Assembly (NCBI GenBank): GCA_039680365.1 | Contig: JBDKTD010000020.1 | Location: 1,521-65,520 of the forward strand | Reading direction: 5' to 3' | From: Clostridiaceae bacterium | GTDB lineage: Bacteria > Bacillota > Clostridia > Christensenellales > CAG-138 | DNA: 64,000 bases | Shown: positions 1-64,000 of the stretch, in pieces | Layout: each line of letters opens with the position of its first letter | Numbering within the stretch: the stretch's first letter is position 1 | The notes under the pieces: generated by a model | Seen by the model: the letters and a program-made list of their open reading frames with translations, nothing else | What the model was told of the DNA's origin: nothing | Databases searched by the model: none | Position numbers and translations under genes: made by a program

Positions 1-1212
1 TTAGCTTTTGAAGAAGCGCTGGGGCAGGTCTTGCGGCAGCGGTCGGATTACACACCGCTTGTACTCAAAGGATTTGCTTATTCGACGGCATGGTATGCGC
101 CGAACGATTTTTATGCGGATAATCTTCTATCAATGACAGATGCATCGAAGTCCTCTTCTATGAGATGGAATAACATCTATCGCTGGGACGACCGGATTCG
201 TCTTCCTGTCACCGCGGGCGATCTTTCGCATCTGGAGTATCAAACAATTACGCAGCGCGCGCTTTCGGCACACGACTCCCAGAATGCTGTCTGGCATACG
301 GAATGCATCATAAACGGAGACAAGGTGTTCTGGTGGCGGCAGACGTCCAGCGTACTCTACCGCGCGGATATCCGCGTTTCGTCGGGCGAAGCTTCGACGT
401 TGAACGATTTTAAATTGATCGACACGAAAGATGTTCAATCCTACGATCTGCCGTATCAAAACGCATGGTCGCCAGATGCTGAGGATCAAGCGCCAACCAT
501 CACAATCACATTGGAACAACCGACCGTGCTGAAAGAACTCTGGCTGTATGATCAACCCTCCCTGACGGATAACGTTCTCAACGCAGTCATTCTGCTGGAC
601 GGGAAACAGGCGCTGGAGACCAGCCCGCTGGCTCAAAACGGTTCGGCAACCGTTGTCTCTCTCGACAGCGCAACCCCGGTTTCTTCCATAGAGATTCGCA
701 TAACGGATTGGCAGGGCGAGCGCTGGGGAATTACGGAACTCGAGGCGTATACGCAAACACCGGAATCTGGTCTGGCGTTTGCCAAACTGACGGATGAAAA
801 GGGCAACTTTCTCTACGACGCATGGACAAAACCGGACGGGACAATCCTTCTTAAGCTCTATCGATTCCCGGCGTCGCAGAAGGATTCTCTGCAGGATTGC
901 ACCGTATCCGTGGACAACCCGCGCTGCACTGCAAATAAGGGGCAAGACGGGTTACTCGTAACTTGCCCGGTCAACGAGGAATGCCTTGTGCGCGTTTCGG
1001 ATGGGACGGACGGCAGGTACTCCGATACAATTCGCGTATCGAACCCCGCGCCCGGTGAGCGCGCCTGGATCCACGCGCTTCAGTGGATGGAGGCGCACAA
1101 GCTCGATAGAGTCAACCAGCGCGCATATTACCGCCAATTCAAATGGTGGTGTGTAGGCTTGGATTTTAAAGAGTGGGTTGATAAAATTTCGAGTAGCATA
1201 GCAAGAAAGTAG
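1..1212 (+). CDS. 5'-truncated protein with a discoidin (F5/8 type C)/CBM32-like carbohydrate-binding domain
   Basis: Frame 1 is open from base 1, so the listed TTG at 31 is probably internal. The segment ...IEIRITDWQGERWGITELEAY resembles the terminal strand of discoidin-type domains. No catalytic motif recognised. Confidence 0.45.
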   Translation, partial: LAFEEALGQVLRQRSDYTPLVLKGFAYSTAWYAPNDFYADNLLSMTDASKSSSMRWNNIYRWDDRIRLPVTAGDLSHLEYQTITQRALSAHDSQNAVWHTECIINGDKVFWWRQTSSVLYRADIRVSSGEASTLNDFKLIDTKDVQSYDLPYQNAWSPDAEDQAPTITITLEQPTVLKELWLYDQPSLTDNVLNAVILLDGKQALETSPLAQNGSATVVSLDSATPVSSIEIRITDWQGERWGITELEAYTQTPESGLAFAKLTDEKGNFLYDAWTKPDGTILLKLYRFPASQKDSLQDCTVSVDNPRCTANKGQDGLLVTCPVNEECLVRVSDGTDGRYSDTIRVSNPAPGERAWIHALQWMEAHKLDRVNQRAYYRQFKWWCVGLDFKEWVDKISSSIARK

Positions 1213-1268
1213 AACAGTAAGGTGCTTCCTAAAGAGTAATATCATTTATAATTCTCATTGATATTCGA

Positions 1269-3314
1269 ATGAAATATTTTGCATGCAGTGGGGGGATTCC
1301 TATGATCGCGGCAGTTCTCTTCTTCATTACAATCTGTTCGGGATGCGCGTTGATCAGCGCATTTTTTAAGTACCGGTTCGAGCAATCGACTGCGGTCGTT
1401 CTATTCTCGCTGATTGCAGCATTATATTTCTTTGGGCTATTGGACCTCCTGCCGATTGGCACGATCGTCGTTTTGATCGTTGCTGGAGCGGCTCTGTGCG
1501 CGGTGATCGTTCGAATTGTACGAAACCATGCGTTCCGTGAATTCCGCCGTTTGTTTTTTACACCCGCATTTTTAATATTCACGATTGCTTTTCTCATAAT
1601 ACTCTTTGCAAACCATGGGCGGCTCGTTTCAAACCGCGACGATTTTTCGCATTGGGCGAATACCGTAAAGCGGATGGCCCTACTTGACCGCTTTGCGACC
1701 AGCCCAGAATCATACGCGCAATTTCCCAACTATCCGCCGGCAATGTCATTGGTTCAGTATTATCTGCAATCCGTCAGCAAGATGTTGGGAAACGGGTTCA
1801 GCGAATGGTTGCTCTATGTCGCGTTCGAACTCTCGGTTGTAATGCTACTTCTGCCAGCGCTAAGCCATCTTGAATGGAAAAAGAAGGCAGTATTTCCAGC
1901 AACAACTCTCTTTTTCTGTACTTGCTGCGTCCCCGGTGTGTTCTACCCAGACGTATATCGCACGTTGATGATTGATCCATTCCTGGGCCTTGCAGCCGGG
2001 TACGCGTTTTCCATACTTCTGACTACGCAAGAAAGGAGCGCGCTCGACCGCATAGGCTTAGCGCTCTCTTGCGCTGTCATCACCCTGATAAAACTCCCCG
2101 GTATATATTTTTCGGTATGCATTACCATTGCGGTTGCCCTTGATGCGATCATGGAGGCAAAAACTCGAAACACGCACATGCTTCCCGGGGTAACAAAAGG
2201 TGACTTCGCAGAGGATGCTAATGAGAACCGTGCGGCAGGATTCAAAGTGAAAACACCTCGCGTTCACCCTTACATGACGGCTATTGCATGTGGCGCTGTG
2301 ACTCTCGCTACGAGCGTTTCCTGGAATATTTGGCTGAATTATGACGGCGCGCAAAAGCGCTTTACCGAATCAGTCGACTGGGCCTTGCTGTGTCGAACAT
2401 TAACCGGGCAGGATGTGGTGGGGTATCGTGGTGCCGCTCTGGCAGCGTTCTTTAAAAACATTATTATCGAAAGACAGAGTATCGGAACGCTGGGTTTGCT
2501 TCATGTAGGACTTAGCTGGTTTACGCTCTTTCTATGCCTTATTGGAATCGCTGTATTCGTTTCAATTTTCCTGCGTCGCAAATGCGAGTATCATTCAAAG
2601 CAACTCTTCGGGACGCTTGGTGTGCTCTTTGGCACCTGCCTGTTATATGTATTCGGACTCGCCGTCAGTTATCTGTTTGTATTTAACCAAACGGAGGCGG
2701 TTCAACTCGCTTCGTTCAGCCGATATATGAATATACCGCTTGTGATGATACTTATGGCACTCTACCGACCGATTGCGGAATTCGTCTGCGACTGGAAGAA
2801 AAAAGGCATTCATATAGTCATCGCGCTGCTCCTTGTAATGCTAATGTTTGCTCCGCTCAAAGAACTTACTAGTTTTGCCCTTCGGCGGAGCGTCGCCTAT
2901 TCTCGCGAGGTTCGCGCGCCATATGTTACGATCACAGAGAAACTCCCCGAAATGATTATTGATCCGGACGAAAAAATATGTATCGTTACCGACGGGAATC
3001 GTGATCTCTGCATTCAACTTCTAAATTTCTGCATGGCGCCGGTTACCGTTTCCGATTATTCGATAGATGTGTTGGATGTGTCGAATAATGATATATATGA
3101 TGATGACTTTTCTGCGGAGGATTGGGAACGTGCTCTTAATGAAGATAACTTCAAATATGTGCTGATGATTCGTTTTCCCTCGGGGTTTGAGAAGAAATAC
3201 GCTGAAGTGTTTTATGAACCGGATCGTATTACCGTAGGCGCTTTGTTTTCCGTTGACGCGACGACCGGTCGCTTATCGTATATTTGCAATGTTGGAGATG
3301 AATCCTGTCCGTAA
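1269..3314 (+). CDS. Large polytopic integral membrane protein with a soluble C-terminal domain; GT-C-like glycosyltransferase possible, function unknown
   Basis: 681-aa ORF with many long hydrophobic helices through about residue 530, then an acidic soluble tail. An alternative start at 1302 (MIAAVLFF) is preceded by a GGGGGG RBS. Confidence 0.55.
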   Translation: MKYFACSGGIPMIAAVLFFITICSGCALISAFFKYRFEQSTAVVLFSLIAALYFFGLLDLLPIGTIVVLIVAGAALCAVIVRIVRNHAFREFRRLFFTPAFLIFTIAFLIILFANHGRLVSNRDDFSHWANTVKRMALLDRFATSPESYAQFPNYPPAMSLVQYYLQSVSKMLGNGFSEWLLYVAFELSVVMLLLPALSHLEWKKKAVFPATTLFFCTCCVPGVFYPDVYRTLMIDPFLGLAAGYAFSILLTTQERSALDRIGLALSCAVITLIKLPGIYFSVCITIAVALDAIMEAKTRNTHMLPGVTKGDFAEDANENRAAGFKVKTPRVHPYMTAIACGAVTLATSVSWNIWLNYDGAQKRFTESVDWALLCRTLTGQDVVGYRGAALAAFFKNIIIERQSIGTLGLLHVGLSWFTLFLCLIGIAVFVSIFLRRKCEYHSKQLFGTLGVLFGTCLLYVFGLAVSYLFVFNQTEAVQLASFSRYMNIPLVMILMALYRPIAEFVCDWKKKGIHIVIALLLVMLMFAPLKELTSFALRRSVAYSREVRAPYVTITEKLPEMIIDPDEKICIVTDGNRDLCIQLLNFCMAPVTVSDYSIDVLDVSNNDIYDDDFSAEDWERALNEDNFKYVLMIRFPSGFEKKYAEVFYEPDRITVGALFSVDATTGRLSYICNVGDESCP

Positions 3315-3599
3315 CGCGCAAGCTTGGGCAGCAAATACTGGGTGTGTCCCCAATAGGATAATTAGAAGAAACTTTGAGTATGTATATTCAGAGGCGTAAG
3401 AAATTGGACTGGGATTCGACCTGCTCCTTAAAAAGTAGTTCACGTAAAAAGAGAAAAATGACAAATCGAGAAAAGGGAAAAGGTGGATGAAATGAAGAAG
3501 AGTAACCTGCGCCCCCGAAAAAGCAGTCCACATTGAATGAGAAAAAGCAATGTCTAGGCGACCTAGAGGCCCGATATCCGGGCACAGTCACCGTTGGAA

Positions 3600-3627
3600 C
3601 GATCATCCCCGCGTATGCGGGGAACAG
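3600..3627 (-). CRISPR. Solitary CRISPR-like repeat (type I-E repeat family); no array and no cas genes in the window
   Basis: The minus strand reads CTGTTCCCCGCATACGCGGGGATGATCG (28 nt) with a 7-bp stem (TCCCCGC/GCGGGGA). From memory, both ends and the stem match I-E repeats (E. coli GTGTTCCCCGCGCCAGCGGGGATAAACCG; S. thermophilus CRISPR4 GTTTTTCCCGCACACGCGGGGGTGATCC). The flank on the leader side (3640-3830) is AT-rich. No second copy lies one repeat+spacer unit (about 60 bp) to the left of it, and none was noticed elsewhere in the gap by eye. Confidence 0.4.
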
Positions 3628-3894
3628 TCCGCGCAGGTCGTGAACGCCTACCTTATCTTTTATGAAAAGTTTAATGCAGCCAATTCACAACTAAAAATCA
3701 CTATCAAACAAACATGGAAAAGCACACCAATCCGGCATAGAAGCTGCAATCTGACACAGTATGACTCAGCACGGTTAATCAAGAAAGCTCGCATAAAGTC
3801 TCCATTTATCCATGATGCATAACGTTGAAAAACGCACAAAATATGGTTCATACACAGCGTGTCAGCCGTTCGAATCAGTAAGTCGCTGCCATGT

Positions 3895-3922
3895 AAAAGC
3901 CCGCAACTATTTGCGGGCTTGT
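3895..3922 (-). terminator. Intrinsic terminator downstream of the GRAM-like gene
   Basis: Perfect 10-bp stem AAGCCCGCAA/TTGCGGGCTT with a 4-nt loop. On the minus strand it is followed by TTTTAC. Confidence 0.6.
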
Positions 3923-3960
3923 TCATTCCTACCTATATAATCCCTTCCGTCACCCCCGCC

Positions 3961-4269
3961 TTACTTCCCCCGATGCTTTTTTGACTGCATGGTCAGAAAC
4001 TCGATGATCTCCTCGCGGCCGTTGACCACAAACTTGTGCTCAAAGCCGTTCTCGGTGAAGACCGAAATGCCGTTGCGCGCGATGCCGAGCGTGTTGCGCT
4101 CCTTAATGAGCAGGATATCGCCGTAGTCGATTCTCGTTTCTCCGGTGCTGACGTTGAAACCGTGGGACTGAAACGTCATGCCGGTATCGTCAAAGAGCAG
4201 CTTGCCGCCAACGACCTCCGCGCCGCGGAAGTAGTTTGCCGGGATGCTGGTGCCGAGCAGGTTTCTCAT
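3961..4269 (-). CDS. Small GRAM / bacterial PH-like domain protein
   Basis: The pattern GGKLLFDDTGMTFQSHGFN...RIDYGDILLIKERNTLGI..NGISVFTENGFEHKFVV fits GRAM/bPH-type domains. I chose the start at MRNLLG (4269), preceded by AAGGAG; the ORF track extends to 4332. Confidence 0.55.
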   Translation of the reverse strand: MRNLLGTSIPANYFRGAEVVGGKLLFDDTGMTFQSHGFNVSTGETRIDYGDILLIKERNTLGIARNGISVFTENGFEHKFVVNGREEIIEFLTMQSKKHRGK

Positions 4270-4502
4270 TTTTTTCTCAATCTCCTTTATAACGGTTTTC
4301 GATGGAATGAGCATACAAAAACGCCGTCCCAATCGGGTGGATGTTTTGTCAACTGTTGGAATCGGCGCAAAAATTTGCGCGTCTTGCGGCGAATATTTAA
4401 ACGGGAGAAGACTCTCTCCGCAGTCAAATCGAGCGGGGGGATATTACATCGAATTATTGTAGAAAATAGTAGTTTTGTTGATGAATTATCAACCATTCAA
4501 CC

Positions 4503-4531
4503 TTGTAACGCATGATAAAATGGGTTACATT
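4503..4531 (+). promoter_or_regulatory. Candidate sigma-70-type promoter for the FHA/kinase island
   Basis: TTGTAA-N17-TACATT in the AT-rich gap upstream of 4579. A weak match, and the only plausible one found by eye. Confidence 0.3.
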
Positions 4532-4578
4532 ATAGTTATTGTATATGCAAGCAACGGATTGGTTGGAAGGGGAACGCA

Positions 4579-5520
4579 ATGCGATATTGTCCGGCGTGCG
4601 GAAAGGCAAACGATGGGGCCGTTTGTGTTTTCTGCGGGAGACCGCTCAGAGGCGGCCTCCGTTCTTCGGTATGGACGGCGAGGGAATTCTGCGTCATTTC
4701 TCTTACTTTGATCGGCGCCGTCATCCTTCTTTTTACCCCGCTTATCAGTTCGCCGCTCGTCGGCTCCTATAGCTATCACGATATTGCGTTTAACCCGGCG
4801 CTCAGCGGCGACGCAATCGGTATGGCCATGGATTACTCCTCGGAGGCGGCATTTACGCTGATTGCGCTCAAAGCCGTAGGGCTGATCTTTTATGCCACCA
4901 TACTGCTCTCTCTCGTTGCACTGTTCCAAAAAATAGATAAACTGACGCAAGTATTTCGCATCATCTCATTGGGGTTGGGTGCGATTTTGATGGTTGCGCT
5001 GCTTTATATTAAAGCGGAGGCGTCGCGGAGTCTGCTCACAAGCAGCCTCGTTTCCGTTCGCTTTGGCGTTTTTCTCGGCGTTGCGTGCCTGATTGCCGCC
5101 GTTGTGCTGAGCTATCGAAGGGATGTACTCACCCGCGAGCTCTACCGCATGCCTTCCAACTCGCACGGCCCCGTCATGGCCGACCCGCCTCTGGAAAAGC
5201 GAGCGGGTGCGCTGGTCTGCACGCGCGGCACGTTTTCCGGCGCACGGTTCGACCTTTCGAAAAGTCCATCGGTCGCCATCGGTCGGGACGCGCGTTCCTG
5301 CCAGATCGTGTTTCCAAAGGACATGCCGCGCATCAGCAGAAAGCACAGTCTCGTGCGGTTCAGTTCGTCGGAGAATTGTTACTATGTTACAGATGTGTCG
5401 CGTAACGGTACTTTTCTTGCCGGCGGCGCTCGCCTGCCCGCGGGGCAGCCCTGCAAACTGGCGCGCGGAACGACGATTGCCTTCGACTCCTCCGGCGCGA
5501 ACGCGTTCTATCTGGAATAA
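4579..5520 (+). CDS. Zinc-ribbon / multi-pass membrane / C-terminal FHA domain protein
   Basis: N-terminus MRYCPACG...CVFCG (CxxC-x8-CxxC), then about 4 hydrophobic helices. The C-terminus is VAIGRDARSCQIVFP..ISRKHSLV...VSRNGTFL (FHA signatures GR, SxxH, NG). RBS GGAAGGGG. Confidence 0.85.
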   Translation: MRYCPACGKANDGAVCVFCGRPLRGGLRSSVWTAREFCVISLTLIGAVILLFTPLISSPLVGSYSYHDIAFNPALSGDAIGMAMDYSSEAAFTLIALKAVGLIFYATILLSLVALFQKIDKLTQVFRIISLGLGAILMVALLYIKAEASRSLLTSSLVSVRFGVFLGVACLIAAVVLSYRRDVLTRELYRMPSNSHGPVMADPPLEKRAGALVCTRGTFSGARFDLSKSPSVAIGRDARSCQIVFPKDMPRISRKHSLVRFSSSENCYYVTDVSRNGTFLAGGARLPAGQPCKLARGTTIAFDSSGANAFYLE

Positions 5521-5540
5521 ACGCGTTCTATCTGGAATAA
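5501..5540. repeat. Exact 20-bp tandem duplication spanning the stop codon of the 4579 gene
   Basis: ACGCGTTCTATCTGGAATAA occurs twice back to back (5501-5520 and 5521-5540). The first copy contains the TAA stop. Confidence 0.95.
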
Positions 5541-5564
5541 ACGAATTCTCTGTTTGACGCAGGT

Positions 5565-5755
5565 TTTTACAAACGCAAATAAAGGCTTATTAGAAGCTTT
5601 TATATCTAGAGAATTTTACAGATGCAAATAAAGGCTTATTAAAAGCTTTTATATCTGGAGAAGTTTACGGACGTAAATAAAGGCTTATTAAAAGCTTCTT
5701 TATCCGGTACAGTTACTGCAGACGCAAATAAAAGCTCATAAAAGCTTCTATTGTT
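5565..5755. repeat. Four tandem copies of a roughly 49-bp AT-rich repeat in the intergenic gap
   Basis: The core GCAAATAAAGGCTTATTA(A/G)AAGCTTTTATATCT recurs with GCAAAT/GTAAAT at 5575, 5624, 5673 and 5724 (periods 49, 49, 51). The fourth copy is degenerate. Each unit has a 10-bp hairpin (ATAAAGGCTT/AAGCTTTTAT with one G-U) and an AAAAGCTTTT palindrome. Confidence 0.9.
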
Positions 5756-5807
5756 GATAAATGTTGATAAAGAATCCATACATCTATATGAATCAGGGGG
5801 TAAACTC

Positions 5808-6410
5808 ATGAACATGCAGCGTTGTCCCAGCGGACACTACTTCGACAAGTCAAAGTTTGACCCGTGCCCATACTGCAATCCGGCGACGAGTTCGGACAAC
5901 CGTACGATTCCGCTGGACAGCACGACGGCGGGAACCGTGGATCCCAGCTTTGGCGGCGGATGGAACAACTCTTCCGCAGCCGACGACATCGGCGTTACCG
6001 TGCCGCTGCAGTCCGGCAGCGAGGTGACCATCGCGCTCACGCCCAAGGACGAAACAGGCAAGACGTTGGATCCCGTGGTCGGCTGGTTTGTCTGTGTGGA
6101 TGGTCCTGACAAAGGGTCGGACTTCCGCATCCGCAGCGGCAACAACTCGATTGGCCGCGGAACGGGCGCGCAAATTCGCATCCAGAACGACAGCTCGATT
6201 TCCAAGGATAACATGTCCCATGTGGCGTTCGACAATCGCTCTCGCCGGTTCTACTTTGAAGCGGGCGAGGGCAGAAACTTAATCCGCGTTAACGACGAAC
6301 TTCTGCTGCCGCACCAGTCGCGCGAACTGCGCGCGTTCGACCGCGTGCTGCTGGGGCAGACCACTCTGGCGTTTATTCCGCTTTGCGGAGAGGAGTTTTC
6401 TTGGGAATGA
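5808..6410 (+). CDS. Zinc-ribbon + FHA domain protein (soluble)
   Basis: Start at MNMQRCPSGHYF..CPYCN, preceded by an AGGGGG RBS; the TTG at 5751 was rejected. The C-terminal FHA reads FRIRSGNNSIGRG..IRIQNDSSIS...HVAF...LIRVND. Confidence 0.8.
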   Translation: MNMQRCPSGHYFDKSKFDPCPYCNPATSSDNRTIPLDSTTAGTVDPSFGGGWNNSSAADDIGVTVPLQSGSEVTIALTPKDETGKTLDPVVGWFVCVDGPDKGSDFRIRSGNNSIGRGTGAQIRIQNDSSISKDNMSHVAFDNRSRRFYFEAGEGRNLIRVNDELLLPHQSRELRAFDRVLLGQTTLAFIPLCGEEFSWE

Positions 6411-7549
6411 TCGAATACGGAACTGTATTTTTGAACCAAGCGCCGTTTGTAAGCGACAACGCGACCCCGGACGCCGGGTTTCAAACGAATCCCGGTTTCA
6501 GCGCGACGTCGCCTTCGGCTGCGGCCAACACGACGCCTGGCGCCAACACGACGCCGGCCGCCGGATCGACGCCAAACCCAACGCCTCTGGCAGGCACGCT
6601 TGTCGCGTCTTCCGTCAATCCGGAAGGAACGCCGCTGCCAACCGTTACCGACGGCGGGCAGAAGGATTTGATTCTCGGGCTGTTTATTGCCGTTGCCGCG
6701 CTGGCTTGCGCTACTGTGCTGCTGGCGCGCGCGGCGATACGTCTGAAACGCAAGCAGCGTAAGCGCATCCCCGCTCACGGCGCGGCGCAGAAGGCCAGCG
6801 GGCTGGAAGTGGGTAACGCGCACCATATTGGCAAGCGCGGCAATCAGGAAGACTCCTTTGCCATCTCCGATTTGACCGACGGCAAGCTCTGCCGCCACGC
6901 GGGCGTGCTGGCGGTTGTTGCGGACGGCATGGGCGGGCTTGCGGACGGCGAACTCGTCAGCGGCGGCGTCACTTCTTCCGTGATGCGGGAATTCCCGTCT
7001 CTGCCGGAATCCTGGTCGATGCCGCAGAAGCTTTTATACCTGGTGGAAAAAGCCAACGAAGCGGGCAACGCCGTGACCGGCGGGGTCAAGAGCCACGGCG
7101 GATCGACCATGCTTCTGACGCTGATTCAGGATGGCAGCCTCTGGTTTGCCAGCGTGGGCGACAGCCGCATCTGCCTTGTGCGCGGCGGCGGTGTCGTTCA
7201 ACTGACGCGCCCGCATACATATGAGTCCGATCTGGACAAAAAAGCCGCCTGCAATGAAATCTCCTTTGAAGCCGCTTCGGCCGATTCTCAGCGGAAAGCG
7301 CTCACGAGCTACATCGGCATGGGCGAACTCTGCTCGATCGACTACAACAACCAGCCTATTCAGCTGCTGGCGGGCGACTGGATCATTCTGATGACGGACG
7401 GCGTGTTCAACGAGCTGACCAACGCCGAAATCGCGCACGCGCTTTCGGACAACGCGCCTGCCGCCGCCGAACGAATCGAGCGAATGGTGCTCGCCAAGGG
7501 CGACCCGCATCAGGACAACCTCACGGCGGTCGTGTTACGCATCTTTTAA
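6407..7549 (+). CDS. Membrane-anchored PP2C-family Ser/Thr phosphatase
   Basis: ATGA start/stop overlap with the upstream gene. Pro/Thr/Ala-rich N-terminus, one TM helix (LILGLFIAVAALACATVLLA), then PP2C motifs GKRGNQEDSF, VADGMGG, SVGDSR, LMTDGV, DNLTAVV. Confidence 0.85.
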   Translation: MIEYGTVFLNQAPFVSDNATPDAGFQTNPGFSATSPSAAANTTPGANTTPAAGSTPNPTPLAGTLVASSVNPEGTPLPTVTDGGQKDLILGLFIAVAALACATVLLARAAIRLKRKQRKRIPAHGAAQKASGLEVGNAHHIGKRGNQEDSFAISDLTDGKLCRHAGVLAVVADGMGGLADGELVSGGVTSSVMREFPSLPESWSMPQKLLYLVEKANEAGNAVTGGVKSHGGSTMLLTLIQDGSLWFASVGDSRICLVRGGGVVQLTRPHTYESDLDKKAACNEISFEAASADSQRKALTSYIGMGELCSIDYNNQPIQLLAGDWIILMTDGVFNELTNAEIAHALSDNAPAAAERIERMVLAKGDPHQDNLTAVVLRIF

Positions 7550-7645
7550 AGCACCTTCAAACGATTCGACTCTCTTTAACAAGGGCGCGCGAATCAAAAT
7601 GAAAATAATGAAAAGGACACTGGAATCTACTAGGGAGGGAATATT

Positions 7646-8962
7646 ATGAAATCAACCAAGAAATGGGTCGCACTGATTCTGACCCTGCTGCTGGCGCTGT
7701 CGCTGACGGTTACGAGCGCCGCGGCGTCCGAAAACGCCGTTGCCGACGCGCGCAATGGCGTTGTCCGCATCGTGTTTACCTATACGCTGGATGGGGAACC
7801 GGACGGTCAAATGGGCACGGGTTTCTTCGTTGGCGAAGAAGGCAAACCCGTGGAGTATATCCTTACCAACGCGCACGTTGTTACGGTTTACGATCAGTAC
7901 ACCGGAGACGTGCTGGGTACGGCGGACGAAGTGGACGTCGTATTTGACGATTACAACGAAGATTCTACCATGACGGCAAAGGTGCTCAAAATTTTCGACA
8001 ACGGCGTCGATCTCGCGGTGCTCCGGCTGGAAGCGCCGACCACGCTGCGTCAGCCGCTCAAAATGCTCAGCGCCGACTCCGTGGATATCATGGACAAAGT
8101 TTACGCACTGGGCTTCCCGGGAATTGCGGACGATACGAGCGGTATTGTCAGTTCCAATGTTGAAGACGTCACTATTACGAGCGGCAGCGTAACCAAGGAG
8201 TCGTTCATGGAAGGCAGCGTCAACTTCCTGCAGATCGACGCCGCTATCAGCTCCGGCAATTCCGGCGGCCCGCTGGTGGACGCCAACGGCAACGTCGTCG
8301 GTATCAACACGCAGGCTACCAACCCAGACGTTGGAACCGGTCTGGGCCGCGCGCTCTATATCGACTACGCAATGGACTATTTCGATACCATGGGGTATCC
8401 CTACATGAAGGCGTCCGACAACACCGAAGTACCGGTTACGACGGACGAACTGCCCGCGCCGGAACCCGAACCCGCTCCGACGCCGAGCCTGCCATGGTAT
8501 GTCTTTGCGGCAATCGGCGTTGCCGCCGCCGCGATCATCGCGCTGGTAATCGTTCTTGCGCTCAAGAGCAAAAAGAAACAGACGAACGAATATATTGCGC
8601 CCAACCCCGAACCCGCACCGACGCCGCGGGCCTCTTCCGCGCCGTTCAAGGGCAGGCAGATTATGAATGTCGGTCAGGCCAGCTCGCTGGGCGGTAAAAC
8701 GTACCCCGTGCAGGGCAAGCTCGTCATCGGCCGCGATCCGGCCAAGTGCCAGGTTGTGTTCCCGGCAAAAACGCCGGGCATCAGCAGCGCGCACTGCTCC
8801 GTACAGGAAATTGCGCAGGGCGTCGTGGTCACCGACCTCGGCTCCTCCTATGGCACCTTCCTGGAGAACGGAACGAAACTTGAACCCAACAAGCCCTACA
8901 CCGTTCCGATTGGGGAAGCGTTCTATCTGGCTTCCAAGGACAACGGCTTCCGCGTGAAATAA
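7646..8962 (+). CDS. Secreted trypsin-like (S1C/HtrA-like) serine protease - TM helix - cytoplasmic FHA domain fusion
   Basis: Signal peptide MKSTKKWVALILTLLLALSL. Triad context TNAHVV / DLAVLRL / GNSGGPLVD. TM helix WYVFAAIGVAAAAIIALVIVLAL followed by KSKKK. C-terminal FHA LVIGRD..VVFP..ISSAHC...SSYGTFLENG. Confidence 0.85.
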   Translation: MKSTKKWVALILTLLLALSLTVTSAAASENAVADARNGVVRIVFTYTLDGEPDGQMGTGFFVGEEGKPVEYILTNAHVVTVYDQYTGDVLGTADEVDVVFDDYNEDSTMTAKVLKIFDNGVDLAVLRLEAPTTLRQPLKMLSADSVDIMDKVYALGFPGIADDTSGIVSSNVEDVTITSGSVTKESFMEGSVNFLQIDAAISSGNSGGPLVDANGNVVGINTQATNPDVGTGLGRALYIDYAMDYFDTMGYPYMKASDNTEVPVTTDELPAPEPEPAPTPSLPWYVFAAIGVAAAAIIALVIVLALKSKKKQTNEYIAPNPEPAPTPRASSAPFKGRQIMNVGQASSLGGKTYPVQGKLVIGRDPAKCQVVFPAKTPGISSAHCSVQEIAQGVVVTDLGSSYGTFLENGTKLEPNKPYTVPIGEAFYLASKDNGFRVK

Positions 8963-9008
8963 AACCGTAATGGGCGCTGAACTGCGCCCGACGCGGACGA
9001 GGTAACAG

Positions 9009-10457
9009 TTGGAGAGTTTCCAGACACACAAACTATGCTATCACTGCATGCAGAACGCCGTAGAAAACGGCGTCTGCAGGAGCTGCGGAAGCATTGCCGA
9101 AACCGTACAGTCCGTGCCGTATGCTTTGCCATGCGGCACGGTTCTGCATGGCTGCTATCTGCTCGGCACGGTGCTTGGCGCGGGCGGGTTTGGTATTACC
9201 TATATCGCGCTGCGCCTGCCGGAGGGCCGGCGGGTTGCGATTAAGGAGTATTTTCCTGTGGAGGCCGCTTTTCGCGAAACGGGGGATACGTTCGTCTGCA
9301 GCAGCGAAGTCGGCGCGGAAGCGTTTCGCCGCGGGCGTGAACAGTTTCTCAAGGAAGCGCAGACGATTTACCGCCTGCGCGGCTATCCGGGAATTGTGAG
9401 CGTTGAAAAGCTGTTTGAAGAGAACAATACGGCGTACTTCAGCATGGAATACCTCGATGGGTACGATCTCAAGCACCGCGTTGCGCAGGCGGGCGGGCGG
9501 CTGAACGCCGCGGAAACCCTGCAGACGTTCGCGCCCGTGCTGGACGCGCTGGACTACATCCACAGAAGCGGCGTCATCCACCGCGACGTCAGCCCGGACA
9601 ACATTTTTTTATGCCGGAGCGGCGGGGTCAAGCTTATCGATTTCGGCGCGGCGTACGCGCGTTCGCGGGATAACCTGCGCAATATCCAGCTCATCGTCAA
9701 ACAGGGCTACGCGCCCGTGGAACAGTACTATCAGGATGGCGACGTAGGTCCCTGGTCGGATTTGTACGCGCTGTCAAGCGCCATGTATTACTGCCTGACC
9801 GGAACGGTTCCGCCGCCCGCCCTCCAGCGGGCGCAGAAAGACGAACTGGTTTCGCCAACAAAGCTCGGCGCCGCGATCTCCGTCTCTATGGAAGCGGCAA
9901 TCCTCAAGGGGATGTCGGTGGAACGCAGCGCGCGGTTCTCCAGCGCGGCGGAGATGAAAGCGCGGCTGAGCGCCTGCGCGGGGGAGACGCGCGCCGTCTC
10001 GGGCGAAACGGCTCCCGCAAGGTCGCTTCTCTTGTTGCTCAGGCAGGGAACGGATCAGATTCGAGGCGCTTTTCAGCGTAAAACGTCCGCCGAGCGCGGC
10101 GGGAGCAGAGCGGTTGCCCCGCAGACGCAGATGGGTATTTTCTGCGCTTCCGGCGTGTACGTCGGCAACACGTTTCCGCTCACGGACGACCCGCTTCTGC
10201 TGGGACGGGATGCAAACCGCTGCGGCGTCGTCTTTCCGCCGGACGCAACCGGCGTCAGCCGCGTGCATTGCGAAATTCGCGCAAACGCCGCGGCAAAGTG
10301 CATTGTGCTGCGGGACGTCGGCTCGCGGTTCGGAACACAAATTGCCGAAGGCGCGCTGCTGCACGCGGGCGAGGAACAGACGCTGCCCGTCGGCGCGGGG
10401 TTTCTGATCGGCAAAGAATATTTTACGGTCGTGCTGGTGGAGATTGGCAAGCCCTGA
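9009..10457 (+). CDS. Zinc-ribbon Hanks-type Ser/Thr kinase with C-terminal FHA domain (soluble)
   Basis: TTG start after a GAGG RBS. CYHC...CRSCG ribbon. Kinase motifs GAGGFG, VAIKEY, HRDVSPDN, DFGAA, GYAPVEQY. FHA motifs LLLGRD..VVFP..VSRVHC...GSRFGT. Confidence 0.85.
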   Translation: MESFQTHKLCYHCMQNAVENGVCRSCGSIAETVQSVPYALPCGTVLHGCYLLGTVLGAGGFGITYIALRLPEGRRVAIKEYFPVEAAFRETGDTFVCSSEVGAEAFRRGREQFLKEAQTIYRLRGYPGIVSVEKLFEENNTAYFSMEYLDGYDLKHRVAQAGGRLNAAETLQTFAPVLDALDYIHRSGVIHRDVSPDNIFLCRSGGVKLIDFGAAYARSRDNLRNIQLIVKQGYAPVEQYYQDGDVGPWSDLYALSSAMYYCLTGTVPPPALQRAQKDELVSPTKLGAAISVSMEAAILKGMSVERSARFSSAAEMKARLSACAGETRAVSGETAPARSLLLLLRQGTDQIRGAFQRKTSAERGGSRAVAPQTQMGIFCASGVYVGNTFPLTDDPLLLGRDANRCGVVFPPDATGVSRVHCEIRANAAAKCIVLRDVGSRFGTQIAEGALLHAGEEQTLPVGAGFLIGKEYFTVVLVEIGKP

Positions 10458-10503
10458 GGCACAGGGCGATTTCACCGGGCGGCGAAAGACCAAAGGAGAC
10501 AAC

Positions 10504-11223
10504 ATGCGCTTTGATGACGCGGCATATTCCAATATCGGCGGCAGGGACGTCAATGAGGACGCAACGCTCTGCCGTCAGCAGGAAGGCGCGCTGCTCGCCG
10601 CCGTCGCGGACGGCTTAGGCGGTCACGGCGGCGGGGAGATCGCTTCTTCCACCGCGCTCCTTGCACTAAAAGCCAGCCTGCAGCGGCTGATCCCCCCGAA
10701 AGAAGACATACTCCGGACAGTCACTGCGGAGCTCAATCTGGCGGTACTGGCCAAACAAACCGAACAGTTCAAGATGAAAACAACGCTTGCCATGGCGCTG
10801 ACGGACGGGGAGACGCTTGCGTTTCTGCATGTCGGCGACAGCAGGGTTTATTATTTCCACGGCGGAGAGATCGCCTACCAGTCCACCGACCACAGCGTTT
10901 CCCAGCTTGCGGTGCTGGCAAACGAGATCACGAAAGAACAGATTCGTTTCCACGAGGACCGCAGCAGGCTGCTCCGCTCGCTGGGCAGCGAAGGAAGCGC
11001 CGCGCCGGAAATCAAGCTCGTGCCCGGCGCGCCGGTTCCGGGGGACGCGCTTTTACTGTGCACGGACGGGTTCTGGGAATACGTTCTGGAAAAAGAGATG
11101 CAAAAAGAGCTCAAGCGCACGAAGACCGCAAAGGACTGGCTGGAGCAAATGAAAAAGTATATCCGCCGCCGCGCGGGAAAAAGGAACGACAACAACTCCG
11201 CGGTCGCGGTTCGAATTGGATAA
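10504..11223 (+). CDS. PP2C-family Ser/Thr phosphatase (soluble)
   Basis: Start MRFDDAAYS after an AAAGGAG RBS. Motifs GGRDVNEDA, VADGLGGHGGGE, HVGDSR, LCTDGF, DNNSAVAV. Confidence 0.85.
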   Translation: MRFDDAAYSNIGGRDVNEDATLCRQQEGALLAAVADGLGGHGGGEIASSTALLALKASLQRLIPPKEDILRTVTAELNLAVLAKQTEQFKMKTTLAMALTDGETLAFLHVGDSRVYYFHGGEIAYQSTDHSVSQLAVLANEITKEQIRFHEDRSRLLRSLGSEGSAAPEIKLVPGAPVPGDALLLCTDGFWEYVLEKEMQKELKRTKTAKDWLEQMKKYIRRRAGKRNDNNSAVAVRIG

Positions 11224-11297
11224 TACTCCGACCGGCTTTGACCGCTGGAGCGGGCGCGCGCACACAATTGAAAAATAGACTCTCAGGAGGCAGGCTT

Positions 11298-12848
11298 ATG
11301 CGATTTCGTCAAATAAAGAGACTCTTGATGCTCGCCATGGCGCTGGTATTCGCGCTGGCGGGCATACCGTCCGCGCTTGCGCAGGACGAGGCGCAGCTGC
11401 AGATTGCGGGCGGCAACGCCAGCGGGGACGTATACCAGATCGTGTTTTACTCCAGTGCGCCGGATGCGCCCACGGCGGAAACGCTGAGCGTCCAGATTGA
11501 CGGCCAGCCCGTAGATCTCAAGAGCGTCAACCCGATTTCCTACGCCGATCCGGGCACGACGTATGTTATTCTGTTCGACACCAACACCGCCGTAACCGAG
11601 CGCGCCCTGCCGGATATGAAGAGCATTGCCGAGCGGGTTCTCGCTGGCATGGGGACGCAGGACAACGCTCTGATTGCACCGTTGGGCGGAAAAATTGCAG
11701 CTTCGGACATCACGGACGACGCGGATAAACTGAACGCCTCCATTGCGGCGCTGGCAAAGGACGAAGGCGGAACCGATCTGTACTCCACCATGTCCGACGC
11801 GCTCAAACTGCTCAACGGAACGGATGTTTCCCTGCGGCCCAGAAAGTGCCTGATCGTCATGGCGGACGGGCTGGACAGCTCATCCAGCGGCATTTCCGCG
11901 CTGGAACTTTCCAACCAGATTTCAACTTCGAACGTGCCGATCTATACGATCGCGCTGACCTACAACACAAAGACAACCGAACGTGTGGAAGCGGCAAAGA
12001 CAATCTCCGGCTTTGCGCGCCAGTCGCCCGGCGGCCTGAGCCAGATGCTCAAGACCGACGGCGTTACGGTGGAAAGCGCGGCGGACGCGATTTTGGCGCA
12101 GCATGATTTAAACTACCTTGCCGTTCTGGACAGCGCGAAAGTGCGCGCGGTTTCGCAGGGAGACAGCGCGGAAGTGGCGCTGACGTTTACCGCCGCTTCC
12201 GGCACGCTTTCCGACACGCAGGCGCTCTCGCTTGCGAACCTGCCGAAGGCGGAAGCCACGGCGCAGCCTACCGCGGAACCCGCCGCTACTGTTGCGGAAT
12301 CGCCCCAGCCGGTCATTGATAACGGCGAGGAGAAGAGCTTTTTCGGCGTTGTAAAAGAAAAACTGCTTGCGCTGCCCGTCTGGGTTCTCTTTACGGCGGG
12401 TGCGGCGGTTGTCGTCGTTATTGCGCTGATCGTTTTACTGGCGAGCCTCAGCAAGAAAAAGAAAAAGAGCAAGGCGCCCGCGCCCGGTACGGTCGTCCGC
12501 TTTGGCGCAGTTTCCGAAGAGACGCCGAGCATGTCCGGTGCGCCGGATATCTGCGTGGTGCGCCTCGGTGAAAAGGAAAAAATCTGCTGCGAAATCACCA
12601 TGCCGCTGAGCTTTGCCATCGGCAAAAATCCGAAAAACGCGCAGTTGATTCTGGCGGACGATCCGGTGATCGCTCCCGTGCAGTGCCGTCTCCTCTGGAA
12701 GGACGGCGCGGTTTGGGTGGAGGAAAAGAGTAAAAAGAGCAAAACGCTGCTCAACGGCTCACCCATCGTGCGCCCCGTCCGCCTGAATTCGGGGGACGTG
12801 CTCCAGATGGGTTCGTTCGAGTACCGCGTGTTCTGGGAACAACGCTAA
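11298..12848 (+). CDS. Secreted vWA domain - TM helix - cytoplasmic FHA-like domain protein
   Basis: Start MRFRQIKRLL after AGGAGG, with signal peptide ...PSALAQD. vWA-like core YVILFDTNTAV ... GGTDLYS ... CLIVMADGLDSSS. TM helix WVLFTAGAAVVVVIALIVLLASL followed by SKKKKKSK. The C-terminal FHA fold has altered signature residues (GK, no SxxH). Confidence 0.75.
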   Translation: MRFRQIKRLLMLAMALVFALAGIPSALAQDEAQLQIAGGNASGDVYQIVFYSSAPDAPTAETLSVQIDGQPVDLKSVNPISYADPGTTYVILFDTNTAVTERALPDMKSIAERVLAGMGTQDNALIAPLGGKIAASDITDDADKLNASIAALAKDEGGTDLYSTMSDALKLLNGTDVSLRPRKCLIVMADGLDSSSSGISALELSNQISTSNVPIYTIALTYNTKTTERVEAAKTISGFARQSPGGLSQMLKTDGVTVESAADAILAQHDLNYLAVLDSAKVRAVSQGDSAEVALTFTAASGTLSDTQALSLANLPKAEATAQPTAEPAATVAESPQPVIDNGEEKSFFGVVKEKLLALPVWVLFTAGAAVVVVIALIVLLASLSKKKKKSKAPAPGTVVRFGAVSEETPSMSGAPDICVVRLGEKEKICCEITMPLSFAIGKNPKNAQLILADDPVIAPVQCRLLWKDGAVWVEEKSKKSKTLLNGSPIVRPVRLNSGDVLQMGSFEYRVFWEQR

Positions 12849-12872
12849 TTTACGTCGAGGAGAAACAGATAC

Positions 12873-15617
12873 GTGCTGAAACCGGAAGAAACATGCATGC
12901 GCTGCTTTGCGCAGCTCGCGAAGCCAAAAGGCGTCTGTCCCCAGTGCGGCTGCGACAATGCCGCGGCCTCCAACGAAGCGCACCAGCTGGAATGCGGCAG
13001 CATTCTGGCGGGTACCTACCTTATCGGCAAGGTGCTTGGACAGGGCGGGTTTGGAATTACCTACATCGGCTGGGACCTCAACCTGGATATCAAGGTTGCG
13101 ATCAAGGAATATTACCCCGAAGGGTGCGTCACGCGCGACGCGCATACGCATATTTCCGTTTTGACCTACGCGGGTCCGAAGGAAGCGTACTTTCAAAAGG
13201 GCAAGGAGCGGTTCGTCAACGAAGCCAAAGCGCTTGCCAAATTCCCAGGCGACAGCGGCGTGGTCGGCGTTCGCACGTTCTTCTACGAAAACGGGACGGC
13301 GTATATCGTAATGGACTTCGTGGAGGGCGAAACGCTCAAGGCGTACGCCCAGCGCCGGGGTGGTAAGCTGCCCGCGGCGGAAGTGCTTTCGCTGTTTCAG
13401 CCAATCTTCCGCTCGCTCGCCCGCGTGCACGACAGCGGCCTGCTGCACCGCGACATCAGCCCGGACAACCTCATGCTGAAAACGGACGGCATGCTGGCGC
13501 TGCTCGACTTTGGCGCCGCGCGTCAGATTTCCGCAGAAGGCGAACACTCCAACACAATCAACGTTAAGCACGGGTTCGCCCCGGAAGAGCAGTACCGCAC
13601 GCGCGGCGAACAGGGCCCGTGGACGGACGTTTACGCGCTTTGTGCGACGATTTACCGCCTCACTACGGGCAGAACGCCGCCGGAAGCGCTTGACCGCATG
13701 GCCGACGGAACGCTGCTCACGCCCCCCAATCAACTGGGCGCGGACTTTACGCCCGCGCAGGAAGCGGCAATTCTCCACGGTCTGGCGGTGCGCGCTTCCG
13801 ACCGGACAAGGGATGTAAGGCAACTGGAGAAGGAACTCTACGGCGGGGAAAGAACGGTTTTTGCAACGTCGCCTTTGAGCGTTTCTTATGAACCCGCCGC
13901 GCCGCAGTCGTCGTTTATCACGCAGCCGCTGACGAGAAGCGAGGAACCCGCAGCGTCGAGCGCGCCTCGGTCGTCGTTTGTCACACAGCCGCAATCTTCC
14001 TATGTCACACAGCCGCAACCGGCGAGCGTGGCACCCGTGAAAGACAGCGGGGCTTTTGCGGGAAACACTCCTGATGCGGCGCCGCTGGACGACGCAGAGC
14101 GGCAGGAAGAAAAACGCAAAAAGGGTAAAAAAGCTCGCACGATTGCTACGTCTATCGCTTTTGCAGTTTTGCTGATTATGACGTTGTTTGCATTTACCGG
14201 CATAGGTGGGTTTCTTCTGATCGGCTTACTCATTCTGGATGCTATCGGGCTGTTCTGGCTTTTGCTGCACAAGGGTGTACTCAAAAACGTAGATCATTCA
14301 GGAAAGATTGAGAAAGCCGCTTCGTTGATCACGTTATCCGGCGGCGCGTTGTCGCTTGCGCTGATCCTCGCGGGAGTTATCGCCGCCCTGAGCGCTCCTT
14401 CCGGTCCGGCGTCGGCACAAGCCGCCACGGAACCGCCGGCTTCCGCTGAACAGCCCGCCGCCACGCTCGACCCGACAATCGTCATTGACTGGCAGGATCC
14501 CACCATCGAGGCGGGAATTCGCAGCGCCATCGGCAAGAGCGAAGGGGAAGCGATCACGACGGGAGACGTGGCGTACATCTACAGCCTTAAAATAGCGGGT
14601 GATACGCTCTATATCAACGACGATTCTGTTTGGCCGTATGTTAATACATATGACAACACCTACTCGGTGGACAACGGGCAGACCTCGCTGCCGATTTCCG
14701 ACCAGACAATTTCGCTTGCAGACTTGGTAAACTTCGGCGGCTTAACAGTGCTGAATGTGTATGCGGTCAACGTATCCGGTTTGGAGTCGCTGAACGACTG
14801 CATTAGTTTGAATACGGTTTGGCTGGATGCCTGCGGCAATGTCGACCTGAATGAGTTTTCCAGTTGCGATCAATTATACGAACTTTCTATTTCTGACTGC
14901 GACGAGGTTGTGCTGACGGGCGCAGGAGAAAAGCTTTTTATCGGCAGTCTCTCGCTGAGCAACTGCGGTACGGTTGACGCTGGGGAACTCGCGCAGTTTA
15001 CCAACTTGAGTTCGCTGAGTATTTGGGCCGCTCCCCTGTCTTCCGCTGAACAAATCGGCAGCATGACGAACCTGACGAGTCTTGCAATGGGGTATAACGG
15101 TGTTTCGAATCTCGACTTTCTGCGGAATCTAGCGAATTTGTCTTCTTTATCGCTGAGCGGAGAAGAGATTACGGAACTTCCTTCGCTGGACGCGCTGACG
15201 GAGCTGACATTGCTTCATCTGACGTTCTGCACGCTGGACGATTCCGATCTGCAGCAGATTGCTTCTCATACCGCACTTACAGAGCTGATGCTCGACGGAT
15301 GCCCGTTTTCGGATTTGTCGTTTGTTGAAAATCTAGCCAATTTAGTTGTTATCTCATTTGACAGTTCGGAAGTTCGGGATATTACTCCTTTGAAGAATCT
15401 GACAAAGCTGGAGACGCTCTGGCTTATGTATATTGACGTAAACGATATCAGCGCGCTGAAGAACTGTAAGAGCCTGAAACGCGTTTACATAGTGAGCACA
15501 CGGGTTTCGAACTATTCTCCGCTGGAAGGGCTGCCTATCGAGTATATCAGCGTTGATGCTGCGTACACGGATCAAGTTCGCTCGATCCTGCCCAACGCGA
15601 TCGTTGATTCCTGGTAA
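12873..15617 (+). CDS. Zinc-ribbon Ser/Thr receptor kinase with extracellular leucine-rich-repeat domain
   Basis: GTG start after AGGAG. CMRC..CPQCG ribbon. Kinase motifs GQGGFG, VAIKEY, HRDISPDN, DFGAA, APEEQY. Two TM helices around residues 425-470 and one near 495. The C-terminal 330 aa or so carry internalin-like LRRs (..LTNLSSLSL.., DISALKNCKSLKRVYI). Confidence 0.85.
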   Translation: MLKPEETCMRCFAQLAKPKGVCPQCGCDNAAASNEAHQLECGSILAGTYLIGKVLGQGGFGITYIGWDLNLDIKVAIKEYYPEGCVTRDAHTHISVLTYAGPKEAYFQKGKERFVNEAKALAKFPGDSGVVGVRTFFYENGTAYIVMDFVEGETLKAYAQRRGGKLPAAEVLSLFQPIFRSLARVHDSGLLHRDISPDNLMLKTDGMLALLDFGAARQISAEGEHSNTINVKHGFAPEEQYRTRGEQGPWTDVYALCATIYRLTTGRTPPEALDRMADGTLLTPPNQLGADFTPAQEAAILHGLAVRASDRTRDVRQLEKELYGGERTVFATSPLSVSYEPAAPQSSFITQPLTRSEEPAASSAPRSSFVTQPQSSYVTQPQPASVAPVKDSGAFAGNTPDAAPLDDAERQEEKRKKGKKARTIATSIAFAVLLIMTLFAFTGIGGFLLIGLLILDAIGLFWLLLHKGVLKNVDHSGKIEKAASLITLSGGALSLALILAGVIAALSAPSGPASAQAATEPPASAEQPAATLDPTIVIDWQDPTIEAGIRSAIGKSEGEAITTGDVAYIYSLKIAGDTLYINDDSVWPYVNTYDNTYSVDNGQTSLPISDQTISLADLVNFGGLTVLNVYAVNVSGLESLNDCISLNTVWLDACGNVDLNEFSSCDQLYELSISDCDEVVLTGAGEKLFIGSLSLSNCGTVDAGELAQFTNLSSLSIWAAPLSSAEQIGSMTNLTSLAMGYNGVSNLDFLRNLANLSSLSLSGEEITELPSLDALTELTLLHLTFCTLDDSDLQQIASHTALTELMLDGCPFSDLSFVENLANLVVISFDSSEVRDITPLKNLTKLETLWLMYIDVNDISALKNCKSLKRVYIVSTRVSNYSPLEGLPIEYISVDAAYTDQVRSILPNAIVDSW

Positions 15618-15721
15618 ATCGCCTTCAACCGTCCGACATTGATGGAAGAAGCGGAATATGCTCGCTATTGCTTGAGGGATAACGCGCTGATAGCGTGAGG
15701 GAACCGCCAAGGGGGTTAAAC

Positions 15722-17830
15722 ATGAATCCGGAACTCATCTGCATGCACTGCATGGCGCAGCTGGAAGAACCCAAAGGAGTTTGCCCGGTCTGCGGGTTCG
15801 ATAACGCGTCCGCGGAAAATGCGCCCAACCAGCTGGAATGCGGGAGCATTCTCGCGGGGACGTATCTAATCGGCTGCGTGCTGGGTCAGGGCGGGTTCGG
15901 AATCACCTATATCGGGCTCGACCTCAACCTGAATCTCAAGGTAGCGATCAAGGAGTTCTACCCGGAGGGTTGCGTCACCCGCGACGGGCGGACGCATACC
16001 TCCGTTGTTCCGCTGCCCGGCGAAAAGAAGGCCTTCTTCGAAAAAGGCAGGGAAAAGTTCGTCAGCGAGGCGCAGATTCTGGCGAGGTTTACCGACGAGC
16101 CGTCCATTGTAGGGGTGCGCGGCTTCTTCCACGAAAACGGCACCGCGTACATCGTGATGAACTTTGTGGAGGGCGAAACGCTGAAAGCCCGTGCTCTTAG
16201 AAACGGCGGCAGGCTTCCATCTGCGGAAGTGCTTGAACTGATGAAACCGCTTTGCGCTTCCCTTTCACGCGTGCACGAAGCGGGGCTGCTGCACCGGGAT
16301 ATCAGCCCGGATAACATCATCGTCAAAAAGAACGGCATGCCGGTTCTGCTCGATTTTGGCGCGGCGCGGCAGATTTCCATGACAGGCGAGCACTCCAACA
16401 CTATCAACGTTAAGCACGGGTTCGCGCCGGAGGAGCAGTACCGCACGCACGGCGAGCAGGGGCCGTGGACGGACGTCTACGCGCTTTGCGCAACCATCTA
16501 CCGCCTTACCACGGGCGTTACTCCGCCGCAGGCGCTGGACCGGCTGACAAGCGACGTTCCGATTACCCTGCCGAACCGGCTGGGCGCGGACTTTACCCCC
16601 GCGCAGGAAGCGGCGGTCATGCACGGGCTAGCCGTGCGTTCGAAGGATCGAATCTCCAGCATGGATCAGCTGCTCGGCGAACTTTCGCGCACCGCGGTCA
16701 AGCCATCCAAGCCGCCCAAGCCACCCGAGCCGCCGATCCCTGCGAGACCCAAGTTCCTGTTGCCGGTGCTGATTGGCTGCGGTGCGGTAGCGCTGACACT
16801 GCTGCTGATACTGGTGCTCAAACCTTCCGGTCAAACGGGCGGCGGGGACGGCGCGGCGCAAGCCGCGTTCAGCGCCCAGCAGTCGGCCAAAGCGAATGCG
16901 CCGGAGGCGACAACTGCGCCGCAGGTTACATCCGAACCGACGCTCGCTCCCGAATCGACCGAGGAGCAGGGAAACCGCTTTCAGGTCGGCCAGGTGTACG
17001 ACGGTTTGCTTGCGGCGGGATCGCACTATTCGGCGGTGCTCAATTCCGATGGAACCGTCTCCGTTTATGGCGGCGGCGAGAGCGCGATTGAAGCCTCGTC
17101 CTGGACGAATGTTGCCCAGCTTTCCGGCTACGGCGATCTGCTGGCGGGGCTTCGCTCCGACGGAACAGTGGTTGTGACGGGCACCGACGCGCAGTATCTG
17201 GATATCGGCGTGATTGAAGGCTGGACGGACATCGTTCAAGTTGAAGTCGGTTATCACGGCCTGCTTGCGCTCACGCGGGATGGATACGTCCTGTATACCG
17301 GCAACATCAACACGGGAGAACAGGATTACGGCAGAAGCGACTGCGTCGATTGGTATGGCGTAAAGAAGCTGATCAAGGGCGACGAGCACATGGTTGCCAT
17401 CAACGCCGACGGCACGATGGACTCGGCCGGAATGGATAACGTGAACCAGTGCGCGGTGAGCGGCTTTAGCAGCGTCATCGATGCGGCCACCGGCTGCCAG
17501 TGCACGTACATCCTGCATGCAGACGGCACGGTGGACGTCATTGGCGGCAACCCAAAATACGACTTTGGCCAGTTTGACGCCGCTGATTGGACGGATATTA
17601 TCGCCATTGAATGTGGCGACCGGTTTGTGATAGGCTTAAAGAGCGACGGAACCGTTGTTGCCGCAGGCGACAATGAATACGGCCAGAAAAACGTTCGAAC
17701 CTGGCAGAATATCGTTGCCATCTATGCGGGAACCCGCAATGCTTATTCTTTGGACGTCAACGGCGAGCTCTACTGCACCGACTACAACAGCGGCGGACAG
17801 AAAGAAATCGACGGCACGTTTATTGACTGA
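15722..17830 (+). CDS. Zinc-ribbon Ser/Thr receptor kinase with extracellular RCC1-like beta-propeller
   Basis: Start MNPELICMHC after GGGGG. The kinase half is a close paralog of 12873. One TM helix (FLLPVLIGCGAVALTLLLILVL). The ectodomain has periodic DGTV...G...W..I..I..G blades and GDNEYGQ, typical of RCC1 repeats. Confidence 0.85.
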   Translation: MNPELICMHCMAQLEEPKGVCPVCGFDNASAENAPNQLECGSILAGTYLIGCVLGQGGFGITYIGLDLNLNLKVAIKEFYPEGCVTRDGRTHTSVVPLPGEKKAFFEKGREKFVSEAQILARFTDEPSIVGVRGFFHENGTAYIVMNFVEGETLKARALRNGGRLPSAEVLELMKPLCASLSRVHEAGLLHRDISPDNIIVKKNGMPVLLDFGAARQISMTGEHSNTINVKHGFAPEEQYRTHGEQGPWTDVYALCATIYRLTTGVTPPQALDRLTSDVPITLPNRLGADFTPAQEAAVMHGLAVRSKDRISSMDQLLGELSRTAVKPSKPPKPPEPPIPARPKFLLPVLIGCGAVALTLLLILVLKPSGQTGGGDGAAQAAFSAQQSAKANAPEATTAPQVTSEPTLAPESTEEQGNRFQVGQVYDGLLAAGSHYSAVLNSDGTVSVYGGGESAIEASSWTNVAQLSGYGDLLAGLRSDGTVVVTGTDAQYLDIGVIEGWTDIVQVEVGYHGLLALTRDGYVLYTGNINTGEQDYGRSDCVDWYGVKKLIKGDEHMVAINADGTMDSAGMDNVNQCAVSGFSSVIDAATGCQCTYILHADGTVDVIGGNPKYDFGQFDAADWTDIIAIECGDRFVIGLKSDGTVVAAGDNEYGQKNVRTWQNIVAIYAGTRNAYSLDVNGELYCTDYNSGGQKEIDGTFID

Positions 17831-17910
17831 TACAATCCGGCCGGGACGATTCAACCCGGCAAGAACAAGTTGGTGAGCACCGCAAAATAACAACGATACA
17901 TGGAGTTATT

Positions 17911-19857
17911 ATGATCAATCCTGAATTTACCTGCATGAACTGCCTGCTGCAGCTCAACGAGCCCAAAGGAGTCTGCCCGCACTGCGGGTTTGACAACGCG
18001 GCCTGCGAAAACGCGCCGCACCAGCTGGAGTGCGGCAGCATCCTCGCCGGATCGTATATGGTCGGGCGCGTGCTGGGGCAGGGCGGGTTCGGCATTACGT
18101 ATGTCGGGCTGGATCTGAACCTCGAAATGAAAGTGGCGATCAAGGAGTATTATCCGGAAGGGTGCGTTACGCGCGATACCCATACGCATATTTCCGTAAT
18201 GACATATGCCGGAGAAAAGGAACTGCAGTTCGAAAAGGGCAAGGAGCGCTTTGTGAGCGAAGCAAAATCGCTCGCCAAGTTCGCCGGCGATCCCGGAATT
18301 GTAGGCGTACGCTCGTTCTTCTACGAAAACGGCACGGCGTATATCGTAATGGACTATGTCGAAGGCGAAACGCTCAAGTCGTACGTTGCCAAGCGCGGCG
18401 GCAAGCTGCCCGCGGCGGAGGTGCTGGCGCTGTTTCAGCCGCTGCTTCGTTCGCTTAAGCGCGTGCATGATATCGGCCTGCTGCACCGGGACGTAAGCCC
18501 CGATAACATCATTCTGCGAAAAAACGGTACGCTGGTTTTGCTGGACTTTGGCGCGGCGCGGCAGATGTCCGCTTCCGGCGAGCACTCCAACACCATTAAC
18601 GTTAAACACGGGTTCGCGCCGGAAGAGCAGTACCGCACGCGCGGCGAGCAGGGCCCCTGGACGGATATCTACGCCCTGGCCGCAACCATGTACCGGCTGA
18701 TGACGGGAGTAATGCCCCCGCAAGCGCTCGACCGCCTCACCAACGAGGCCGTTCTTACGCCGCCCAGCGACTTTGGCGCCGCTCTGACCCACGCGCAGGA
18801 AAGCGCGCTGCTTCACGCGCTGGCCATCCGCGCCGAATACCGCACCAGAGATATGGCGCAGTTTGAAGCGGAACTCTATGCGGGTCAGCCAGTGGTCAAC
18901 GCGTCTTCGTCGGCAGTCCGCTCGGAGCGCGTTTCCAGTACCCCGCCGGTCGTGCCGCAGGCTGCGCCGCAAGCAGCGGCCAAACCCAAAGTCAAACGCC
19001 CCGCGCTGACCATCGGTTTGGGAGCCGCGGCGCTTATCCTTGTGATTTTTGCGATCGGCGCCATTATCGACAGCGTCAATGCGGCGCCGGACGAGCCCGC
19101 CTCGGCGAGCGGAAAGGTGCAGATCGAAGCAAAAGCGCACGCGGGCGTTGCGGACGTCAACCAGCCGGCGAACAGCGACAGCTCCGGCAACATCTCCGCT
19201 ACCAGCGAACCCGCGAGCGACCCCGTCGTCACGCCGGACATCGTTACGCTGACGCTGGGATATGGCGATACGTACTGGTGCACGCCGGATGATTTCGATC
19301 TGCCTTTCGAAGTAGCCGATAGCGACGTAGACTGGGAGGTCGTGTCCTACGACTCCGGCGTTTCCTGCGAAATCGGCATGATCCGCGCGGGAAACGTCCA
19401 GTTTGACCCGGCAAAGGAATACAACTCCATCGCCGTTGTCAATGGAACCACACCCAACGGCACGCAATTGCAGTATAACGTATTGGTTGGCGATGGTCAG
19501 ACGTATTCGTTCGACTGGTCGTCGTCCGCGCGCAGCATGAAAGCCGTGCAGGGATATACCTATATTGCGACGCCGGAAATACGCAACTGCGACGGGTTTA
19601 CGCTCAACTTTGGATTTGATCTCAGCGAAGGCAAAATCGAATACCCGAACTGGTCGGTCTGGGTGCGCGAAAACGGCACGGACTGGGTGTTCATTCAGGA
19701 TATCGATGTGGCGGAAGACACTTATCTGGACTATGACATCGTGTTCGACCGCCCGATTTCGTTTACCGAGATCATCGTCCAGCCGCAGAAACAATATAAC
19801 TATTTTTCCTACTCAAACTGGTATGAGGTTAAAAATCTCGTGTTCAGCGCACGCTGA
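17911..19857 (+). CDS. Zinc-ribbon Ser/Thr receptor kinase with an uncharacterised beta-rich ectodomain
   Basis: MINPEFTCMNC..CPHCG. The kinase half is a close paralog of 12873 and 15722. One TM helix (LTIGLGAAALILVIFAIGAII). I do not recognise the roughly 260-aa C-terminal domain. Confidence 0.85.
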   Translation: MINPEFTCMNCLLQLNEPKGVCPHCGFDNAACENAPHQLECGSILAGSYMVGRVLGQGGFGITYVGLDLNLEMKVAIKEYYPEGCVTRDTHTHISVMTYAGEKELQFEKGKERFVSEAKSLAKFAGDPGIVGVRSFFYENGTAYIVMDYVEGETLKSYVAKRGGKLPAAEVLALFQPLLRSLKRVHDIGLLHRDVSPDNIILRKNGTLVLLDFGAARQMSASGEHSNTINVKHGFAPEEQYRTRGEQGPWTDIYALAATMYRLMTGVMPPQALDRLTNEAVLTPPSDFGAALTHAQESALLHALAIRAEYRTRDMAQFEAELYAGQPVVNASSSAVRSERVSSTPPVVPQAAPQAAAKPKVKRPALTIGLGAAALILVIFAIGAIIDSVNAAPDEPASASGKVQIEAKAHAGVADVNQPANSDSSGNISATSEPASDPVVTPDIVTLTLGYGDTYWCTPDDFDLPFEVADSDVDWEVVSYDSGVSCEIGMIRAGNVQFDPAKEYNSIAVVNGTTPNGTQLQYNVLVGDGQTYSFDWSSSARSMKAVQGYTYIATPEIRNCDGFTLNFGFDLSEGKIEYPNWSVWVRENGTDWVFIQDIDVAEDTYLDYDIVFDRPISFTEIIVQPQKQYNYFSYSNWYEVKNLVFSAR

Positions 19858-19875
19858 TTGACGGGTAATAAACAG

Positions 19876-19916
19876 CGACCCCTTTGCCGTAGGCAAAGGG
19901 GTCGTTTTGTGTTTTT
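19876..19916. terminator. Strong bidirectional intrinsic terminator between the kinase island and lysR
   Basis: 13-bp perfect stem CGACCCCTTTGCC/GGCAAAGGGGTCG with a 3-nt loop, followed by TTTTGTGTTTTT. Confidence 0.85.
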
Positions 19917-20839
19917 CAGCCGGGAGAACCGGCGAGCGGCTCAACGAAGGAGAGGTTGCGGATGTAGCTTTTGAGGTATTCGTTGAACACCTGCATGCTG
20001 CGGATATGGCTCTCGATGGGCGTCCGGTTCGTAATGCGGTAGCAGGTGCGGTTTTCCGGTGGAATGAGCAGTTCATACGCTTTGATATCCGGCCGTTTTT
20101 CAAACGACTTGACCACAGAGGCGGGAACCACCGCCCAGAACCGCGGGTGATCCATAAATTCGAGAATCAGCGTTTCGGAACTGATGAGCACGTACGGGCG
20201 GATCGAAGGGTTCCACCATTGGTCGTGCCAGGCCTGGTAGGTTGGCGAGTTGTTGAAGAACAGCTCGTCTTCCGCGTCCAGCTCGGCGGGATGATAAGCG
20301 GTGCGCAGTTCGCTCTTGTTTTCGCATTGGCGCACAACATAGAGCTTTTCGGAAAACAGCGGCTCGATGAGGATGTTCTTGGAGGGAATGTTTTCGAACA
20401 CCAGCCCGATATCCGCCTCGCGGGACTCCACCATGCGGTAGATGCCCGCCGTGTCCTGCGTCCAAAGCGTTAAATCAAACAGCGCTTCGCTGTCGGTCCG
20501 GACGAGTTCCTTATACAGCGGCGTCAGCAGGTAGGCGTTGAGCGAGCTTGTGCAGCTTAAAGAAAGCGGCAGCTTGCTTTCCGAAGCGGAGAGCAGCTGA
20601 ATATCCTGCCAGAGCTGCATCCAGCGCGTGCCGATGGGCACGAACGCGCGGCCTTTAACAGTTAATTCTATATTTCGTTGTCCTTTGTGCCGTTCCATCA
20701 GCGCAAAACCCAGTTCATCCTCCAGTGACTGCAAACGGTAGCTGACGGTCGGCTGCGATAAATACAGCACTTCGGAAGCCCTGCTGATGCTGCCGGACTG
20801 CACAATTGCAAGGAATGTCTCAATTTGCAGCGAGTTCAC
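19916..20839 (-). CDS. LysR-family transcriptional regulator
   Basis: N-terminal wHTH MNSLQIETFLAIVQSGSISRASEVLYLSQPTVSYRLQSLEDELG and a length of 307 aa typical of LTTRs. It is divergent from the ABC operon. Confidence 0.9.
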   Translation of the reverse strand: MNSLQIETFLAIVQSGSISRASEVLYLSQPTVSYRLQSLEDELGFALMERHKGQRNIELTVKGRAFVPIGTRWMQLWQDIQLLSASESKLPLSLSCTSSLNAYLLTPLYKELVRTDSEALFDLTLWTQDTAGIYRMVESREADIGLVFENIPSKNILIEPLFSEKLYVVRQCENKSELRTAYHPAELDAEDELFFNNSPTYQAWHDQWWNPSIRPYVLISSETLILEFMDHPRFWAVVPASVVKSFEKRPDIKAYELLIPPENRTCYRITNRTPIESHIRSMQVFNEYLKSYIRNLSFVEPLAGSPG

Positions 20840-20876
20840 GGTTTAAAACCCTCCGCCGTTTTGTATATAGTATATC

Positions 20877-20890
20877 ACGCAAAATTGCGT
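20877..20890. promoter_or_regulatory. Candidate LysR-type operator palindrome
   Basis: ACGCAA-AA-TTGCGT (6-bp arms), embedded in a T-N11-A-like context about 37 bp upstream of the lysR start. Confidence 0.25.
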
Positions 20891-20931
20891 AAATATAGAA
20901 GAAATACATATTAATCATAAAACAGTTCCTG

Positions 20932-20960
20932 TTGCGTATACAACCGTTCGTGATTATAGT
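20932..20960 (+). promoter_or_regulatory. Candidate promoter of the ABC/M20/FGGY/aminotransferase operon
   Basis: TTGCGT-N17-TATAGT, about 95 nt upstream of the 21057 start. Confidence 0.4.
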
Positions 20961-21056
20961 AAAACCGTAGAGGCGCATGCAAAGGCGCTGCGTGCTTACA
21001 CTTCCTTACATTACGTATCTTTTTTCGACACGACAACAGAATAAGGAGGACGCGAC

Positions 21057-22682
21057 ATGAAGAAATGGTTGACCACGGTAATGGTGCTGTTGATGGCAGT
21101 TGCAATGCTCACGGGCTGCGGGCAGGCTTCCGGCACGTCCGGCGCGAAGATCCTGCGCGTGGGCTGGACCAGCGAACCGGATATTCTCAACCCGCTGTCT
21201 TCGTACAGCACGGAGTCCATGCAGGTGACGAACCTGATTTACGAAACGCTTCTGGCATACGATACGAACTTGAAGCCGTATCCCGCGCTGGCGGAAAGCT
21301 ACGAATACAGCGCGGACGGCCTGACCGCAACCTACCACCTCCGCCACGGTGTCAAGTGGCAGGACGGGGTGGACTTCACGTCCAAGGACGTCGTAACAAG
21401 CTTCCGCATCGTAATGGAGGATCAAATCGGTCCCGCGGCGCAGTTTGCCGCGGCGGTGGACAGCGTAACTGCGCCGGACGACTACACCGTAGAGGTCAAG
21501 TACAAGGAAAAGCAGGCGTTCAACATAGCGCTCGCGCTGCAGATTCTGCCCGACCATATCTGGGGCGGCATGAGCGCGGACGATATTGAACTGTTCGCCA
21601 ATGAATCTCCGGTCGGCACCGGGCCGATGAAGTTCGTGGAATGGCAGGAAGGCTCCACGCTGACGCTCGCCAGAAACGAAACATACCACGGCGACCCGGC
21701 AGGCCCCGACCAGATTATCTTTATTGAGTACGGCAATGAGGACGTGCTCGCGCAGGCGCTTAAAGCGGGCGAGGTGGATATCATTACGGAAGTTTCGCCC
21801 ACCGTTTGGGAAGGGCTGGAAGGCGCGGAGGGCGTCAAGGCCGTTTCACTCGATTCGTTCTCCTTCCACATGATCGGCATCAACTCCTATTCCAGCGACA
21901 AGTCCGGCGGCAACCCCATGCTCAAGGACGTGACCGTCCGGCAGGCGCTCAACTACGCGGTAGACCGCAATCAGCTCGTTGAAATCGCGCTGGCGGGTCA
22001 CGGCAACCCGGGCGATACGATCATTCCGCTCGGCATGGGGGACTGGCACTACACCGTCCCCGAAAGCGAGCAGATGAACGGCAATCCCGAAAAAGCCAAG
22101 GAACTGCTGGAAGCGGCGGGGTATGTGGACACGGACGGCGACGGCATTCGTGAAAAAGACGGCCAGAAGATGGAGTTCCGCCTCTACGCCATCGAGTCCA
22201 CAACCGTGGACGTCCGCGCGGCGCAGATTTTCCGCGACGCGTGCGCCGCAATCGGCGTGAGCATGGAGCTTACCACCATGGACGAAAACACCATGGGCGA
22301 CGCGATTTTCGATCCCGAAACGGCGGACTACGACCTCTTTGTCTGGGGCTGGGATGCGAATTTCCTCGATCCGGGCGACCTTTTAAGCATTGCGCTGACG
22401 AATCAGTTCGGCAACAACAACGACACCTACTACAGCAATCCGGATTACGACACGCTGTATGTTCAGCAGAGTCAGGAAATGGACGCGGCTGCGCGGCAGG
22501 CGATGGTGCACGACCTGCAGAAGATTTTCTACCGCGACGGTTCCTATATCGTCATGTGGTTCCAGGATAAGCTGCAGGCCTACCGGACGGACAACTGGAC
22601 GGGGTTTGTGGAATGCCCCGGCGGCATTATCTACAACGTGACCTACGACAACTACGTAAAAATTCAGCCGACGGGCAAGTAA
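21057..22682 (+). CDS. ABC transporter substrate-binding lipoprotein, family 5 (Opp/Dpp/Nik type)
   Basis: Lipobox MLTGC. It has the length and conserved regions of SBP family 5 (RVGWTSEPDILNP, YHLRHGVKWQDG, NPDYD). RBS AAGGAGG. Confidence 0.9.
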   Translation: MKKWLTTVMVLLMAVAMLTGCGQASGTSGAKILRVGWTSEPDILNPLSSYSTESMQVTNLIYETLLAYDTNLKPYPALAESYEYSADGLTATYHLRHGVKWQDGVDFTSKDVVTSFRIVMEDQIGPAAQFAAAVDSVTAPDDYTVEVKYKEKQAFNIALALQILPDHIWGGMSADDIELFANESPVGTGPMKFVEWQEGSTLTLARNETYHGDPAGPDQIIFIEYGNEDVLAQALKAGEVDIITEVSPTVWEGLEGAEGVKAVSLDSFSFHMIGINSYSSDKSGGNPMLKDVTVRQALNYAVDRNQLVEIALAGHGNPGDTIIPLGMGDWHYTVPESEQMNGNPEKAKELLEAAGYVDTDGDGIREKDGQKMEFRLYAIESTTVDVRAAQIFRDACAAIGVSMELTTMDENTMGDAIFDPETADYDLFVWGWDANFLDPGDLLSIALTNQFGNNNDTYYSNPDYDTLYVQQSQEMDAAARQAMVHDLQKIFYRDGSYIVMWFQDKLQAYRTDNWTGFVECPGGIIYNVTYDNYVKIQPTGK

Positions 22683-22763
22683 AGCAAACGCACCGTCAAG
22701 CGGGCGGCCGCTCCATACCGGGAGCGGCTCGCCCGCAACAAAGCAGCGCGGGATGGAGAACAC

Positions 22764-23738
22764 ATGCAGAAGCTCAAAAGCATCGCTAAAATGGCGGGGC
22801 GGCTCATCACGACCATCTGGGCAATCGCCACCTCCAACTTCGTCTTGTTCCGGGTGCTGCCGGGCGATCCGCTCAAGCTGATTGCGCGCGCCGGCCGCCT
22901 CTCGGAAGAGACGATTGCTAGGCTGCAGGAAATTTTCGGGCTGAACCAGCCCATGTGGAAACAATATCTGATCTATCTGAAAAATATCGTAACCGGCGAG
23001 TTCGGCCTTTCGATTACCTACCGCAAGCCCGTAATGGACGTTATCGGCGAGCGACTGGGCAACACGCTGATATTGCTTGCGGCGGCAACGGTGATTGTCA
23101 TCCTCGTTGGCGTCGGCCTCGGCATCGTGGCGGCCATGCGGCGCGGCTCGCGCGTGGATCGCTCGCTCGTGATTGGCTCGATGGTCGGCTGGAGTTTGCC
23201 AACGTTCTGGACGGGGCTGCTGCTGATCATCGTGTTCGGTGTGTACCTGCACGCGCTGCCGATTTCCGGCGTGCTGACGCCGGGGGCGTATTACGCCACT
23301 GCCGGCGCGAAGATTGCCGACTATACGCGGCACTTGATTTTGCCAACCATTGCGCTGGTCGTTGTTGACATGGCGCAGTTTTTCCTGATTTCCCGCAGCG
23401 CGCTGGTGGACGTGCTTACAGAAGACTATATGCTCACTGCAAAGGGCAAGGGGCTTTCGCCCCGCCGCGCGCTCTGGCGGCACGCGATGCCGAATTCCAT
23501 GCTGCCGATCATCACGACGCTGACGCTCTATGTCTGCCTCGTTATCGGCGGCGCGATTCAGGTGGAAACCGTGTTTTCGTATCCCGGCATGGGCATGCTG
23601 ATGTACGACGCGGTATTGAAGCGCGACTACCCGATTCTGGAAGCGAGCTTCTTTTTGCTCGCGGCGGTCACCGTTGTTTCCAACTTCCTTTCGGACGTGA
23701 TCTATATGCTCATCGACCCGCGGGTGAAAAGCCTATGA
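22764..23738 (+). CDS. ABC transporter permease (OppB/DppB-like)
   Basis: BPD_transp_1-type membrane protein with an N-terminus typical of DppB (RLITTIWAIATSNFVLFRVLPGDP). Confidence 0.9.
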   Translation: MQKLKSIAKMAGRLITTIWAIATSNFVLFRVLPGDPLKLIARAGRLSEETIARLQEIFGLNQPMWKQYLIYLKNIVTGEFGLSITYRKPVMDVIGERLGNTLILLAAATVIVILVGVGLGIVAAMRRGSRVDRSLVIGSMVGWSLPTFWTGLLLIIVFGVYLHALPISGVLTPGAYYATAGAKIADYTRHLILPTIALVVVDMAQFFLISRSALVDVLTEDYMLTAKGKGLSPRRALWRHAMPNSMLPIITTLTLYVCLVIGGAIQVETVFSYPGMGMLMYDAVLKRDYPILEASFFLLAAVTVVSNFLSDVIYMLIDPRVKSL

Positions 23739-24625
23739 AACAGAAAACTGCGGCGTTTCAGCCGAAGAATAAACAGCCGAACGGTGAAGTCTGGCGTCAG
23801 CTCTGGGGTGATTCCATGGGGCGCGCGGGGATTATCATCCTCGCGGTCATGCTGGTGCTGGCGGTGCTTGGCCCCGTTGTGTTTCCGTTTGAGCCGAGGG
23901 TTGCGGCAACGTCCGCAAGCGAAATTCTCCAGCCGCCGAGCGGACTGCACTGGCTCGGCACGGACGATATGGGGCGGGACGTCTTTCGCTCGCTGTTATT
24001 CGGCGCGCGCATTTCGCTGTTTGTGGGGCTGATGTCCACCGCGATCTCCATCTTTATTGGCGCGCTGGTCGGGCTGCTTTCGGGTTACTATCGCTCGTTT
24101 GTCAGTTCGCTGCTCATGCGCATTACCGATTTGTTCCTTTCGCTCCCCGTTCTGCCGCTGATTATCGTGCTGGCGGCGGTGTTCGGCCAGAGCATTTTGA
24201 TTACGATTCTCGTCATCGGTCTGACCAGCTGGGCGAGCACGGCGCGCATCGTGCGCTCGCAGGTACTCTCCATCCGGGAACGGCAGTATATCGAGCGGGT
24301 CAAAAATTTGGGCGCGTCCGATATTCGCATTCTCGGCAGACATATTCTGCCAAACGTTTTGCCGCTGATTTACGCAAACACCGTTCTGGTGATTGCGGGA
24401 TCGATTCTTTCGGAAGCGACGCTGGCGTTTCTCGGCCTGGGCGATCCGGTCAACGTCTCCTGGGGAACGATGCTGCACTATGCGTTCGTCTCCGGCGCGC
24501 TGGGGCGGGGCGCATGGTGGTATTTAATTCCGCCGGGGCTCGGCATCCTGTTTATCGTGCTGGGCTTTACGCTGGCGGGGCATACGCTGGATAAAATCAT
24601 GAACCCGAAGCTGAGGGAATTCTGA
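23735..24625 (+). CDS. ABC transporter permease (OppC/DppC-like)
   Basis: Overlaps the upstream stop by 4 nt. Motifs HWLGTDDMGRDVFSRLL-like and EATLAFLGLGDP. Confidence 0.9.
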   Translation: MKQKTAAFQPKNKQPNGEVWRQLWGDSMGRAGIIILAVMLVLAVLGPVVFPFEPRVAATSASEILQPPSGLHWLGTDDMGRDVFRSLLFGARISLFVGLMSTAISIFIGALVGLLSGYYRSFVSSLLMRITDLFLSLPVLPLIIVLAAVFGQSILITILVIGLTSWASTARIVRSQVLSIRERQYIERVKNLGASDIRILGRHILPNVLPLIYANTVLVIAGSILSEATLAFLGLGDPVNVSWGTMLHYAFVSGALGRGAWWYLIPPGLGILFIVLGFTLAGHTLDKIMNPKLREF

Positions 24626-25584
24626 TGAAGCTATTGGAGATACAAAATCTCGCTATCGAGTTTCAGAGCGCCGCCGGAACCGTGCACGCCGTGCGCGGCG
24701 TCAACCTCTGGCTGGAAAAGGGGGAACTGCTCGGCATTGCCGGGGAGTCCGGCTGCGGAAAAACGACGACCGCGCTTTCCATTCCGAGGCTTCTGCCAAA
24801 GAATGCGCGGATAGCGGGCGGGCAGATTCTCTTTGAAGGCCAGGATTTGACGCAGATGACGGAAGCAGAAATGCGCACGATCCGCTGGAAACAGATTTCC
24901 GTGATCTTTCAGGGCGCGATGAACGCGCTCAACCCCTTAAAAAACGTTGGCGCGCAGATTACCGAGCCGATATTGCTGCACGAGCCGGAAACGACGAAAC
25001 AGCAGGCGGAGGAACGCGCCAAAGAGCTGCTCGAGCAGGTCGGCATCTCCGCAAAACGGTACCGCAACTTTCCGCATGAGTTTTCCGGCGGCATGCGCCA
25101 GCGGGTCATGATTGCAATGAGCCTTGCCTGCAGGCCGAAGCTCGTGATTGCGGACGAGCCGGTCACCGCGCTGGATGTGATGATTCAGGCACAGATATTG
25201 GTGCTGCTGCGCGAGCTCTCCCAACAGTACGCGCTTTCCATGGTGATGATTTCGCACGACCTTTCGGTTTTGAGCGAGCTCTGCGACAAGATTGCCATCA
25301 TGTACGCGGGCAGGGTGGTGGAGTACGGCGCAGCAAGCGAAGTCTTTACGCATCCCGCGCACCCATACACCGTTCGGCTCATGAAATCGTACCCGAACAT
25401 CTACGGCGAAAAGACGTTTATCCACGGCATCCCCGGTTATCCGCCAAGCCTATTAAAGATTCAGCCGGGCTGTCCGTATGCCAGCCGCTGTGCTGAGCGG
25501 AAATCCCCCTGCGAGGAGCTGGAACCCGCGCTGATCGAAGTGGGAGCCGGCCACTACTGCGCCTGCCCCGGAAGCGTGAGGTAG
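24625..25584 (+). CDS. ABC transporter ATP-binding protein (OppD/DppD-like)
   Basis: Walker A GESGCGKT, signature FSGGMRQR, Walker B VIADEPVTALD, and a C-terminal oligopeptide-type extension with cysteines. Confidence 0.9.
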   Translation: MKLLEIQNLAIEFQSAAGTVHAVRGVNLWLEKGELLGIAGESGCGKTTTALSIPRLLPKNARIAGGQILFEGQDLTQMTEAEMRTIRWKQISVIFQGAMNALNPLKNVGAQITEPILLHEPETTKQQAEERAKELLEQVGISAKRYRNFPHEFSGGMRQRVMIAMSLACRPKLVIADEPVTALDVMIQAQILVLLRELSQQYALSMVMISHDLSVLSELCDKIAIMYAGRVVEYGAASEVFTHPAHPYTVRLMKSYPNIYGEKTFIHGIPGYPPSLLKIQPGCPYASRCAERKSPCEELEPALIEVGAGHYCACPGSVR

Positions 25585-25588
25585 CGAT

Positions 25589-26617
25589 ATGGAAGAACGA
25601 AAACAAACCGAACTGATCCGGATCAAGAATCTGGAAGTCGCCTTTTCTGTGCACAAAGGCGGGCGCGGCGCAAAAGGCAAGCGCGCCGTCCGCGCGGTGG
25701 ACGGCGTGTCGCTCTCCGTTTACGAAGGCGAAGTGCTGGCTGTCGTCGGCGAGTCCGGCTGCGGTAAGACCACGCTCGGCAAGGCGATTCTCAACATCAT
25801 CCCCTCCACTGCGGGGCAGATTCTCTACCGGGGCGCCGATCTCTCCAAAGTAAAGAAGCGGGAAATGCAGAAACTCCGGCAGGAACTCCAGCTGATCTAT
25901 CAGGATCCTTACGAATCGCTCGACCCCGGGCAGAGCGTTCTGGAAACGCTGATGGAGCCGCTGCTGATCCACCGACGGGATCTTTCGCCCGAGCAGAAGC
26001 GCGAGCTGGTGCTCCGCCAGTTGGAAGCGGTAGGACTCCAGCCCGCCGAGCGGTATTTGGAGTGCTATCCGCACCATCTCTCCGGCGGGGAACGTCAGCG
26101 ACTGTCGATCGGAGCTTCCATGATTCTCCAGCCCCGCTTCGTCGTTGCGGACGAGCCGGTTTCCATGCTGGACGTCTCCATCCGCGCGGAAATCCTCAAG
26201 CTGATGCTGGACTTACAGAAGAGCCGCAATCTTACGTACCTGTTTATCTCGCACGACCTCTCGCTGACCTGGATGATCGCCGACCGCATTGCGGTGTTCT
26301 ACCTCGGCAAGATGATGGAGCTCGGCCCCGCGGAGGACGTCGTGCACCGTTCAATGCATCCTTATACGCGCGCGCTGGTTTCGGTCATTCCGCAGATGGC
26401 GGGTACAAAGCGCGCGGAAACGCGGCATGTGCTCGTTGGCGAAACGCCTTCGGCAACGGAGATTCCGTCCGGCTGCCGGTTCCATACGCGCTGCTGGATG
26501 TATCAGTCGCTGGGGTGCCCGACCGTCTGCCGGGAGAAGGAACCGGCGCTGAAAAGCGAGCGTACGGATCACGAAGCCGCATGCCATTTTGATCGGGAGG
26601 GGCGATTATATGAATAA
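25589..26617 (+). CDS. ABC transporter ATP-binding protein (OppF/DppF-like)
   Basis: Walker A GESGCGKTT, signature LSGGERQR, Walker B VVADEPVSMLD. Confidence 0.9.
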   Translation: MEERKQTELIRIKNLEVAFSVHKGGRGAKGKRAVRAVDGVSLSVYEGEVLAVVGESGCGKTTLGKAILNIIPSTAGQILYRGADLSKVKKREMQKLRQELQLIYQDPYESLDPGQSVLETLMEPLLIHRRDLSPEQKRELVLRQLEAVGLQPAERYLECYPHHLSGGERQRLSIGASMILQPRFVVADEPVSMLDVSIRAEILKLMLDLQKSRNLTYLFISHDLSLTWMIADRIAVFYLGKMMELGPAEDVVHRSMHPYTRALVSVIPQMAGTKRAETRHVLVGETPSATEIPSGCRFHTRCWMYQSLGCPTVCREKEPALKSERTDHEAACHFDREGRLYE

Positions 26618-26664
26618 AACCACAAAGGGCATCCGGTTTGCCGCTGATTGGGAGAGGTGTTTAT

Positions 26665-27831
26665 ATGTTTGAAACCAAGGAACTCGTGGAGCTCGTCAAA
26701 CAGCTTGTTTCCATCGATACGTCGAACTCGTTTCTCGTGCCGGGCAGCCCGGACGAGCTGGAAGGGCAAAAATACGCAGAAGCCTTCCTGCAAAAGCTCG
26801 GCGTACCCAGCGTGATTGAACGGGTGGACGATTCGACCCACTATAACCAGGTGGCAACCATTGCGGGCGCGGGCGGCGGAAACAACCTGACGCTCTACGC
26901 GCATATGGACACCGTTGGGTATGCCCTCTGGAAGGAACGCGCGCTTTGTGCCGTGGTCGAGGGCGATACTATCGTCGGCCTCGGCGCTTCCGACGACAAA
27001 GGGTTCTGCGCGGTGATGATGATCGTTGCCAAGGCGCTTGTCGAGAGCGGAATCCGGCTCAAGGGGGATTTACATCTCTGCTTCTGTTCGGACGAAGAAG
27101 GCGCGACCTGCGGCTCGTTTGACTACGTCAAGCGCCACGCGCCGGAAGCCGCGCTGATTATGGAATCCGCGCCGATCAACCGCGTCAACGTGACGCATCA
27201 GGGGTTCGGCTGGCTCAAGATCAAGGTATTCGGCAAAGCGGGTCACGGCAGCGCGGGCGGAGACTCTCTGGACGCGATTGCCGCCATGGCGGAGGTCATC
27301 GTCCGCCTGCAGCGCAACCAGCGGGAGAATTTTGCAAAGAACCCGCATCCGCTCAACGGCGAAACGGTATACCACACCGGCACCATCTCCGGCGGAACGG
27401 ACTTTGCAACCTACCCCGCGCACTGCGAGCTGGGCATTGAAATCGGCACGCAGCCGGGGGAGACCATGAACAATCGCATCGAGGAGATTCGGGCGATCTT
27501 CCGCGAGGTCAAGGAACTCTATCCCGGATTTTCCGCGGAGATCGAGCCTGTTATCGTGCGCAGCCCGTTTGAGTCCAAGGGTGCGGAGGAACTCTACGCC
27601 GTGCTCGCCGAAGAGATTGTGCTTGCAACCGGAAAGCCTGCGGAAGCCGTCGGCGAAAACTCCTGGGGCGACGCGGAGATCTTTCAGGACGGAGGCTTTC
27701 CAACGCTCGGCATCGGTTCGCTCGGCGGCAACTTCCACGCGCCGGACGAATGGGTCTCCATTTCGGAACTGGATCAGTTCACGCGCATGCTCATCAACGT
27801 TGTCAAACGCTACTGCGGCGTTGCTGAATGA
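26665..27831 (+). CDS. M20-family metallohydrolase (ArgE/DapE/acylase-like)
   Basis: Start MFETKELV after GGAGAGG. Motifs YAHMDTVG, GASDDKG, SDEEG, HGSA. Confidence 0.8.
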   Translation: MFETKELVELVKQLVSIDTSNSFLVPGSPDELEGQKYAEAFLQKLGVPSVIERVDDSTHYNQVATIAGAGGGNNLTLYAHMDTVGYALWKERALCAVVEGDTIVGLGASDDKGFCAVMMIVAKALVESGIRLKGDLHLCFCSDEEGATCGSFDYVKRHAPEAALIMESAPINRVNVTHQGFGWLKIKVFGKAGHGSAGGDSLDAIAAMAEVIVRLQRNQRENFAKNPHPLNGETVYHTGTISGGTDFATYPAHCELGIEIGTQPGETMNNRIEEIRAIFREVKELYPGFSAEIEPVIVRSPFESKGAEELYAVLAEEIVLATGKPAEAVGENSWGDAEIFQDGGFPTLGIGSLGGNFHAPDEWVSISELDQFTRMLINVVKRYCGVAE

Positions 27832-27869
27832 TGCGACCCGGCGAAAAAGACCATGTGGTTGGAGGCAGG

Positions 27870-29354
27870 ATGAATTCGGAACTGCAAAGCTATATCATCG
27901 GGCTGGATTTGGGCACTTCCGCGGTCAAGCTGGTACTGCTCGACCCGAAGGGCGGCATTGCCGCGAGCTCGCGGCGGGAATACGCCAGCATTGAAGCCAA
28001 GGGCAACCGCGTGGAACAGCGTACCGCGGACTGGATCGACGCCATCGGCAAAGCCGCGGACGACTTACTGAGCCAGGCGGGAACCGACGTGATGAAGCGG
28101 GTTGCGGCCATCGGACTTTCCGCCCAGATGCCGACGATGGTCATCATGGACAAAAAAGGCCGCATCTATAAAAACGCCGTCGTTTGGAGCGACTGCCGCG
28201 CGCAGGAAACGGGCGCAAAGCTGCTGCAGAGCATTGGTAAGACGCGCCATTACGAGCGCACCGGCGTGGTGCTGGACGGGCACTATATTCTGCCCATGTA
28301 CCTTCATACAAAAGAGACGGATAAAGCCCTGCCGCCGGATCACCTCGTGATGTCCGCCAAGGACTATATCGGTTACTACCTGACGGGCGCGCTGGCCACC
28401 GACCCTTCCACCGCGTCCGGCTACGGCGTGTATTCCCTGCGGGAAAACCGTTGGGACGCGGAGTTTTGCCGCATGGCCGGAGTCAGCGAAACGCTGTTTC
28501 CGCGCATCCTCGACTCAAACGCCATCTGCGGCAGGCTGACGCGGGAGGCGGCGCTGGTTTTGAACCTTTCGGCGGGAATCCCCGTAATCACAGGCGGCGC
28601 GGATTCGGTTTCCGGCGTGTTCGGCCTCGGCGTGGAGCAGGGCACGGTCTGCGAAATCTGGGGATCGAGCACGGCGATTCTCGGCGTGACCGACCGCATC
28701 GTCTTAAGCCCCGACCGCTCGTTTTTTACGACCCCGCTGCTGCTTAAAAATACCTACGCCGTCGAGGCGGATTTGATGTCCACCGGCGTTTCGTATGCCT
28801 GGGCGGAGCGGCTGATTCAATACACGGTCGAAGGACGGGGGCTTATCGAGCTTGCGTCTCAGGTGCCGCCTGGCAGCGAAGGCGTGCTGTTTTACCCGTA
28901 TCTGGCGGGTGGCGAGCAAGGCGTGCTCTGGGACGAGCGGCTCTCCGGCGCAATACTGGGGCTTACGGTCAATCATTCCTTGCCGCATATGCTGCGCGCG
29001 GTGCTGGAGGGCATGTGTTACGAATCCCTTCGGTGCATCAGCGCGTTCGAAGCGGGCGGCTGCCTCTGCAGCAGCATCCTCTGCACCGGCGCGGTAACGG
29101 GGGACGCGTTCTTTATGCAGCTGCTGGCGGATATCTCCGGCAGAACCTGCAGAGCCGCGCGGGAAGCTTCCGGAAGCGCACTGGGCGCCGGGCTGATAGC
29201 GGGCGCTTCCATCGGCGCCTGGAGTCTGGACGACCTTTCACGCATCACCAAGGGCAACGGCAGGGAGTATTACCCGAGGCAGGAGACGCGCGCGCTCTAT
29301 GAACAAGGGTATCTGCGTTATCTGCAGCACACAAGGAACGCCAGAATCGACTAG
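27870..29354 (+). CDS. FGGY-family carbohydrate kinase (xylulokinase/gluconokinase-like)
   Basis: Start MNSELQSYIIGLDLGTSAVK after GGAGG. The length and C-terminal GGA..D motifs are typical of the FGGY family. Confidence 0.8.
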   Translation: MNSELQSYIIGLDLGTSAVKLVLLDPKGGIAASSRREYASIEAKGNRVEQRTADWIDAIGKAADDLLSQAGTDVMKRVAAIGLSAQMPTMVIMDKKGRIYKNAVVWSDCRAQETGAKLLQSIGKTRHYERTGVVLDGHYILPMYLHTKETDKALPPDHLVMSAKDYIGYYLTGALATDPSTASGYGVYSLRENRWDAEFCRMAGVSETLFPRILDSNAICGRLTREAALVLNLSAGIPVITGGADSVSGVFGLGVEQGTVCEIWGSSTAILGVTDRIVLSPDRSFFTTPLLLKNTYAVEADLMSTGVSYAWAERLIQYTVEGRGLIELASQVPPGSEGVLFYPYLAGGEQGVLWDERLSGAILGLTVNHSLPHMLRAVLEGMCYESLRCISAFEAGGCLCSSILCTGAVTGDAFFMQLLADISGRTCRAAREASGSALGAGLIAGASIGAWSLDDLSRITKGNGREYYPRQETRALYEQGYLRYLQHTRNARID

Positions 29355-29508
29355 ACGTTATCAAAGGCGGTCTGCTTGATTTAGTGAACACAGGCTGACA
29401 CCAGAACCGGGCCAAACAAAAAACACCCCGTCGTAACGCACCGGCTGATGCCAGAATCGAGCCAAATAAAAAAATTCAACCCCGGCTCGGATTCGGAGAG
29501 GAGAAACA

Positions 29509-30876
29509 ATGGACATGGAAAAAACGGTTTTCGAAGCGGAGTACCGGCGCAGGTTTCCAGCCAGCGCGCGGCTCTTTGAGGAAGCGAAGCGATATATCCC
29601 CTGCGGCGTCAACAGCACGGCGCGCTGCGTCTTTTCCGGCTGGGATCCCTACCCGCTGTTTGTCGATCATGGCGACGGCGCTTCTGTAACGGACGCGGAC
29701 GGAAACGTCTTTACCGACTACCTGCTTGGCCTTGGGCCGGATATTCTCGGCCACCGTCCAAAGGAAGTCACCGCCGCGGTCACAAAGCACATCAACGAGG
29801 TCGGCACCGTGTTTGCGCTGGCATCCGCGCTGGATACCGAAGTGGCGAGAAAGATGACCGAGTGCGTGCCGAGCCTGGATCAGGTTCGCCTGAACAACTC
29901 CGGCACCGAAGCGGTCACCTACGCGCTGCGGCTGGCGCGCGCCTATACCGGACGGCAGAAGATCGTCCGCTTTGAAGGGATGTACCATGGCTTTTCGGAC
30001 GGCATTTACTGGAGCAAACACCCTTCCAAGCTCGCCATCGATGAGTGGGGGCACTGCAAACCGGAACCGCAGGGGCCGGGTCTGCCCGCGGGGCTGGAAA
30101 ACAGCCTGCTGATTTGTCAGTGGAACGACCTTGCGGCGCTGTCCGAGCTGATTGAGAAAAACCATGAAGAGATTGCCGCGGTCATCACGGAGCCCATCAT
30201 GTGCAACACCGGCTGCATCCTGCCGGAGCCCGGCTATTTGGAAGGCATGCGGGAACTGACGCGCAAGTACGGCATCGTGCTCATTATGGACGAGGTGATC
30301 ACCGGCTTTCGCGTCTCTCTTGCTGGCGCGCAGGGGTATTACGGCATCAAGCCGGACATCTCGGTGTTCGCCAAGGGCATGGGCGGCGGGTTCCCTGTTG
30401 CGGCGCTCGGCGGGCGAAAGGAGATTATGCAACTCATCGACGAGGGCAAGGTCTCCGTTGCGGGCACCTACAGCGGCAACGGCATCGCGCTTTCCGCCAC
30501 CTCCGCAACGCTCGATTACCTGCGCGTTCCCGGGCGGTATGAAGCGTTTACGCAAAAATCCCTCCGCCTCATGAACGGGCTGGAAGTGCTGTTCTCGCGC
30601 TCCAAACTGGACGCGTACGTAGTGGGCGTCGGCCCATTGTTTCAGGTTTGGTTTGCGTCCCACTCGATCAAAAACTATCGAGACGCGGCGAAATACGCCA
30701 GCGAGGAGCTCTTTACCCTCTGGTGGCGGGAAATGCTCTTCCGCGGCGTGCTGTTCCATCCGCACTACTTCGAAAACATGTTCATCTCCATGGCGCATTC
30801 GGATGCGGACGTGGACGACACGCTGCAGAAGGCGGAGGACTCCATCCGCGCGATGGAAAAGAAGCTGGGGAAATAA
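29509..30876 (+). CDS. Class-III PLP aminotransferase, glutamate-1-semialdehyde aminomutase-like subfamily
   Basis: Motifs IPCGVNS, MDEVITGFR, FAKGMGGGFP (the Lys in AKG is the putative PLP lysine). RBS GGAGAGGAG. Confidence 0.8.
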   Translation: MDMEKTVFEAEYRRRFPASARLFEEAKRYIPCGVNSTARCVFSGWDPYPLFVDHGDGASVTDADGNVFTDYLLGLGPDILGHRPKEVTAAVTKHINEVGTVFALASALDTEVARKMTECVPSLDQVRLNNSGTEAVTYALRLARAYTGRQKIVRFEGMYHGFSDGIYWSKHPSKLAIDEWGHCKPEPQGPGLPAGLENSLLICQWNDLAALSELIEKNHEEIAAVITEPIMCNTGCILPEPGYLEGMRELTRKYGIVLIMDEVITGFRVSLAGAQGYYGIKPDISVFAKGMGGGFPVAALGGRKEIMQLIDEGKVSVAGTYSGNGIALSATSATLDYLRVPGRYEAFTQKSLRLMNGLEVLFSRSKLDAYVVGVGPLFQVWFASHSIKNYRDAAKYASEELFTLWWREMLFRGVLFHPHYFENMFISMAHSDADVDDTLQKAEDSIRAMEKKLGK

Positions 30877-30918
30877 CAGAATACAGGAGCAGATTCAGTA
30901 AGTCGGCTGCCGTGCCGG

Positions 30919-30955
30919 GCCGCCCGTGAAAACGGGCGGCCTGTTCTATTTACAA
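30919..30955 (+). terminator. Intrinsic terminator after the aminotransferase gene
   Basis: Stem GGCCGCCCG/CGGGCGGCC with a 6-nt loop, followed by TGTTCTATTT (a weak U tract). Confidence 0.6.
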
Positions 30956-31134
30956 GATTCATACAAAAAAAGGATGGACAAGAAGGTTGTATAATTTATT
31001 AACGAATCCTAAAAGTTACACTCAATAATTATATAATATATTAATGATGTGACTGTTTATTGACAATTGTACGGTTAAAATATACAAATAAAACAATTAA
31101 GTTGTAAAACCTGCATAATAACTGCTGGAAGACG

Positions 31135-31163
31135 TTGACAAGCGCGTTATATTCATGTAAGAT
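31135..31163 (+). promoter_or_regulatory. Strong sigma-70-type promoter of the polysaccharide locus
   Basis: TTGACA-N17-TAAGAT at the end of a very AT-rich 170-bp stretch. A second TTGACA at 31060 has a weaker -10. Confidence 0.6.
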
Positions 31164-31395
31164 ACACACCGATAGTGCGGTTAAAATCGTTTACCTCAAA
31201 ATCGCGCTATTAAGATGTAACAATTGCTGTCGCTGTTTTCCAGTCCGGTGTTTTGCTGGAAAGGTAACAAGCAGAATTGGCGATTGTTCTATCGGAAAAA
31301 TCCGGCGAAACGGCAGATGCTGAGAGTTCAGTGGTGCTTAGCCGCCGGAATCATAGATTACCTGTTCCGATAGTTGTTTCGGAGGGCGAAGCTGT

Positions 31396-31433
31396 GCCTT
31401 TGAGTCACGACTCAAAGGCCATTCTTATATTTA
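31396..31433 (+). terminator. Leader-embedded terminator-like hairpin (candidate antitermination target)
   Basis: Perfect 10-bp stem GCCTTTGAGT/ACTCAAAGGC with a 4-nt loop, followed by CATTCTTATATTT. It lies about 230 nt after the promoter and 130 nt before the NusG-paralog gene. Confidence 0.5.
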
Positions 31434-31561
31434 GGAATAACTACGAACTGTTGATTACTAAACAAACGCGAAATATCCGCTGTATTCCATAATTCGATTT
31501 CCGGCATCAACGGAGTCGACAAACCAAATAACCTAGCAAGAGAAACATGAGGGGATTTGCA

Positions 31562-32134
31562 ATGGCATCCGGTCATTTATTAAGCGCATGCAAAAATCAC
31601 TGTAATTACGGCTGCATCTTTTGCCTGACGGGAAAGGAACTGCTCGTTGCAAACGCTATCGAGGCGCAGAGTCCATTCATTCGTGCGCGGGCGGTGCGTC
31701 GTGTAACTCGGCACACGCAGCAAGGGGTTACGACGCTGCAGGACGAAGTGGTGCTGCATGGATACGTGCTTTTTGAAGCGCCGCGGTGTTTGGATCTGAC
31801 GGAGGCCATTCCGCGGGATACGGCGCTCTCTGTTCTAACATATTCGGACGGGGACTGGCGGCTCTTTGGCGACGACGAAAACTACGCAAAGTGGATCTTT
31901 CGCTATGATGGGCTGATCGACCTCTCCAACGCCTGCCAAATCGGCAACCGCATACAGATCATCGACGGTCCGCTCAAAGATTTGGAGGGGCGAATTACAA
32001 GAATCGACCGCAGAAACAGGAGCGGACAGGTGGAAATCAACATCGGCGGCAGGCTGCAGAAAGTTTGGCTTGGTTTTGACATTGTAAAGGAGTATCCGGA
32101 GGATGAAGCAATCTTCGCGCAGCGGAATAACTGA
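31562..32134 (+). CDS. NusG-paralog transcription antiterminator (LoaP/UpxY-like)
   Basis: NGN-like N-terminus (IFCLTGKELLVANAIE...VLHGYVLFEAP) and a KOW motif (IGNRIQIIDGPLKDLEGRITRIDRRNRSGQVEI). It is the first gene of a polysaccharide operon. Start at 31562 (GAGGGG RBS) or 31547. Confidence 0.75.
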   Translation: MASGHLLSACKNHCNYGCIFCLTGKELLVANAIEAQSPFIRARAVRRVTRHTQQGVTTLQDEVVLHGYVLFEAPRCLDLTEAIPRDTALSVLTYSDGDWRLFGDDENYAKWIFRYDGLIDLSNACQIGNRIQIIDGPLKDLEGRITRIDRRNRSGQVEINIGGRLQKVWLGFDIVKEYPEDEAIFAQRNN

Positions 32135-33140
32135 CCGCAAGCGGCTTTGGCGGCGAATCTTGACAAGGGGAACGATTCTTCTGCTCTGCGCGGTGGCGGT
32201 GTACGGCGCCGGCAGGCTGATCGACAGCAGCGCAAGGCAGGCAGAACCGCGGGGAGATCTTGCGTCTCGTTTTACGCAGGTGCCCGCGCTGGAACACAAA
32301 GGGGAATTCTACCGGCCGAAAGCGCAGCTCAGGTGTTACTTGATCATGGGGACGGACCATTATTCGTCCGCAGCTGAATCGGAGGGAGCGTTTCGAAACG
32401 GCGGGCAGGCGGATTACCTGCTGCTGATCGCCGTTGACGACGCGGCAAAGACGGTGCAGCCGATTCAGATTGACCGCGACACGATGACTGAAATTACGAC
32501 ACTCGGCGTGCTGGGAGATGAGACGGGGACGCGCTCGGCCCAGATCTGCCTCGCGCACGGTTTTGGAGACGGCGGCGAGCAAAGCTGCCTGCTGCAGAAG
32601 GAGGCGGTGAGCAGACTCTGCCTGGGGGTGGAGATCCCTTCCTACGCGGCGATGAGCATGGATGGCATTTCGGTGTTGAACGACGCCGCAGGCGGAATTG
32701 CGGTAACGCTCAAGGACGACTTTACGTCGCTGGATCCTTCCATGACGACGGGTACGACGCTGACGCTGCAGGGCGAGCAGGCGGAATATTACGTCCGCAA
32801 CCGCATGAACATCGGAATTGGAACCAGCGAGGCGCGAAACGCGCGCCAGCAGGACTACTGGCAAAAGCTGAGCGAAAAAATCGCGCAAATTCTGGATGCC
32901 GAGGGCAGCTCCGCTTTTTTAAACGAGCTCTACACCGCGCTGGAACCTTACCTGACAACCAATCTTTCCCGGGGAGCGCTCATCAACGAAACCTGGAAAA
33001 CGAAGGACTATGCACGTTTGCCGATTCTGGTTCCCGCCGGAACGTACATGGTTGGCGGCGACGGTTTTATGGAGTTCCATATTGATGAAGCGGCGCTGGA
33101 ACAGAATATCCTGAGCGTGTTTTACGACAAAGTGCCCTAA
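32103..33140 (+). CDS. LytR-CpsA-Psr (LCP) family glycopolymer phosphotransferase
   Basis: N-terminal TM helix, then YLIMGTDH...GGQADYLLLIAVDDAAKTVQPIQIDRDT and RNRMNIG..EARNARQQ, typical of the LCP catalytic domain. Confidence 0.8.
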   Translation: MKQSSRSGITDRKRLWRRILTRGTILLLCAVAVYGAGRLIDSSARQAEPRGDLASRFTQVPALEHKGEFYRPKAQLRCYLIMGTDHYSSAAESEGAFRNGGQADYLLLIAVDDAAKTVQPIQIDRDTMTEITTLGVLGDETGTRSAQICLAHGFGDGGEQSCLLQKEAVSRLCLGVEIPSYAAMSMDGISVLNDAAGGIAVTLKDDFTSLDPSMTTGTTLTLQGEQAEYYVRNRMNIGIGTSEARNARQQDYWQKLSEKIAQILDAEGSSAFLNELYTALEPYLTTNLSRGALINETWKTKDYARLPILVPAGTYMVGGDGFMEFHIDEAALEQNILSVFYDKVP

Positions 33141-33249
33141 AAAACAAAAATGCGTTTCGCATAAAACAAACGATGACGAAGTTGCCTGAGCGGCGGCGGG
33201 TTTGGCCGGCTCTGCCCAGCGAAAAATAAAAAAAGAGAGGTAGAAAAGC

Positions 33250-33819
33250 ATGTTGAAGAAATTGATCGGGTTGCTTCTTGCCGTCCTTTTGCTGACCGTA
33301 ACAGGCTCCGCACTGGCGGCAACGCCCAGTAAGACGACCGAGGATATGACGAGGATTACCGAGGAGACGACAAGCGGGGAAAGTCCGTCGACCGTACTGA
33401 TCTACGTACGCGAAATCCCTTCGGAGATGTCGGTCGCCGTACTCAAGGAGATTTCGGCGTATGTTGCTTCAAAAGCCGCGGTTACCGGGTATTTTTCCGA
33501 GGCGGTGCAGGCGGAAATTCTCAGCCGCGTGCCCGATAAAACCGATATTGCAGCGCTGAAGATGAGCGAGTTCGTTTCGCTGGGCATTAACGACTATGTG
33601 GAGAGCTATGGAGACGTTACCTGCGTGTTCCAGTTTCCAACGGAGTTTACCGTCGAGCAGACGGTCGTCGCGCTGGTTGGTTATCCGGATTCGACCGGCG
33701 CCATTATCTGGCAGGCGCTGGATACAACGGTGGTTGAAGGCTCGCTTCGAATCGTGTTTCCGACCGACCTGATGCTGCGCATCGGGCACGACGCGGTGCT
33801 GGCGGTATTATCCCGCTGA
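33250..33819 (+). CDS. Secreted hypothetical protein
   Basis: Signal peptide MLKKLIGLLLAVLLLTVTGSALA. No recognisable domain. RBS AGAGAGG. Confidence 0.6.
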   Translation: MLKKLIGLLLAVLLLTVTGSALAATPSKTTEDMTRITEETTSGESPSTVLIYVREIPSEMSVAVLKEISAYVASKAAVTGYFSEAVQAEILSRVPDKTDIAALKMSEFVSLGINDYVESYGDVTCVFQFPTEFTVEQTVVALVGYPDSTGAIIWQALDTTVVEGSLRIVFPTDLMLRIGHDAVLAVLSR

Positions 33820-33965
33820 AACGGACGGACGGCCGCCTGAAGGGATGACGCGGAGCGCTTAGCGCGTCCGTTCGTGCGCCGCGCGGCCGTCATCTGGGCG
33901 GCGGAACCGAGCGGTGGTTCGATGCGCCTGATCTGTATGAGCTGATATTGCTATGGAGGATATGA

Positions 33966-34745
33966 ATGACACGAGAGGAAACGTCGGGCAAAGCCATCCC
34001 CGACAAAGGCGCGCTCTACTTTACGAGCGCGCGTGACAACGGCGAGCCGGAGTTTGACCTTGCGGAGTTAATTCTGCGCCTGGTCAACCATATCAAACTG
34101 ATCATCTTTTTTGCGCTGACCGGCGCGGCGCTTGCGGCGGCTTGCACGCTGTATTTGATCACGCCCGAGTATGAGGCTACATCCAAGCTGTATGTGCTCA
34201 ACTCGAGCGACTCGGCGCTGAATCTTTCGGATCTTCAGATCGGCTCCTATCTGGCGAGCGACTATATCGAGGTCTTTAAAACATGGGAAGTACACGAAAT
34301 GGTCATCAGCAACCTCAATCTGAAGTATTCCTATGCTGAAATGCAGGACATGCTGACGGTGGAGAATCCGACCGGCACGCGAATTCTCTATATCACCGTC
34401 ACATCGCCGTCTGCGGACGAGGCCGCCGCCATCGCCAACGAATACGCTTCCGTTGCCATTAAGTACATTGCGGACACCATGTCTACGGACGAACCGAACA
34501 TCATGTCTGTCGCGCTCGTGCCCACCAACCCTGCCTCGCCTGACGTGACGCAGAATATCCTGATCGGCTTTGCCGCGGGGTTCGTACTCTCGGTCATTTG
34601 GTTCACGATCCGGTACCTGACGGACGACAAGATTAAAACGATGGAAGACGTTCAGAAGTACGCCGGTTTGCCGGTGCTCGCCATCATCCCGGAAGTCGAA
34701 GAAGAGCCCGATCAGCAAAAGCAGGCAAAGAAGAAAGGCGCATAA
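33966..34745 (+). CDS. cpsC: Wzz/CpsC-type chain-length determinant, tyrosine-kinase transmembrane modulator
   Basis: Wzz N-terminal motif (DLAELILRL..., TPEYEATSKLYV), two TM helices bracketing a periplasmic-type domain, immediately upstream of the BY-kinase. Confidence 0.85.
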   Translation: MTREETSGKAIPDKGALYFTSARDNGEPEFDLAELILRLVNHIKLIIFFALTGAALAAACTLYLITPEYEATSKLYVLNSSDSALNLSDLQIGSYLASDYIEVFKTWEVHEMVISNLNLKYSYAEMQDMLTVENPTGTRILYITVTSPSADEAAAIANEYASVAIKYIADTMSTDEPNIMSVALVPTNPASPDVTQNILIGFAAGFVLSVIWFTIRYLTDDKIKTMEDVQKYAGLPVLAIIPEVEEEPDQQKQAKKKGA

Positions 34746-34749
34746 CGAC

Positions 34750-35460
34750 GTGAAGACGATAGCTTTTAAAAAACTGCCGGAACTGGACTACGCGGGTCGA
34801 GAAGCGGTCAACACGCTCTGCACAAACCTGACGTTTACCGGCGGGAAATACAAAAAAATTATGGTTACGAGCGTTTCCAACTCGGAAGGGAAAACGTTCC
34901 TCTCCATGCAGATGCTGCGAACGCTCTCGGAGCTGGGCAAGCGCGTTGTGCTCGTGGACGCGGATTTGCGCCGTTCAACGATTGACGCAACCTACCGCGT
35001 GCAGTATGCGGATAAGGAAAAACTCGGAATTACGCACTATCTGGCAAGAAAGTGCGAAGTCGAGGATATCTTCTACAGCACGGATCTGCGGCGCGCATAC
35101 TATGTGCCCATCGGGTTTGCGGTTTCCAATTCGCTGACGCTGCTCAACTCGCCGCGATTTGCGGCTCTGCTGGATCAAATTTCGCAGAATGTCGATTACA
35201 TTCTGCTGGATGTTCCGCCGGTCGGCATGATCGTTGACGGCTTGGAGATTGCGCGCTCCTGCGACGGCGCGCTGCTTGTGCTCGGTTACAACAAAGTGCG
35301 CCGCAGGGAGATTGTTGACGTGCGCAGCCAGATTGAGCGCGCGGGGTGCGATGTTATCGGAACCGTCATCAACAGCGTACCAATGAATATCTACAGCAGC
35401 AAAAACTATATGGGGCGGCTCCACTATTCCGGGTATCAGCCGGAGTATACAAAGCTGTGA
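34750..35460 (+). CDS. cpsD: CpsD/CapB-type bacterial tyrosine kinase (BY-kinase)
   Basis: Walker A SNSEGKTF, A' VLVDADLRR, B ILLDVPP. C-terminal Tyr cluster YSSKNYMGRLHYSGYQPEY. Confidence 0.85.
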   Translation: MKTIAFKKLPELDYAGREAVNTLCTNLTFTGGKYKKIMVTSVSNSEGKTFLSMQMLRTLSELGKRVVLVDADLRRSTIDATYRVQYADKEKLGITHYLARKCEVEDIFYSTDLRRAYYVPIGFAVSNSLTLLNSPRFAALLDQISQNVDYILLDVPPVGMIVDGLEIARSCDGALLVLGYNKVRRREIVDVRSQIERAGCDVIGTVINSVPMNIYSSKNYMGRLHYSGYQPEYTKL

Positions 35461-35489
35461 AGCCTGCCTCCGCGGAAGCTGTAACCAGG

Positions 35490-36212
35490 ATGAATGCGTT
35501 TATCGATATCCATCAGCATATCCTCTACGGGGTTGACGACGGGGCGGCGAACCGGGCGGAAATGCGAAAAATGCTGCTTACCGCCAGCGCAAACGGCGTG
35601 GCAGTGATTCTTGCAACGCCCCATATTGCGCCCGGCATCAAGCCGTTTTCTGCGGATACGTTCAACAAGCGGCTGGAAGAAGCCCGCGCGATGATTCGCG
35701 AGCATCGTCTGCCAATGGAGATGCACCTGGGCGCGGAAGTTCTCTATACGTACCAGACGCCGAGGTTCTTCAGCGAACACCGGATTCCATCGCTTGCGGG
35801 CACAGGCAAGGTGCTGCTGGAGTTCCCGCGAAAGATCGACTTCTTTGAGCTGGAGAGCGCGGTTCTAATGACGCTGCGCTGCGGGTACATACCGGTTCTG
35901 GCGCATATAGAGCGGTATGAATGCCTTATGCATGGCAAACAGACTCTTTGCCGCCTCAAGGAACACGCAGAGGTCTTCTGCCAGATCAATTGCGACAGCG
36001 TTCTGCGCTGGGGAGGTCGTTCTCCAAACGGAACGCTCCGCCACATGCTGGAGGATGGACTGATCGACTTTGTCGCTTCGGACGCGCACCATGGCCTTCA
36101 GCAGAATTGCCGGATGCAGGCGGCATATGAGGCGCTCTGCAAGCTCGTTGGGGAAACAGCCGCCAACCGCATGACGCTCAACGGCGCTTCGCTCGAAGTT
36201 TTACACGAATAA
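35490..36212 (+). CDS. cpsB: CpsB/YwqE-type PHP-family phosphotyrosine phosphatase
   Basis: Start MNAFIDIHQHILYGVDDG (the signature IDIHxHxLxGxDDG); later ATPH and SDAHH motifs. Confidence 0.85.
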   Translation: MNAFIDIHQHILYGVDDGAANRAEMRKMLLTASANGVAVILATPHIAPGIKPFSADTFNKRLEEARAMIREHRLPMEMHLGAEVLYTYQTPRFFSEHRIPSLAGTGKVLLEFPRKIDFFELESAVLMTLRCGYIPVLAHIERYECLMHGKQTLCRLKEHAEVFCQINCDSVLRWGGRSPNGTLRHMLEDGLIDFVASDAHHGLQQNCRMQAAYEALCKLVGETAANRMTLNGASLEVLHE

Positions 36213-36286
36213 TGCAAAAATCGGCAGCCCTGTGCGCGAACACGCGCATGCGGCTGCCTTGAACCGAAAGAAAGACTGGAGTAACT

Positions 36287-37024
36287 ATGACGCAGCCAAT
36301 CGCAGTATTTCCTGAAGAGCCGTTGACCTTGAACAATGCGGACGTCGCGTCCGCGGCGGCAGCGGATGCGCCCGGTCAGCAGCGCCCGATCCGGCTCGCG
36401 GCGGAAACGCGCGAATCAAAAGGGTATTTGTTTGTTAAGCGTGTGTTCGATATCCTGCTTTCCGGCTTAGCGCTGATCGCGCTTTCCCCGCTGTTATTGA
36501 TCATCGCGCTGGTCATTTTTTTGGACGACCCGCATGGCAGCCCGCTCTTTGTGCAGGAGCGCGCCGGTAAAAACGGAAGCGTTTTTAAGATGCTGAAGTT
36601 TCGCAGCATGGTAATGGACGCCGAAAAGAAGCTGGGCGAACTGCTGGAAAAAAACGAGATGTCCGGCGCAATTTTCAAGATCAAGGAAGACCCGCGCATC
36701 ACCAAGGTGGGGCGGTTTATCCGGCGAACCAGCATAGACGAGCTGCCGCAGCTGGTCAATGTGCTGCTTGGACAGATGAGCATCGTAGGCCCGCGCCCCG
36801 TGGTGCTGCGGGAGGCGGCGCAGTATACGCGCTACCAGAAGCAACGTTTTGCCGTCACGCCCGGTTTGACCTGTATTTATCAGGTGCAGAAGAACCGCTA
36901 TGAGCTGAGTTTTGAGGAATGCGTTGAAATGGATTTGGAGTATATCCGCCGCCATAATTTTTGGCTGGACTGCAAACTGGTTTGGATGACGATCGGCATC
37001 GTGCTCCGGGGGATAGGCGCGTAA
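36287..37024 (+). CDS. Initiating polyprenyl-phosphate sugar-phosphate transferase (PglC/WbaP-C-domain family)
   Basis: KRVFDILLSGLALIALSPLLLIIALVI, FKMLKFRSM, DELPQLVNVLLGQMSIVGPRP, typical of Bac_transf. Confidence 0.85.
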   Translation: MTQPIAVFPEEPLTLNNADVASAAAADAPGQQRPIRLAAETRESKGYLFVKRVFDILLSGLALIALSPLLLIIALVIFLDDPHGSPLFVQERAGKNGSVFKMLKFRSMVMDAEKKLGELLEKNEMSGAIFKIKEDPRITKVGRFIRRTSIDELPQLVNVLLGQMSIVGPRPVVLREAAQYTRYQKQRFAVTPGLTCIYQVQKNRYELSFEECVEMDLEYIRRHNFWLDCKLVWMTIGIVLRGIGA

Positions 37025-37073
37025 CCGGTTGCTGATAGAAATAAAACAAGACAGGATGAGTGGAACAGGGAGT

Positions 37074-38132
37074 ATGGATCAGATCAACGTTGGTATTATC
37101 GGCTTTGGGTATATGGGGCATCACCATTACAACAAGATCCTCGCAACGGAGGGCTTGCGCGCGTATGCCGTGTTCGACATTGACCCGGCAAAGCTGGACG
37201 AAGCGGAAACGCTGGGGCTAAAGGCTTACCGCTCTGCCGAATCGTTTCTGGCGGACGAGAGCATCGGGCTGGTGCAGATTTGCACCTCTAACGAGACGCA
37301 CGCCATGTACGCCTGTATGGCGCTTTCCGCCGGCAAGCATGTGATGGCTGAAAAACCCGTGACCATGAACCTGGGCGAACTGGAAGAGGTCATCCAGTGC
37401 GCCAGGAAAAACGGCAAAATCTTTACCGTTCATCAAAACCGCCGCTGGGACGCGGACTATCTGACCGTAAAAAACGTGGTGCGCAGCGGCGGCGTGGGAA
37501 AGGTTACGACCATTCAGTCCAGCGTATTCGGCGAGCGGGGCGTTTGCTTTGGCTGGCGCGCCGACCCGGAAAAAGGCGGAGGGATGCTGCTCGACTGGGG
37601 CGTACACCTGATTGACCAGATGATCGACCTGTTTCCGGAGGAACCGGTCACCAGCATTCACGCCCGTATGCTGAGCGTACTCACCCCCGCCGTGGACGAC
37701 TATTTTGAGCTGCGGCTCGGTTTTACGCTTGGCACGGTTGCGCAGATTACGGTTGGCACGTTCGCGCTGGAAAAACTGTCTCGCTGGTTTGTCAACGGGG
37801 ACAAGGGGACGCTCAAAATTGAAACGTTCGATCCCGCAACGGGTTCGCTGCGCCGCATTCGCGGGGACGTCAAGGGGTTTGAAAGCGTTTCTGGCCAGCA
37901 TACGCTTGGCCCAAGCCGAACCATGGCGCCGCTGAAGGCGGAACATATAGAATGCGTCGGCCTGCCGGAAGTCGGGGAACTCGGCGGCGAATACTATCGA
38001 AACCTCGCTTCGTGTCTTGCAGGGCGCGAACAGCCGCATGTTGCCTGGAGCCAGATGCGAAGGGTGATGCAGATTGTAGACCTTGCGCGCGAATCGGCGC
38101 TGAGCAATCAAGTACTGCACGTTTCAATATAG
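37074..38132 (+). CDS. Gfo/Idh/MocA-family NAD(P) oxidoreductase
   Basis: Start MDQINVGIIGFGYMG after GGGAG. EKP motif (VMAEKPV). Confidence 0.8.
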   Translation: MDQINVGIIGFGYMGHHHYNKILATEGLRAYAVFDIDPAKLDEAETLGLKAYRSAESFLADESIGLVQICTSNETHAMYACMALSAGKHVMAEKPVTMNLGELEEVIQCARKNGKIFTVHQNRRWDADYLTVKNVVRSGGVGKVTTIQSSVFGERGVCFGWRADPEKGGGMLLDWGVHLIDQMIDLFPEEPVTSIHARMLSVLTPAVDDYFELRLGFTLGTVAQITVGTFALEKLSRWFVNGDKGTLKIETFDPATGSLRRIRGDVKGFESVSGQHTLGPSRTMAPLKAEHIECVGLPEVGELGGEYYRNLASCLAGREQPHVAWSQMRRVMQIVDLARESALSNQVLHVSI

Positions 38133-38146
38133 GGAGGAGGGCTACC

Positions 38147-39103
38147 TTGGAAATTCTCGTTGGAAACACCGGGTTTGTCGGCCAGAATCTGGCGGCGGAG
38201 CATCACTTTGACGGACTGTTTCACGCAAGCGACATTGCCGAAGCATACGGCGCGTGTCCGGATCTGCTCGTTTACGCGGGCGTGACCGGAACCAAATACA
38301 TGGCCAATCACGAGCCGGAAAAAGACCTTGCCGTCGTGAAAAATGCGCTGGAGAACATCCGCCGCATTCGCCCGAAGCGGCTGGTGCTGATTTCGAGCGT
38401 GGACGTGTACCGCGACCCCGTCGGCGTCGATGAGGACGATATCAGCCAAACGGAGCACATGCAAACCTACGGAATCGACCGTCTGCTGCTGGAGCAATGG
38501 GTTCGCGAGGAATATCCGGAAGCGCTGTTTGTCCGCCTGCCGGGTATTTACGGGCTGGGGCTGAAAAAGAACTTCATCTACGATTATATCCACCTCGTTC
38601 CGCCCATGCTGACCAATCAGCTATTTTTTGAACTCAGCGCGCAGGATTCGATGATTGCGGATTATTATACCGACCTGCACAACGGCTTTTACCAGTGCGC
38701 CGCGCAGGACGGACGCAGCTATGCAGCCCTGCAGCGGTACTTTACGAAGGCCGGTTTTTCCGCTATGAACTTTACCGATTCGCGCGGAATCTTTCAGTAT
38801 TACAATCTTCGCTATCTCTGGCTGCATCTCGTCGTTGCGATGAATAACCAGCTCAAACGAATCAACATCGCGACCGAACCGTTTTCCATTGCCGAACTCT
38901 GCTCGTATCTGGACGGGCGGACATTTGAGAATTATCTGGAGAAACCGCTTGTGCATTACGACGTGTATACACGCTACGCCAGCCTGTTCGGCAAGAGCGG
39001 CAACTATATCTTCTCGAAAGAAGATGTGTTCCGCGATCTTAAAAAATACATCGCCGAGCAACAGCGGCAGTTCCTGGAGGAACGCTGGGAGGAAGCGCAG
39101 TGA
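38147..39103 (+). CDS. NAD-dependent epimerase/dehydratase (extended SDR)-like protein
   Basis: TTG start after GGGAGGAGG. N-terminal ILVGNTGFVGQNL (GxxGxxG). The upstream in-frame extension to 37952 overlaps the previous gene and was rejected. Confidence 0.6.
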   Translation: MEILVGNTGFVGQNLAAEHHFDGLFHASDIAEAYGACPDLLVYAGVTGTKYMANHEPEKDLAVVKNALENIRRIRPKRLVLISSVDVYRDPVGVDEDDISQTEHMQTYGIDRLLLEQWVREEYPEALFVRLPGIYGLGLKKNFIYDYIHLVPPMLTNQLFFELSAQDSMIADYYTDLHNGFYQCAAQDGRSYAALQRYFTKAGFSAMNFTDSRGIFQYYNLRYLWLHLVVAMNNQLKRINIATEPFSIAELCSYLDGRTFENYLEKPLVHYDVYTRYASLFGKSGNYIFSKEDVFRDLKKYIAEQQRQFLEERWEEAQ

Positions 39104-39870
39104 AAACCGTTTTGCTTGCCGGCGGGTTTGGCACGCGGATTTCCGAGGAATCGCATCTTAAGCCAAAGCCCATGATTGAGATTGGCGGCATGCCGATTCT
39201 CTGGCACATCATGAAGCATTACTCGCATTACGGGTTCAACGAGTTCATCATCTGCGCGGGATACAAGCATCAGGTGATCAAGGAGTGGTTTTCCAACTAC
39301 TTTGTCAACAATTCGGACGTCACCTTCGATTTCTCGCGCGGCAATGAAACGATTATTCATAACCGCCGCTCGGAACCCTGGAAGGTCACCGTCGTAGATA
39401 CCGGGCTTACCACTATGACAGGCGGGCGCATCAAGCGCATTGGCGATTATCTCGACGCCGAGCCGTTTTTCATGACGTATGGCGACGGCGTCAGCGACGT
39501 GGATATCCCTTCGTTGCTGGCATTCCACCAATGGCATAAAAAGCTGGCGACCATGACGGCAATCCAGCCGGACAGCCGCTACGGGATGATCGATTTTGAC
39601 GGAGACCGCGTGCTGGCGTTCCGCGAAAAAAGCCAGACCGACGCAAGCTGGATTAACGGCGGCTTTATGGTATTGAACCCCGCCGTGCTGGACTACATTC
39701 GGGACGATACCGTTATGTTCGAGCGCGAGCCAATGGAGAAGATCGCCGAAGCGGGACAGCTCATGTGTTACAAACATACGGGGTTTTGGCAGTGCATGGA
39801 TACCCTGCGGGACAAGGAGCGGCTTGAACGGCTCTGGGCGGAAGGAACGCCGCCCTGGAAACTCTGGTAA
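39100..39870 (+). CDS. rfbF: Glucose-1-phosphate cytidylyltransferase
   Basis: MKTVLLAGGFGTRISEESHLKPKPMIEIGGMPILWHIMKHYSHYGFNEFIICAGYKHQVIKEWFSNYF is near-canonical RfbF sequence. GTGA overlap with the upstream gene. Confidence 0.9.
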   Translation: MKTVLLAGGFGTRISEESHLKPKPMIEIGGMPILWHIMKHYSHYGFNEFIICAGYKHQVIKEWFSNYFVNNSDVTFDFSRGNETIIHNRRSEPWKVTVVDTGLTTMTGGRIKRIGDYLDAEPFFMTYGDGVSDVDIPSLLAFHQWHKKLATMTAIQPDSRYGMIDFDGDRVLAFREKSQTDASWINGGFMVLNPAVLDYIRDDTVMFEREPMEKIAEAGQLMCYKHTGFWQCMDTLRDKERLERLWAEGTPPWKLW

Positions 39871-39892
39871 CGGAGACGGAAAAAGGGGTGTA

Positions 39893-41005
39893 ATGATGCT
39901 GGATCTGGATTTTTACCGCGGCAGACGGGTATTTCTTACGGGGCATACGGGCTTTAAGGGCGCGTGGCTCTGCAAGCTGCTCTCCAGCCTCGGCGCGGAG
40001 GTCTATGGCTTTGCCGGGCCGCCGCCGACGCTTCCTTCGCTGTATCAAATTGCGAATATCGAGTACGACGTCCACTCCGCCATCGGGGACGTCCGCGACC
40101 CGCTGAGCCTTCGCGCGGCGTTCTTGGAAGCGCGGCCGGAAATCGTTCTGCATCTGGCGGCGCAGCCGATCGTGCGCAGGAGCTACCGGAAACCTGCGCT
40201 GACCTACGAAACCAACGTGATGGGAACCGTAAACATTCTGGAGTGCGTGCGCGCGTCAAAATGCGTCCGCTCGTTTGTCAACGTTACGACCGACAAGGTT
40301 TACCTCAACCGCGAGTGGGAGTGGGGTTACCGCGAAAACGAAATGCTCGACGGGCTCGACCCGTATTCAAACTCCAAGTCCTGTTCGGAGCTCGTGACCC
40401 ATAGCTACAAAGCGAGCTTTTTTACGGACGAACACGGCAGGCCGACCGTTCCAATTTCCACCGCGCGGGCGGGAAACGTCATCGGCGGCGGGGATTTTGC
40501 CGCGGACAGGATTATTCCGGACTGTGTGCGCGCGGCGCTCGGCGGTCAGGAGATCAGCATTCGGTATCCGCATTCCGTCCGGCCGTACCAGCATGTGCTG
40601 GAACCGCTCTGCGCGTATTTAATGATCGCGGCACACCAGTACGAAACGCCCGCGCTCGCCGGTTGGTATAACGTCGGCCCGGACGACGCGGACTGCTACG
40701 AAACGGGCGATCTGGCGGAACTGTTTGTCCGCGCATGGGGCGGCGGGCTGAAATGGGTCAGCCGGGAAGAGAACGGCCCGCATGAAGCGAACTATCTCAA
40801 ACTGAACTGCGACAAGCTGAAAAAGAACTTCGGCTGGAAGCCGACCTGGCGGCTGCCGCAGGCGGTGGAAGAAACGGTTGAATGGACAAAATGCTGGCGA
40901 GACAGCGGGGATGTTCGCGCCTGCATGGACCGGCAGATCGACACGTTTTTTGAGGATATGGGCGCAGGCTGCCCGGAGACGATTCGAACGGCAAGCGCCG
41001 TTTAG
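39893..41005 (+). CDS. rfbG: CDP-glucose 4,6-dehydratase
   Basis: FYRGRRVFLTGHTGFKGAWLCKLLSSLGAEVYGF plus the YSNSK catalytic motif, immediately after rfbF. Confidence 0.85.
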   Translation: MMLDLDFYRGRRVFLTGHTGFKGAWLCKLLSSLGAEVYGFAGPPPTLPSLYQIANIEYDVHSAIGDVRDPLSLRAAFLEARPEIVLHLAAQPIVRRSYRKPALTYETNVMGTVNILECVRASKCVRSFVNVTTDKVYLNREWEWGYRENEMLDGLDPYSNSKSCSELVTHSYKASFFTDEHGRPTVPISTARAGNVIGGGDFAADRIIPDCVRAALGGQEISIRYPHSVRPYQHVLEPLCAYLMIAAHQYETPALAGWYNVGPDDADCYETGDLAELFVRAWGGGLKWVSREENGPHEANYLKLNCDKLKKNFGWKPTWRLPQAVEETVEWTKCWRDSGDVRACMDRQIDTFFEDMGAGCPETIRTASAV

Positions 41006-41025
41006 CGAAGAAAGGGGGGTATCGT

Positions 41026-41961
41026 ATGCCGGGTATGATCCGGGTTATCATCACCGGGGCGGACGGGTTTGTAGGGAGTTACACCGCGCGCTGTTTTGCC
41101 GAGCACGGCGTTTCCGTTCTGGCCGTGGATCGTTTGGCGGAGCCGCGGCGGCTAGTTCTGTCCAAGCGGCTGAGCTATCTTCAAGCCGATATTACGGATT
41201 TAGAATCGCTTCGCGCTGTTCTGCCGCAACTGGAATTTGATACGTTTATCCACCTTGCGTGGATGGGTTCCGCCGGGAGTGAGCGGTCGGATTACCGACT
41301 GCAGATGCAGAACGCGCTCTGCGCGGTGGACTGCTTGAAGTTTGCAAAGCAGATTGGCTGTAAGCGCTTCGTTTGCGCGGGCAGCATCATGGAGCGCGAA
41401 GTGGAAGCGGTGGTGCATTCGCAGGGCAGCAAGCCCGGCGCCGCCTATATCTACGGCATGGGCAAGCACATCGCCCACAGCCTCTGCAAAGCCGTTGCCG
41501 CGGAGATCGGCGTCGATCTCATTTGGCCGATAATTACAAACGCGTATGGCGAGGGCGAGTATTCGCCGCGATTTATCAATACGACGATACGAAAGATCCT
41601 CCGCAGGGAACCCCTGCAGTTTACCTCCGGTACGCAGAACTACGATTTCGTGCATGTGGAAGACGTGGCGCGCGCGCTGTATCTCATCTCCGAGCATGGC
41701 AAACCGTTTTATGAGTACCTCATCGGCAGCGGAAGCGCGCGCCCGCTCAGGCAGTTCGTTCTGGAACTGCAGCGGACGCTCGCGCCGGAGGCAGAACCGC
41801 TGTTTGGCGATTTGCCGTATACGGGCATCAACATGCCGCTTTCGGCGTTCGATACTTCCGTAACGGAGAAAGATTGCTTTTTTCGCGCGGAAATACCGTT
41901 TGCCGCAGGCGTCCGCCGTACGATGGACTGGCTGAAAACGGTGGAAGGAGAACTGGCATGA
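41026..41961 (+). CDS. NAD-dependent epimerase/reductase (extended SDR), probable CDP-4-keto-6-deoxyhexose reductase/epimerase
   Basis: VIITGADGFVGSY Rossmann motif and YGMGK (YxxxK). Its position in the CDP-sugar block supports the role. Confidence 0.6.
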   Translation: MPGMIRVIITGADGFVGSYTARCFAEHGVSVLAVDRLAEPRRLVLSKRLSYLQADITDLESLRAVLPQLEFDTFIHLAWMGSAGSERSDYRLQMQNALCAVDCLKFAKQIGCKRFVCAGSIMEREVEAVVHSQGSKPGAAYIYGMGKHIAHSLCKAVAAEIGVDLIWPIITNAYGEGEYSPRFINTTIRKILRREPLQFTSGTQNYDFVHVEDVARALYLISEHGKPFYEYLIGSGSARPLRQFVLELQRTLAPEAEPLFGDLPYTGINMPLSAFDTSVTEKDCFFRAEIPFAAGVRRTMDWLKTVEGELA

Positions 41962-42557
41962 CGCAGCCGTTTCGCTTTGACCCGCTTCCGCTGGAAGGCG
42001 CGTATTGCGTTACGCCGTTTTCCGCGTTTGACGAGCGCGGAGGCTTCATTAAGGACTACAGCGCGGAGGCGTTTGCCGTCAACGGTATAAGCCATCCGCT
42101 CAAGGAAGTGTTTTACACGCTCTCGCATCGCGGGGTGATGCGCGCGCTGCATTTTCAGCTGCAGCGCCAGCAGGCGAAACTTGTTCGCTGCGTTTCCGGG
42201 CATGTTTACGACGTTATCGTCGATCTTCGCCCCGGCTCCCCAACCTTCGGCCAGTGGCTCGGGTTCGACCTCACGGGAGAAAATCGGACGAGCCTCTACG
42301 TTCCGCGTTACTTCGGTCACGGGTATCTGGTGCTGGAGGAGTCCATCGTTTCCTACCAATGCGCGGAGAGCTTTTTTGCCGAGGGGGATTCCGGCATCCT
42401 CTGGAACGATCCCGACCTCGCTATCCGCTGGCCGCTGGAAAAAATCGGCGGGGCGGATCATATGATTCTCAGTCAAAAGGATCAAAACCTGATGCGCTTT
42501 TGCGATTATGCCGCACTTATGAAAAAATCGGCAGGCGCTTTGGAGACGAACGGATGA
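41958..42557 (+). CDS. RmlC-like cupin sugar-nucleotide 3,5-epimerase
   Basis: ATGA overlap start. The sequence FDERGGF, RGVMRALHFQ, KLVRCVSGHVYDVIVDLR, GHGYLVL matches dTDP-4-dehydrorhamnose 3,5-epimerase-family motifs. Confidence 0.75.
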   Translation: MTQPFRFDPLPLEGAYCVTPFSAFDERGGFIKDYSAEAFAVNGISHPLKEVFYTLSHRGVMRALHFQLQRQQAKLVRCVSGHVYDVIVDLRPGSPTFGQWLGFDLTGENRTSLYVPRYFGHGYLVLEESIVSYQCAESFFAEGDSGILWNDPDLAIRWPLEKIGGADHMILSQKDQNLMRFCDYAALMKKSAGALETNG

Positions 42558-43570
42558 ACGTTGTGTATTCCAGCAGCGATTCTTATGCGGAGATCGCGGG
42601 TATTTCCATGCTGTCGCTGTTTGAAACCAACAGGGAGGCCGGTTGGATCCGCGTTTTTATTCTGGATAACGGGATATCCGAACAGAACCGTGCCCGCCTG
42701 AACGAAACGGCGCGCGCGTTTGCGCGTGAAATCGTCTTTCTGCCGCCGCCGGATCTCGAACAGACGCTGGGGCTGCGTGTGGAAACCTATAAATGGAACA
42801 TCGGCACATTCTATCGGCTGTTTCTATGCTCCGTGCTGCCGCAGTCCGTGGAGCGGCTCATCTACCTAGACTGCGATACGATTGTGCGCGGAAGCCTTGC
42901 TCCACTCTGGACGCTCGATTTAAAAGGCTGCTCCATGGCGGCTGTGGACGATACCCGCGCCGACGCGTATAAGCTCGAACTCGGCCTGAACACGAGCGAC
43001 ACCTATACCAACAACGGCGTGATGCTGGTCGATCTGGCAAAATGGCGCGCCGAAGGGATTGAACGCCTGTTCATTGAAAAACTTGTCGAGAGAAAGGGCA
43101 AGTTGCCGTTTGTCGATCAGGGCGTGCTCAACGCGGTGCTTTCGCGCCGCAAAAAGGTGCTAGTGCTGCCGCCGCGCTGCAACGCCATGACGTTTCTATT
43201 TTACTTCAGCTATCCGGAGCTTCTGCGGTTTCGGCGTCCCAGCAGTCCTTATTTGACGCGCGAGGAGTTCGAGGAGGCGAGAGTCAACCCGCTGATCGTT
43301 CACTTTTTCCCCTGTTTCATGGCGGGGACGCGCCCCTGGAACGAAAAGGACACGCATCCGTTTACGCCTGAGTACCGCGCTTGCAAAGCCAGATCGCCCT
43401 GGAAGGACGCGCCATACCGCGCCGACGAGCGAAGCGCGCCGAGAAAGCTCTTTACCGTGGTTTGTAATGTGCTGCCGCGGCCAATCATGCTTTTCTTTGT
43501 TTCTCTGCTGCATGCACAGCTTCTGCCCTTTTTTCGAAAGGCGGCGGCATGGATCAAAAAGAAGACGTAA
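42554..43570 (+). CDS. Glycosyltransferase family 8
   Basis: ATGA overlap start MNVVYSSSDSYA. DxD in YLDCDTIV. Pattern typical of GT8 (LgtC/GspA-like). Confidence 0.75.
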   Translation: MNVVYSSSDSYAEIAGISMLSLFETNREAGWIRVFILDNGISEQNRARLNETARAFAREIVFLPPPDLEQTLGLRVETYKWNIGTFYRLFLCSVLPQSVERLIYLDCDTIVRGSLAPLWTLDLKGCSMAAVDDTRADAYKLELGLNTSDTYTNNGVMLVDLAKWRAEGIERLFIEKLVERKGKLPFVDQGVLNAVLSRRKKVLVLPPRCNAMTFLFYFSYPELLRFRRPSSPYLTREEFEEARVNPLIVHFFPCFMAGTRPWNEKDTHPFTPEYRACKARSPWKDAPYRADERSAPRKLFTVVCNVLPRPIMLFFVSLLHAQLLPFFRKAAAWIKKKT

Positions 43571-43584
43571 CAGGAGGGAACCCT

Positions 43585-44826
43585 TTGCGGATACTGATGA
43601 TCGAGCGCTACCTCTATCCGTTTGGCGGCGCGCAGACCTATATGCTCGCAATCGCCGATTGGCTGAAAGCAAACGGCCACGAGGTGGAGTTTTTTGGTAT
43701 GTTCGACCAGCGCAACGTCGTTGGCAACAGTGCGGGGGCATACACGCGCAATATGGACTTTCACACAAAGTCGCTCGCGCGCTTTACCTATCCGTTTACG
43801 CTGCTCTATTCGCCAGGCGCGCGCAGAAAGCTGAAAAAGGTGATCGACGCGTTTCGGCCGGACCTTGTCCATCTGCACGGGTTCAACTTTCAGCTCACGC
43901 CTTCGGTCATCTACGAAGTCAAAGCGCGCGGCATTCCCCTGATCACAACGATTCACGACGCGCAGATCGCCTGCCCGTGTCACCGGCTCTATATTGAGCA
44001 TAAGGGTGAACCCTGCCTGCGCTGCGTTTCGGGAAAGTACGTTAACTGCGTTTCCCAGCGCTGCATTTCCGGTTCGCTGGCAAAGAGCGCGCTCGCCGCG
44101 GCGGAGTCGTATCTCTATCACGCGCTGCATACCTACGACAAGATTGACCGCTTCATCCTGCCGAGCCGGTTTCTGTATAACGTTCTCTTGGAGAATGGCA
44201 TACCGGAATCCAAAATGCTGGTGCTGCACAACTTTTCCCGTATGAACCGGCGCGAAACCGCGGCAAAAAAACCTTCCGGCGAGTATGTTCTGTATTTTGG
44301 CAGGCTCAGCCGGGAAAAGGGGATGGAAACTTTTGCGCGCGCCTGCGCCCGCTTGCCGGAAATACCGTTTCTGGTTGCGGGAACCGGCCCGTCGGAAACT
44401 TGCTTTGCAGATCTGCCAAATGTAACGCTGCTGGGGCATGTTGGCGGCGCGGAACTGGAAACGCTGATCGAAGGCGCGGCGTTTTCGGTATATCCTTCCG
44501 AATGGTACGAAAACTGCCCGATGTCCGTTCTGGAATCGCAGGCGCTGGGTGTTCCGGTCGTCGGCGCGCGCATCGGCGGGATACCGGAGCTGATCGAGGA
44601 CGGCGAGACGGGCGTTTTATTCAAAAGCGGAAGTGAAGAGGAACTGACGCATGCAATTCGCTCGCTCTGGAACGATAAGGCGGCGCTGCAAGGTATGCAA
44701 GACAGCTGTCTTGCCCAGCCGCGCCTGAGCGACACGAACCAGTACTGCCAGCGCTTGATGAGCGAGTATATGAACGTTTGCGTTCGCGCCAAGGAGGGAC
44801 AAAACAGTTGCCTGATTTACTCATAA
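43585..44826 (+). CDS. Glycosyltransferase family 4 (GT-B)
   Basis: TTG after AGGAGGG (alternative ATG at 43549). The C-terminal E-x7-E region is SEWYENCPMSVLESQALGVPVVG..GGIPELI. Confidence 0.75.
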   Translation: MRILMIERYLYPFGGAQTYMLAIADWLKANGHEVEFFGMFDQRNVVGNSAGAYTRNMDFHTKSLARFTYPFTLLYSPGARRKLKKVIDAFRPDLVHLHGFNFQLTPSVIYEVKARGIPLITTIHDAQIACPCHRLYIEHKGEPCLRCVSGKYVNCVSQRCISGSLAKSALAAAESYLYHALHTYDKIDRFILPSRFLYNVLLENGIPESKMLVLHNFSRMNRRETAAKKPSGEYVLYFGRLSREKGMETFARACARLPEIPFLVAGTGPSETCFADLPNVTLLGHVGGAELETLIEGAAFSVYPSEWYENCPMSVLESQALGVPVVGARIGGIPELIEDGETGVLFKSGSEEELTHAIRSLWNDKAALQGMQDSCLAQPRLSDTNQYCQRLMSEYMNVCVRAKEGQNSCLIYS

Positions 44827-45845
44827 CGGGAGCCGTTGCTCTGGCGGCGGCTGTTCTCGCCCTGGCCGGCTTGCAAAAGCGCGGCGAAAACGAAGCGGTG
44901 TTTTCTCTGCCCACCGCGCAGACGCTCCGCGCCGCTTGCAGCGTTGTGGTCATTCTGGTGCATATTCCCGTGGCGTTTGGCAACAAAGCGCAGGATGCGA
45001 TCGGCAGCTTTGCGTTTATCTGCGTAACGCTCTTTTTCCTGCTCTCCGCGTACGGGCTGACCACGCAGTACCGCCAGAAGGGCGAAGCGTATATTAAGCA
45101 CTTCTGGAGAAACCGCCTTGCTTCGCTGTTGATTCCAATGGTGTTGATCAATGTTGCGGGTATTCTGCTGGGCAACCATCCGGAGCGCAGCTTGTTGCTG
45201 CGGCTTGTTTGGCCGAACGATTACGCGCTGACGCTGCTGCTCTATTACGTGGTGTTTTGGATTGTGCATCGCGTCAAGCGCTTGTCGGACGACGCGCGGG
45301 ACTGGATTTTGATTGGGTTTACGCTCGTTACCAGCCTCGCCGTGCAGGGGTATGTTGCGTCCAGCGGAACGCAGGCGTCGCTCTGGCCGGTGGAACGGCT
45401 GGGGTTTGCTTACGGCATTCTGGCCGCGCGCTTTGCCGGCGGAACGACGGAGCGGAAACTTGTTCAAAACGGAAAGAAATGGCTGCTATGGGCGCTTTGC
45501 TCATTTGCGGTATTCTGCGGGCTGGGGTTTCTGTATCTGCGTTTTAAGTTCAGCGGCATATGGCTTGCCTACGCGCTCAAAGCGGTTCTCGGAGCCGCCG
45601 CCATTTTGCTGATTACAATACTGCTGACGCGTTACCGTCTCGGCAACAAAGCCTCCATAGCGGCGGGGGAAACGTCCTACGAAATCTACCTTGCGCATGG
45701 AGCCGCGATCCTGTTTTTGGAGCGCGCCCTGCCACAGCTTTCAAGCGGCACGTTCATCCTCTGCGTTCTGGGGCTGACCGCCGCGCTTGCCATAGCGGTC
45801 AAACTGCTTGCAAGTCCGCTCGTAAAGCTGGTTCGAAAGAAATGA
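44808..45845 (+). CDS. Membrane acyltransferase family 3 (polysaccharide O-acetyltransferase)
   Basis: About ten TM helices, with VVILVHIP and SYEIYLAHG motifs typical of Acyl_transf_3. TTG start after AAGGAGGG. Confidence 0.7.
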   Translation: MPDLLITGAVALAAAVLALAGLQKRGENEAVFSLPTAQTLRAACSVVVILVHIPVAFGNKAQDAIGSFAFICVTLFFLLSAYGLTTQYRQKGEAYIKHFWRNRLASLLIPMVLINVAGILLGNHPERSLLLRLVWPNDYALTLLLYYVVFWIVHRVKRLSDDARDWILIGFTLVTSLAVQGYVASSGTQASLWPVERLGFAYGILAARFAGGTTERKLVQNGKKWLLWALCSFAVFCGLGFLYLRFKFSGIWLAYALKAVLGAAAILLITILLTRYRLGNKASIAAGETSYEIYLAHGAAILFLERALPQLSSGTFILCVLGLTAALAIAVKLLASPLVKLVRKK

Positions 45846-45902
45846 CCATACGAAAGCCGCGGCATCCGTGAATGAACGGTGCCAAGGCTGGCCGGAGGGC
45901 AA

Positions 45903-47111
45903 ATGAAGCGTATTCTGATCGTTATGCTGTCGCTCTATAACGGAGGCGCGGAGCGCAGCCTCGTGAACCTGCTCAACGAGTTCGACTGCCCGGAGTTCCA
46001 GATCGACCTGCTGTTGTTTCGAAAAGAAGGCATGCATCTTCCGCAGGTGCCCGCGTCTGTTCGCCTGCTGGACGCATCGAAAACGCTCGGCGCACTCTAT
46101 GAACGCCGCCCGAACGGAAAGCGCCTTTCCAGCTATCCGGCCTATTTCGTCAAAATTATCGCTTCATTGATATCCCGGCTTGCCGAACCGAAAAACAAGC
46201 GGAATGCGGATGCGTTCCGCTGGAAGCACTTTTACCGGCGCGTCGTGGAAGAACTTCCAACGCCTTACGATGTTGCGGTCTCCTTCGATTCCGGCGAAAT
46301 GCTGTATTACATCGTGGACAAAGTGCATGCAAAACGAAAGATCACCTGGGTGCATACCAACTACCGCGAGTATCAATTGCCAACGCGGTATGACCGGCCG
46401 TACTTTGCAAAGCTGGATCAAGTCGTTACCATTTCGCCCAAGTGCAAAACGGCGCTGGAAGAGGTTTTTCCAGAGTTTATCGGCAAGTTTCTCTGGCTTC
46501 CGAACCTGATTTCTTCCCGCAAGATTGAACATCTGAGCCTGGCCTATAAACCGGAAGAGTTCGCTGCCTGCCCGGGTGCGAACATACTCTCCGTGGCGCG
46601 TTTGAGTTTTGAAAAAGGAATCGATATCGCCGTGGAAGCCGCTGCAGAGCTGAAAAAGCGGGGCATTCCGTTTTGCTGGTTCATCGTTGGCGAAGGCCCC
46701 GAAGGTGTGCGTCTTAGCCAGCAAATCCATTCGCTCGGGCTGGAAGACGACGTCGTGCTGCTGGGTACGCGTGAAAACCCTTACCCCTATATACGCGGGT
46801 GCGACGTGCTGGTTCAGCCTTCCCGCGTGGAAGGCAAGTCCCTGGTGACGGACGAAGCGCGCATTTTGCATAAGCCGATCGTCTGCGCAAACTACGAGTC
46901 CGCGCCGGATCAAATTGAACACGAGGTAACGGGGCTGATCGTGCCCACTACGGGCGAAGGCATCTCCGCGGGCATTGTTCGCCTGCTGGAAGACGACGCG
47001 CTCAGAGAAGAGATTATTGCAAATTTGAAAGCAAAAGAGCAGGGCAACGCGGAGGAAATCCGCCGGTATTACGCGCTGTTTGAGGGTGTTACTGCATGCA
47101 CGCAAGGGTAA
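45903..47111 (+). CDS. Glycosyltransferase family 4 (GT-B)
   Basis: Start MKRILIVMLSLYNGGAERS after GGAGGG. C-terminal PSRVEGKSLVTDEARILHKPIV. Confidence 0.75.
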   Translation: MKRILIVMLSLYNGGAERSLVNLLNEFDCPEFQIDLLLFRKEGMHLPQVPASVRLLDASKTLGALYERRPNGKRLSSYPAYFVKIIASLISRLAEPKNKRNADAFRWKHFYRRVVEELPTPYDVAVSFDSGEMLYYIVDKVHAKRKITWVHTNYREYQLPTRYDRPYFAKLDQVVTISPKCKTALEEVFPEFIGKFLWLPNLISSRKIEHLSLAYKPEEFAACPGANILSVARLSFEKGIDIAVEAAAELKKRGIPFCWFIVGEGPEGVRLSQQIHSLGLEDDVVLLGTRENPYPYIRGCDVLVQPSRVEGKSLVTDEARILHKPIVCANYESAPDQIEHEVTGLIVPTTGEGISAGIVRLLEDDALREEIIANLKAKEQGNAEEIRRYYALFEGVTACTQG

Positions 47112-48340
47112 AAGAAGCGTTCATCCTCCTTCGGCGCGCGTATTTTCTGCTGCTGATCAGTTTGCCGCTGCTGACGATTGCGGAACGGTATATTCCGTTC
47201 CTTGGCGCGTTCACGTCCGCCGCGTTCGTAATCGTCTCCCCGCTGACGCTAGTTTCCAACAAGCGCAAAATTGCGATTCTCGTTGAGTACGCGGTTGCCG
47301 GAGCCTTGCTCTGGCTCAACTGGAAGAACATTGCGGACGTGGACTACCATCTGGATATCGTAAAATGTACGCTCGTGTTGATTTCGGTCTCCCACCAATG
47401 CGCGGACAGGGAATTCAAGCGCGAACTGCTCGTATTCATCCGCAGGCACATGCGGTATATCGAAACCCAGTTGATTCTGGTCGCGCTCGTAAATCTCGCG
47501 GTCATTCCCTTTTCGTACGGGTATTCCAATAAATACAGCGCCATGTGGGAAATTTCCGCTTTTCAGGGAATCTATATCGACCCGCATCAAGCGTCGTATC
47601 GGCTGTTTATCAGTGCAGCGCTCCTCTTTACGCTGTCGGTCTGCCGTAAGCGTCTGGGATTGCTCGGCAGGCAGTCGCGGCTGGTTTATTCGGTTCTCGC
47701 GCTTGCGGTGCTTTTGCTGGTGGTCAGAACGGGCGCGCGGGTTGCGCTGGTTCTGGCGCCGCTTCTGTTTCTTTTTACCATGCGCAATCTCCTGCCCAGA
47801 GTGAAGCTGGAATCGGGCGGCGCTTCCGTTGCCGTTTCCGCAGCGCTGGGCGCTTTGATACTGCTTGCCGCTGGGGCGTTAATCTTCGCCTTTTTTCGCT
47901 CAAGCGTGGGCGAAAAGACGATCGCCGCGTTTTCCGGAAAGAGCTTCGACAACGGGCGCAGTATCATTCGTTCGATCAGTTTGGCGACGTACGCTTCCTG
48001 GAACGCTTGGAAAAAGATATTCGGCGGCGGGCACGATATCGTCCATCAACTCACGCTCAGCAGGATGTATTTCAGCCTCTGGGCGCATAACGACTACCTG
48101 CAGATGCTCATGGGCGCGGGCTTGCTGGGGCTGGGTCAGTATCTTGTGGATACGATTCGCATGCTGCGGCAGTTTTTCCGTGCGCGTTGGGTGGGCGCGC
48201 TCACGTTTGCGGCGCTTGTGTTTACGGCATGGTTTAACGGCTTGATGCCGCATGTGCTGTTTGTTTCCACGCTGCCCATTCTTTGCGGAGCGCTGGAAGC
48301 GTTTGACGGATATGACCTGCGGGAGGTTCGGCATGGATAA
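47096..48340 (+). CDS. wzy: O-antigen polymerase/ligase-family membrane protein (Wzy-like)
   Basis: Polytopic, with the Wzy_C-type motif WAHNDYLQMLMGAGLLGL. Confidence 0.7.
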   Translation: MHARVKEAFILLRRAYFLLLISLPLLTIAERYIPFLGAFTSAAFVIVSPLTLVSNKRKIAILVEYAVAGALLWLNWKNIADVDYHLDIVKCTLVLISVSHQCADREFKRELLVFIRRHMRYIETQLILVALVNLAVIPFSYGYSNKYSAMWEISAFQGIYIDPHQASYRLFISAALLFTLSVCRKRLGLLGRQSRLVYSVLALAVLLLVVRTGARVALVLAPLLFLFTMRNLLPRVKLESGGASVAVSAALGALILLAAGALIFAFFRSSVGEKTIAAFSGKSFDNGRSIIRSISLATYASWNAWKKIFGGGHDIVHQLTLSRMYFSLWAHNDYLQMLMGAGLLGLGQYLVDTIRMLRQFFRARWVGALTFAALVFTAWFNGLMPHVLFVSTLPILCGALEAFDGYDLREVRHG

Positions 48341-49415
48341 AATCGGGTTGTTAACCATACACAATACGGCGAACTACGGCTCAACGCTGCAGGCGTTCGC
48401 TCTCTGCCATGCGCTGGCGGAGATCGGGCTGGACGCGGAACTGATCGATTACGAAAACGAAGCGATTGAAGCGCGCGAGCGCCCCATTACGCGAAGGCCC
48501 TGCACGGGGGCCAAGATGTGGCTCCAACAGCGTTTGTGGGGCAAAGCGTTCGAAGCGCGGTACGACGGAATGCGCGCCTTTTTGGAAGAGCATGTGCGCT
48601 TTTCCGCGCCGTATACGCGCGCGAACATCGCGCTTGCGGGCGAGAAATACAAGGGCTTTGTGCTGGGCAGCGATATTGTCTGGAGTCCCGCGATCACCGG
48701 CGGAGACCTGACGTATTTTTTAGATTTTGTTCCGGACCGCGTTCCCAAAATCGCGTTCGGCTCCTCCATCGGCAACCAGTGGGATGAAGCGACCGCGCGC
48801 ACAGTGGCTCCGTTGATCGCACGGTTTTCCCGCTTGTCCGTCCGAGAAGAGGAAGCGGTTGAATGGCTGAGCGAACTGACCGATCAGGAGGTGGAACTCG
48901 TATGCGATCCCACCGTGCTCTATCGGGCGGGATTCTGGAGCGGGTTTGCGGAGCCTGCCGACGCAAAGGAGCCGTACGTACTCGTCTATATGCGCGATCC
49001 TGAGGATCGGTGCCTGCTGGATGCGAAGCAATACGCCAAAGCGCGCCATTTCAGGGTGAAATACATCAACTTCTGGACGCCGGTGCCCGGCGCGGAATCG
49101 GTTAAGCCCTGCACCATTGGCGCGTTTCTGGGACTGATTCAAAACGCGGAGTGCGTTTTTACCGGCTCCTACCACGGCATGCTTTTCTCGCTCTGTTTTG
49201 GCAGGGAACTTTACTATTACTACAACGGACATTCTGCGAGGATGCGCTCCATTGCGCAGTATCTGCATCTGGAGCGGCGCAACGGGCTGGACTGCCCGGA
49301 AGCAGGGGAACCAATCGACTACACGCAGGTGTTTCCCTTACTGGAAGAACTGCAGAACCGTTCCTGGGAAATACTTCGCAAAAGCTGTCTCGTGTTTCAA
49401 AACGGCGAGAATTGA
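48333..49415 (+). CDS. Polysaccharide pyruvyl transferase
   Basis: Start MDKIGLLTIHNTANYGSTLQAFAL (typical N-terminus of the PS_pyruv_trans family). Overlaps the wzy stop. Confidence 0.75.
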   Translation: MDKIGLLTIHNTANYGSTLQAFALCHALAEIGLDAELIDYENEAIEARERPITRRPCTGAKMWLQQRLWGKAFEARYDGMRAFLEEHVRFSAPYTRANIALAGEKYKGFVLGSDIVWSPAITGGDLTYFLDFVPDRVPKIAFGSSIGNQWDEATARTVAPLIARFSRLSVREEEAVEWLSELTDQEVELVCDPTVLYRAGFWSGFAEPADAKEPYVLVYMRDPEDRCLLDAKQYAKARHFRVKYINFWTPVPGAESVKPCTIGAFLGLIQNAECVFTGSYHGMLFSLCFGRELYYYYNGHSARMRSIAQYLHLERRNGLDCPEAGEPIDYTQVFPLLEELQNRSWEILRKSCLVFQNGEN

Positions 49416-49421
49416 GGAACT

Positions 49422-50861
49422 ATGGAGCAAACTATCGATCCCATCGGCGGGCGCGCAGTCAAGTCCGGCGTTTGGTACACAATATCGTCAATCCTGTCCA
49501 AGTCGATCATCTTTTTAACGACGCCTATTTTTACGCGCATCATGTCGGTGGAGGACTTTGGCGTCGCTTCCACCTTTACCTCCTGGTATCTCGTGCTCGG
49601 CGTCATTTTTTCGCTGAACCTCATGTACAGCATCGGCAGGGCGAAGCTGGACTTTCCCGGAAAGCTGGAAGAGTACACGGGCAGCATGATCGTTCTTGCC
49701 ACAACGTTTTCGCTAATCGTCTTTGGCGCGTCGTTCTTCTTTCAAAAACAGGTCGCCGGCTTTTTGAATATGAACTGGACGCTCGCGGTTCTGATGATGA
49801 TCTATCTGCTGGCTTCGTCGGTCGTCACGTTCAAGCAGGCGAGCATCCGCTATCAATATCAGTATAAGGGCAACGTTGCCATCTCGCTGATCATCTCCGT
49901 GGGCTCGGTGGCCTGCTCGTTTGCGCTGTTTGCAATCCCCACGCTGGAGCGATATCTGGCAAAGATTATCGGCTCCATCATTCCTTCTGTCTTTCTGGCG
50001 CTGGTCTTTACCGTGCAGGGGATAGCTCGCAAAAACTACAAAATCAGCGGCGAATACTGGAAGTACGGTTTAATCATCTCCGTGCCGCTGATCTTCCACT
50101 CGCTTTCCATCAATCTGCTTTCGCAGATTGACCGCGTTTTGATCAGCCGGTTCTGCGGAGACGGCGACGCGGGGATCTACAGCCTTGCGTACCAATATAC
50201 CCATCTCGTCTTCATCGTCCTCAGCGCGGTGAACGAAGCCTGGCTGCCGTGGTTCCACGATACGCTGAATGCCGGCAACACGGAAGCGGTCAAGAAAAAC
50301 GTTCAGAAACTCATCGTCTTTGGCGGTTTCATCGGTTTCGGGTGCGTAAGCCTCGCGCCGGAGATTATGGCGGTGCTTGGAACGGAAGCGTACACGCCGG
50401 GATTGCGCGTTGTCGCTCCGCTGATGGTTGCGATTCTCTGCGGGTTTGTGTTTCAGCAGTATGAGCATGTTGAACTGCATTTTAAAAAGACCTGGTATAT
50501 CTCCCTCGGCACGGGGATTGCCGCCGCGGTGAACTATGCGCTGAACTGGTGGCTGATTCCCAAATACGGCTTCGTAGCCGCCGCGTATACGACGATGGCG
50601 AGCTATGTGCTCGTAACCGTGATTCACTGGTTCATCAACCGTGTGGTGCTGAAAAAACACATCTATCAGGATATGAGAATGTTTTTCATACTGTTTGCGT
50701 TCAGCGTGGTTTGTCTTGCAATGCCGCTTCTGTATGAGCGGGTTATCGTTCGGTTTGCGGTTCTGCTGGCCGCCTGTGCGGCGTACCTTTTTGGTAGCCG
50801 CAAGATGATTATCGGCATTCTTGCCAACCGGAAAAAAGCGCTGAAGCCGAAGTCCGTTTGA
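49422..50861 (+). CDS. wzx: MOP-superfamily oligosaccharide flippase (Wzx)
   Basis: 479 aa with about 12-14 TM helices. N-terminal VKSGVWYTISSILSKSIIFLTTPIFTRIM, typical of polysaccharide-biosynthesis flippases. Confidence 0.8.
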   Translation: MEQTIDPIGGRAVKSGVWYTISSILSKSIIFLTTPIFTRIMSVEDFGVASTFTSWYLVLGVIFSLNLMYSIGRAKLDFPGKLEEYTGSMIVLATTFSLIVFGASFFFQKQVAGFLNMNWTLAVLMMIYLLASSVVTFKQASIRYQYQYKGNVAISLIISVGSVACSFALFAIPTLERYLAKIIGSIIPSVFLALVFTVQGIARKNYKISGEYWKYGLIISVPLIFHSLSINLLSQIDRVLISRFCGDGDAGIYSLAYQYTHLVFIVLSAVNEAWLPWFHDTLNAGNTEAVKKNVQKLIVFGGFIGFGCVSLAPEIMAVLGTEAYTPGLRVVAPLMVAILCGFVFQQYEHVELHFKKTWYISLGTGIAAAVNYALNWWLIPKYGFVAAAYTTMASYVLVTVIHWFINRVVLKKHIYQDMRMFFILFAFSVVCLAMPLLYERVIVRFAVLLAACAAYLFGSRKMIIGILANRKKALKPKSV

Positions 50862-50931
50862 GCGGAATGAGCAGAGACGGATTTTGGCGGATCAATCCGC
50901 TTCGGATGCGGAAAAAAGGGAGTGGTGCACC

Positions 50932-53622
50932 ATGACGCGCAAAAGAAAGCGCAGTCGATTATGGATCGATCTCATGCTTGCGGCGGCGGCGCTGGCGCTG
51001 ATTATATTGCTTTGGCTGGGCAATGAAATGAAGAACGAGCGCGAAACGGCGCTTGAGAGCAGCGCGACGTCTCAACTCGAAAACATGACGGACGAGCGCG
51101 ACAGCAAGAATATCCGGCTCTACACGGGGAACCCTGCCGGTTCGCCGTTTGCCGCGTCCACGCAGCTGTTTACGCCGCAAGAATACGCCGCCGGAGTTAA
51201 AAATGAGCCTGCCTCCTTTTTAGGGTACGCAAGAAGCGTGTTTGACCTTCCGCAGCCTATGGTAGGCAAAGACGCGGTCTTTTTACTGACGTACACGGCG
51301 GTGAGCGAAAACCGCTGCGTCAAGATTGCAATCAATTTTTACAGCGAGGGAACGCGCGTTTGCCAGCTGACCGACTACATCGGCGTGCAGGCCGCGCAGA
51401 GAACGTTTTCGATTCGTTTTTCCGGCCGCGCCGATCAACTGGAGTTTACGCCGCTCGGCGATTACGACGGCATCCAAATCGGGGAAGTCTCCCTTGCGCC
51501 TCTTGAAGGAAACGAGGCGGCGTCCGTTGGACTCTATAATCTGGATAAACAGGTTCAGACCGAGCTGCTTGCGGAATCCCCCAGCGGGGAAAACACAACC
51601 TTCGAACAGGTCGTCAGCGACGGCGACTACCTCTATATTGGAAAAAGAGACCGGCTGGATGTGGCGGAACTGCTCGAAGACGGCGCGCTGTATACGGTAG
51701 GGAGCGTCTCGGGTCTGGGCTACATCCGCAGGATGGCGCTTACTCAAGATCGAAAGGCAATCGCCGTCGTCTCCCGCGAGTACGGAGCGTTTCTGATTGA
51801 TCTCTCCAATCCCGCTTTGCCGGTTGTCGCCTCCGCCATCGATACGCTGGAGCTCGCTTCCGGCGTATGGATCGAGGGGGAATACGCGTTCTTTGCCAAC
51901 CGCTATGGCGGCATCGAAATTTACGACATACAGGATATCGCCCGCCCGCAGTTCGTCTCCGTTGCAAAGTCGAGCCAGTCGCTCGAGCGCATCGACGCGG
52001 CGGTCTACGGCGGTTACCTCTATACTTCCGGCTGGGATCATAAAAAGATTGAGATATTCGATTTGACGGATTTGAGCAATCCGCGTTCCGTCGGGGAGGT
52101 TTCCGTGCTGGGCACACCGTATGGAATCTGCGCGAGCAATGGCATGCTGTATGTCGCAACCGGCTTTCACGACGTGGAGAATGCCTTCGAAACGCCTGAC
52201 GACGCCGGCTATGGCTGCGGCAACGGGCTTGCGATCTACAGTCTGGAGGATCCGGCTCACCCGGAGTGGAAATCCACTTCGCTGCTTGACGGCAGGTATT
52301 ACTATGTCGGCATGGACTATTGGGATGTTTCGGTTGAGGGCAATACGGCTTTTGTTTCCGCGCTTTACAGCGGCCTGTACGTCTATGACGTATCGAATCC
52401 CGGCGCGCCGGTGCGGATTGCGCACGCGGAGATTCCGGTTGCGCTCAGTTCCGCCGACGCCGCGGCGGTCAAGGACGAGACGCAGGTTTTTCCTTATGCA
52501 AAGGACGAGTCGCGCTGCCCCGTCACGAGCGCTGCTTACTATAAGAACAAAGTGTTCTTAACGGGGTGGAATTCCAATATCTATTCTTTTGCGCTGCAAA
52601 AGCACCCTGTCGACGCGACGGAAGAAACCCCCAAAACAACGCTTTCTGCAAGCGGGGAACGCGATTCCATAGTGGAAACGCTCGACCTGAGCAAGCAGGG
52701 ATACGCTGTTTCCGTCATTGGCAGCACGCGGCAGACATACGCGGTGGTGGAGTACGACAGCGTGTTTTATGTTGCCGGCAGCGACGGAATCCGCTGGTAC
52801 GACGCAAAATGGAAACAGCTTGGCTGGCTCGAAACGGGTTATGCCGTAAAGGATATGAAACTCTCCGGCAGCCTGCTGGTCACGGCGGAAGGGCTCAGCG
52901 GCCTCGGCGTCTATAAAATACGCTACTCCGAGCCGCACTTGCTGGCGCGCTATCTGCCGCAGGATAACTATGCTTCCGTTGCGGCTTCCGCGCAGGTCGC
53001 CGTATCGCCCGACGGCAAGTTTGCCGTGCTGCACTGCAGGATGCACCTGTTCAAAATGATCGACATTTCGTCACCGGAAACGCCGGTGGAAGTGGAAAAC
53101 GTGTTCGTTGGCAGCACATACTACCGGCATTTCTGCATGCGGTACTATAACAAAACGGAAGTGCTGCTTTCGCATTCGCAGGGGATATGCGTGTTTGATT
53201 TTACCGGTGAAAACAAGGGCGATTATACCGCTGCCAATATACCGGACAGTGAATACTTCGACTTCAGGGACACGTTTGCCGTAACCGACGACAACCGCGT
53301 GATCGCCATTCTGGATCGCGGCTATAAAATCCTGACGATTGAGAATGGCGCCGTTACGAGCGCTTCCGACGTGATTACGCTGGAAGGGGACGTGTTTCTG
53401 CGCGGCTATCCGGTGATTCGCGGCGATCTGCTGGTCGTTACGGACGTCGTCACGGGTAACGTGGTAATCGCCGATCTATCCGATCTGGAGCAGCCAAAGC
53501 TGAAAGCGACCTTCACGCTGTCCGGCAGCGTGGATCCCGCGCTGATTACCAAGAGCGGGAAGATACTGATACCCGCAAGGTACGACGGCTTGATTGTGCT
53601 CACGCCGCTGAAAAACAAGTGA
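50932..53622 (+). CDS. Membrane-anchored extracellular beta-propeller protein with LVIVD-type repeats
   Basis: Start MTRKRKRSRLWIDLMLAAAALALIILL (signal anchor). Repeated motifs such as YAFFANRYGGIEIYDIQDIARPQFV, GYLYTSGWDHKKIEIFDLTDLSNPRSV, TAFVSALYSGLYVYDVSNPGAPVRI. Confidence 0.65.
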   Translation: MTRKRKRSRLWIDLMLAAAALALIILLWLGNEMKNERETALESSATSQLENMTDERDSKNIRLYTGNPAGSPFAASTQLFTPQEYAAGVKNEPASFLGYARSVFDLPQPMVGKDAVFLLTYTAVSENRCVKIAINFYSEGTRVCQLTDYIGVQAAQRTFSIRFSGRADQLEFTPLGDYDGIQIGEVSLAPLEGNEAASVGLYNLDKQVQTELLAESPSGENTTFEQVVSDGDYLYIGKRDRLDVAELLEDGALYTVGSVSGLGYIRRMALTQDRKAIAVVSREYGAFLIDLSNPALPVVASAIDTLELASGVWIEGEYAFFANRYGGIEIYDIQDIARPQFVSVAKSSQSLERIDAAVYGGYLYTSGWDHKKIEIFDLTDLSNPRSVGEVSVLGTPYGICASNGMLYVATGFHDVENAFETPDDAGYGCGNGLAIYSLEDPAHPEWKSTSLLDGRYYYVGMDYWDVSVEGNTAFVSALYSGLYVYDVSNPGAPVRIAHAEIPVALSSADAAAVKDETQVFPYAKDESRCPVTSAAYYKNKVFLTGWNSNIYSFALQKHPVDATEETPKTTLSASGERDSIVETLDLSKQGYAVSVIGSTRQTYAVVEYDSVFYVAGSDGIRWYDAKWKQLGWLETGYAVKDMKLSGSLLVTAEGLSGLGVYKIRYSEPHLLARYLPQDNYASVAASAQVAVSPDGKFAVLHCRMHLFKMIDISSPETPVEVENVFVGSTYYRHFCMRYYNKTEVLLSHSQGICVFDFTGENKGDYTAANIPDSEYFDFRDTFAVTDDNRVIAILDRGYKILTIENGAVTSASDVITLEGDVFLRGYPVIRGDLLVVTDVVTGNVVIADLSDLEQPKLKATFTLSGSVDPALITKSGKILIPARYDGLIVLTPLKNK

Positions 53623-53745
53623 TCATAAGTCGTCAAAGCGCTGCCGGTCCAAACCCCGGCATATAGGAAGCGTTCAAAGCGTGCCCCCCACGTTAGGCTT
53701 CCCTCCGGCTGAGGCAATGGGTCCCGCTCGGCAGCGCAGACGAAA

Positions 53746-53780
53746 CCCCGCCTGTTTCAGGCGGGGCTTTTTCGTTTTGG
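53746..53780 (+). terminator. Intrinsic terminator ending the polysaccharide operon
   Basis: Stem CCCCGCCTG/CAGGCGGGG with a 3-nt loop, followed by CTTTTTCGTTTT. Confidence 0.8.
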
Positions 53781-53837
53781 GGAGCGTTTTTCTATTTTGC
53801 GGCGTAGCGCCCAAAAACGGGCGCGCCGCTGGCGCGG

Positions 53838-54827
53838 CTACACGGACGGCGTTTCGCGCTCCTTCTTCCGCTTGCGGAACGCAAAGAGCTTGAGCATGGC
53901 GAATGTCACCGGAATGCCGACCACCGCCGCGAGGATATAGGTAATCAGCTTGCCAAAGCCGAGCCAGTTCATAAACACCAGCACAAACGCGTTTTGAATC
54001 AAAAAGTTCGGGATATAGGAAACGCAGAACTTGATATACTTTGGAAAACTCAGCGCCTCTTTGAAGGTAAAAAAACTGTTGAGCAGATACGAAATCGTCA
54101 GGCTCAGCAGATACCCCGCCACGAACGCCAAATTCGGCTGGAGCAGCAGCGAAAAAAGGTACGCAAACAGCACGCCGTTGAACGTGTTGATCCCACCGAT
54201 GAGAAGAAAGCGCGCAAACTCCTTGGAGAGGAAAAAACGCTTCGCTTTTTGCATGGCCGACGGCTTGTATTCCGCCCAGGGAATCGCCCTTCCGTCGGAA
54301 ACGAGATAGCTCTCGCTCGCCAGCGCGGCGAGCGGAGAATCGGAGAGCGAGTCGGAGTAAAAGCGTTTGATTGGCGTTTTGCCGAACGTTTCCCGAAATC
54401 GCGCGACCTTCTCTTCGCCGTAGCAGTTTTCGCCGGTATAGGCGCCGGTTTTCGGATCCACGCGCGAGGCGATCAGGTTTTGAATACCGAGTTCGGCGCA
54501 GATCGGCCGGAGCAGGAACTCCGGTGAGGCGGAGATGATCACATCGTCCGCCGCCTTCTGTTCAAGGTACCATGGCTCGATTTTCTGCTGCCGCGCACTC
54601 CAAAAGAAGCGGACCTCAGCGTCGATATCCTTTAAACCGCGGAAGTACCGGTAGAAACGCTGTTTGAACGCCGTTTTGCTGATTAGCCCGAGCGCGTACG
54701 GAACAAACGCGAGAAACTGCCCCGGCAGAAACCGCAGCAGCAGAGGATGGCGGCGGTAACAGAAACGCGTAAAATCAAGCGTACTGTCGCCGGAATAGAT
54801 GGTTTTGTCGAAATCGTAAACGTTCAA
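53838..54827 (-). CDS. HAD-IB phosphatase fused to a GtrA-like four-helix membrane domain
   Basis: N-terminal MNVYDFDKTIY (DxDxT) and YSDSLSD. The C-terminal 130 aa (FARFLLIGGINTFNGVLFAYLF...) are GtrA-like. Confidence 0.7.
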   Translation of the reverse strand: MNVYDFDKTIYSGDSTLDFTRFCYRRHPLLLRFLPGQFLAFVPYALGLISKTAFKQRFYRYFRGLKDIDAEVRFFWSARQQKIEPWYLEQKAADDVIISASPEFLLRPICAELGIQNLIASRVDPKTGAYTGENCYGEEKVARFRETFGKTPIKRFYSDSLSDSPLAALASESYLVSDGRAIPWAEYKPSAMQKAKRFFLSKEFARFLLIGGINTFNGVLFAYLFSLLLQPNLAFVAGYLLSLTISYLLNSFFTFKEALSFPKYIKFCVSYIPNFLIQNAFVLVFMNWLGFGKLITYILAAVVGIPVTFAMLKLFAFRKRKKERETPSV

Positions 54828-54881
54828 ATTGAGAGTCTCTTTCTGATCCGCGTTTCGTTTTGCGGCGCGGACGCGGAGAAG

Positions 54882-55748
54882 TTACAGGTAGATCAGCACG
54901 ACCCAGATGACACATAGAATTGCCACAAGCGCCAGCAGCAGCTTGTCGCCCCAAAGCACGTCCACCGGGTCGCCGTCGGAGTTGCCTTCAATGCGCAGGC
55001 TGTAGCTCATGCAGATGAGTATGACAAGCGGCACCGTCCAGACCACGCCGTTGGAATGGATGCGCGCGGTCGTGATGGGGTCTACGCTCCAGAGCGAGTA
55101 AAACGCAATGGTCAGCGCAAGGCAAAGGTACATGTTTTTATCGAGGAAATCGCGGGTGTAAAAACGCAGAACCTTGCGCTGCGCACCGTCCGGCTGGCGG
55201 ATCAGTTCGTTGCGGCGTTTGCCGAGGCCGAGGTAAAAGCTCATGGCGATCACGGTTAGGTACATCCAGCGGGAGATTTCAATGCCGCTGAGCGCCGCGC
55301 CGTAGAGCACGCGAATCAGAAAGCCGGAAACGAGAATCGCGATATCGACGATGGGCCTGTTCTTAAGCCCCAGACTGTAACCAACGTTGAGCGCGAGGTA
55401 CAGCAGCAGATAGAGCCAGCCGTACCAGTGCACCGCTTTTGAAAAATAGTGCAGGACTGCAGAAGCGATCAGCAGGATCCCCGCAAGAATAACCGCCGAT
55501 TTGACGGGGACTTCGCCGCTGGCGATGGGGCGGAACTTCTTTGTCGGGTGCTCGCGGTCTGTCTTGACGTCCATGATGTCGTTGATGATATAGACCGCCG
55601 AAGAGAGCAGGCAAAACGATACAAAGCCGAGCGCCGCCTGACGCAGCAAACCCAACGCAAAGAGCTGACCGCCAAAAAGAAACGGCAGCAGGATCAGGCC
55701 GTTCTTGATGTAGTGCTTGAAGCGCATGAGCTTTATGTATTTTTTCAT
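54882..55748 (-). CDS. UbiA-superfamily prenyl-phosphate phosphoribosyltransferase (decaprenyl-phosphate 5-phosphoribosyltransferase-like)
   Basis: MRFKHYIKNGLILLPF and NDIMDVKTDREHPTKKFRPIASGE match the DPPR-synthase (Rv3806c-type) branch of UbiA enzymes. 8-9 TM helices. Confidence 0.7.
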   Translation of the reverse strand: MKKYIKLMRFKHYIKNGLILLPFLFGGQLFALGLLRQAALGFVSFCLLSSAVYIINDIMDVKTDREHPTKKFRPIASGEVPVKSAVILAGILLIASAVLHYFSKAVHWYGWLYLLLYLALNVGYSLGLKNRPIVDIAILVSGFLIRVLYGAALSGIEISRWMYLTVIAMSFYLGLGKRRNELIRQPDGAQRKVLRFYTRDFLDKNMYLCLALTIAFYSLWSVDPITTARIHSNGVVWTVPLVILICMSYSLRIEGNSDGDPVDVLWGDKLLLALVAILCVIWVVLIYL

Positions 55749-55786
55749 CGCGGTTCCTCCCTCTTACTCTGATTAAAAACAGCCGG

Positions 55787-57478
55787 TTACGCGGGGTAAT
55801 TCCGTATGCCAAAGAGGATGATTTGCAGGATATTGCCTGCGTTCAGGATCAGCATCGCGGCGGCGATACCGCCAAGAACGACAGCCTGCGCCGTTTTCCA
55901 TTTTTTCAGTAAGGCGTCGAGTGCAAGAAATGCCAGCGCCAGATACGCCCAGGAAAAATACAGCGTGTAGAGAACGAGCCCGTTTTCCGCCGTGCCCCAG
56001 CCAACGAGACACAGCAGTACAAAGGAAAACAGCACCCAGCATAAACTCACGCGCGCAAGCTTGTTTTTATAGTTCAGCGCAAATCCAACGACGGCGAAAA
56101 TCAGCACCGCAACGCCGACCGGGTTGACTGAAACGACGGGCAGGAGCTGGTACGAAATGTGCACATAGCTATTCGTATCGACGCCCGCAAGCGGACGGAC
56201 AACGCAGGCGGCGGCAAAGTTGATAAACTGCAGCAGTTTATCGCCAAAGCCGAGCCCCGCGCCCGAAAAACTCATCAGCTCCTTGAGCGAAGCCGCCGCG
56301 CTGTAGAGCAGCGGCAGCTGACCGAACACCGCGAGAAACGCGAGCAGTAATCCTCCCGCTTTGAGCAGTTCGACTAGAACCGATCGAGCGCTCTTTTTGT
56401 ATGGCAGCAGGAAAATCAACGCGCCGCTGGTGAGCATAGAGCCCGTTGCGGCAACCCAGGTGAACGTCCGCCCGGGCGCGGCCTCACAGAAGCCCTCCAC
56501 AAGGAAGATCACCCAGAACAGCGAGAAGATATACTGCTCAACGGTGAGCAGAAACAGCATCGTCGGGTACGAAACCGTCATCAGCGCAAGAAACAGCGCC
56601 TTTTTCAGCCCCTCCAGCCGGAGCAGCCTGGCAAGGATTACAAAGCAATACAGCAGCAGCGCGGCCTGCAGAATGCCAAGCAGAATGACGTATGTGTTCG
56701 GCACAAAGAAGAGCGCTTTGGAGAGCAATCTGGCCGCAATGTCAAACGGCATGGCGAACACGCCGAACAGCGGCTGACGGATATCGTTTTGAAACGCGTT
56801 GATGTTGAGAAATGTATGATCCTCTAGCAGCATGCCGGAGTCCGCCGTGTAGACCACGTCGTAAGGGATTCCGGCATCGGTAAACGCGGTTGTCATGCTG
56901 TAGACGCAGGCGATCAAAACCGCGGCGGCCAAACCCGCAATCAGCAGGTAGCGGCGTTCCACTTTGTCCGTCATTCGGAAACGGCGTCCCGCTTCCAGCA
57001 AAATGCGGTCAAGCGCGGCATAGAACAGCGTAAACAGCGCAAACAGCGCAAACGCCGCAATCCCGACGGCGAGCCAGCGCTCCAGAAATCCGTACAAGCC
57101 GCCGGAGAGGGGCAGTACGCCGCCGATTTTTTCCAGAATGCGCTCGCTCATGGAAGCGCGGAACCATTCAGAATACCGGTGCGCGGCATACAGCGCAAAC
57201 AGGACGGCTATTGCAGCCTTGGCCGGACTGACGCGGAGAAACACGCGCTCCAGCGCCTGAAAGCGGAACGCGAGCAGCGCGCAGAGCACAAGCGAACAGA
57301 AGACGCCGACAAGGCCGATGCCGGTCGAACCCCGCTGGGAAAACAGCAGCGTCGCCGCGGCGCCCGAAAGGGCAAACAAAACTTTGAAGATCCAGTGAAA
57401 GCGCAGCGGCCGATCGGAAGAGCGGCTCGCAAAAGCGGCTTTGAAAAGCCGGCGTTCGGGGCGGGATTGAACTTCCAT
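55787..57478 (-). CDS. Large polytopic membrane protein, possible GT-C glycosyltransferase using a polyprenyl-phospho-sugar donor
   Basis: 563 aa with more than 12 hydrophobic helices. It is the first gene of a three-gene unit with the UbiA and HAD-GtrA genes. No motif firmly recognised. Confidence 0.5.
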   Translation of the reverse strand: MEVQSRPERRLFKAAFASRSSDRPLRFHWIFKVLFALSGAAATLLFSQRGSTGIGLVGVFCSLVLCALLAFRFQALERVFLRVSPAKAAIAVLFALYAAHRYSEWFRASMSERILEKIGGVLPLSGGLYGFLERWLAVGIAAFALFALFTLFYAALDRILLEAGRRFRMTDKVERRYLLIAGLAAAVLIACVYSMTTAFTDAGIPYDVVYTADSGMLLEDHTFLNINAFQNDIRQPLFGVFAMPFDIAARLLSKALFFVPNTYVILLGILQAALLLYCFVILARLLRLEGLKKALFLALMTVSYPTMLFLLTVEQYIFSLFWVIFLVEGFCEAAPGRTFTWVAATGSMLTSGALIFLLPYKKSARSVLVELLKAGGLLLAFLAVFGQLPLLYSAAASLKELMSFSGAGLGFGDKLLQFINFAAACVVRPLAGVDTNSYVHISYQLLPVVSVNPVGVAVLIFAVVGFALNYKNKLARVSLCWVLFSFVLLCLVGWGTAENGLVLYTLYFSWAYLALAFLALDALLKKWKTAQAVVLGGIAAAMLILNAGNILQIILFGIRNYPA

Positions 57479-57508
57479 TGGCGCTCCTTTACCCGTTTGA
57501 TTGGATCA

Positions 57509-57537
57509 ATTTTACCATAAGAGCCGACTGTTCACAA
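57509..57537 (-). promoter_or_regulatory. Candidate promoter of the membrane-protein/UbiA/HAD-GtrA unit
   Basis: The minus strand reads TTGTGA-N17-(TGG)TAAAAT, an extended -10. It is followed by an AAAGGAG RBS before the 57478 start. Confidence 0.5.
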
Positions 57538-57569
57538 TTACCGGCTTGCGGCTCAATCTTTTTAGCGAG

Positions 57570-57600
57570 CAAACGAAAACAGCGCAGGCTGTGCGCTGTT
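57570..57600 (-). terminator. Intrinsic terminator after the GT14 gene
   Basis: Stem AACAGCGCA/TGCGCTGTT with a 5-nt loop. On the minus strand it is followed by TTCGTTTGC. Confidence 0.6.
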
Positions 57601-57631
57601 TAAAATCCCTTACGAATACGGAGCCCGCGAC

Positions 57632-58546
57632 TCAAGCCTTTTCGCGGGGACGAACGGACTGCGCGATTCTGTCGATGACCGCGCCATCCGCCGAGGAGTC
57701 GAACTTTCGCGCAAACAGCGCGCCGGAGGACGTCAGCGATTCAAAATCTTCGCTCAACAGCACCTTGGGCGAGCGTCCGCCATCCGACCAGTCCACATAC
57801 CGCATGGTGGCGGCGAGCTCGTCGTCCCAGCCGGAAAAGAAGCGGCGCTCCATGAACGGCGAATTGAAAAGGATCGTCTGGAGCCAGAGCTCGTCCGCGC
57901 AGACCGAATGTCGAAAGTAAGCGCGATAGCGCGGGAGCTGTTCGAGCACATAGAGAGCAAATTTGTGCGTAATGGAGAACCACACCGCGCCTTTTTGGAA
58001 CACGACGGGACACCGTTTGATACGGTTGACGCCGAGCGCGTTCTGCAGCCTGTTCCAGAGGGGTTCGGTTCGCTTATAGATGCGGAGGGCGAACGGCTTG
58101 ACCGGACGCTGAAACGAATACTTGCCCAGCCGCTGGGCGAGTACTCGCGGGTCGGCGTTTTTCTGGTCGAACGCGACAAACTCTTTGTCCGCGTGCTCCA
58201 AAAAGAACGCGCGGATTTCCGCCTGCGGTTTCAGCGGCAGATCGACGCCGGAGAGCAGGTGGTAATAGGCGTGCTCCGTCTTGACCGCTTCACATAAAAG
58301 CGAAACAATCGCGTCGATAAACACCTCGCTGCCCCAGCGCGCGTCCAGGCGCGGAACGAACCGAATGGAAGCCTGTTTGACGATCGCCGAAAGCTCGCCG
58401 TCATGAATCGCCGTCGCTTTTTTGTCGATATGGAGGTAGAGGTCGTTTTCCGCGTCGTCCAGCAGCGAGAGCAGCAGTTTGAGCTGCTCCGGCTTATCGT
58501 GCGCCGTAATCAGGTACGCGTGGCGCGAAGGCGTTTGCTGCGTCAT
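57632..58546 (-). CDS. Glycosyltransferase family 14 (core-2/I-branching 'Branch' family)
   Basis: HAYLITAHDKPEQLKLLLSLLDDAENDLYLHIDKKA and the later DELWLQT / RKFD motifs are typical of the Branch domain. Confidence 0.7.
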   Translation of the reverse strand: MTQQTPSRHAYLITAHDKPEQLKLLLSLLDDAENDLYLHIDKKATAIHDGELSAIVKQASIRFVPRLDARWGSEVFIDAIVSLLCEAVKTEHAYYHLLSGVDLPLKPQAEIRAFFLEHADKEFVAFDQKNADPRVLAQRLGKYSFQRPVKPFALRIYKRTEPLWNRLQNALGVNRIKRCPVVFQKGAVWFSITHKFALYVLEQLPRYRAYFRHSVCADELWLQTILFNSPFMERRFFSGWDDELAATMRYVDWSDGGRSPKVLLSEDFESLTSSGALFARKFDSSADGAVIDRIAQSVRPREKA

Positions 58547-58592
58547 AGAACTCTTCTCCCTCCTGGGTTTCGCGGCGGATGCATGGTCGGCG

Positions 58593-60143
58593 TCAGCCGA
58601 CCGGCGCGGAACCCTGGTGCTGTGCGCGCAGGCCGAACATCTTTTGAATGGTGAGGTATCCCTCGTTGCCCTTGCGCCAGAAGCTCAAGGCGTACTCGTT
58701 GCTTGTGGGATGCGCCTTGATGATCGTATTCGGCAGAGCGGCTTGCAGCTCGGCGACTTGCTCTTCGGTCAGGTGATTGCCGTTGATCCAGAGCCGTTCC
58801 AGATTCGTCAGTCCCTTATAAACGTCGATGCTCGTCACCCCGTTTGCGCTGAGGTTGAGGAAGCGGAGCTTCTTGCAGTTGCGCAAAGGTGAGACATCCG
58901 TCAAATAATTATAGGTCATCTCCAGAAATTCCAGATCGGTCTGGTTTTCCAGCGCGGAGATGTCGGTCAGGTTGCAGAGCGAAATAATCAGGTACTTCAG
59001 CTTCGGCAAACCCGCGATAAAGTCGATATTGCCGATGTGGTCGCAGTGTCCAACGTCCAGCGCAACGAGGTCGGTGCAGTACTTGAGGTTTTCAAAATCC
59101 TCCGCGTGGATATTGCCGTATTCGAAATCCTTGCCGATATAGTAGCCCATGCCGTTCGGAAACTTGCGCTTATTGCCGGTGCTGAAGCCCTGAATATCCG
59201 TGCGGATCATCCACTTGCTGACCTTGGTCATCCAGATGAACTTCGTGTTGGGATAGCGCGCGCGCATGGCGGCCATCTCTTCGTCCGTCGGCCCGCAGTT
59301 GCACATATCCAGCCTTGTCAGCGCGGGGAGCAGCTGCAGCTTGTCGGAAAACGCCGCCGCGTCCGGTACGGTATGGTCGCGCAGATCCAGCTCGGCAACG
59401 TCCGAACGGACGGAAAGATCGTCCAGCAGCTGCACGTTCCAGAGGAACGACATATTTGGGAACGCTTTGACGAGCGCGAGCTGCTCCTCCGTTGAAAAAA
59501 CGGCGGTGTCGTCAAACGTCACCGTTTTCAGTGCGGGCAGTCCCGCAAGCAAGACGGTGAGCTCCGAAGCGGTAACCGTTTTGCCGGAAAGGTCGAGCGA
59601 GGCTAGATTGCTGTCGTATGTTTCGCCTTCAAATGCAACGTTCCAGGTGAACGCGACGTTCGGATACGCCGCCGCGAGCGACGAAAGCTCAGAGTAGTTG
59701 GATTCATCCGATACGGCGAAGGAGACGGTCTTCAGGTTCGGAAAAAACGCAAGAAACGTATCGGCGTCCTCCGGCAAGTCGTTCAGTGCAAGCGCGGCAG
59801 AGTCGCTGTCAAAACGCGCGTCGCCGACCGGCACGCTCCAGAGAATTTCGCAGTTCGGCAGCGCGGCGGAGAGGGTCTGGTAGCTTTCAATCGAAATCGG
59901 ATTTCCGCGCAGGTCGAGGGAAGCCAGATTCGTTTTTTGCATCAGGCTCGAAACATCCGTCAGGTTTGTGTTGCTCAAATCGAGCGTCACGGGTTCCGGC
60001 GGTGCCGAAAGGACGCCCGCCTTGCCGCAGGCGGCAAGCGAAAGCGCAAGCGCCAGTATGGCGAGCGCCGCGGCCAGCCGTTTACCGAATCCCTTTGATG
60101 GATACTGCTGATGGGTCAAAAGAATCATCCCTCTCTCTTCCAT
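58593..60143 (-). CDS. Leucine-rich-repeat lipoprotein
   Basis: Lipobox LSLAACGK. Multiple LRRs (LDLSNTNLTDVSSL, LDLRGNPI, LTDISALENQTDLEFLEMTYNYLTDVSPLRNCKKLRFLNLSANGVTSI). Confidence 0.8.
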   Translation of the reverse strand: MEERGMILLTHQQYPSKGFGKRLAAALAILALALSLAACGKAGVLSAPPEPVTLDLSNTNLTDVSSLMQKTNLASLDLRGNPISIESYQTLSAALPNCEILWSVPVGDARFDSDSAALALNDLPEDADTFLAFFPNLKTVSFAVSDESNYSELSSLAAAYPNVAFTWNVAFEGETYDSNLASLDLSGKTVTASELTVLLAGLPALKTVTFDDTAVFSTEEQLALVKAFPNMSFLWNVQLLDDLSVRSDVAELDLRDHTVPDAAAFSDKLQLLPALTRLDMCNCGPTDEEMAAMRARYPNTKFIWMTKVSKWMIRTDIQGFSTGNKRKFPNGMGYYIGKDFEYGNIHAEDFENLKYCTDLVALDVGHCDHIGNIDFIAGLPKLKYLIISLCNLTDISALENQTDLEFLEMTYNYLTDVSPLRNCKKLRFLNLSANGVTSIDVYKGLTNLERLWINGNHLTEEQVAELQAALPNTIIKAHPTSNEYALSFWRKGNEGYLTIQKMFGLRAQHQGSAPVG

Positions 60144-60176
60144 AAAGCCAGAAAATGCGCAAACCGTCCCAGTTGA

Positions 60177-62624
60177 TCAATTGAATTTCGAGGCGACGAG
60201 GCCGGTATAGAGCCTCGGCTCTTCCTCTGTGGGCACTAGCTCGGAATAGCCCCAGAGCAGCTGGTCGGGTACGGCGCGGTAGTGTTTTTCGGCGCGCTTG
60301 TTGATATACTCGCCCATGAACACCATGGTTGCCGAAGCGCCGCCGTCGAGGTTATACGCCATGACGCAGCCTTCGTCCTGGAACATCTTTGCAAATTCGG
60401 AAAGCAGGATGCCGTGGCTGTATCCGGGGAGCCGGCCGTCCACTACGATTGCAACAAAGTGCCCCGGTTCCACAAGGCCGAGCCCCGCGCGCGGGTTGAT
60501 GCGGCCGACGCGGTCGCCATCCACGCCCTCGCAGAGTTTGCCGTTGAGAATGAGCGGCGGGCCGAAGGCGAACGTCGCCTGCGCGCCGTCCTCAATTTCG
60601 TTGAGCATGCTCATGTCGCCGCGCTCATAGATATGCATGGAGAGGTCGTCGGTAAGCACCATGCAGGATTCCGAAGAGAGCGCGCGGAAGATCCGCCCGT
60701 CGCGAATCAACAGCCCGCGGTCAAAGCCCGAATGCAGCAGGTTGTCGCCCGTTAGTCCCAGCACCGCGCGGTAGCGGCGCGCCATGGTGCAGGCGTCCAG
60801 CGTGTCCCTGCCGTTGAGCCGCGCCGAGCCAAAGCCGGAGCGGTAGGCGTCCTCATTTCGCATGTAGATATGCGCAACAAAATAGGTTTCCGGCGGGTCG
60901 CTGGTGGAATAACGCTTAATCTCCACGGCCAGCGTATCGCTGCGGTATTCGAAAATGCCGTTGTCATAGTCGAAAACGACCACTTCCTCCGGGTCGCTTT
61001 CCTTGCGGAAGTGTTCGGCCATTGGATCCGGCGTCGGCGTCGGTTCCGGCGTATCCGTCGGGGCTGGCGTTTCCGCGGCGGGGGCTGGCGAAGGTGTCGC
61101 CGCTGGAGCGGCCTTCGGCGGGAGCTGGTCGCGCAGAATCAGCGCCGTACCCGCGAGAATAAACAGCACAGCCGCCGCAATCCAAAACGCGAGCACCGTC
61201 TTTGCAACGGGGCGTTTTTTGAGCACGGTAAGGCAGAGAACCAAAAGCCCCGCGCCCAGCACGGCAAGACTGATACCAATGGGCAGGATATACGGTTCGT
61301 AATCCGGCGCGGCGGCGGTCTGTTCGGCGGGTACGGAAGGTACGTCCGGCGTTGGCGTTTCAACCGGCTCTGGCGTAACGGCTGGCGCGGGAGAAGCCGC
61401 CGCCAGCGGGTCGGCGGAGAAGCTCAAACCCGAAAGGATCGAAAAGAGCTGCGTCTGGCTGTCCGGCTCGGTCACGTAAACGCCCTCCGGATAGGTTTGC
61501 ATAAAATATGGGGTGCTTGTCACGCTTGCGTGATAGAGCTTGAGAAACTTGTATTGATCGAAGCAAGACTGCGCGAGCTCCTGCGCGCTCTTGCCGTTAA
61601 AGGCGGCCAAAGGCACGGCGGTATCGTAGAGCGGGTTTCCGCCGGAGGAGCGGTGCTGGTAGACCGCGCTGACCTGCCACGCGCCGTACGCTTCCAACGT
61701 GGCGTGATCTTTCGACTCGTCCGCGGCCTGCTCCGCCGCAAGCTGCACGTGCGTTGCGGCGAGCATATGCATGCAGTCGCTGTCTTCGCCGTTGATATCG
61801 TTTGTTATGATCACCTGCGGCTGGTAGCGGCGAATGAGCTGCAGCATGGAGAGCGAAATCTCTTTTTTATCGGCCAGCGCGTACATGCCCTTGCTGGTGG
61901 CGTAGGCGCGGTAGTACTGATACCCCATAAACACCGGCTGCACGCGGGAACCGAGCGAATATTGAATCTGTATCGCTTCCTGCTGCGCTTCTCTGCTGTA
62001 GGCCATCAGATAGACGACCGCAAAATCTTTACTCTGGAAAAACGGCAGCAGACTGCCGAAATAATACGATTCGTCGCCCGTATGCGCGCAAAGCAGCATC
62101 ACCTTGACGCCGGAGGTCTGACAATCCATGATGCAGAGGGACTCCGGCGGCGTTGCGGAGTCGTAAACCCAAAGCTCGGAGACGGCAAACTTCTGCTCGC
62201 CGTAAATGCGAACGGAGGCGCAGTTTTCCGGCAGGGCATAAAAACCGTTGAGCAGATCGGGGCTGGCCACCTGATCGGAAAGCACGGTTTCCGCGCTGTC
62301 CCGCGCTTCGATATGGCTTGCTTCGGGCGCGGTGTACCAGGCGATATAGAGACCTTTTGCTTGATCGGGGACTTCTACGATCAGCTCTTCTTTTGCGGTA
62401 AACGAAATGCGGGAGTTGTAGCGATTATCCGAAAGGCGGGAGGCTAAACCTGCGTCGTTCTCCGGCAGATGGAGCGTGCACTGCGCTGTTAAGTCGGCGG
62501 GCGCGCTCTCTTCCTCGGCCAGCGCCGAACGCCTGACGCCCAGCGGGAGGAGGAGTCCCGCGGCCAACGCAAAAAGGATTGCTCCTTTCAAAATCTTCAG
62601 GCTCGCGGCGTTCGTTCTGCTCAT
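60177..62624 (-). CDS. Multidomain surface protein: N-terminal domain + possible degenerate PIG-L/LmbE-like domain, 2 TM helices, Pro/Thr linker, C-terminal phosphodiester glycosidase (NAGPA-like) domain
   Basis: I chose the start MSRTNAASLKILKGAILFALAAG (GGGAG RBS) rather than 62732. VMLLCAHTGDES resembles the AHPDDE motif. The C-terminus ...GHFVAIVVDGR...AYNLDGGASATMVF is typical of the phosphodiester glycosidase family. Confidence 0.7.
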   Translation of the reverse strand: MSRTNAASLKILKGAILFALAAGLLLPLGVRRSALAEEESAPADLTAQCTLHLPENDAGLASRLSDNRYNSRISFTAKEELIVEVPDQAKGLYIAWYTAPEASHIEARDSAETVLSDQVASPDLLNGFYALPENCASVRIYGEQKFAVSELWVYDSATPPESLCIMDCQTSGVKVMLLCAHTGDESYYFGSLLPFFQSKDFAVVYLMAYSREAQQEAIQIQYSLGSRVQPVFMGYQYYRAYATSKGMYALADKKEISLSMLQLIRRYQPQVIITNDINGEDSDCMHMLAATHVQLAAEQAADESKDHATLEAYGAWQVSAVYQHRSSGGNPLYDTAVPLAAFNGKSAQELAQSCFDQYKFLKLYHASVTSTPYFMQTYPEGVYVTEPDSQTQLFSILSGLSFSADPLAAASPAPAVTPEPVETPTPDVPSVPAEQTAAAPDYEPYILPIGISLAVLGAGLLVLCLTVLKKRPVAKTVLAFWIAAAVLFILAGTALILRDQLPPKAAPAATPSPAPAAETPAPTDTPEPTPTPDPMAEHFRKESDPEEVVVFDYDNGIFEYRSDTLAVEIKRYSTSDPPETYFVAHIYMRNEDAYRSGFGSARLNGRDTLDACTMARRYRAVLGLTGDNLLHSGFDRGLLIRDGRIFRALSSESCMVLTDDLSMHIYERGDMSMLNEIEDGAQATFAFGPPLILNGKLCEGVDGDRVGRINPRAGLGLVEPGHFVAIVVDGRLPGYSHGILLSEFAKMFQDEGCVMAYNLDGGASATMVFMGEYINKRAEKHYRAVPDQLLWGYSELVPTEEEPRLYTGLVASKFN

Positions 62625-62740
62625 GAATCGTGCTCCCATCTGTTTGGCGGCGCGCAGGGAAACGACTGGCCATACTGGTGAAACATCGTCTGCGCCCCAT
62701 TGCGCGGCGGCGGTTACCCGCATCGCGCACAACTTGATTT

Positions 62741-62770
62741 ATTATAGTAACTTACCATTTTAGCTGTCAA
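62741..62770 (-). promoter_or_regulatory. Near-consensus promoter for the 60177-62624 gene
   Basis: The minus strand reads TTGACA-N18-TATAAT. Confidence 0.6.
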
Positions 62771-62834
62771 GAAAACCGCTCGACAGCTTGATTTTTCAGC
62801 AGCTTCCTATTTTAACTGCCAAGAAAACCGCCCG
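62757..62834. repeat. Two copies of a roughly 26-bp direct repeat (52-bp period) in the intergenic region
   Basis: ATTTTAGCTGTCAAGAAAACCGCTCG (62757) versus ATTTTAACTGCCAAGAAAACCGCCCG (62809). The first copy carries the -35 box of the promoter above. Confidence 0.85.
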
Positions 62835-62876
62835 GCGCGTGAAAAACATCTGGCGTATTTGCTGAACGCGCGGCGC

Positions 62877-64000
62877 CTAGTTGTAATACACGTCGTGTTC
62901 CACCGGGTCGCTCTTGGAGGGGACAAGCGAGGACTTGCCCCAGAGCAGCATATCCGGCAGTCTGCGCATGCCGACCGCGCCGCCTTCGAGCCTGCTGTGC
63001 TTGTTTAGGTACTCACCCATAAACACCATTGCCGCCGAACTGCCGCCGTCCAGGTTATACGCCTGCTTGCAGCCGTAAGCGTAAAACAGGTGCATAAAGT
63101 TTCTCAGCGTTGCGCCGTGGCTGTAGGCCGGTACGCGCCCGTCCACCACGATGACAACAAAGTGTCCGGGTTCTACCATGCCAACGCCGACGCGCGGGTT
63201 GCGCCCGGTGATCTTGTAGCGCGTGCCGTTGATGTTGATCACGCCGTCGCGAATCAGCGTTGGCCCAAAGGAAAACGCGTTGGTAACCCCCATACTCACA
63301 AGGTCTTCGGCGGTCGTTTCGCCGGGCGCGAAAATCTTCATCGAAAGATCGGGCATCAGCGCCATGGCGTCCATTTCCTGACGGCGGTTGTAGATGCGGC
63401 CGTTGCGGATGATAATGCCCTTGTACTGCGGCTCGTTGACGGTCAGGTTATCGCCTGTAATCGCCAGAACGGCCTGATACCGGCGCGCCATTTCGAAGGG
63501 GATTTCGTTGGACTCCGTTCCGCCCTCCTCGCCGCGCACCGCCGCGCGGAACGCGTCCTCGCCGCGCATGCGAACGTTCGCCACGCAGTAGGTAACCGGC
63601 TTGCTCTCCGCGTCGGTCAGGTGGATGCGGTCGATGATGATGGAAAGCGTATCCGTTTTATATTCCCAGTGCTCGTTGTCCCAATCTTCCACAACGACTT
63701 CGGCGGGGTCGCTCGCGCTGCGGAAATAGGAATCCTCGGAAGGCTTGGTGGACGGCGCGTCCGTCGAGAGCGCGCTGGAAGCCTTTACGCCGAAAGCGCC
63801 GGGGCCGTTGAGCTTGAGGTGGCTGATGCCGTAGAAAAAGTCATTGTTCTGCGGAAGGGGTTTAAGGTCGGGGTCGGACGCAACGAGGCCGTAGTCCGCG
63901 CGGCCGTACACTACATCCCCGACGTCCAGGGTGTAGCGGGCGGATTCGGTATACGACGCATAGAGGTCGGCTTCCACGTCGACCGACGAACGGCCGGAGA
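62877..64000 (-). CDS. Phosphodiester glycosidase (NAGPA-like) family protein, N-terminus off the window
   Basis: Paralog of the C-terminal half of 60177-62624 (GHFVVIVVDGRVPAYSHG...AYNLDGGSSAAMVFMGEYLNK). The reading frame appears to stay open from 63977 to the window edge (not translated base by base). Confidence 0.75.
   Translation of the reverse strand, partial: SGRSSVDVEADLYASYTESARYTLDVGDVVYGRADYGLVASDPDLKPLPQNNDFFYGISHLKLNGPGAFGVKASSALSTDAPSTKPSEDSYFRSASDPAEVVVEDWDNEHWEYKTDTLSIIIDRIHLTDAESKPVTYCVANVRMRGEDAFRAAVRGEEGGTESNEIPFEMARRYQAVLAITGDNLTVNEPQYKGIIIRNGRIYNRRQEMDAMALMPDLSMKIFAPGETTAEDLVSMGVTNAFSFGPTLIRDGVININGTRYKITGRNPRVGVGMVEPGHFVVIVVDGRVPAYSHGATLRNFMHLFYAYGCKQAYNLDGGSSAAMVFMGEYLNKHSRLEGGAVGMRRLPDMLLWGKSSLVPSKSDPVEHDVYYN

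Follow-up and report, generated by a model that had tools for sequence, protein, structure and literature searches.

A conserved PpkA-family kinase, PP2C and FHA gene cluster in Clostridia: a candidate phosphothreonine module with FHA-tethered surface proteins

Background

[quoted passage not shown] In mycobacteria, Rv1747, an FHA-bearing ABC transporter regulated by PknF, is a membrane effector with FHA domains of its own that clusters when phosphorylated. The classic ligand of FHA domains is a Thr-x-x-hydrophobic motif. Precedents exist for assembly or pairing that depends on phosphorylation: PpkA phosphorylates Fha1/TssL, and FHA docking leads to assembly (PMC3953482), while the phosphorylation-dependent FHA-vWA pairing of Sulfolobus consists of phosphorylated ArnB (vWA) bound by ArnA (zinc finger and FHA) (PMC6509490). 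The Deinococcus radiodurans operon DRA0331-DRA0335 encodes a vWA protein, an STPK, a FraH-like FHA protein described as a FraH orthologue, a KI-FHA-PP2C protein and a second kinase; in vitro, its FHA protein and its PP2C have opposing effects on kinases, and the operon has been tied to DNA-damage kinases and not to surface functions (bioRxiv 10.64898/2026.01.23.701218).

Here we describe a cluster of ten genes (g1 to g10) with related components that is conserved among Clostridia of the gut. Our literature search found no mechanistic description of it, in line with an earlier reading made from the letters of this DNA (the sequence-only reading), which had supposed that the cluster may be undescribed. 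With a probability of about 0.5, the cluster would be a conserved, chromosomal phosphothreonine signalling and assembly module of Clostridia without an attached secretion apparatus, and this estimate includes the assembly mechanism proposed below.

Results and discussion

The ten open reading frames lie at 4579-19857 of the 64-kb window, that is, of the whole stretch of DNA that was analysed, and all are on the plus strand, so the arrangement of ten co-directional genes proposed earlier is borne out, as is an ATGA overlap of the g2 stop and the g3 start at 6407-6410. The short intergenic gaps are real throughout (24-104 bp) except between g1 and g2, where the spacer is 287 bp. This spacer is AT-rich and packed with tandem repeats (5500..5751; a 20-bp unit x2.2 followed by a 49-bp unit x3.8; 3 matches versus 0 expected), the 20-bp unit being a duplicate of the g1 3' end. 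Among relatives, the repeat unit is present in single copy in L086, and a duplication of the g1 3' end is also found in L084 but differs from the one here. Just 5' of g2, at 5752-5807, there are promoter-like hexamers (TTGATA...TATGAA) and the g2 ribosome-binding site; because the spacer is long, filled with repeats and contains these hexamers, there is likely to be an internal promoter. Within 3300-21100 a single strong terminator-like site is present, the intrinsic terminator on the plus strand at 19874..19906 (a 15-bp stem with nine G-C pairs, then a T run) that ends the cluster, again as had been read. Transcription of the ten genes as one operon is therefore plausible as far as such signals can be predicted. 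Elsewhere in the window there are a polysaccharide cluster and an LCP gene related to the cell wall.

Pfam searches upheld the domain inventory of five FHA domains, four Hanks kinases, two PP2C phosphatases, trypsin, vWA, LRR and RCC1 domains, the vWA through an AlphaFold model since its sequence score is sub-threshold. Predicted topology, from signal peptides, TM helices and the positive-inside pattern, also agrees with what had been proposed: the signal peptides and the basic residues past the TM helices indicate that the FHA, kinase and PP2C domains are cytoplasmic and that the protease and vWA domains face outward. The FHA domains score 44 (g1), 21.7 (g2), 42 (g4), 31 (g5) and 37 bits (g7), that of g2 barely exceeding the cut-off of 20.7. 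To speak of five FHA readers, however, was an overstatement. The g1 pocket (GR / SRKH / NGT) is fully canonical for phosphothreonine (pThr), and the g4 (GR / SSAH / SYGT) and g5 (GR / SRVH / RFGT) pockets have Tyr and Phe respectively in place of the Asn of NGT. The g7 pocket (GK / APVQ / SKT) has lost the pThr-binding residues of the canonical GR / S..H / NGT, and the g2 pocket is atypical, so not all of these domains can read pThr.

The opening gene g1 (4579..5520, plus strand) encodes an N-terminal CxxC...CxxC zinc ribbon, four TM helices and a C-terminal cytoplasmic FHA domain. It is kept as the opening gene in L084-L086, and small TM-FHA proteins occupy its position in Lachnospiraceae loci. 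The soluble protein of g2 (5808..6410, plus strand) has a zinc ribbon, a linker and an FHA domain, an architecture like that of FraH and ArnA, and has no sequence match among solved structures. The hallmark gene of the cluster, g2 occurs in 16 of the 16 related loci that were examined and keeps a C-x2-GH...CPxC motif in them. Its linker holds four Thr-x-x-hydrophobic motifs (TIPL, TVDP, TVPL, TIAL) and the linkers of its relatives hold 1-7 copies of G-x-T-[VIA]-[APG]-[VLI], including repeats such as 'SDIGKTVAV' x6 in L004 and 'GYTAPV' x6 in L007; the motif is weak in some Lachnospiraceae relatives (L005, L015, L006). Across g2 linkers T[VIAM][APGD][VLIPA] was observed 46 times versus 4.3 expected from shuffles, a figure that is inflated because the motif was defined post hoc from the same sequences. 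The related strings 'ERTVFA' and 'SRTAVK' are found C-terminal to the g8 and g9 kinase domains.

Both phosphatases, one membrane-anchored and one soluble, are apparently active, and the metal motifs of PP2C are visible in their translations. The g3 product (6407..7549, plus strand; PP2C_2, 44 bits) starts with an N-terminal tail of low complexity. A single TM helix (88-106), after which come five basic residues, separates this tail from a cytoplasmic PP2C domain with NQED, DGMGG, GDSR, TDG and DN motifs, and g3 adjoins g2 in every related locus. The soluble PP2C of g6 (10504..11223, plus strand; PP2C_2, 66 bits) matches PppA, PstP and Stp1 in the PDB equally well, at about 71 bits each.

Two further proteins have a predicted signal peptide, an extracytoplasmic part, one TM helix and a cytoplasmic FHA fold. 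In g4 (7646..8962, plus strand) the outer part is an S1C/HtrA-like trypsin (Trypsin_2, 83 bits) in which a PDZ domain is absent, and the triad H77/D122/S206 is invariant in 15 relatives, which suggests an active-looking protease of the trypsin/HtrA type. When clustered at 50% identity, proteins matching the trypsin-TM-FHA fusion (E<=1e-30) make up at least 607 groups; of the best 150 matches, almost all are full length. In g7 (11298..12848, plus strand), whose outer part is adhesin-like, a vWA domain is flanked by two beta-sandwiches. It scores 18 bits against VWA_2 (cut-off 27), and the domain can be regarded as confirmed from an AlphaFold model (pLDDT 78.7) for which Foldseek matches ITIH1, ArnB (8s05), vWF-A3, BatB and many FHA domains; a distant orthologue in L007 scores 48.6 bits against VWA. 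The MIDAS site is degenerate here (DTNTA) and is DVSGSIS in the L007 and L081 orthologues, of which L007 only has a canonical FHA pocket (GR/SGIH/NGT; GQ/APAH/GGT in L081). The degenerate MIDAS and pThr pocket of g7 are a trait of the clade found here.

The four kinases begin with a zinc ribbon. The product of g5 (9009..10457, plus strand; Pkinase, 98.5 bits) is a soluble zinc ribbon-kinase-FHA fusion with no TM helix, and its L081 and L087 orthologues have an inserted RDD membrane domain. In g8 (12873..15617, plus strand; 92 bits) the kinase is followed by a Thr/Ser-rich juxtamembrane region, three TM helices and an internalin-like LRR ectodomain (LRR_4, 58 bits; internalin models also match). 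The g9 kinase (15695..17830, plus strand; 93 bits), whose true start is likely the ATG at 15722 (MNPELICMHC), has one TM helix and an RCC1-type beta-propeller (RCC1_2, 68 bits), and that of g10 (17911..19857, plus strand; 101 bits) has one TM helix and an ectodomain of a small uncharacterised family. Tentatively, the latter may consist of an Ig-like part and a jelly-roll resembling CBM29/CBM32/discoidin (model pLDDT 66.5; Foldseek E 7e-5 to 1e-3 versus CBMs). Kinase motifs had been called intact, and GxGxxG, VAIK, HRD and DFG are indeed present in all four, whereas APE is found in g8-g10 and has no match in g5.

In all four kinases the catalytic-loop Lys is replaced by Ser; HRD[IV][STA]P[DE]N is present in 38 of 38 kinases from 18 related loci, and PpkA has HRDISLDN. 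The PpkA structure 5hnv scores 164 bits with g10 and 142.5 bits with g5, compared with 80-86 bits for PknB/StkP (PknB 86 for g5), and a 72%-identical relative of 5hnv is located within a tagH-PP2C-tssEFGH cluster. By these scores and the HRDIS loop the cluster kinases are of the PpkA family and not of the PknB family, and the statement of the sequence-only reading that this is not the PpkA/PppA/Fha1 switch does not hold if taken to mean unrelatedness. Given such kinases and the position of the 5hnv relative in a T6SS cluster, the locus would best be read as a PpkA/PppA/Fha switch detached from T6SS and rewired.

PpkA-family kinases would also fit a switch that acts post-translationally on an export or surface apparatus encoded elsewhere, such as a T7SS variant or a pilus, in the way that PpkA/PppA/Fha serves T6SS. 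The FHA domains here also score against the Yop-YscD_cpl family, and T7SS variants of Bacillota often encode kinase, PPM, FHA and vWA genes (PMC11217815). However, no EssC/FtsK-like ATPase, WXG100 or T6SS gene was seen in the examined parts of the window or among those neighbours of seven related loci that carry Pfam annotation, and the cluster moves alone into varied genomic contexts, which makes this explanation very unlikely.

The core of the cluster consists of a zinc-ribbon-FHA protein, a membrane PP2C, a trypsin-TM-FHA protein, zinc-ribbon kinases and a soluble PP2C. Its synteny is kept in about 20 independent loci, at 35-90% protein identity, in Christensenellales-like, Oscillospirales and Lachnospirales genomes and one Akkermansiaceae MAG. 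The second, soluble PP2C is found in most of these loci; PrsW-FHA, vWA-FHA and kinase-FHA proteins are accessories. Each relative has different flanking genes, and no outside neighbour is conserved, which is consistent with the self-contained cluster that had been proposed. A chance juxtaposition of unrelated signalling genes, for which one could say only that kinase and FHA genes are generally abundant in some genomes, is refuted by the shared order at 25-90% identity amid unrelated flanks and has next to no probability. The minimal version, L088, encodes a single kinase, a single FHA adaptor and a single PP2C together with two proteases tethered to FHA; because these are retained, the proteases look like the output.

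Perhaps the cluster regulates envelope growth or division in the manner of the actinobacterial fhaA-fhaB-pstP-rodA-pbpA-pknA-pknB genes, with its kinases acting mainly on housekeeping targets encoded elsewhere and the FHA proteins as adaptors or substrates and not as an assembly machine. The order theme is shared (membrane FHA, soluble FHA, membrane PP2C, ..., kinases), the top NCBIfam match of g1 is FhaB/FipA, in Clostridia the cluster is widespread and seems to be present in single copy, and the LCP and polysaccharide genes share its window. However, no PASTA, FtsW/RodA, PBP, T6SS or T7SS genes were found in the examined parts of the window, which agrees with the absence noted earlier, and NCBIfam equivalog scores are all far under their cut-offs (FhaB 37/125, PknB_PASTA 124-138/450, Stp1/IreP, with g6, 145/230). 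The kinases belong to the wrong family for this explanation, and RodA/PbpA are replaced by proteases and a vWA protein that bear their own FHA domains, which suggests that targets lie within the cluster. We regard envelope regulation of this type as distinctly unlikely.

The array of three receptor kinases noted earlier exists here but is variable and does not define the cluster, since close relatives differ in the number and kind of ectodomains (LRR/RCC1/RCC1, LRR/LRR/RCC1 and a further set with LRR). Compared with orthologues in close relatives, the g8 kinase is 94-100% identical, the juxtamembrane region 20-60% and the LRR part 16-88%; ectodomain-coding parts have a GC content of 44-53% versus 57-66%. 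The g10 ectodomain has only six relatives, all in zinc-ribbon-TM-domain proteins without a kinase, like a cassette. Such variability could point to a surface surveillance or conflict system in which hypervariable ectodomains recognise foreign molecules (for instance host glycans, toxins of competitors or phage receptor-binding proteins) and the protease tethered to FHA serves as effector, either destroying the ligand or setting off a protective response. It would then be a functional counterpart of plant LRR receptor kinases with the KAPP phosphatase. The flanks of relatives include a RES toxin and a transposase, and the top PADLOC matches of the kinases are the defence kinases PD-T4-6 and MAD6. 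These matches are nevertheless generic (kinase, PP2C and protease domains), the PP2Cs match PDC-M21C only, and g1, g2 and g7 match no PADLOC model. Full-length g4 was absent from the 72,556 plasmids and 50,697 phage records searched, and divergence of the core across orders looks vertical, unlike that of patchy defence islands. To our knowledge, anti-phage systems detect infection within the cell and not outside, and nutrient, host or matrix sensors would also be expected to evolve their ectodomains fast. Surveillance thus seems unlikely.

The reading that we prefer, a phosphothreonine signalling and assembly module, could work as follows. Binding of a ligand to a kinase ectodomain would activate the kinase, which would phosphorylate the Thr motifs of the g2 scaffold and its own juxtamembrane Thr residues. 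Those FHA domains whose pockets are intact (in g1, g4 and g5, and in PrsW-FHA of relatives) would dock on these pThr sites. The membrane protease or proteases would thereby be brought together with the vWA protein in a multivalent assembly beside the activated receptor, so that extracellular proteolysis or adhesion would be switched on or positioned from the cell interior. The two PP2Cs would then dissolve the assembly. The most likely physiological role is the sensing and remodelling of the cell surface or the immediate surroundings.

Comparison with known systems

The TerY-P triad (vWA protein TerY, PP2C and Ser/Thr kinase) brings vWA, PP2C and kinase genes together as in our cluster, and in T7SSc-j kinase, PPM, FHA and vWA genes co-occur, FHA included (PMC11217815). 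However, the vWA domains of TerY and TscE are cytoplasmic, whereas that of g7 is extracytoplasmic, and the EssC and WXG100 genes expected from T7SSc-j were not found near the cluster in the examined parts of the window. The mycobacterial PknA/PknB-PstP-FhaA-FhaB(FipA) system likewise combines, in one cluster, Hanks kinases of the receptor type with a PP2C in the membrane and with FHA proteins of two kinds, membrane-anchored and soluble, but here PASTA, RodA and PbpA are missing, the kinase clade is different and equivalog scores are low. Plant LRR receptor kinases with KAPP provide a functional analogy that does not imply homology: a Ser/Thr kinase with an LRR ectodomain, a PP2C anchored in the membrane, an FHA domain that docks (or, in our cluster, would dock) on the receptor once it is phosphorylated, and fast ectodomain diversification. 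In contrast to KAPP, FHA and PP2C are on separate proteins in our cluster, and FHA is found on proteases and the vWA protein.

The DRA0331-DRA0335 operon has the same domain kit, and across the region of zinc ribbon and kinase both of its kinases share about 40% identity with g8-g10. We take its FraH-like protein to be a zinc ribbon-linker-FHA protein like g2. The operon differs in having neither trypsin-FHA nor PrsW-FHA, and in a PP2C, instead of the vWA protein, being fused to FHA; pairwise comparison of g2 and g7 found no similarity to DRA0333 or DRA0331. With the Sulfolobus Arn network (ArnA, zinc finger and FHA; ArnB, vWA and beta-sandwich; kinases ArnC/D; PP2A), g2 shares the architecture of ArnA. 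For the model of the g7 ectodomain, Foldseek finds ArnB of the ArnAB complex (8s05; E 1e-7), and the g7 FHA matches that of ArnA (5a8i). A contact of the ArnA-ArnB type between g2 and the g7 vWA is excluded by predicted topology, because the vWA is outside the membrane and g2 inside. The Arn phosphatase is PP2A where ours are PP2C, and its known output is archaellum expression.

The PpkA / PppA / Fha1-TagH pathway of T6SS (Pseudomonas, Agrobacterium, Serratia) is a further system with related enzymes. The kinases are of the same family, 5hnv being the top solved relative at about twice the bits of PknB/StkP, and have in common the HRDxS loop, IKEY.P, ENGTAY, GFAP.EQY and GEQGPWTD.YAL. With PP2C and FHA partners in both, the enzyme kit appears to be that of the T6SS 'threonine phosphorylation pathway' (PpkA kinase, PP2C, FHA reader), and the course that we propose, from an envelope signal through Thr phosphorylation and FHA docking to a membrane complex, would be similar (PMC3953482). 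However, our cluster has no T6SS genes, its host is a monoderm, and its TagH model score is 34 bits against a cut-off of 120. It also differs in having two phosphatases and several kinases with N-terminal zinc ribbons and LRR/RCC1/CBM-like ectodomains, and in the fusion of FHA to an ectoprotease, a vWA protein, a 4-TM protein and a kinase. The cluster is an uncharacterised variant of kinase/PP2C/FHA signalling, and its probable role is the control of surface proteolysis.

Layout, domains and predicted topology of the cluster

Ten open reading frames (g1 to g10, numbered 5' to 3') lie between 4579 and 19857, all of them co-directional on the plus strand. Pfam searches bore out the domain list of the sequence-only reading, with matches to FHA, Pkinase, PP2C, Trypsin_2, LRR and RCC1. 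C-terminal FHA domains are present in g1 (starting at 4579), g2 (5808), g4 (7646), g5 (9009) and g7 (11298), kinase domains in g5, g8 (12873), g9 (15695) and g10 (17911), and PP2C domains in g3 (6407) and g6 (10504); Trypsin_2 matched g4, LRR g8 and RCC1 g9. By sequence the FHA domain of g2 is marginal (21.7 bits versus a cut-off of 20.7) and the vWA domain that had been called in g7 falls below the Pfam threshold (18 versus 27 bits); the latter call was upheld by an AlphaFold model (pLDDT 78.7). In this model a beta-sandwich, the vWA domain, a second beta-sandwich, a TM helix and an FHA fold follow one another, and structural matches were obtained to ITIH1, ArnB, vWF-A3, BatB and many FHA structures.

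The catalytic triad of g4 (H77/D122/S206) is invariant across 15 relatives, and the translations of g3 and g6 both keep the PP2C metal-binding motifs. The kinase motifs had been described as intact, and this stands for the Gly-rich loop, the VAIK Lys, HRD and DFG in all four window kinases, whereas APE was found in g8 to g10 and not in g5. Apart from that motif and the catalytic-loop Lys of the kinases (below), the protease, phosphatase and kinase active sites look intact from their residues. A hydrophobicity and charge scan backed the proposed topology: the protease, vWA, LRR, RCC1 and C-terminal g10 domains are predicted to be outside the membrane, and the FHA, kinase, PP2C and zinc-ribbon parts inside. 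We also considered g1 as a degenerate PrsW protease and rejected this, as it has four TM helices only, without PrsW motifs and without a Pfam match.

A single operon, as had been proposed, is plausible. Most gaps measure 24-104 bp, the ATGA start/stop overlap at 6407 is real, and the sole strong terminator comes after the last gene (19874-19906). The exception is the g1-g2 gap, which is 287 bp long, AT-rich and packed with tandem repeats, with promoter-like hexamers before g2, and an internal promoter ahead of g2 is therefore likely from its sequence. Within this spacer (5500-5751), a 20-bp unit present 2.2 times copies the final 20 nt of g1 including the stop codon, and a 49-bp AT-rich unit with AAGCTT palindromes is present 3.8 times. 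The 49-bp unit is single-copy in one close relative (L086, 8040-8110), and in another (L084, 7920-8010) 32 bp from the 3' end of g1 are triplicated instead. The spacer is slippage-prone, and its repeat number varies immediately 5' of the probable g2 promoter.

The kinases belong to the PpkA family

The PpkA/PppA/Fha1 switch had been set aside earlier because T6SS genes are absent. That dismissal does not hold for the kinase domains, which fall in the PpkA family. The closest solved relative of g10 and g5 is the PDB entry 'PpkA' 5hnv (164 and 142 bits, respectively), whereas PknB and StkP reach only 80-86 bits. The T6SS link of the 5hnv family is confirmed by a 72%-identical relative of 5hnv within a tagH-PP2C-tagJ-tssEFGH cluster on a Pantoea plasmid. 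The cluster kinases and PpkA have in common an HRDxS loop, HRDISLDN in PpkA itself. All 38 kinases of 18 related loci carry the loop HRD[IV][S/T/A]P[D/E]N, so that the catalytic-loop Lys (HRDxKxxN) is replaced by Ser, Thr or Ala in every one. A pseudokinase reading of this loss was dropped because PpkA, reported to be active (PMC3953482), has the same substitution. We estimate the probability that the cluster is a PpkA-type kinase/PP2C/FHA signalling module at about 85%.

FHA pockets, the g2 linker and g7

The FHA pocket of g1 is canonical, with Gly-Arg, Ser-x-x-His and Asn-Gly-Thr all present. In those of g4 and g5, R, S and H are retained and Tyr/Phe stands for the Asn of NGT, a change kept throughout the family. 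The g2 FHA domain is atypical (GR kept, S..H shifted), and g7 has lost all pocket residues, with GK, A..Q (APVQ) and SKT versus the canonical GR/SxxH/NGT. Judged by these residues, some FHA domains of the cluster are unlikely to read phosphothreonine (pThr). The MIDAS of the g7 vWA domain has also lost its serines in the window clade (DTNTA versus DxSxS). A distant orthologue of g7 (L007, 16620-18509) keeps both a canonical MIDAS and a canonical FHA pocket; a further one (L081, 15339-16862) keeps the DxSxS MIDAS with a partly degenerate pocket (GQ/APAH/GGT). Perhaps g7 has turned into a metal-independent and pThr-independent structural partner.

No match to g2 was found among PDB sequences. 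An alignment of 16 g2 orthologues showed a conserved zinc ribbon (C-x2-GH...CPxC), the FHA domain and a variable linker, which holds 1-7 copies of G-x-T-[V/I/A]-[A/P/G]-[V/L/I]. The repeat occurs as SDIGKTVAV six times in one locus (L004) and as GYTAPV six times in L007, and the window linker contains TIPL, TVDP, TVPL and TIAL. The classic FHA ligand is a Thr followed at +3 by a hydrophobic residue, and the Thr-x-x-V/L/I repeats of this zinc-ribbon-FHA scaffold form a predicted docking motif. Across the linkers 46 Thr motifs were observed versus 4.3 expected from shuffled linkers, a ratio that is optimistic because the motif was defined after viewing the same data. Akin to the linker motif are ERTVFA and SRTAVK, just after the kinase domains of g8 and g9.

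Conservation across genomes

A protein 100% identical to g4 belongs to a MAG with the NCBI label 'Clostridiaceae bacterium', and near relatives carry the labels Feifaniaceae and Christensenella. The neighbourhood is conserved in related genomes: g1-g7 stand in the same order in three loci (L084-L086) with 84-90% g4 identity. The flanks of these loci are unrelated (a RES toxin and ABC transporter; a transposase; a two-component system), and the kinase arrays downstream of g1-g7 differ among them. More distant loci, with 25-62% identity, come from Christensenella, Ruminococcaceae, Lachnospiraceae, Acetatifactor, Ruminococcus, 'Scybalocola', unclassified Clostridia and, in one case, an Akkermansiaceae MAG. 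All of them have a core of zinc-ribbon-FHA protein (g2), TM-PP2C (g3), trypsin-TM-FHA protein (g4) and one to four zinc-ribbon kinases. The second, soluble PP2C (g6) is usual, not universal, and the accessories are a small TM-FHA protein resembling g1, PrsW-FHA, kinase-FHA (g5) and vWA-TM-FHA (g7). The smallest version (L088) has a single kinase and a single PP2C beside g2, trypsin-FHA and PrsW-FHA.

An exhaustive HMMER search yielded 607 clusters of g4 at 50% identity (E<=1e-30), and among the best 150 nearly all are full-length fusions, 400-480 aa long. Known plasmids and phages gave no full-length g4 at >=80% coverage. A genome-collection scan with the g4 alignment gave at least 80 loci, about 13 of them informative; the remainder are unrelated proteases sharing the generic HtrA pattern GNSGGPL. 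The conserved core in relatives, the synteny with unrelated flanks and the breadth of the g4 family exclude a chance juxtaposition of these genes, to which we give a negligible probability. The cluster is abundant in gut Clostridia, among them Christensenellales-like, Oscillospirales and Lachnospirales genomes.

The Akkermansiaceae MAG, from a lake metagenome, contains (L067, 1-11251) two cluster-type kinases, a g2-like protein, two PP2Cs and a trypsin-FHA fusion, and represents either cross-phylum transfer of the cluster or a mis-binned contig. A protein 90% identical to g7 (P0122) is labelled 'Candidatus Cryosericum sp.' by NCBI, all other close relatives being from Clostridia, and is probably from a mis-binned contig of a public MAG. 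In two distant relatives, L081 (16975-18108) and L087 (17083-18216), the cluster is followed immediately downstream by a gene for an M20/M28 peptidase, and in the window such a gene is found 7 kb downstream (26638-27831); the arrangement may be accidental or may mark a loosely linked partner.

Receptor ectodomains and the question of immunity

The kinase parts of g8, g9 and g10 show 69-74% mutual identity and their ectodomains are unrelated. Between g8 and its orthologues in close relatives, identity is 94-100% in the kinase part, 20-60% in the juxtamembrane/TM region and 16-88% in the LRR, and the GC content of ectodomain-coding DNA is 44-53% versus 57-66% for the kinase part. At the level of sequence, these contrasts in identity and GC indicate ectodomain exchange or very fast divergence over a conserved kinase chassis. 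Two other window proteins were considered as ectodomain donors and rejected: similarity to the secreted LRR protein (58593-60143) is merely of the generic LRR kind, at 27%, and there is none to the propeller protein (50884-53622). The g10 ectodomain (19075-19854) belongs to a small family whose other members (P0167-P0172) are short proteins without a kinase, of 290-365 aa, that combine the g10-type domain with a TM helix and a RanBP-type zinc ribbon. The design of a zinc ribbon inside and a sensor outside therefore exists without a kinase. Tentatively, a moderate-confidence structure model likens this ectodomain to an Ig-like domain plus a CBM29/CBM32/discoidin jelly-roll.

Hypervariable ectodomains and changing flanks would fit a surveillance or immunity system, but sensing here is extracellular, conservation is chromosomal and vertical-looking, and matches to defence models concern generic domains only, so that we consider this rather unlikely. 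With PADLOC, no match was obtained for g1, g2 and g7, the PP2Cs matched PDC-M21C only, the kinases matched the generic PD-T4-6 and MAD6 (112-119 bits with the MAD6 NCBIfam model versus a cut-off of 460), and g4 matched only the protease domains of retron RT-protease and LmuA. No defence-system or equivalog model of PADLOC and NCBIfam was reached by the cluster proteins. A TerY-P triad was likewise rejected, its components being missing.

In a bolder form, which we think quite unlikely, the cluster would give bacteria a counterpart of receptor-kinase innate immunity, where recognition of foreign molecules leads to multivalent pThr-FHA condensation of the ectoprotease and the vWA protein. Foreign surface-active molecules, for example phage tail proteins, bacteriocins or host factors, would be recognised by the cassette-swapping array of receptor kinases with LRR, propeller and lectin-like ectodomains, and the ectoprotease and adhesin-like vWA protein would neutralise the intruder at the contact site. 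We know of no described precedent in bacteria for such extracellular, receptor-based defence. If this were true, the T6SS PpkA/PppA/Fha switch would be one specialised offshoot of a broader family whose members sense on the outside and assemble at the membrane.

The rest of the window

Upstream of the cluster is a 650-bp non-coding, low-GC stretch (3314-3960). A perfect hairpin in it, ATCCCCGCGTATGCGGGGAAC at 3605-3625, resembles a type I-E CRISPR repeat; a CRISPR array was rejected, as the palindrome is single-copy in the window. The Rfam scan of the whole window gave no match. The two upstream genes, both of low GC (46-51%), encode a DUF7402 protein (31-1212) and a 681-aa protein without a Pfam match (1269-3314), and neither is conserved beside the cluster in relatives. 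Further downstream, 32103-62732 looks like a surface-polysaccharide region, with an LCP-family protein, a Polysacc_synt flippase, a NAGPA phosphodiester glycosidase, the secreted LRR protein and the LVIVD/beta-propeller protein. At 56-58 kb the AT skew is strong, in the same place as a minus-strand gene (55787-57478) that has a weak DUF6080 match only.

Proposed mechanism and novelty

Taking the established parts list, topology, kinase family and conservation as its basis, we infer a mechanism for the PpkA-type signalling module by analogy with PpkA-Fha1/TssL (PMC3953482) and ArnA-ArnB (PMC6509490). Ligand binding by an ectodomain would activate a PpkA-type kinase, which would then phosphorylate the g2 Thr motifs as well as Thr residues in its own juxtamembrane segment. 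On those pThr sites the FHA domains that are intact (g1, g4 and g5 and, in relatives, PrsW-FHA) would dock, and the multivalent network would draw the ectoprotease, together with the vWA protein, to the activated receptor. Extracellular proteolysis or adhesion would thereby be governed from the cell interior, and the membrane and soluble PP2Cs would reset the state. Minimal clusters hold just kinase, adaptor, phosphatase and FHA-tethered proteases, which argues that the proteases are the output of the module. For the full model, in which docking controls the protease, we see an even chance.

Signalling by Hanks kinases, PP2C and FHA proteins has been studied in depth in actinobacteria and in the regulation of T6SS. 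The cluster offers a compact, self-contained case with sensors, readers, erasers and a plausible output all co-encoded, this output being an outward-facing protease physically joined to a pThr reader. Receptor ectodomains appear to be swapped while the kinase domains stay almost identical, and PpkA-type kinases are not restricted to T6SS. Inside-out control of surface proteolysis, if confirmed, would be a new bacterial regulation of extracellular enzymes and might account for strain-specific surface interactions in the gut.

In the full text searched we found no published description of the cluster, which is not proof that none exists because most subscription journals were not covered. The nearest mentions are of PrsW-FHA fusions, in passing, as probable 'signaling peptidases' (PMC3482391), of an actinobacterial kinase, PP2C and vWA theme tied to GAP1-N2 GTPases (PMC7159879), a survey of T7SS variants (PMC11217815) and a Deinococcus preprint on DRA0331-0335 (bioRxiv 10.64898/2026.01.23.701218). 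The biochemistry is familiar, and it is the wiring that appears undescribed: ecto-proteases and vWA proteins tethered to FHA domains, a zinc-ribbon-FHA scaffold with multiple Thr motifs, receptor kinases that swap cassettes, and kinases of the PpkA type in a monoderm with no T6SS.

Comparison with known systems

The cluster resembles the T6SS PpkA/PppA/Fha-TagH switch in its PpkA-clade kinases (164/142 bits to 5hnv) and in their partners, two PP2Cs and five FHA-fold proteins. It differs in its FHA proteins, which reach 34 and 27 bits with the TagH model TIGR03354 versus a cut-off of 120. PppA (6jkv) matches g6 with 71 bits, the same level as PstP or Stp1, and so is not distinguishing. Neither the window nor the related loci examined yielded T6SS genes (TssA-M, Hcp, VgrG). 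Variants T7SSc-j of the T7SS also encode kinase, PPM and FHA proteins (PMC11217815); this reading was rejected, as an EssC/EccC FtsK-like ATPase and WXG100 are missing from the cluster. The largest other window ORFs (912 and 851 aa) encode the beta-propeller and NAGPA proteins, and neither FtsK_SpoIIIE nor WXG100 occurs among the annotated neighbours of seven relatives. That the cluster is a switch for a secretion or pilus apparatus encoded elsewhere, on the pattern of T6SS or T7SSc-j (PMC11217815), is very unlikely, given that no such genes are in the window or the seven annotated relatives.

The PknB/PrkC/Stk1-Stp1 module was rejected since its components are missing: no PASTA repeats were matched by Pfam in the cluster proteins, NF033483 scores 124-138 bits versus a cut-off of 450, and the Stp1 model NF033484 scores 100 and 145 bits versus 230. 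The theme of gene order is similar to the actinobacterial fhaA-fhaB-pstP-rodA-pbpA-pknA-pknB cluster and could point to an envelope or division regulator of the FhaA/FhaB/PstP/PknAB kind. We judge this unlikely, as RodA, PBP and PASTA genes are absent, with no RodA/FtsW (SEDS) or class B PBP gene between phosphatase and kinases in the cluster, and equivalog scores are far under the cut-offs (37 bits versus 125 for the FhaB model). The FhaA N-domain of that cluster is replaced here by the zinc ribbon of g2.

The architecture of g2 and the fold of g7 match ArnA/ArnB, a module in which a zinc-finger-FHA protein binds a vWA protein that is phosphorylated and cytoplasmic, although the g7 vWA domain is predicted outside the membrane. 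The D. radiodurans genes DRA0331-0335 encode a vWA protein, a kinase, a FraH-like FHA protein, a KI-FHA-PP2C protein and a kinase, and recent in vitro work has examined them as a push-pull of FHA and PP2C acting on kinases (bioRxiv 10.64898/2026.01.23.701218). There is no pairwise similarity of g2 and g7 to DRA0333 and DRA0331. In isolate DRR11 (L089, 4171-5114), DRA0333 is annotated as adjacent ORFs of 225 aa (hypothetical) and 88 aa (FHA), which suggests a frameshift or an annotation split. Deinococcus kinases of the DRA0332/0335 type fall in the same clade as the solved PpkA, and both kinases of DRA0331-0335 belong to the family of the cluster kinases, being about 40% identical to g8-g10 with the zinc-ribbon region included.

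What the first reader, a model, noticed from the sequence alone, without database searches (positions are those of the whole stretch)
7646..8962. Extracellular S1 protease fused through a TM helix to a cytoplasmic FHA domain
The protein has a cleavable-looking signal peptide and a complete His/Asp/Ser triad context (TNAHVV, DLAVLRL, GNSGGPL). A single TM helix is followed by a KSKKK stop-transfer, then an FHA domain with canonical GR / SxxH / G-T-F-L-x-NG residues. That topology implies an outside protease whose localisation, clustering or activity can be read or controlled by intracellular phosphothreonine marks. I do not recognise this combination from characterised proteases; HtrA-type enzymes use PDZ domains instead.
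Basis: partly seen in the sequence, partly recalled or inferred. Interest (0 to 1): 0.6.

Follow-up and report, generated by a model that had tools for sequence, protein, structure and literature searches.

The report
Surface protease tethered to phosphothreonine reader
This gene encodes a membrane protein with an active-looking HtrA-type serine protease outside the cell and a phosphothreonine-binding FHA domain inside; it is a core, conserved but uncharacterised part of a large kinase/phosphatase signalling operon of uncultured gut and sediment Clostridia.

Summary
Window 7646-8962 (+) encodes a 438-aa protein. [quoted passage not shown]

Across 299 full-length relatives, the triad, the FHA Gly-Arg/Ser/His residues and the positive-inside TM are almost invariant. 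The architecture is not rare: 150 to about 2,000 clusters at 50% identity, every named source a Clostridia MAG. It carries only generic names, and I found no paper describing it.

The gene sits in a 15-kb operon (4579-19857) with four other FHA proteins, two PP2C phosphatases and four zinc-ribbon Ser/Thr kinases, three of them with LRR, RCC1 or unknown ectodomains. The core order, small FHA / TM-PP2C / protease-TM-FHA, persists down to 35% identity. There a PrsW-protease-FHA fusion with the most similar FHA usually follows.

A recurrent T-x-P-L motif in the small FHA protein and in kinase juxtamembrane repeats is a candidate docking site.

The most likely mechanism is phosphothreonine-dependent recruitment or clustering of an ecto-protease. 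The substrate is unknown. I rate it a new variant of a known kind, of moderate to high interest.

The parts
7634..7638 (+). Shine-Dalgarno (GGAGG), 7 nt upstream of the ATG
   Evidence: Read directly from the sequence.
7646..8962 (+). Gene D: signal peptide, S1C-like protease, TM helix and FHA domain; 438 aa
   Evidence: ORF. Pfam Trypsin_2 plus FHA. A 100% identical protein is in a Clostridia MAG, and there are more than 300 full-length relatives.
7646..7726 (+). Signal peptide, residues 1-27 (MKSTKK, a hydrophobic core, then AAA|SE)
   Evidence: Hydropathy and charge analysis. An N-terminal hydrophobic segment is present in 287 of 299 relatives. Cleavage itself is inferred.
7736..8395 (+). 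Extracytoplasmic S1C/HtrA-like protease domain, residues 31-250. Catalytic codons: H77 at 7874-7876, D122 at 8009-8011, S206 at 8261-8263.
   Evidence: Pfam. Sequence match to HtrA/Deg/DegQ/DegP structures. Foldseek best hits are DegS-deltaPDZ, DegQ, DegP and HtrA1, E about 1e-13, TM-score about 0.75 normalised to the target. Triad conserved in 296-298 of 299 relatives.
8396..8491 (+). Pro/Glu/Thr-rich extracytoplasmic stalk, residues 251-282; no PDZ domain
   Evidence: pLDDT below 50 for residues 259-278. Length and sequence vary in the alignment.
8492..8563 (+). Single transmembrane helix, residues 283-306
   Evidence: Kyte-Doolittle peak of 3.02. Model helix at 284-307. K/R count is 0 before and 4 after.
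8564..8653 (+). Cytoplasmic KSKKK stop-transfer and disordered linker, residues 307-336
   Evidence: pLDDT below 50 for residues 308-332.
8654..8959 (+). Cytoplasmic FHA domain, residues 337-438 (G362, R363, S380, H383; SSYGT loop)
   Evidence: Pfam FHA, 42.2 bits. Key residues are invariant. The domain aligns to the NIPP1 FHA. Its closest paralogue is the FHA of PrsW-FHA fusions, at up to 45% identity.
4579..5520 (+). Gene A: zinc ribbon, 4 TM helices and an FHA domain
   Evidence: Pfam FHA, 2.8e-11. CxxC...CxxC motif and TM segments.
5808..6410 (+). Gene B: small zinc-ribbon protein with a divergent FHA domain. Its linker carries conserved T-x-P-L motifs (NRTIPLD, GVTVPL).
   Evidence: Pfam. 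Alignment of orthologues and motif counts.
6407..7549 (+). Gene C: extracytoplasmic low-complexity N-tail, TM helix and PP2C phosphatase. An ATGA overlap joins it to the stop codon of B; the longest ORF starts at TTG 6383.
   Evidence: Pfam PP2C_2. TM with 8 K/R after it. Overlap read from the sequence. Always immediately upstream of D in the 10 operon-bearing related loci (the stand-alone P0083 locus L013 has no such gene).
9009..10457 (+). Gene E: soluble zinc-ribbon Ser/Thr kinase with an FHA domain
   Evidence: Pfam Pkinase 5.5e-28 and FHA 4.3e-7. No TM segment.
10504..11223 (+). Gene F: soluble PP2C phosphatase
   Evidence: Pfam and NCBIfam Stp1-like, 144.7 bits.
11298..12848 (+). Gene G: signal peptide, VWA-like ectodomain, TM helix and a degenerate FHA domain. 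It has the same topology as D.
   Evidence: Pfam FHA 6.3e-9 and a weak VWA_2 hit. Orthologues hit PF00092 VWA. TM and charge analysis.
12873..15617 (+). Gene H: zinc-ribbon receptor kinase with an LRR ectodomain. Its juxtamembrane region carries three SS[FY][IV]TQP repeats.
15695..17830 (+). Gene I: zinc-ribbon receptor kinase with an RCC1 beta-propeller ectodomain
17911..19857 (+). Gene J: zinc-ribbon receptor kinase with an ectodomain that has no Pfam match
19874..19906 (+). Strong bidirectional intrinsic terminator that closes the operon
   Evidence: A 15-bp stem with 9 G-C pairs followed by a T-run.

Best explanation
Gene D encodes a type-I membrane protein. An HtrA-like (S1C-type) serine protease that looks catalytically competent faces the outside of the cell. 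A single helix with disordered linkers on both sides tethers it to a cytoplasmic FHA domain that keeps the phosphothreonine-binding residues. It is a core component of a conserved Clostridial operon in which receptor Ser/Thr kinases write phosphothreonine marks and two PP2C phosphatases erase them.

The proposed mechanism has four steps:
1. An extracellular cue activates one of the zinc-ribbon receptor kinases (LRR, RCC1-propeller or other ectodomain).
2. The kinases phosphorylate Thr in short linear motifs. The best candidates are T-x-P-L in the linker of the small FHA protein B and in the kinases' own juxtamembrane repeats.
3. The FHA tail of D docks on these marks. In relatives, so does the closely related FHA of a PrsW-protease fusion. 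The ecto-protease is thereby recruited and concentrated next to the active receptor complex, where it cleaves an extracytoplasmic substrate.
4. The membrane PP2C (C) and the soluble PP2C (F) reset the system.

Shown: the domains, the conserved catalytic and pThr-binding residues, the sequence-based topology, and the operon with its conservation. Inferred: which way information flows, docking on T-x-P-L, clustering as the mode of control, and the substrate.
For: Domains and triad.

Topology: (289 of 299 relatives have a TM segment after the protease; K/R 0.75 before it and 3.97 after).

Disordered linkers on both sides of the helix argue for tethering rather than rigid coupling.

Operon in the window: five FHA proteins, two PP2C phosphatases and four kinases, all on one strand with short gaps or overlaps, closed by one strong terminator.

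Conserved order: B, C, D, (PrsW-FHA), STK-FHA, PP2C, VWA-TM-FHA, flanked by receptor kinases, in 10 of 11 related loci at 35-93% identity.

Shared reader: the FHA of D is the nearest relative of the FHA fused to PrsW proteases (up to 45% identity, shared SSYGTF). Both proteases therefore probably read the same kind of mark.

Candidate docking motif: T-x-P-L occurs 36 times against 11.8 expected across the cluster proteins. Fifteen of these are in B (expected about 0.4), at a conserved position in 10 of 11 orthologues. Others lie in kinase juxtamembrane segments and in the cytoplasmic linker of two D orthologues.

Sensors versus core: kinase ectodomains differ between relatives (LRR, BspA-LRR, RCC1, LRP1-like propeller, none) while the kinase domains and D stay conserved.
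Against: Nothing has been measured: not protease activity, FHA binding, phosphorylation or topology.

The canonical loop Asn of FHA domains is Tyr here, so peptide specificity, or even pThr binding, could be atypical.

The T-x-P-L enrichment was noticed first and tested afterwards. Some hits are structural (G-x-x-F-P-L in the first FHA strand), and related sequences inflate the counts.

One relative (P0083, with two FHA domains) stands alone without neighbouring kinases.

No substrate can be named.

The topology rests on hydropathy and charge rules, not on a trained predictor.
Confidence: 0.6

Rival explanations
1. Regulated proteolysis within the module. The ecto-protease acts as a site-1-type protease on the operon's own membrane proteins. 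Candidates are the roughly 90-residue low-complexity extracellular tail of the membrane PP2C (C), the VWA ectodomain of G, or the kinase sensor domains. PrsW-FHA would be a second protease of the same kind. Cleavage would release or destroy a signalling component, giving feedback or an irreversible switch.
For: The closest structural matches include DegS. By established knowledge, DegS is the site-1 protease for the anti-sigma factor RseA. PrsW, fused to the most similar FHA domain in relatives, is the site-1 protease for RsiW in Bacillus subtilis. Gene C always lies directly upstream of D and has an uncharged extracytoplasmic tail ahead of a strongly positive-inside TM helix. G has the same topology as D.
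Against: The operon contains no sigma or anti-sigma factor and no site-2 protease. No cleavage site is known. The window itself lacks PrsW. This rival overlaps with the best explanation; it differs only in the substrate.
Confidence: 0.22
2. Housekeeping envelope quality control. D is simply this lineage's membrane-anchored HtrA-like protease that degrades misfolded secreted proteins. The FHA tail only lets Ser/Thr signalling tune its abundance or position.
For: The protease domain is most similar to HtrA, DegP and DegQ. Gram-positive HtrA enzymes are membrane-anchored (review abstract listed).
Against: There is no PDZ domain, which is typical of HtrA. Scores fall far below the HtrA family cut-offs (94 bits against 416). 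The anchor is C-terminal to the protease rather than N-terminal. The gene is strictly embedded between a PP2C and kinase/FHA genes across distant relatives, which is unexpected for a general chaperone-protease.
Confidence: 0.1
3. Non-catalytic scaffold. The protease fold serves as an extracellular binding module, and the protein only helps to assemble a transmembrane FHA-based complex, in the manner of the FHA-TM-periplasmic ring proteins of type III secretion.
For: There are weak Pfam hits to Yop-YscD_cpl (20.7 bits, below the 33.2 cut-off) for D and its neighbours. One relative (P0079) has Arg in place of the catalytic His.
Against: His, Asp, Ser and the GNSGGP oxyanion motif are conserved in 296-299 of 299 relatives. 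That pattern is expected of an active enzyme, not a pseudo-enzyme.
Confidence: 0.04

Closest known systems
DegS / HtrA family (MEROPS S1C) membrane-anchored envelope proteases
   Same: Same protease fold, catalytic triad and GNSGGP motif. DegS-deltaPDZ, DegQ, DegP and HtrA1 are the best structural matches. The protease is tethered to the cytoplasmic membrane with the catalytic domain outside.
   Different: There is no PDZ domain. The anchor is C-terminal rather than N-terminal. The regulatory or targeting domain is a cytoplasmic FHA rather than an extracytoplasmic PDZ. Scores are far below the family cut-offs.
MarP (Rv3671c) of Mycobacterium tuberculosis, a membrane-tethered periplasmic S1 protease
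   Same: An S1 protease domain without PDZ, held at the membrane. From my own knowledge, it processes a specific envelope enzyme (RipA) rather than acting in bulk quality control.
   Different: MarP has four N-terminal TM helices and no FHA domain. The NCBIfam MarP model scores 61 bits against a cut-off of 250.
PrsW site-1 protease (Bacillus subtilis sigma-W pathway)
   Same: In relatives, a PrsW-family membrane protease sits next to D and is fused to the same FHA subtype. FHA-tethered envelope proteases are thus a recurring theme of this operon.
   Different: It is a different protease class. PrsW is not present in this window, and canonical PrsW has no FHA domain.
Esr threat-sensing pathway of Actinomycetes (bioRxiv 2026, PMC13622651)
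   Same: The logic is the same: diversified surface sensors (beta-propellers), a vWA protein, a kinase/phosphatase pair and an FHA-domain output protein with many alternative fused domains.
   Different: Esr needs a MoxR ATPase and a separate filamentous sensor, and it is effectively confined to Actinomycetes. Here there is no MoxR, the sensors are fused to the kinases, the vWA protein is itself TM-anchored and FHA-fused, and the host is a Clostridium. Esr outputs described in the main text are cytoplasmic (transcription, EccC); no protease output is mentioned there, and its supplementary list of 13 FHA domain configurations could not be read.
Actinobacterial fhaA-fhaB-pstP-rodA-pbpA-pknA-pknB operon
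   Same: The operon grammar is similar (from my own knowledge): two FHA proteins, a membrane PP2C, enzymes acting outside the membrane, then kinases. There are weak FhaB/FipA-model hits to A, D and E.
   Different: There are no RodA or PbpA genes. The envelope enzyme here is a protease and is itself fused to FHA. All scores are below cut-off (19.8-37 bits against 125).
FHA-FHA-Trypsin protein of Bacteroides thetaiotaomicron (NP_811686.1), listed in a 2008 survey (PMC2605481)
   Same: It shows that trypsin and FHA domains co-occur in one bacterial polypeptide. It too is uncharacterised.
   Different: The domain order is the opposite, with two N-terminal FHA domains. The survey found a single instance. 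No TM-separated topology or operon context was reported.

Membership tests
HtrA/DegP/DegS (S1C; NCBIfam TIGR02037) | Chymotrypsin-fold protease domain with a His-Asp-Ser triad | tested here: met
   Pfam Trypsin_2 at 83 bits. Triad aligned to Deg1/Deg8. Foldseek hits to DegS, DegQ and DegP at E about 1e-13. Conserved in 296-298 of 299 relatives.
HtrA/DegP/DegS (S1C; NCBIfam TIGR02037) | At least one C-terminal PDZ domain | tested here: not met
   No PDZ hit in Pfam. After residue 250 the model shows only a disordered stalk, one helix and the FHA domain.
HtrA/DegP/DegS (S1C; NCBIfam TIGR02037) | Whole-protein score above the curated cut-off | tested here: not met
   94.4 bits against 416.2. All HtrA, DegS, DegQ and DegP equivalog models also fall far below their cut-offs.
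HtrA/DegP/DegS (S1C; NCBIfam TIGR02037) | Trimeric (or higher) assembly | not testable with these tools
   Only a single-chain model could be made.
FHA domain (PF00498) | Score above the Pfam gathering threshold, with a beta-sandwich fold | tested here: met
   42.2 bits against 20.7. The beta-rich domain at 337-437 has block-mean pLDDT of 72-96, with most blocks above 83.
FHA domain (PF00498) | Phosphothreonine-contacting Gly-Arg and Ser-x-x-His residues | tested here: met
   G362 in 299 of 299, R363 in 296, S380 in 299, H383 in 299.
FHA domain (PF00498) | Conserved Asn in the S-x-N-G-T loop | tested here: not met
   Tyr in 265 of 299 and Asn in only 11. NIPP1 FHA has His at the aligned position.
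FHA domain (PF00498) | Binding of phosphothreonine peptides | not testable with these tools
   Needs binding assays.
MarP family protease (NF033740) | Score above cut-off and four N-terminal TM helices | tested here: not met
   61.4 bits against 250. There is one signal peptide and one C-proximal TM helix.
FhaB/FipA (NF049868) | Score above cut-off | tested here: not met
   19.8 bits against 125.
Esr threat-sensing pathway (PMC13622651) | MoxR AAA+ ATPase in the cluster | tested here: not met
   No AAA or MoxR hit in any operon protein.
Esr threat-sensing pathway (PMC13622651) | vWA protein, kinase/phosphatase pair and FHA output protein | tested here: met
   G (VWA-like), E/H/I/J (kinases), C/F (PP2C) and A/B/D (FHA). 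The architectures differ from those of Esr.
Esr threat-sensing pathway (PMC13622651) | Host in the class Actinomycetes | tested here: not met
   All named sources are Clostridia MAGs: Christensenellaceae, Feifaniaceae, Oscillospiraceae and 'Clostridiaceae'.
Type VI secretion threonine-phosphorylation pathway (PpkA/PppA/Fha1) | TagH/Fha1 model above cut-off and T6SS structural genes nearby | tested here: not met
   TIGR03354 scores 34 and 26 bits against 120 for A and G only. The neighbouring genes that were scanned (window up to 23738) include no secretion-apparatus genes.

The most novel reading that the evidence does not exclude
The operon is a Clostridial surface-sensing (threat- or contact-sensing) system that works inside-out. 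Interchangeable receptor kinases with fast-diversifying LRR and beta-propeller ectodomains detect foreign cells, phage or host ligands. Through T-x-P-L phosphothreonine marks they then deploy two FHA-tethered proteases on the cell surface as effectors: the S1 ecto-protease D and, in relatives, PrsW. It would be a Firmicute counterpart of the actinobacterial Esr pathway, with a proteolytic rather than a transcriptional or secretory output.
Probability: 0.2. Interest if true: 0.8.

Novelty: new variant of a known kind. Interest (0 to 1): 0.55.

Why it matters
Bacterial Ser/Thr kinase signalling is usually thought to carry information inwards, and FHA proteins are usually cytoplasmic adaptors. 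Here a phosphothreonine reader is joined through the membrane to an active-looking extracellular protease. In sister operons the same reader is joined to a PrsW protease. This points to inside-out signalling, in which cytoplasmic phosphorylation decides where or when proteolysis happens on the cell surface.

The family is abundant in uncultured gut and sediment Clostridia (Christensenellales, Oscillospirales), whose surface biology is almost unknown. The operon also pairs a conserved core with swappable sensor ectodomains, a pattern typical of systems that face changing biotic ligands.

The T-x-P-L motifs provide concrete peptides for testing. The idea can therefore be checked with a handful of recombinant domains.

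Tried and rejected
- **Foldseek against afdb50.** I wanted named organisms with the same architecture, but the library was unavailable.
- **Cluster members.** The listing of cluster members for ten NCBI-sourced relatives returned no organism names, so I could not tell whether any cultured isolate carries the gene.
- **PADLOC defence models.** Only generic kinase, trypsin and PP2C domain hits appeared (RT-Protease_XI, LmuA, PD-T4-6, mad6). The FHA proteins hit no system-specific model. I rejected this as evidence for a known defence system.
- **Literature.** Seven full-text searches combined FHA with trypsin, HtrA, PrsW, vWA, PP2C or Trypsin_2. None found a paper on this architecture. The Aravind 2020 vWA-MoxR paper mentions FHA only sporadically. 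The bacterial kinase atlas preprint mentions no protease or zinc ribbon.
- **Is gene A a degenerate PrsW?** Only its FHA domain matches the PrsW-FHA proteins, and the window contains no PrsW, so I rejected the idea.
- **Loci L006-L009.** These hits from the genome scan are 310-aa proteins that match only the FHA tail; they are not orthologues.
- **Antisense ORF 7652-9031 (459 aa).** I treat it as a by-product of high G+C, because the + strand ORF carries the domains and has hundreds of homologues.
- **ORF K (19907-20473).** It has no Pfam hit and starts inside the terminator, so I treat it as spurious.
Full report
**Observation**

Window 7646-8962 (+) is an intact 438-codon ORF. A GGAGG ribosome-binding site lies 7 nt before the ATG.

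- Pfam finds a trypsin-like peptidase domain (Trypsin_2, residues 57-220, E 4.6e-23) and an FHA domain (residues 360-424, E 1.1e-10). Both score well above the curated cut-offs.
- The nearest solved structures by sequence are HtrA, Deg, DegQ and DegP protease domains.
- An AlphaFold2 model built from 30 relatives has mean pLDDT 82. It shows a beta-rich protease domain (31-250), a long helix (284-307) and a beta-sandwich (337-437). Only the linkers 259-278 and 308-332 are of low confidence.
- Foldseek places the protease domain next to DegS-deltaPDZ, DegQ, DegP and HtrA1 (E about 1e-13, TM-score about 0.75 on the target).
- No PDZ domain exists.

**Topology**

No trained topology predictor was available, so I used hydropathy and the positive-inside rule.

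- There are exactly two hydrophobic segments. The first (8-26) has a Lys-rich n-region before it and is followed by AAA|SE.
- The second (286-304) has no K/R in the 15 residues before it and four Lys after it.
- Of 299 full-length relatives, 287 have the N-terminal segment and 289 have a TM segment after the protease. The mean K/R count is 0.75 on the protease side and 3.97 on the FHA side.
- Whether the first segment is cleaved or stays as an anchor, the protease lies outside and the FHA inside.

**Conservation**

- In the same 299 sequences the catalytic residues are H in 296, D in 298 and S in 298. The FHA residues are G 299, R 296, S 299 and H 299. Both domains are therefore under selection to work.
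- One departure from the textbook FHA is that the loop Asn is Tyr (SSYGT) in 265 of 299. NIPP1, whose FHA aligns best among solved structures, has His at that position.

**How common it is**

- All of the best 120 hits in two word-indexed searches are relatives, and 118 and 120 of them respectively carry Trypsin_2+FHA.
- A full profile search of 1.84 billion 50%-identity representatives gave 2,282 hits at E <= 1e-30. The top 150 all score below E 1e-91 and are mostly 400-480 aa.
- Every source that gives a name calls it 'trypsin-like peptidase domain-containing protein', 'S1-C subfamily serine protease' or 'hypothetical protein'. Every named organism is a Clostridia MAG: Christensenellaceae, Christensenella, Feifaniaceae, Oscillospiraceae or 'Clostridiaceae'.
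- The architecture is thus common but functionally unannotated.

All genes from 4579 to 19857 are on the + strand with short gaps or overlaps, and one strong terminator at 19874-19906 closes the run. The genes are:

| Gene | Coordinates | Architecture |
|---|---|---|
| A | 4579-5520 | zinc ribbon, 4 TM helices, FHA |
| B | 5808-6410 | small zinc ribbon, divergent FHA |
| C | 6407-7549 | extracytoplasmic tail, TM, PP2C |
| D | 7646-8962 | the target |
| E | 9009-10457 | zinc ribbon, kinase, FHA |
| F | 10504-11223 | PP2C |
| G | 11298-12848 | signal peptide, VWA-like domain, TM, FHA |
| H | 12873-15617 | zinc-ribbon receptor kinase, LRR ectodomain |
| I | 15695-17830 | zinc-ribbon receptor kinase, RCC1 ectodomain |
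| J | 17911-19857 | zinc-ribbon receptor kinase, unassigned ectodomain |

- The A-G order is kept in four genomes at 59-93% identity.
- In six further loci at 35-40% identity the order is: receptor kinase(s), B, C, D, (zinc ribbon)-PrsW-protease-FHA, kinase-RDD-FHA, PP2C, VWA-TM-FHA.
- Only one relative, which has two FHA domains, stands alone.
- B, C and D are adjacent in every clustered locus.
- The FHA domain of the PrsW fusions is most similar to that of D (up to 45% identity, same SSYGTF loop). Two different envelope proteases therefore carry the same reader subtype.
- The receptor kinases keep their kinase domains (about 70% identity over the first 320-350 residues) but swap ectodomains: LRR, BspA-type LRR, RCC1 propeller, LRP1-like propeller, or none recognisable.

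**A candidate mark**

- The juxtamembrane region of H contains three SS[FY][IV]TQP repeats. Its orthologue in L002 has five tandem SSFVT[PQ]P repeats, four of them ending in L.
- The related motif [KR]-T-[IV]-P-L occurs in the juxtamembrane regions of kinases in L010, L016 and L018.
- It also occurs at a fixed position just after the zinc ribbon of B in 10 of 11 orthologues, followed by one or two further T-x-[PA]-[LIV] motifs.
- It occurs as well in the cytoplasmic linker of two D orthologues.
- Across all cluster proteins T-x-P-L occurs 36 times against 11.8 expected. B alone has 15 against about 0.4.
- A hydrophobic residue at +3 is a common FHA preference (my own knowledge). This is a lead found after looking at the data, not a tested result.

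**Mechanism**

Because both linkers around the single helix are disordered, rigid transmission of a conformational signal is unlikely. The FHA tail is better read as a tether. My best explanation is therefore as follows:

1. Activated receptor kinases create phosphothreonine marks on themselves and on B.
2. The FHA tails of D (and of PrsW-FHA in relatives) dock there.
3. The ecto-protease is concentrated beside the receptor complex and cleaves an extracytoplasmic target.
4. The PP2C phosphatases C and F reset the system.

HtrA-type proteases act as trimers (established knowledge), so clustering is a plausible activating step.

The main rival differs only in the target. In that version D acts on the operon's own membrane proteins: the extracellular tail of C, the ectodomain of G, or the sensor domains. 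That would be regulated proteolysis of the DegS or PrsW site-1 kind. A housekeeping HtrA role and a non-catalytic scaffold role are less likely, for the reasons given under the rival explanations.

**Comparison with known systems**

- D is not a member of the HtrA family proper. It has no PDZ and scores 94 bits against a 416-bit cut-off.
- It is not a member of the MarP family (61 against 250) or the FhaB/FipA family (19.8 against 125).
- In logic the operon resembles the recently described actinobacterial Esr pathway: diversified surface sensors, a vWA protein, a kinase/phosphatase pair and a variable FHA output. It lacks MoxR, fuses the sensors to the kinases, and occurs in a different phylum.
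- The actinobacterial fhaA-fhaB-pstP-rodA-pbpA-pknA-pknB operon shares the gene grammar but not the enzymes.
- A 2008 survey listed a single FHA-FHA-Trypsin protein in Bacteroides thetaiotaomicron without further study.
- I found no characterised protease with an FHA domain across the membrane. The paper library lacks most subscription journals.

**Verdict**

This is a new variant of known kinds (membrane-tethered S1 proteases and FHA adaptors), part of a conserved but unstudied signalling operon, and it has clear, inexpensive experiments. I set interest at 0.55.

Noticed in passing
window 4579-19906: A 15-kb single-strand operon with five FHA-domain proteins, two PP2C phosphatases and four Ser/Thr kinases, closed by a 15-bp-stem bidirectional terminator at 19874-19906. 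The core is conserved in Clostridia MAGs down to 35% identity.
   Followed up: yes
window 5808-6410 (protein B residues 33, 64 and about 75): The small zinc-ribbon/FHA protein carries conserved Thr motifs in its linker (NRTIPLD, GVTVPL, EVTIAL). The first is kept in 10 of 11 orthologues. It may be a GarA/OdhI-like phospho-switch or a multivalent docking adaptor.
   Followed up: partly
window 13900-14020 (protein H residues 345-385); L002 15230-18121: The juxtamembrane region of the LRR receptor kinase holds tandem SS[FY][IV]T[QP]P repeats. Their number differs between close relatives: three here and five in the 93%-identical cluster of L002.
   Followed up: partly
window 9009, 12873, 15695 and 17911 (N-termini of E, H, I, J); also A (4579) and B (5808): All four kinases begin with a CxxC...CxxC zinc ribbon directly before the kinase domain. 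A and B also start with zinc ribbons. This may be a shared interaction module of the system.
   Followed up: no
window 12400-12848 (FHA domain of G): The FHA domain of the VWA-TM-FHA protein lacks the canonical residues. It has Gly-Lys instead of Gly-Arg, and A-P-V-Q-C where S-x-x-H is expected. It may not bind phosphothreonine.
   Followed up: partly
L010 11360-12775; L011 11350-12732; L016 9336-10616; L017 4489-5835; L018 9434-10864: In more distant relatives the gene after D encodes a (zinc ribbon)-PrsW-protease-FHA fusion. Its FHA is the closest paralogue of D's FHA. The window contains no PrsW. In L005 the protein at the position of A is DUF975+FHA.
   Followed up: partly
window 6407-6410: An ATGA overlap joins the stop codon of B to the likely ATG start of the membrane PP2C gene C. 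A GGAGAGGAG stretch lies upstream. This suggests translational coupling.
   Followed up: partly
L010 4031-6134; L018 2031-4050; L015 1-507; L016 1-369: A histidine kinase gene is transcribed divergently just upstream of the operon in four distant relatives (accompanied by a response-regulator gene in L010 and L018; L015 and L016 show only the kinase at the locus edge). It is absent from this window. It could be a linked output, or it could be coincidence.
   Followed up: no
window 7652-9031 (- strand): A 459-codon antisense ORF covers the whole of gene D. I treat it as a by-product of about 60% G+C, and nothing supports it.
   Followed up: partly
window 1-6000 compared with 6000-14000: G+C is 46-51% upstream and about 60% through most of the operon. 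The upstream region holds a DUF7402 protein (31-1212) and a 681-aa polytopic membrane protein without a Pfam match (1269-3314).
   Followed up: no
P0079 (relative, 49% identity): One family member has Arg in place of the catalytic His (TNARII) but keeps Asp and Ser. It may be an inactive variant.
   Followed up: no
window 21057-23738 and onwards: Just downstream of the operon lies an oligopeptide-type ABC transporter, with an SBP_bac_5 binding protein and a BPD_transp_1 permease. Relatives do not share this neighbour.
   Followed up: no

Follow-up and report, generated by a model that had tools for sequence, protein, structure and literature searches.

Tandem receptor Ser/Thr kinases with a common kinase module and different putative sensor domains in a Clostridiaceae bacterium

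We analysed a stretch of 64,000 nucleotides (the window) of a MAG contig from a Clostridiaceae bacterium (JBDKTD010000020.1, assembly GCA_039680365.1). Three kinase genes follow one another on its forward strand, at 12873-15617, 15722-17830 and 17911-19857. The first, K_LRR (914 aa; GenBank MEN6417460.1), starts at a GTG at 12873, with the ribosome-binding site (RBS) GAGGAG ahead of it. Its N terminus carries a zinc-ribbon-like CxxC-x10-CxxC motif (C8, C11, C22 and C25) and a Hanks-type kinase domain that ends near residue 326, the two together spanning 12873-13850. A linker rich in Ser, Thr, Pro and Gln follows, in which SS[FY][IV]TQP is repeated three times, then three hydrophobic segments between residues 421 and 511 and a leucine-rich repeat (LRR) ectodomain (14409-15614). 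The second gene, K_RCC1 (702 aa; MEN6417461.1), most likely starts at the ATG at 15722, preceded by the RBS AAGGGGG, rather than at the GTG at 15695. Its product consists of the zinc-ribbon-like motif, a Hanks kinase domain to about residue 322, a short Pro/Lys linker, a transmembrane (TM) segment at residues 343-369 and a propeller. The third, K_UNK (648 aa; MEN6417462.1; RBS GGAG), encodes the same motif, a Hanks kinase domain to about residue 326, a linker, a TM segment at residues 363-393, a low-complexity spacer and an all-beta ectodomain of two domains. In a simple hydropathy scan each receptor kinase has one or three hydrophobic segments, and the N terminus is placed in the cytoplasm. 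Because this number is odd, the C-terminal domains are predicted to lie outside the cell. Only short gaps separate the three genes, which run in one direction and have an RBS each, and a single strong terminator follows the last. This intrinsic-terminator-like hairpin (19874-19906, + strand; a 15-bp stem and a T run) lies directly 3' of K_UNK and is the sole strong one between 5500 and 20500.

The array is preceded on the same strand by a cluster of signalling genes. The first of these (4579-5520) encodes a protein with a zinc ribbon, TM segments and an FHA domain, partially matching FhaB and TagH-type FHA models of NCBIfam, and is kept in the related loci L001-L003, L007 and L018. The second (5814-6410), whose position is kept across Clostridia loci, encodes a small protein, Cys-rich at the N terminus and FHA-like at the C terminus; it had no match in the family libraries searched, and with phmmer its C-terminal part finds FHA-type ORFs in relatives. 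Next come a PP2C phosphatase with an N-terminal membrane segment (6383-7549; Pfam PP2C_2, PP2C and SpoIIE, with a partial Stp1/IreP-type match) and a protein comprising a signal peptide, an HtrA-like trypsin protease predicted outside, a TM segment and an FHA domain inside (7646-8962; Trypsin_2 83 bits, FHA 42 bits). A fourth kinase of the same zinc-ribbon family, with a C-terminal FHA domain (9009-10457), is followed by a second PP2C phosphatase (10444-11223; Pfam and NCBIfam). The last gene before the array, in a conserved position adjoining it, encodes a signal peptide, a vWA domain predicted outside, a TM segment and an FHA domain inside (11298-12848; FHA 36.9 bits, a weak VWA_2 match and TIGR03436 VWA). 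Two PP2C and five FHA-domain genes thus lie upstream of the receptor kinases, and this linkage is kept in relatives. The order found across Clostridia is Zn-FHA, PP2C, protease-FHA, kinase-FHA (in some loci), PP2C, vWA-FHA (in some loci) and one or more receptor kinases. Among 76 sequences (75 related loci and the window), FHA genes occur in 55, PP2C genes in 48 and the protease in 48. The flanks of the cluster encode a multi-pass membrane protein, a LysR regulator and an ABC transporter.

The N-terminal halves of the three receptor kinases (about 322-326 aa) are 71.3%, 73.6% and 69.2% identical in pairwise protein alignments (477-523 bits) and 70-73% identical in DNA. This confirms the initial annotation, which had read the first 330 or so residues as paralogous and the DNA as recognisably similar there; the identical runs it quoted are all found in the kinase alignment. 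Such similarity is far above that of arbitrary Hanks kinases, since PknB and StkP, as well as PknA, reach at most 79 bits (about 60-79) against the module. Beyond the TM segments the three proteins indeed share no significant similarity, but the end of homology has to be moved from there towards the N terminus. It stops at the end of the kinase domain, at about residue 325, and the juxtamembrane linkers and TM segments are unrelated too. The kinase encoded at 9009 had been described as more divergent, with an FHA domain in place of an ectodomain. In line with this, it is only 39-42% identical to the three modules (233-253 bits), and the hydropathy scan predicts no TM segment, suggesting a soluble protein.

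All four proteins match Pfam Pkinase (PF00069; cut-off 31.7) well, with 92 bits for K_LRR, 93.5 bits for K_RCC1 and 100.9 and 98.5 bits for the other two. The Gly loop (GQGGFG), the VAIK Lys (K78), the alpha-C Glu (E117), the HRD motif with its Asp (H192-R193-D194), the Asn (N199), the DFG motif (D212-F213-G214) and the APE motif (A236-P237-E239) are invariant in all four. The catalytic-loop Lys of the HRDxKxxN pattern is absent, the loop being HRDISPDN or HRDVSPDN. Of the 121 family members taken from the loci, 115 have Ser here, as do all but one of 120 database matches (119), and the zinc ribbon, HRDxSPxN and KHGFAPEE are common signatures throughout the family. The nearest solved structure is the kinase domain of PpkA (5hnv; E 6.5e-47, 163 bits, residues 49-319), whose HRDISLDN aligns with HRDISPDN in an HRDIS-x-DN loop. 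Since this solved domain has the same substitution, we read the exchange of Lys for Ser as the mark of a subfamily and not as evidence of a pseudokinase. PpkA tolerates the altered loop, and these kinases are predicted to do likewise. No PASTA repeat (PF03793) was matched by Pfam in the three proteins, and they score 124-138 bits against the NCBIfam model PknB_PASTA_kin, whose cut-off is 450.

The C-terminal halves have no significant mutual similarity (best BLASTP E values of 0.008 over 32 aa, 0.13 and 0.28), and the ectodomains differ in fold, K_LRR having an alpha/beta LRR solenoid, K_RCC1 a beta-propeller and K_UNK an Ig domain with a jelly roll. The ectodomain of K_LRR has about 13 internalin-like LRRs at residues ~610-900 (Pfam LRR_4 57.9 bits, cut-off 27; LRR_EndoS and LRR_14 also match). 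The NCBIfam model internalin_A aligns only partially, to residues 608-887 (77.8 bits against a cut-off of 1600). We therefore regard the repeats, as judged by these profiles, as internalin-type, yet K_LRR itself as no internalin. K_RCC1 matches RCC1_2 (68.5 bits, cut-off 22), indicating an RCC1-type propeller, with a partial WD40_RLD match (51 bits versus 150). Both assignments agree with those made initially.

The third ectodomain had been described as beta-rich and left unnamed. It has neither a Pfam match nor a significant PDB sequence-profile match. Structure prediction with AF2 and Foldseek searches resolved it (19231-19854) into a Big_2-like Ig domain at residues ~441-528 and a jelly roll at ~528-648, modelled with a pLDDT of 89.9 for both domains and 88.3 for the C-terminal domain alone. 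In line with this division, the N-terminal part of the ectodomain profile matches Big_2 repeat proteins and the C-terminal part occurs elsewhere as a mobile domain. Against the PDB, Foldseek returned a sialidase with a carbohydrate-binding module (E 1.3e-4), CBM29 (E 2e-3), CBM32 (TMq 0.57) and neuropilin b1. The top matches of the jelly roll are all CBM29, CBM32 or F5/8-type C domains, with probability 1.0 but E values of just 2e-3 to 1e-4 and TMq of 0.41-0.57. The model thus likens the jelly roll to CBM29/CBM32 or a galactose-binding domain at fold level only, and suggests that this domain probably binds a glycan.

The tandem layout, the shared orientation and the similar overall architecture could all be expected of a recent simple triplication whose ectodomains were homologous but had diverged past recognition. 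The three different folds refute common ancestry of the ectodomains, the synonymous divergence between the kinase modules is saturated (dS 1.2-1.4), and each of the three kinases has its own orthologues with the same ectodomain in related Christensenellaceae-like genomes (for K_UNK, full-length orthologues at 47-86% identity). We consider such a recent event extremely improbable; the divergence points to three ancient copies. The tandem triplication proposed initially stands as three paralogous neighbours, and it is no recent local event. The source being a MAG contig with repeats of about 1 kb, a false array could also have been built from collapsed or chimeric kinase modules, but repeats that are 70-73% identical in DNA are too divergent to be mis-joined. 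Moreover, a separate single-run assembly (Logan SRR18482851, L076) has the same array of LRR, RCC1 and third kinase followed by LysR, and syntenic arrays are present in a complete 3.7-Mb chromosome and in other MAGs. The probability of an artefact is negligible.

The array is variable among relatives. Syntenic arrays hold 3-6 kinases each, with LRR, RCC1, Ig+CBM-like, Bmp, Peripla_BP_6 and TPR sensors. Dispersed copies elsewhere in the genomes add Peripla_BP_4, BspA-LRR and PASTA, the last carried by the more distant family member L028. The survey of related genomes that had been proposed yields at least 10 sensor types. These varied arrays support the initial reading of duplication with sensor-domain swapping, as does locus L003. 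There the modules of an LRR kinase and an RCC1 kinase are 95-96% identical in DNA (dS 0.08-0.10), and the near-identical tract runs from the start codon to nt 975 (about codon 325), exactly the bounds of the module. In L004, dS is 0.61 between the modules of the RCC1 and Bmp kinases and 0.68 between those of the PBP6 and TPR kinases. L003 and L004 both come from metagenome co-assemblies, in which some junctions could be assembly chimeras.

The sharp tract in L003 is also what gene conversion would yield, and the pattern might have arisen if concerted evolution had made the kinase halves of three originally unrelated receptors alike, with neither duplication nor swapping. In a neighbour-joining tree drawn without support values, the modules of L003 and L004 cluster by genome, as this would predict. 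Modules from the window, L001 and L002 instead group according to the type of ectodomain and, at dS 1.2-1.4 within the window, give no sign of recent conversion. The zinc ribbon, HRDxSPxN and KHGFAPEE being family-wide, the modules would in any case be homologous by descent. We hold homogenisation without duplication or swapping to be rather unlikely; conversion and duplication with replacement give the same present-day pattern, so this explanation differs in mechanism only and describes the same entity.

Comparison with the closest genome also places a break at the module boundary. DNA identity, at 0.90-0.95 in the flanks, collapses at 13788, by the end of the K_LRR module, and recovers at 17767, by the start of the third kinase; the closest genome has one extra RCC1 kinase gene there that is missing from the window. 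In protein, the kinase module of K_LRR and its counterpart in the L001 orthologue are 97% identical; at 13788 the DNA identity drops from 0.93 to 0.5, and against the closest genome dS is 0.34 in the kinase half and 0.95 in the ectodomain part. GC3 drops at the same boundary, from 0.75 in the module to 0.59-0.61 in the rest of the gene, so that the LRR cassette stands out from its surroundings by low GC3 as well as by divergence. K_RCC1 is the orthologue of the second RCC1 kinase in L001 and L002. Between orthologues, dN/dS is 0.11-0.20 in the ectodomains and 0.04-0.10 in the kinases, values that indicate purifying selection on all parts of the genes. The family can therefore be called diversifying, as it was initially, in repertoire and copy number but not in codon-level selection.

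Taken together, the locus is most likely a multi-input Ser/Thr signalling island. We think it probable, judging from gene content and comparison, that the products of the three genes are type-II membrane receptor Ser/Thr kinases, paralogous to one another and members of a PpkA-like Clostridia clade, and that they serve a multi-input phospho-Thr/FHA pathway and sit at a recombination hot spot for sensor cassettes. Each receptor would combine a near-invariant cytoplasmic module of about 325 aa with a gene-specific cassette of linker, TM segment or segments and extracytoplasmic sensor. By the PknB/PpkA paradigm, ligand binding outside would promote kinase dimerisation, followed by Thr autophosphorylation in the activation loop and the juxtamembrane linker. 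The phospho-Thr sites might then recruit the FHA proteins of the operon (the HtrA-like protease-FHA, vWA-FHA and kinase-FHA proteins and the two small FHA proteins), and, by the same analogy, the two PP2C phosphatases would reset the system. Given the close similarity of their kinase modules, the three receptors probably pass different outside signals into one common phospho-Thr/FHA pathway; convergence on common substrates is inferred from this similarity and from operon context. At such a hot spot, the conserved module would be recombined with sensor cassettes through duplication, gene conversion or homologous exchange, and the number and kind of sensors would therefore differ between related genomes.

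The ectodomains might instead be assembly or adhesion modules that hold the protease and vWA partners, or structures of the host or cell wall, with the kinases reporting on or controlling an envelope complex and sensing no free ligand. The LRR, RCC1 and vWA folds are classically used for protein-protein interaction, the operon partners place protease and vWA outside and FHA inside, and PpkA too bears a periplasmic vWA domain. Close relatives, however, have the small-molecule-binding Peripla_BP_4, Peripla_BP_6 or Bmp domains or PASTA instead, and dispersed family members occur without FHA, protease or vWA neighbours. We consider a purely structural role unlikely and, because relatives substitute periplasmic binding proteins and PASTA, favour ligand sensing as the family's general role. 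Variable surface receptors could also detect invaders and trigger defence through the kinase, in a system for anti-phage or inter-bacterial conflict. The repertoire of receptors does vary, the PADLOC kinase models PD-T4-6 and mad6 match the kinase domains at 130-167 bits, and the protease matches the RT-Protease and LmuA models. These are, however, matches to generic kinase and trypsin domains, as strong as that to the PknB_PASTA model. The locus lacks an effector, a nuclease, a methylase or any other partner specific to defence, the operon order is kept across Clostridia in the manner of a housekeeping signalling module, and the ectodomains point outward whilst known kinase defences sense intracellular phage products. 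A defence function is thus very unlikely.

Most of what is known about bacterial Hanks receptor kinases comes from a few PASTA and mycobacterial representatives, and we found no description in the searchable literature of the large gut and rumen Clostridia clade to which this locus belongs. The clade is recognised by the zinc ribbon, a PpkA-like kinase in whose catalytic loop Ser replaces Lys, and an unvarying set of partners (FHA proteins, two PP2C phosphatases and an HtrA-like protease). Its sensor is plainly modular, with LRR, RCC1, CBM-like, TPR, PASTA and three kinds of solute-binding domain on nearly the same kinase. Such a natural set of receptors lends itself to two questions: by what means one kinase module is activated by different ectodomains, and which signals, be they glycans, nutrients or proteins, are monitored by gut anaerobes such as Christensenellaceae. 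Chimeric receptor kinases might be engineered with a cut at about residue 325, where the module boundary is sharp and reproducible. More tentatively, the zinc-ribbon-kinase module of about 1 kb may act as a portable homology arm by which sensor cassettes, and sometimes whole genes, are swapped between paralogues and strains, making the end of a widely conserved FHA/PP2C/HtrA operon a dedicated hot spot at which surface sensing is rapidly re-tooled. If so, which we regard as possible but doubtful, this would amount to an equivalent of cassette-type variation among Ser/Thr kinases, coupled to a Gram-positive analogue of the T6SS PpkA-PppA-Fha switch that governs an envelope output. The principle of one kinase with many sensors is already known, and the locus is an informative example of it, not a new category.

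Among the closest known systems is PpkA-PppA-Fha, which acts in threonine phosphorylation of the T6SS. PpkA shares with the kinases described here the Ser in place of the catalytic-loop Lys, the K-x-G-F-AP-x-EQY sequence in the P+1 region, the N-in receptor arrangement, the adjoining PP2C phosphatase and FHA genes and the association with vWA. By contrast, the host here is of Gram-positive type, and within the cluster (4579-19857) Pfam and NCBIfam detect no T6SS components. A separate FHA protein, rather than the kinase, bears the vWA domain, the kinases have an extra N-terminal zinc-ribbon-like motif and form several paralogues with LRR, RCC1 and CBM-like ectodomains, and the operon holds five FHA proteins and an HtrA-like protease. 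PknB, PrkC and StkP have the same kinase-linker-TM-ectodomain topology and likely the same activation by dimerisation and Thr autophosphorylation. The actinobacterial fhaA-fhaB-pstP-rodA-pbpA-pknA-pknB operon also has tandem paralogous kinases with FHA and PP2C partners. Unlike these systems, the present locus has no PASTA repeats, rodA or pbpA, and its kinases lack the catalytic-loop Lys and are distant in sequence (about 60-79 bits).

Mycobacterium tuberculosis likewise combines one kinase fold with varied sensor folds, extracellular or accessory, within a genome (PknD, PknH, PknE and the TPR-bearing PknG), and PknD is a propeller receptor kinase as K_RCC1 is, though its propeller is NHL-type, not RCC1. 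The mycobacterial genes are, however, dispersed, and their kinase domains differ far more among themselves; in the searchable literature we found no description of cassettes being exchanged at sharp module boundaries in them. In Sulfolobus, ArnA (zinc-finger-FHA), ArnB (vWA) and the kinases ArnC and ArnD belong to one regulatory network. In make-up it resembles this locus in joining zinc-ribbon-FHA, vWA, Hanks kinases and Ser/Thr phosphatases in one module, and differs in being archaeal and cytoplasmic, with PP2A or PTP instead of PP2C phosphatases and no receptor ectodomains.

Plant LRR receptor-like kinases and oomycete LRR-TMKs also couple an outside LRR across the membrane to a Hanks-fold kinase and have expanded as tandem arrays with varied ectodomains. 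LRR and kinase were assembled independently in plants and oomycetes (PMC10463195). The order is reversed here, with the kinase N-terminal, the LRRs are internalin-type, and the kinase is PpkA-like rather than Pelle/RLK. The plant-like architecture noted initially thus holds as an analogy but not as homology, the nearest solved kinases being the bacterial PpkA, StkP and PknA, with PpkA closest, and the resemblance is convergence. The inverted topology noted initially is not peculiar to this locus: bacterial Hanks receptor kinases normally have the kinase at the N terminus and the ectodomain at the C terminus (bSTK atlas preprint).

The three receptor kinase genes lie consecutively and in the same direction. 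K_LRR, the leucine-rich repeat kinase (12873-15617, 914 aa; GenBank MEN6417460.1), is followed by K_RCC1, the RCC1-propeller kinase (15695/15722-17830, 702 aa from ATG 15722; MEN6417461.1), and by a third kinase (17911-19857, 648 aa; MEN6417462.1). Purine-rich ribosome-binding sites precede their starts (GAGGAG, AAGGGGG and GGAG, respectively); the AAGGGGG site and the paralogue alignment favour ATG 15722 as the start of K_RCC1. In GenBank the three proteins are consecutive in a 'Clostridiaceae bacterium' MAG and are annotated just as protein kinases. In the homology database the third kinase had a 100%-identical protein (P0001), which is MEN6417462.1, whilst an exact-sequence look-up gave no match. 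An independent single-run assembly, Logan SRR18482851, also carries the three genes, with the LysR gene that follows them in the window, ruling out an assembly artefact. The three genes are a genuine, ancient stretch of three members within a variable array of receptor kinases.

The initial annotation proposed that the N-terminal halves of the three kinases are paralogous and recognisably similar in DNA, and both points were confirmed. In pairs these halves share 71.3%, 73.6% and 69.2% protein identity (477-523 bits in BLASTP) and 70-73% DNA identity, and every identical run quoted earlier was found in a four-way alignment with the fourth kinase of the cluster, kinase-FHA (9009-10457). This fourth protein is more divergent, as had been noted, matching the three at 39-42% identity (233-253 bits) compared with 69-74% among themselves. 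The best solved-structure match of the kinase module was PpkA, the Hanks kinase in the threonine-phosphorylation pathway of type VI secretion (T6SS), at 163 bits, with PknB, PknA and StkP at approximately 60-79 bits. Similarity between the kinase halves is thus far above that to arbitrary Hanks kinases.

All four kinases open with CxxC-x10-CxxC, in which C8, C11, C22 and C25 are invariant (12894-12947, 15740-15793, 17932-17985 and 9036-9086). This zinc-ribbon-like motif falls below Pfam significance in the window proteins and is present in 119 of the 121 family members of related loci. Similar cysteine pairs begin two small or membrane-anchored FHA proteins upstream (4588-4640 and about 5820-5880). 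A putative Zn-ribbon thus starts six of the ten cluster proteins and may be their common assembly or localisation handle.

The four kinase domains scored 92-101 bits against the Pfam kinase profile (threshold 31.7) and retain the glycine loop, VAIK lysine, alpha-C glutamate, HRD aspartate, asparagine, DFG and APE. Their catalytic loop reads HRD-I/V-S-P-D-N, at 13440-13470 in K_LRR (aa 192-199) and likewise in the kinases at 15722, 17911 and 9009. In HRDISPDN a serine replaces the canonical lysine of HRDxKxxN, a change found in 115 of 121 family members of the loci and in 119 of 120 database matches. The solved PpkA kinase domain aligns as HRDISLDN, with the same substitution, and PpkA is an active kinase. 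As the serine is family-wide and shared with an active kinase, we read it as the mark of a subfamily and do not take these proteins for pseudokinases. A conserved lysine in the P+1 region (V-K-H-G-F-A-P-E-E) might compensate for the missing catalytic-loop lysine.

Conservation ends with the kinase domain, at residue 322-326 or thereabouts, and the juxtamembrane linkers and hydrophobic segments that follow are unrelated. The earlier claim that nothing is shared after the transmembrane (TM) segment therefore holds for the ectodomains, but the break lies at the kinase end and not at the membrane. Pairwise BLASTP of the C-terminal halves gave no significant match (E 0.008 over 32 aa, 0.13 and 0.28), so homology of the ectodomains was not recovered. 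In a simple hydropathy scan, K_RCC1 (aa 343-369) and the third kinase (aa 363-393) each showed a single hydrophobic segment and K_LRR showed three (aa 421-511), whilst the kinase-FHA protein had none. With a cytoplasmic N-terminal kinase and an odd number of segments, the C-terminal domains of all three receptor kinases are predicted to lie outside the membrane. The juxtamembrane linker of K_LRR (aa ~345-382; ~13905-14015) also contains three tandem SS[FY][IV]TQP repeats, spelled SSFITQP, SSFVTQP and SSYVTQP, which are candidate sites for threonine autophosphorylation and FHA docking. Amongst the three receptor kinases, these repeats and the three hydrophobic segments are found only in K_LRR. 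The topology had been described as inverted. An N-terminal kinase followed by a TM segment, with appended domains differing by family, is however the established layout of bacterial Hanks kinases (10.1101/2025.01.12.632604), and the arrangement is thus ordinary.

Pfam matches bore out the LRR and RCC1 identities assigned to the first two ectodomains. That of K_LRR matched LRR_4, LRR_EndoS and LRR_14, with aa 608-887 aligning partially to the NCBIfam internalin A model and about 13 repeats counted by eye. That of K_RCC1 matched RCC1_2 at 68.5 bits (cut-off 22). The third ectodomain, previously left unnamed, matched no Pfam family, and a profile search of PDB sequences gave chance-level antibody matches alone (E above 0.4). 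From an alignment of 18 orthologous ectodomains, AlphaFold modelled two all-beta domains (208 residues; pLDDT 89.9, pTM 0.81). Foldseek matched this model almost exclusively to carbohydrate-binding proteins in the PDB. Micromonospora sialidase entries aligned over 256-266 columns (E 1.3e-4, probability 1.0); as this exceeds the 208-residue model, the match covers both domains. In the sialidase, a galactose-binding module is preceded by an Ig-like linker. Other matches were CBM29, the CBM32 of Clostridium perfringens Mu toxin and neuropilin b1. Modelled alone (pLDDT 88.3), the C-terminal domain matched CBM29 (E 2e-3), CBM32 (TMq 0.57) and F5/8-type C domains.

When 1.8 billion representative proteins were searched with a profile of the third ectodomain, just 168 relatives turned up. 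Big_2 repeat proteins match the N-terminal part of this profile, whilst its C-terminal part is a mobile domain that occurs in one to three copies in small proteins and is also found C-terminally in other LRR-containing kinases and in a Zn-ribbon-LRR protein. Taken together, the structural models and profile relatives point to a third ectodomain made of a Big_2-like Ig domain with a CBM-like jelly roll after it, and glycan binding is a reasonable expectation from the modelled fold. The Ig and CBM-like unit was also seen downstream of LRR_4 repeats in P0131, P0141 and P0146, in the setting of canonical, non-PpkA-like Hanks kinases and of a kinase-less Zn-ribbon-LRR protein. Sensor domains are thus shuffled between kinase families too.

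Scanning one genome per species yielded 75 related loci, and both copy number and ectodomain repertoire vary at the syntenic position. The window array is LRR - RCC1 - Ig/CBM. The closest genome, the complete Christensenellaceae MAG chromosome OY771363.1 (locus L001; background DNA identity ~0.90-0.95), and locus L002 carry LRR - RCC1a - RCC1b - Ig/CBM. Locus L003 has RCC1 - RCC1 - LRR - RCC1 - RCC1, where the locus ends, and locus L004 has LRR - RCC1 - Bmp - Ig/CBM - Peripla_BP_6 - TPR. L016 has RCC1 - Ig/CBM, and six loci (L008, L010, L011 and L013-L015) hold an Ig/CBM kinase alone. Dispersed family members in the same genomes carry TPR, Peripla_BP_4, BspA-type LRR, PASTA or a 600-residue RCC1 region; database matches add ANF-receptor and choline-binding types, and the ectodomains of 45 close relatives form ten clusters. 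Of the two RCC1 kinases in the closest genomes, RCC1b is orthologous to K_RCC1. An origin of K_RCC1 as a deletion chimera of this pair was rejected, as both of its halves match the second copy better than the first (kinase 92% vs 71%; ectodomain 78% vs 42%).

The three window copies are old and constrained, their kinase modules differing from one another at saturated dS (1.19-1.39) with a dN/dS of 0.16-0.20. No recent gene conversion was seen among them (dS 1.2-1.4), and the highest 30-codon DNA identity, 0.86, falls in the most conserved protein stretch. Between the window genes and their orthologues in L001 or L002, dN/dS was 0.04-0.10 for kinase modules, 0.11-0.20 for ectodomains and 0.08-0.55 for linker and TM regions. 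The sensors thus change at two to five times the rate of the kinase, still under purifying selection, and positive selection on the ectodomains is unsupported at the whole-domain level.

Comparison of related loci gave evidence that exchange between module and cassette is still going on. Against L001, DNA identity was 0.93 through the K_LRR kinase module, dropped to ~0.5 at 13788, was 0.65-0.82 across the two ectodomains of LRR and RCC1 type, and rose again to 0.93-0.96 exactly at the third-kinase start, at 17767. The resulting divergent island (13788-17767; identity 0.5-0.8, flanks 0.90-0.95) begins where the K_LRR kinase module ends, stops where the third kinase starts, and contains the extra RCC1a gene of L001. 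Its dS is raised as well (0.95-1.02 in the island vs 0.33-0.42 in adjacent kinase modules), which points to recombinational replacement beyond any relaxed constraint. GC3 falls from 0.75 in the K_LRR kinase module to 0.59-0.61 in its linker, TM and LRR part (13851-15614), against 0.72-0.79 in surrounding genes, consistent with lateral acquisition of the LRR cassette.

In L003, the modules of the LRR kinase and of one RCC1 kinase are 95-96% identical in DNA (dS 0.08-0.10), in a tract that opens with the start codon's first base and stops at nt 975 (about codon 325). In L004, the RCC1 and Bmp modules (dS 0.61) and the PBP6 and TPR modules (dS 0.68) are closer than other pairs (dS above 1). Both loci are from co-assembled MAGs, so their junctions are provisional. 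A neighbour-joining tree, built without support values, grouped the modules of the window, L001 and L002 by ectodomain type and those of L003 and L004 partly by genome. The L003 tract, L004 dS values, L001 island and GC3 break support the initial proposal of duplication with sensor-domain swapping, and an exchange unit with the Zn-ribbon-kinase module on one side and the linker-TM-ectodomain cassette on the other. Individual events may have been either duplications in which the sensor was replaced or gene conversions that affected the kinase module. Separately, one RCC1 kinase gene stands in L003 in two complete copies, one on each side of the LRR kinase (10001-12184 and 16917-19100), with 99.4% DNA identity; either a segmental duplication of very recent date or an artefact of co-assembly would account for this.

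The receptor kinases are the last genes of a co-directional cluster beginning near 4579. It encodes a protein with a Zn-ribbon, TM segments and FHA (4579-5520); a small Cys-rich protein with an FHA-like C terminus, identified by translation and local phmmer (5814-6410); PP2C phosphatase a (6383-7549); an HtrA-like protease with signal peptide, TM segment and FHA (7646-8962); kinase-FHA (9009-10457); PP2C phosphatase b (10444-11223); a vWA protein with signal peptide, TM segment and FHA (11298-12848); and the three receptor kinases (12873-19857). The only strong terminator-like hairpin between 5500 and 20500 (19874-19906) directly follows the last kinase. The order Zn-FHA, PP2C, protease-FHA, (kinase-FHA), PP2C, (vWA-FHA), receptor kinase(s) is kept down to approximately 30% protein identity, as seen in MAGs that carry Lachnospiraceae, Oscillospiraceae and rumen Clostridiales labels. 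Among 76 sequences (75 related loci and the window), FHA was found in 55, PP2C in 48 and the protease in 48. None of the ten cluster proteins scored above the cut-off of an NCBIfam model, and the matches were to generic domains alone. PADLOC likewise matched just generic kinase and trypsin domains, and a defence system was rejected as the main explanation. Upstream of the cluster, 31-3314 encodes a 393-aa protein and a 681-aa multi-pass membrane protein, and GC is 0.46-0.51 over 1-6000 compared with ~0.60 in the signalling cluster.

PpkA's partners in the T6SS pathway are a PP2C (PppA) and an FHA protein (Fha1). As the window kinases are PpkA-like, the most economical mechanism would be a similar switch, with signalling steps modelled on the PknB and PpkA paradigms and fitted to the observed anatomy and linkage. 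An extracellular event would promote kinase dimerisation and then threonine autophosphorylation, with the activation-loop SNT and the three K_LRR linker repeats as candidate sites. Phosphothreonine would then be bound in the cytoplasm by the FHA domains that the protease, vWA and small FHA proteins carry, and the two PP2Cs would reverse the phosphorylation. The protease and vWA membrane proteins are predicted to place these domains outside and FHA inside, and the LRR and RCC1 domains could alternatively scaffold such extracellular partners. The presence in related family members of PASTA and of solute-binding domains for amino acids, nucleosides or sugars argues instead for ligand sensing as the general role of the variable cassette. 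Given how similar the three kinase modules are, we infer that they probably converge on the same partners, so that several inputs would feed one pathway.

The clade is a distinctive and uncharacterised group of Hanks kinases inside a conserved phosphothreonine signalling operon. Literature searches on its motif strings, on Clostridia Zn-ribbon/FHA/Hanks kinases and on sensor shuffling found the clade undescribed, with no account of its conserved FHA/PP2C/HtrA operon or cassette-like sensor exchange, although coverage was incomplete and this is weak evidence. The main text of a 2025 preprint atlas of bacterial STKs makes no mention of PpkA, zinc ribbons or LRR (10.1101/2025.01.12.632604). The principle that families differ in appended domains is already known; as far as checked, the clade itself, its affinity to PpkA outside any T6SS context, the exchange of modules with such sharp boundaries and the range of sensors are undescribed. 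LRR and kinase receptors were assembled independently in plants and oomycetes (PMC10463195). The plant-like architecture noted for K_LRR is one more such convergence, this time in bacteria and built on a kinase subfamily unrelated to the others. The operon core recalls both the archaeal ArnA/ArnB network and the T6SS PpkA/PppA/Fha switch.
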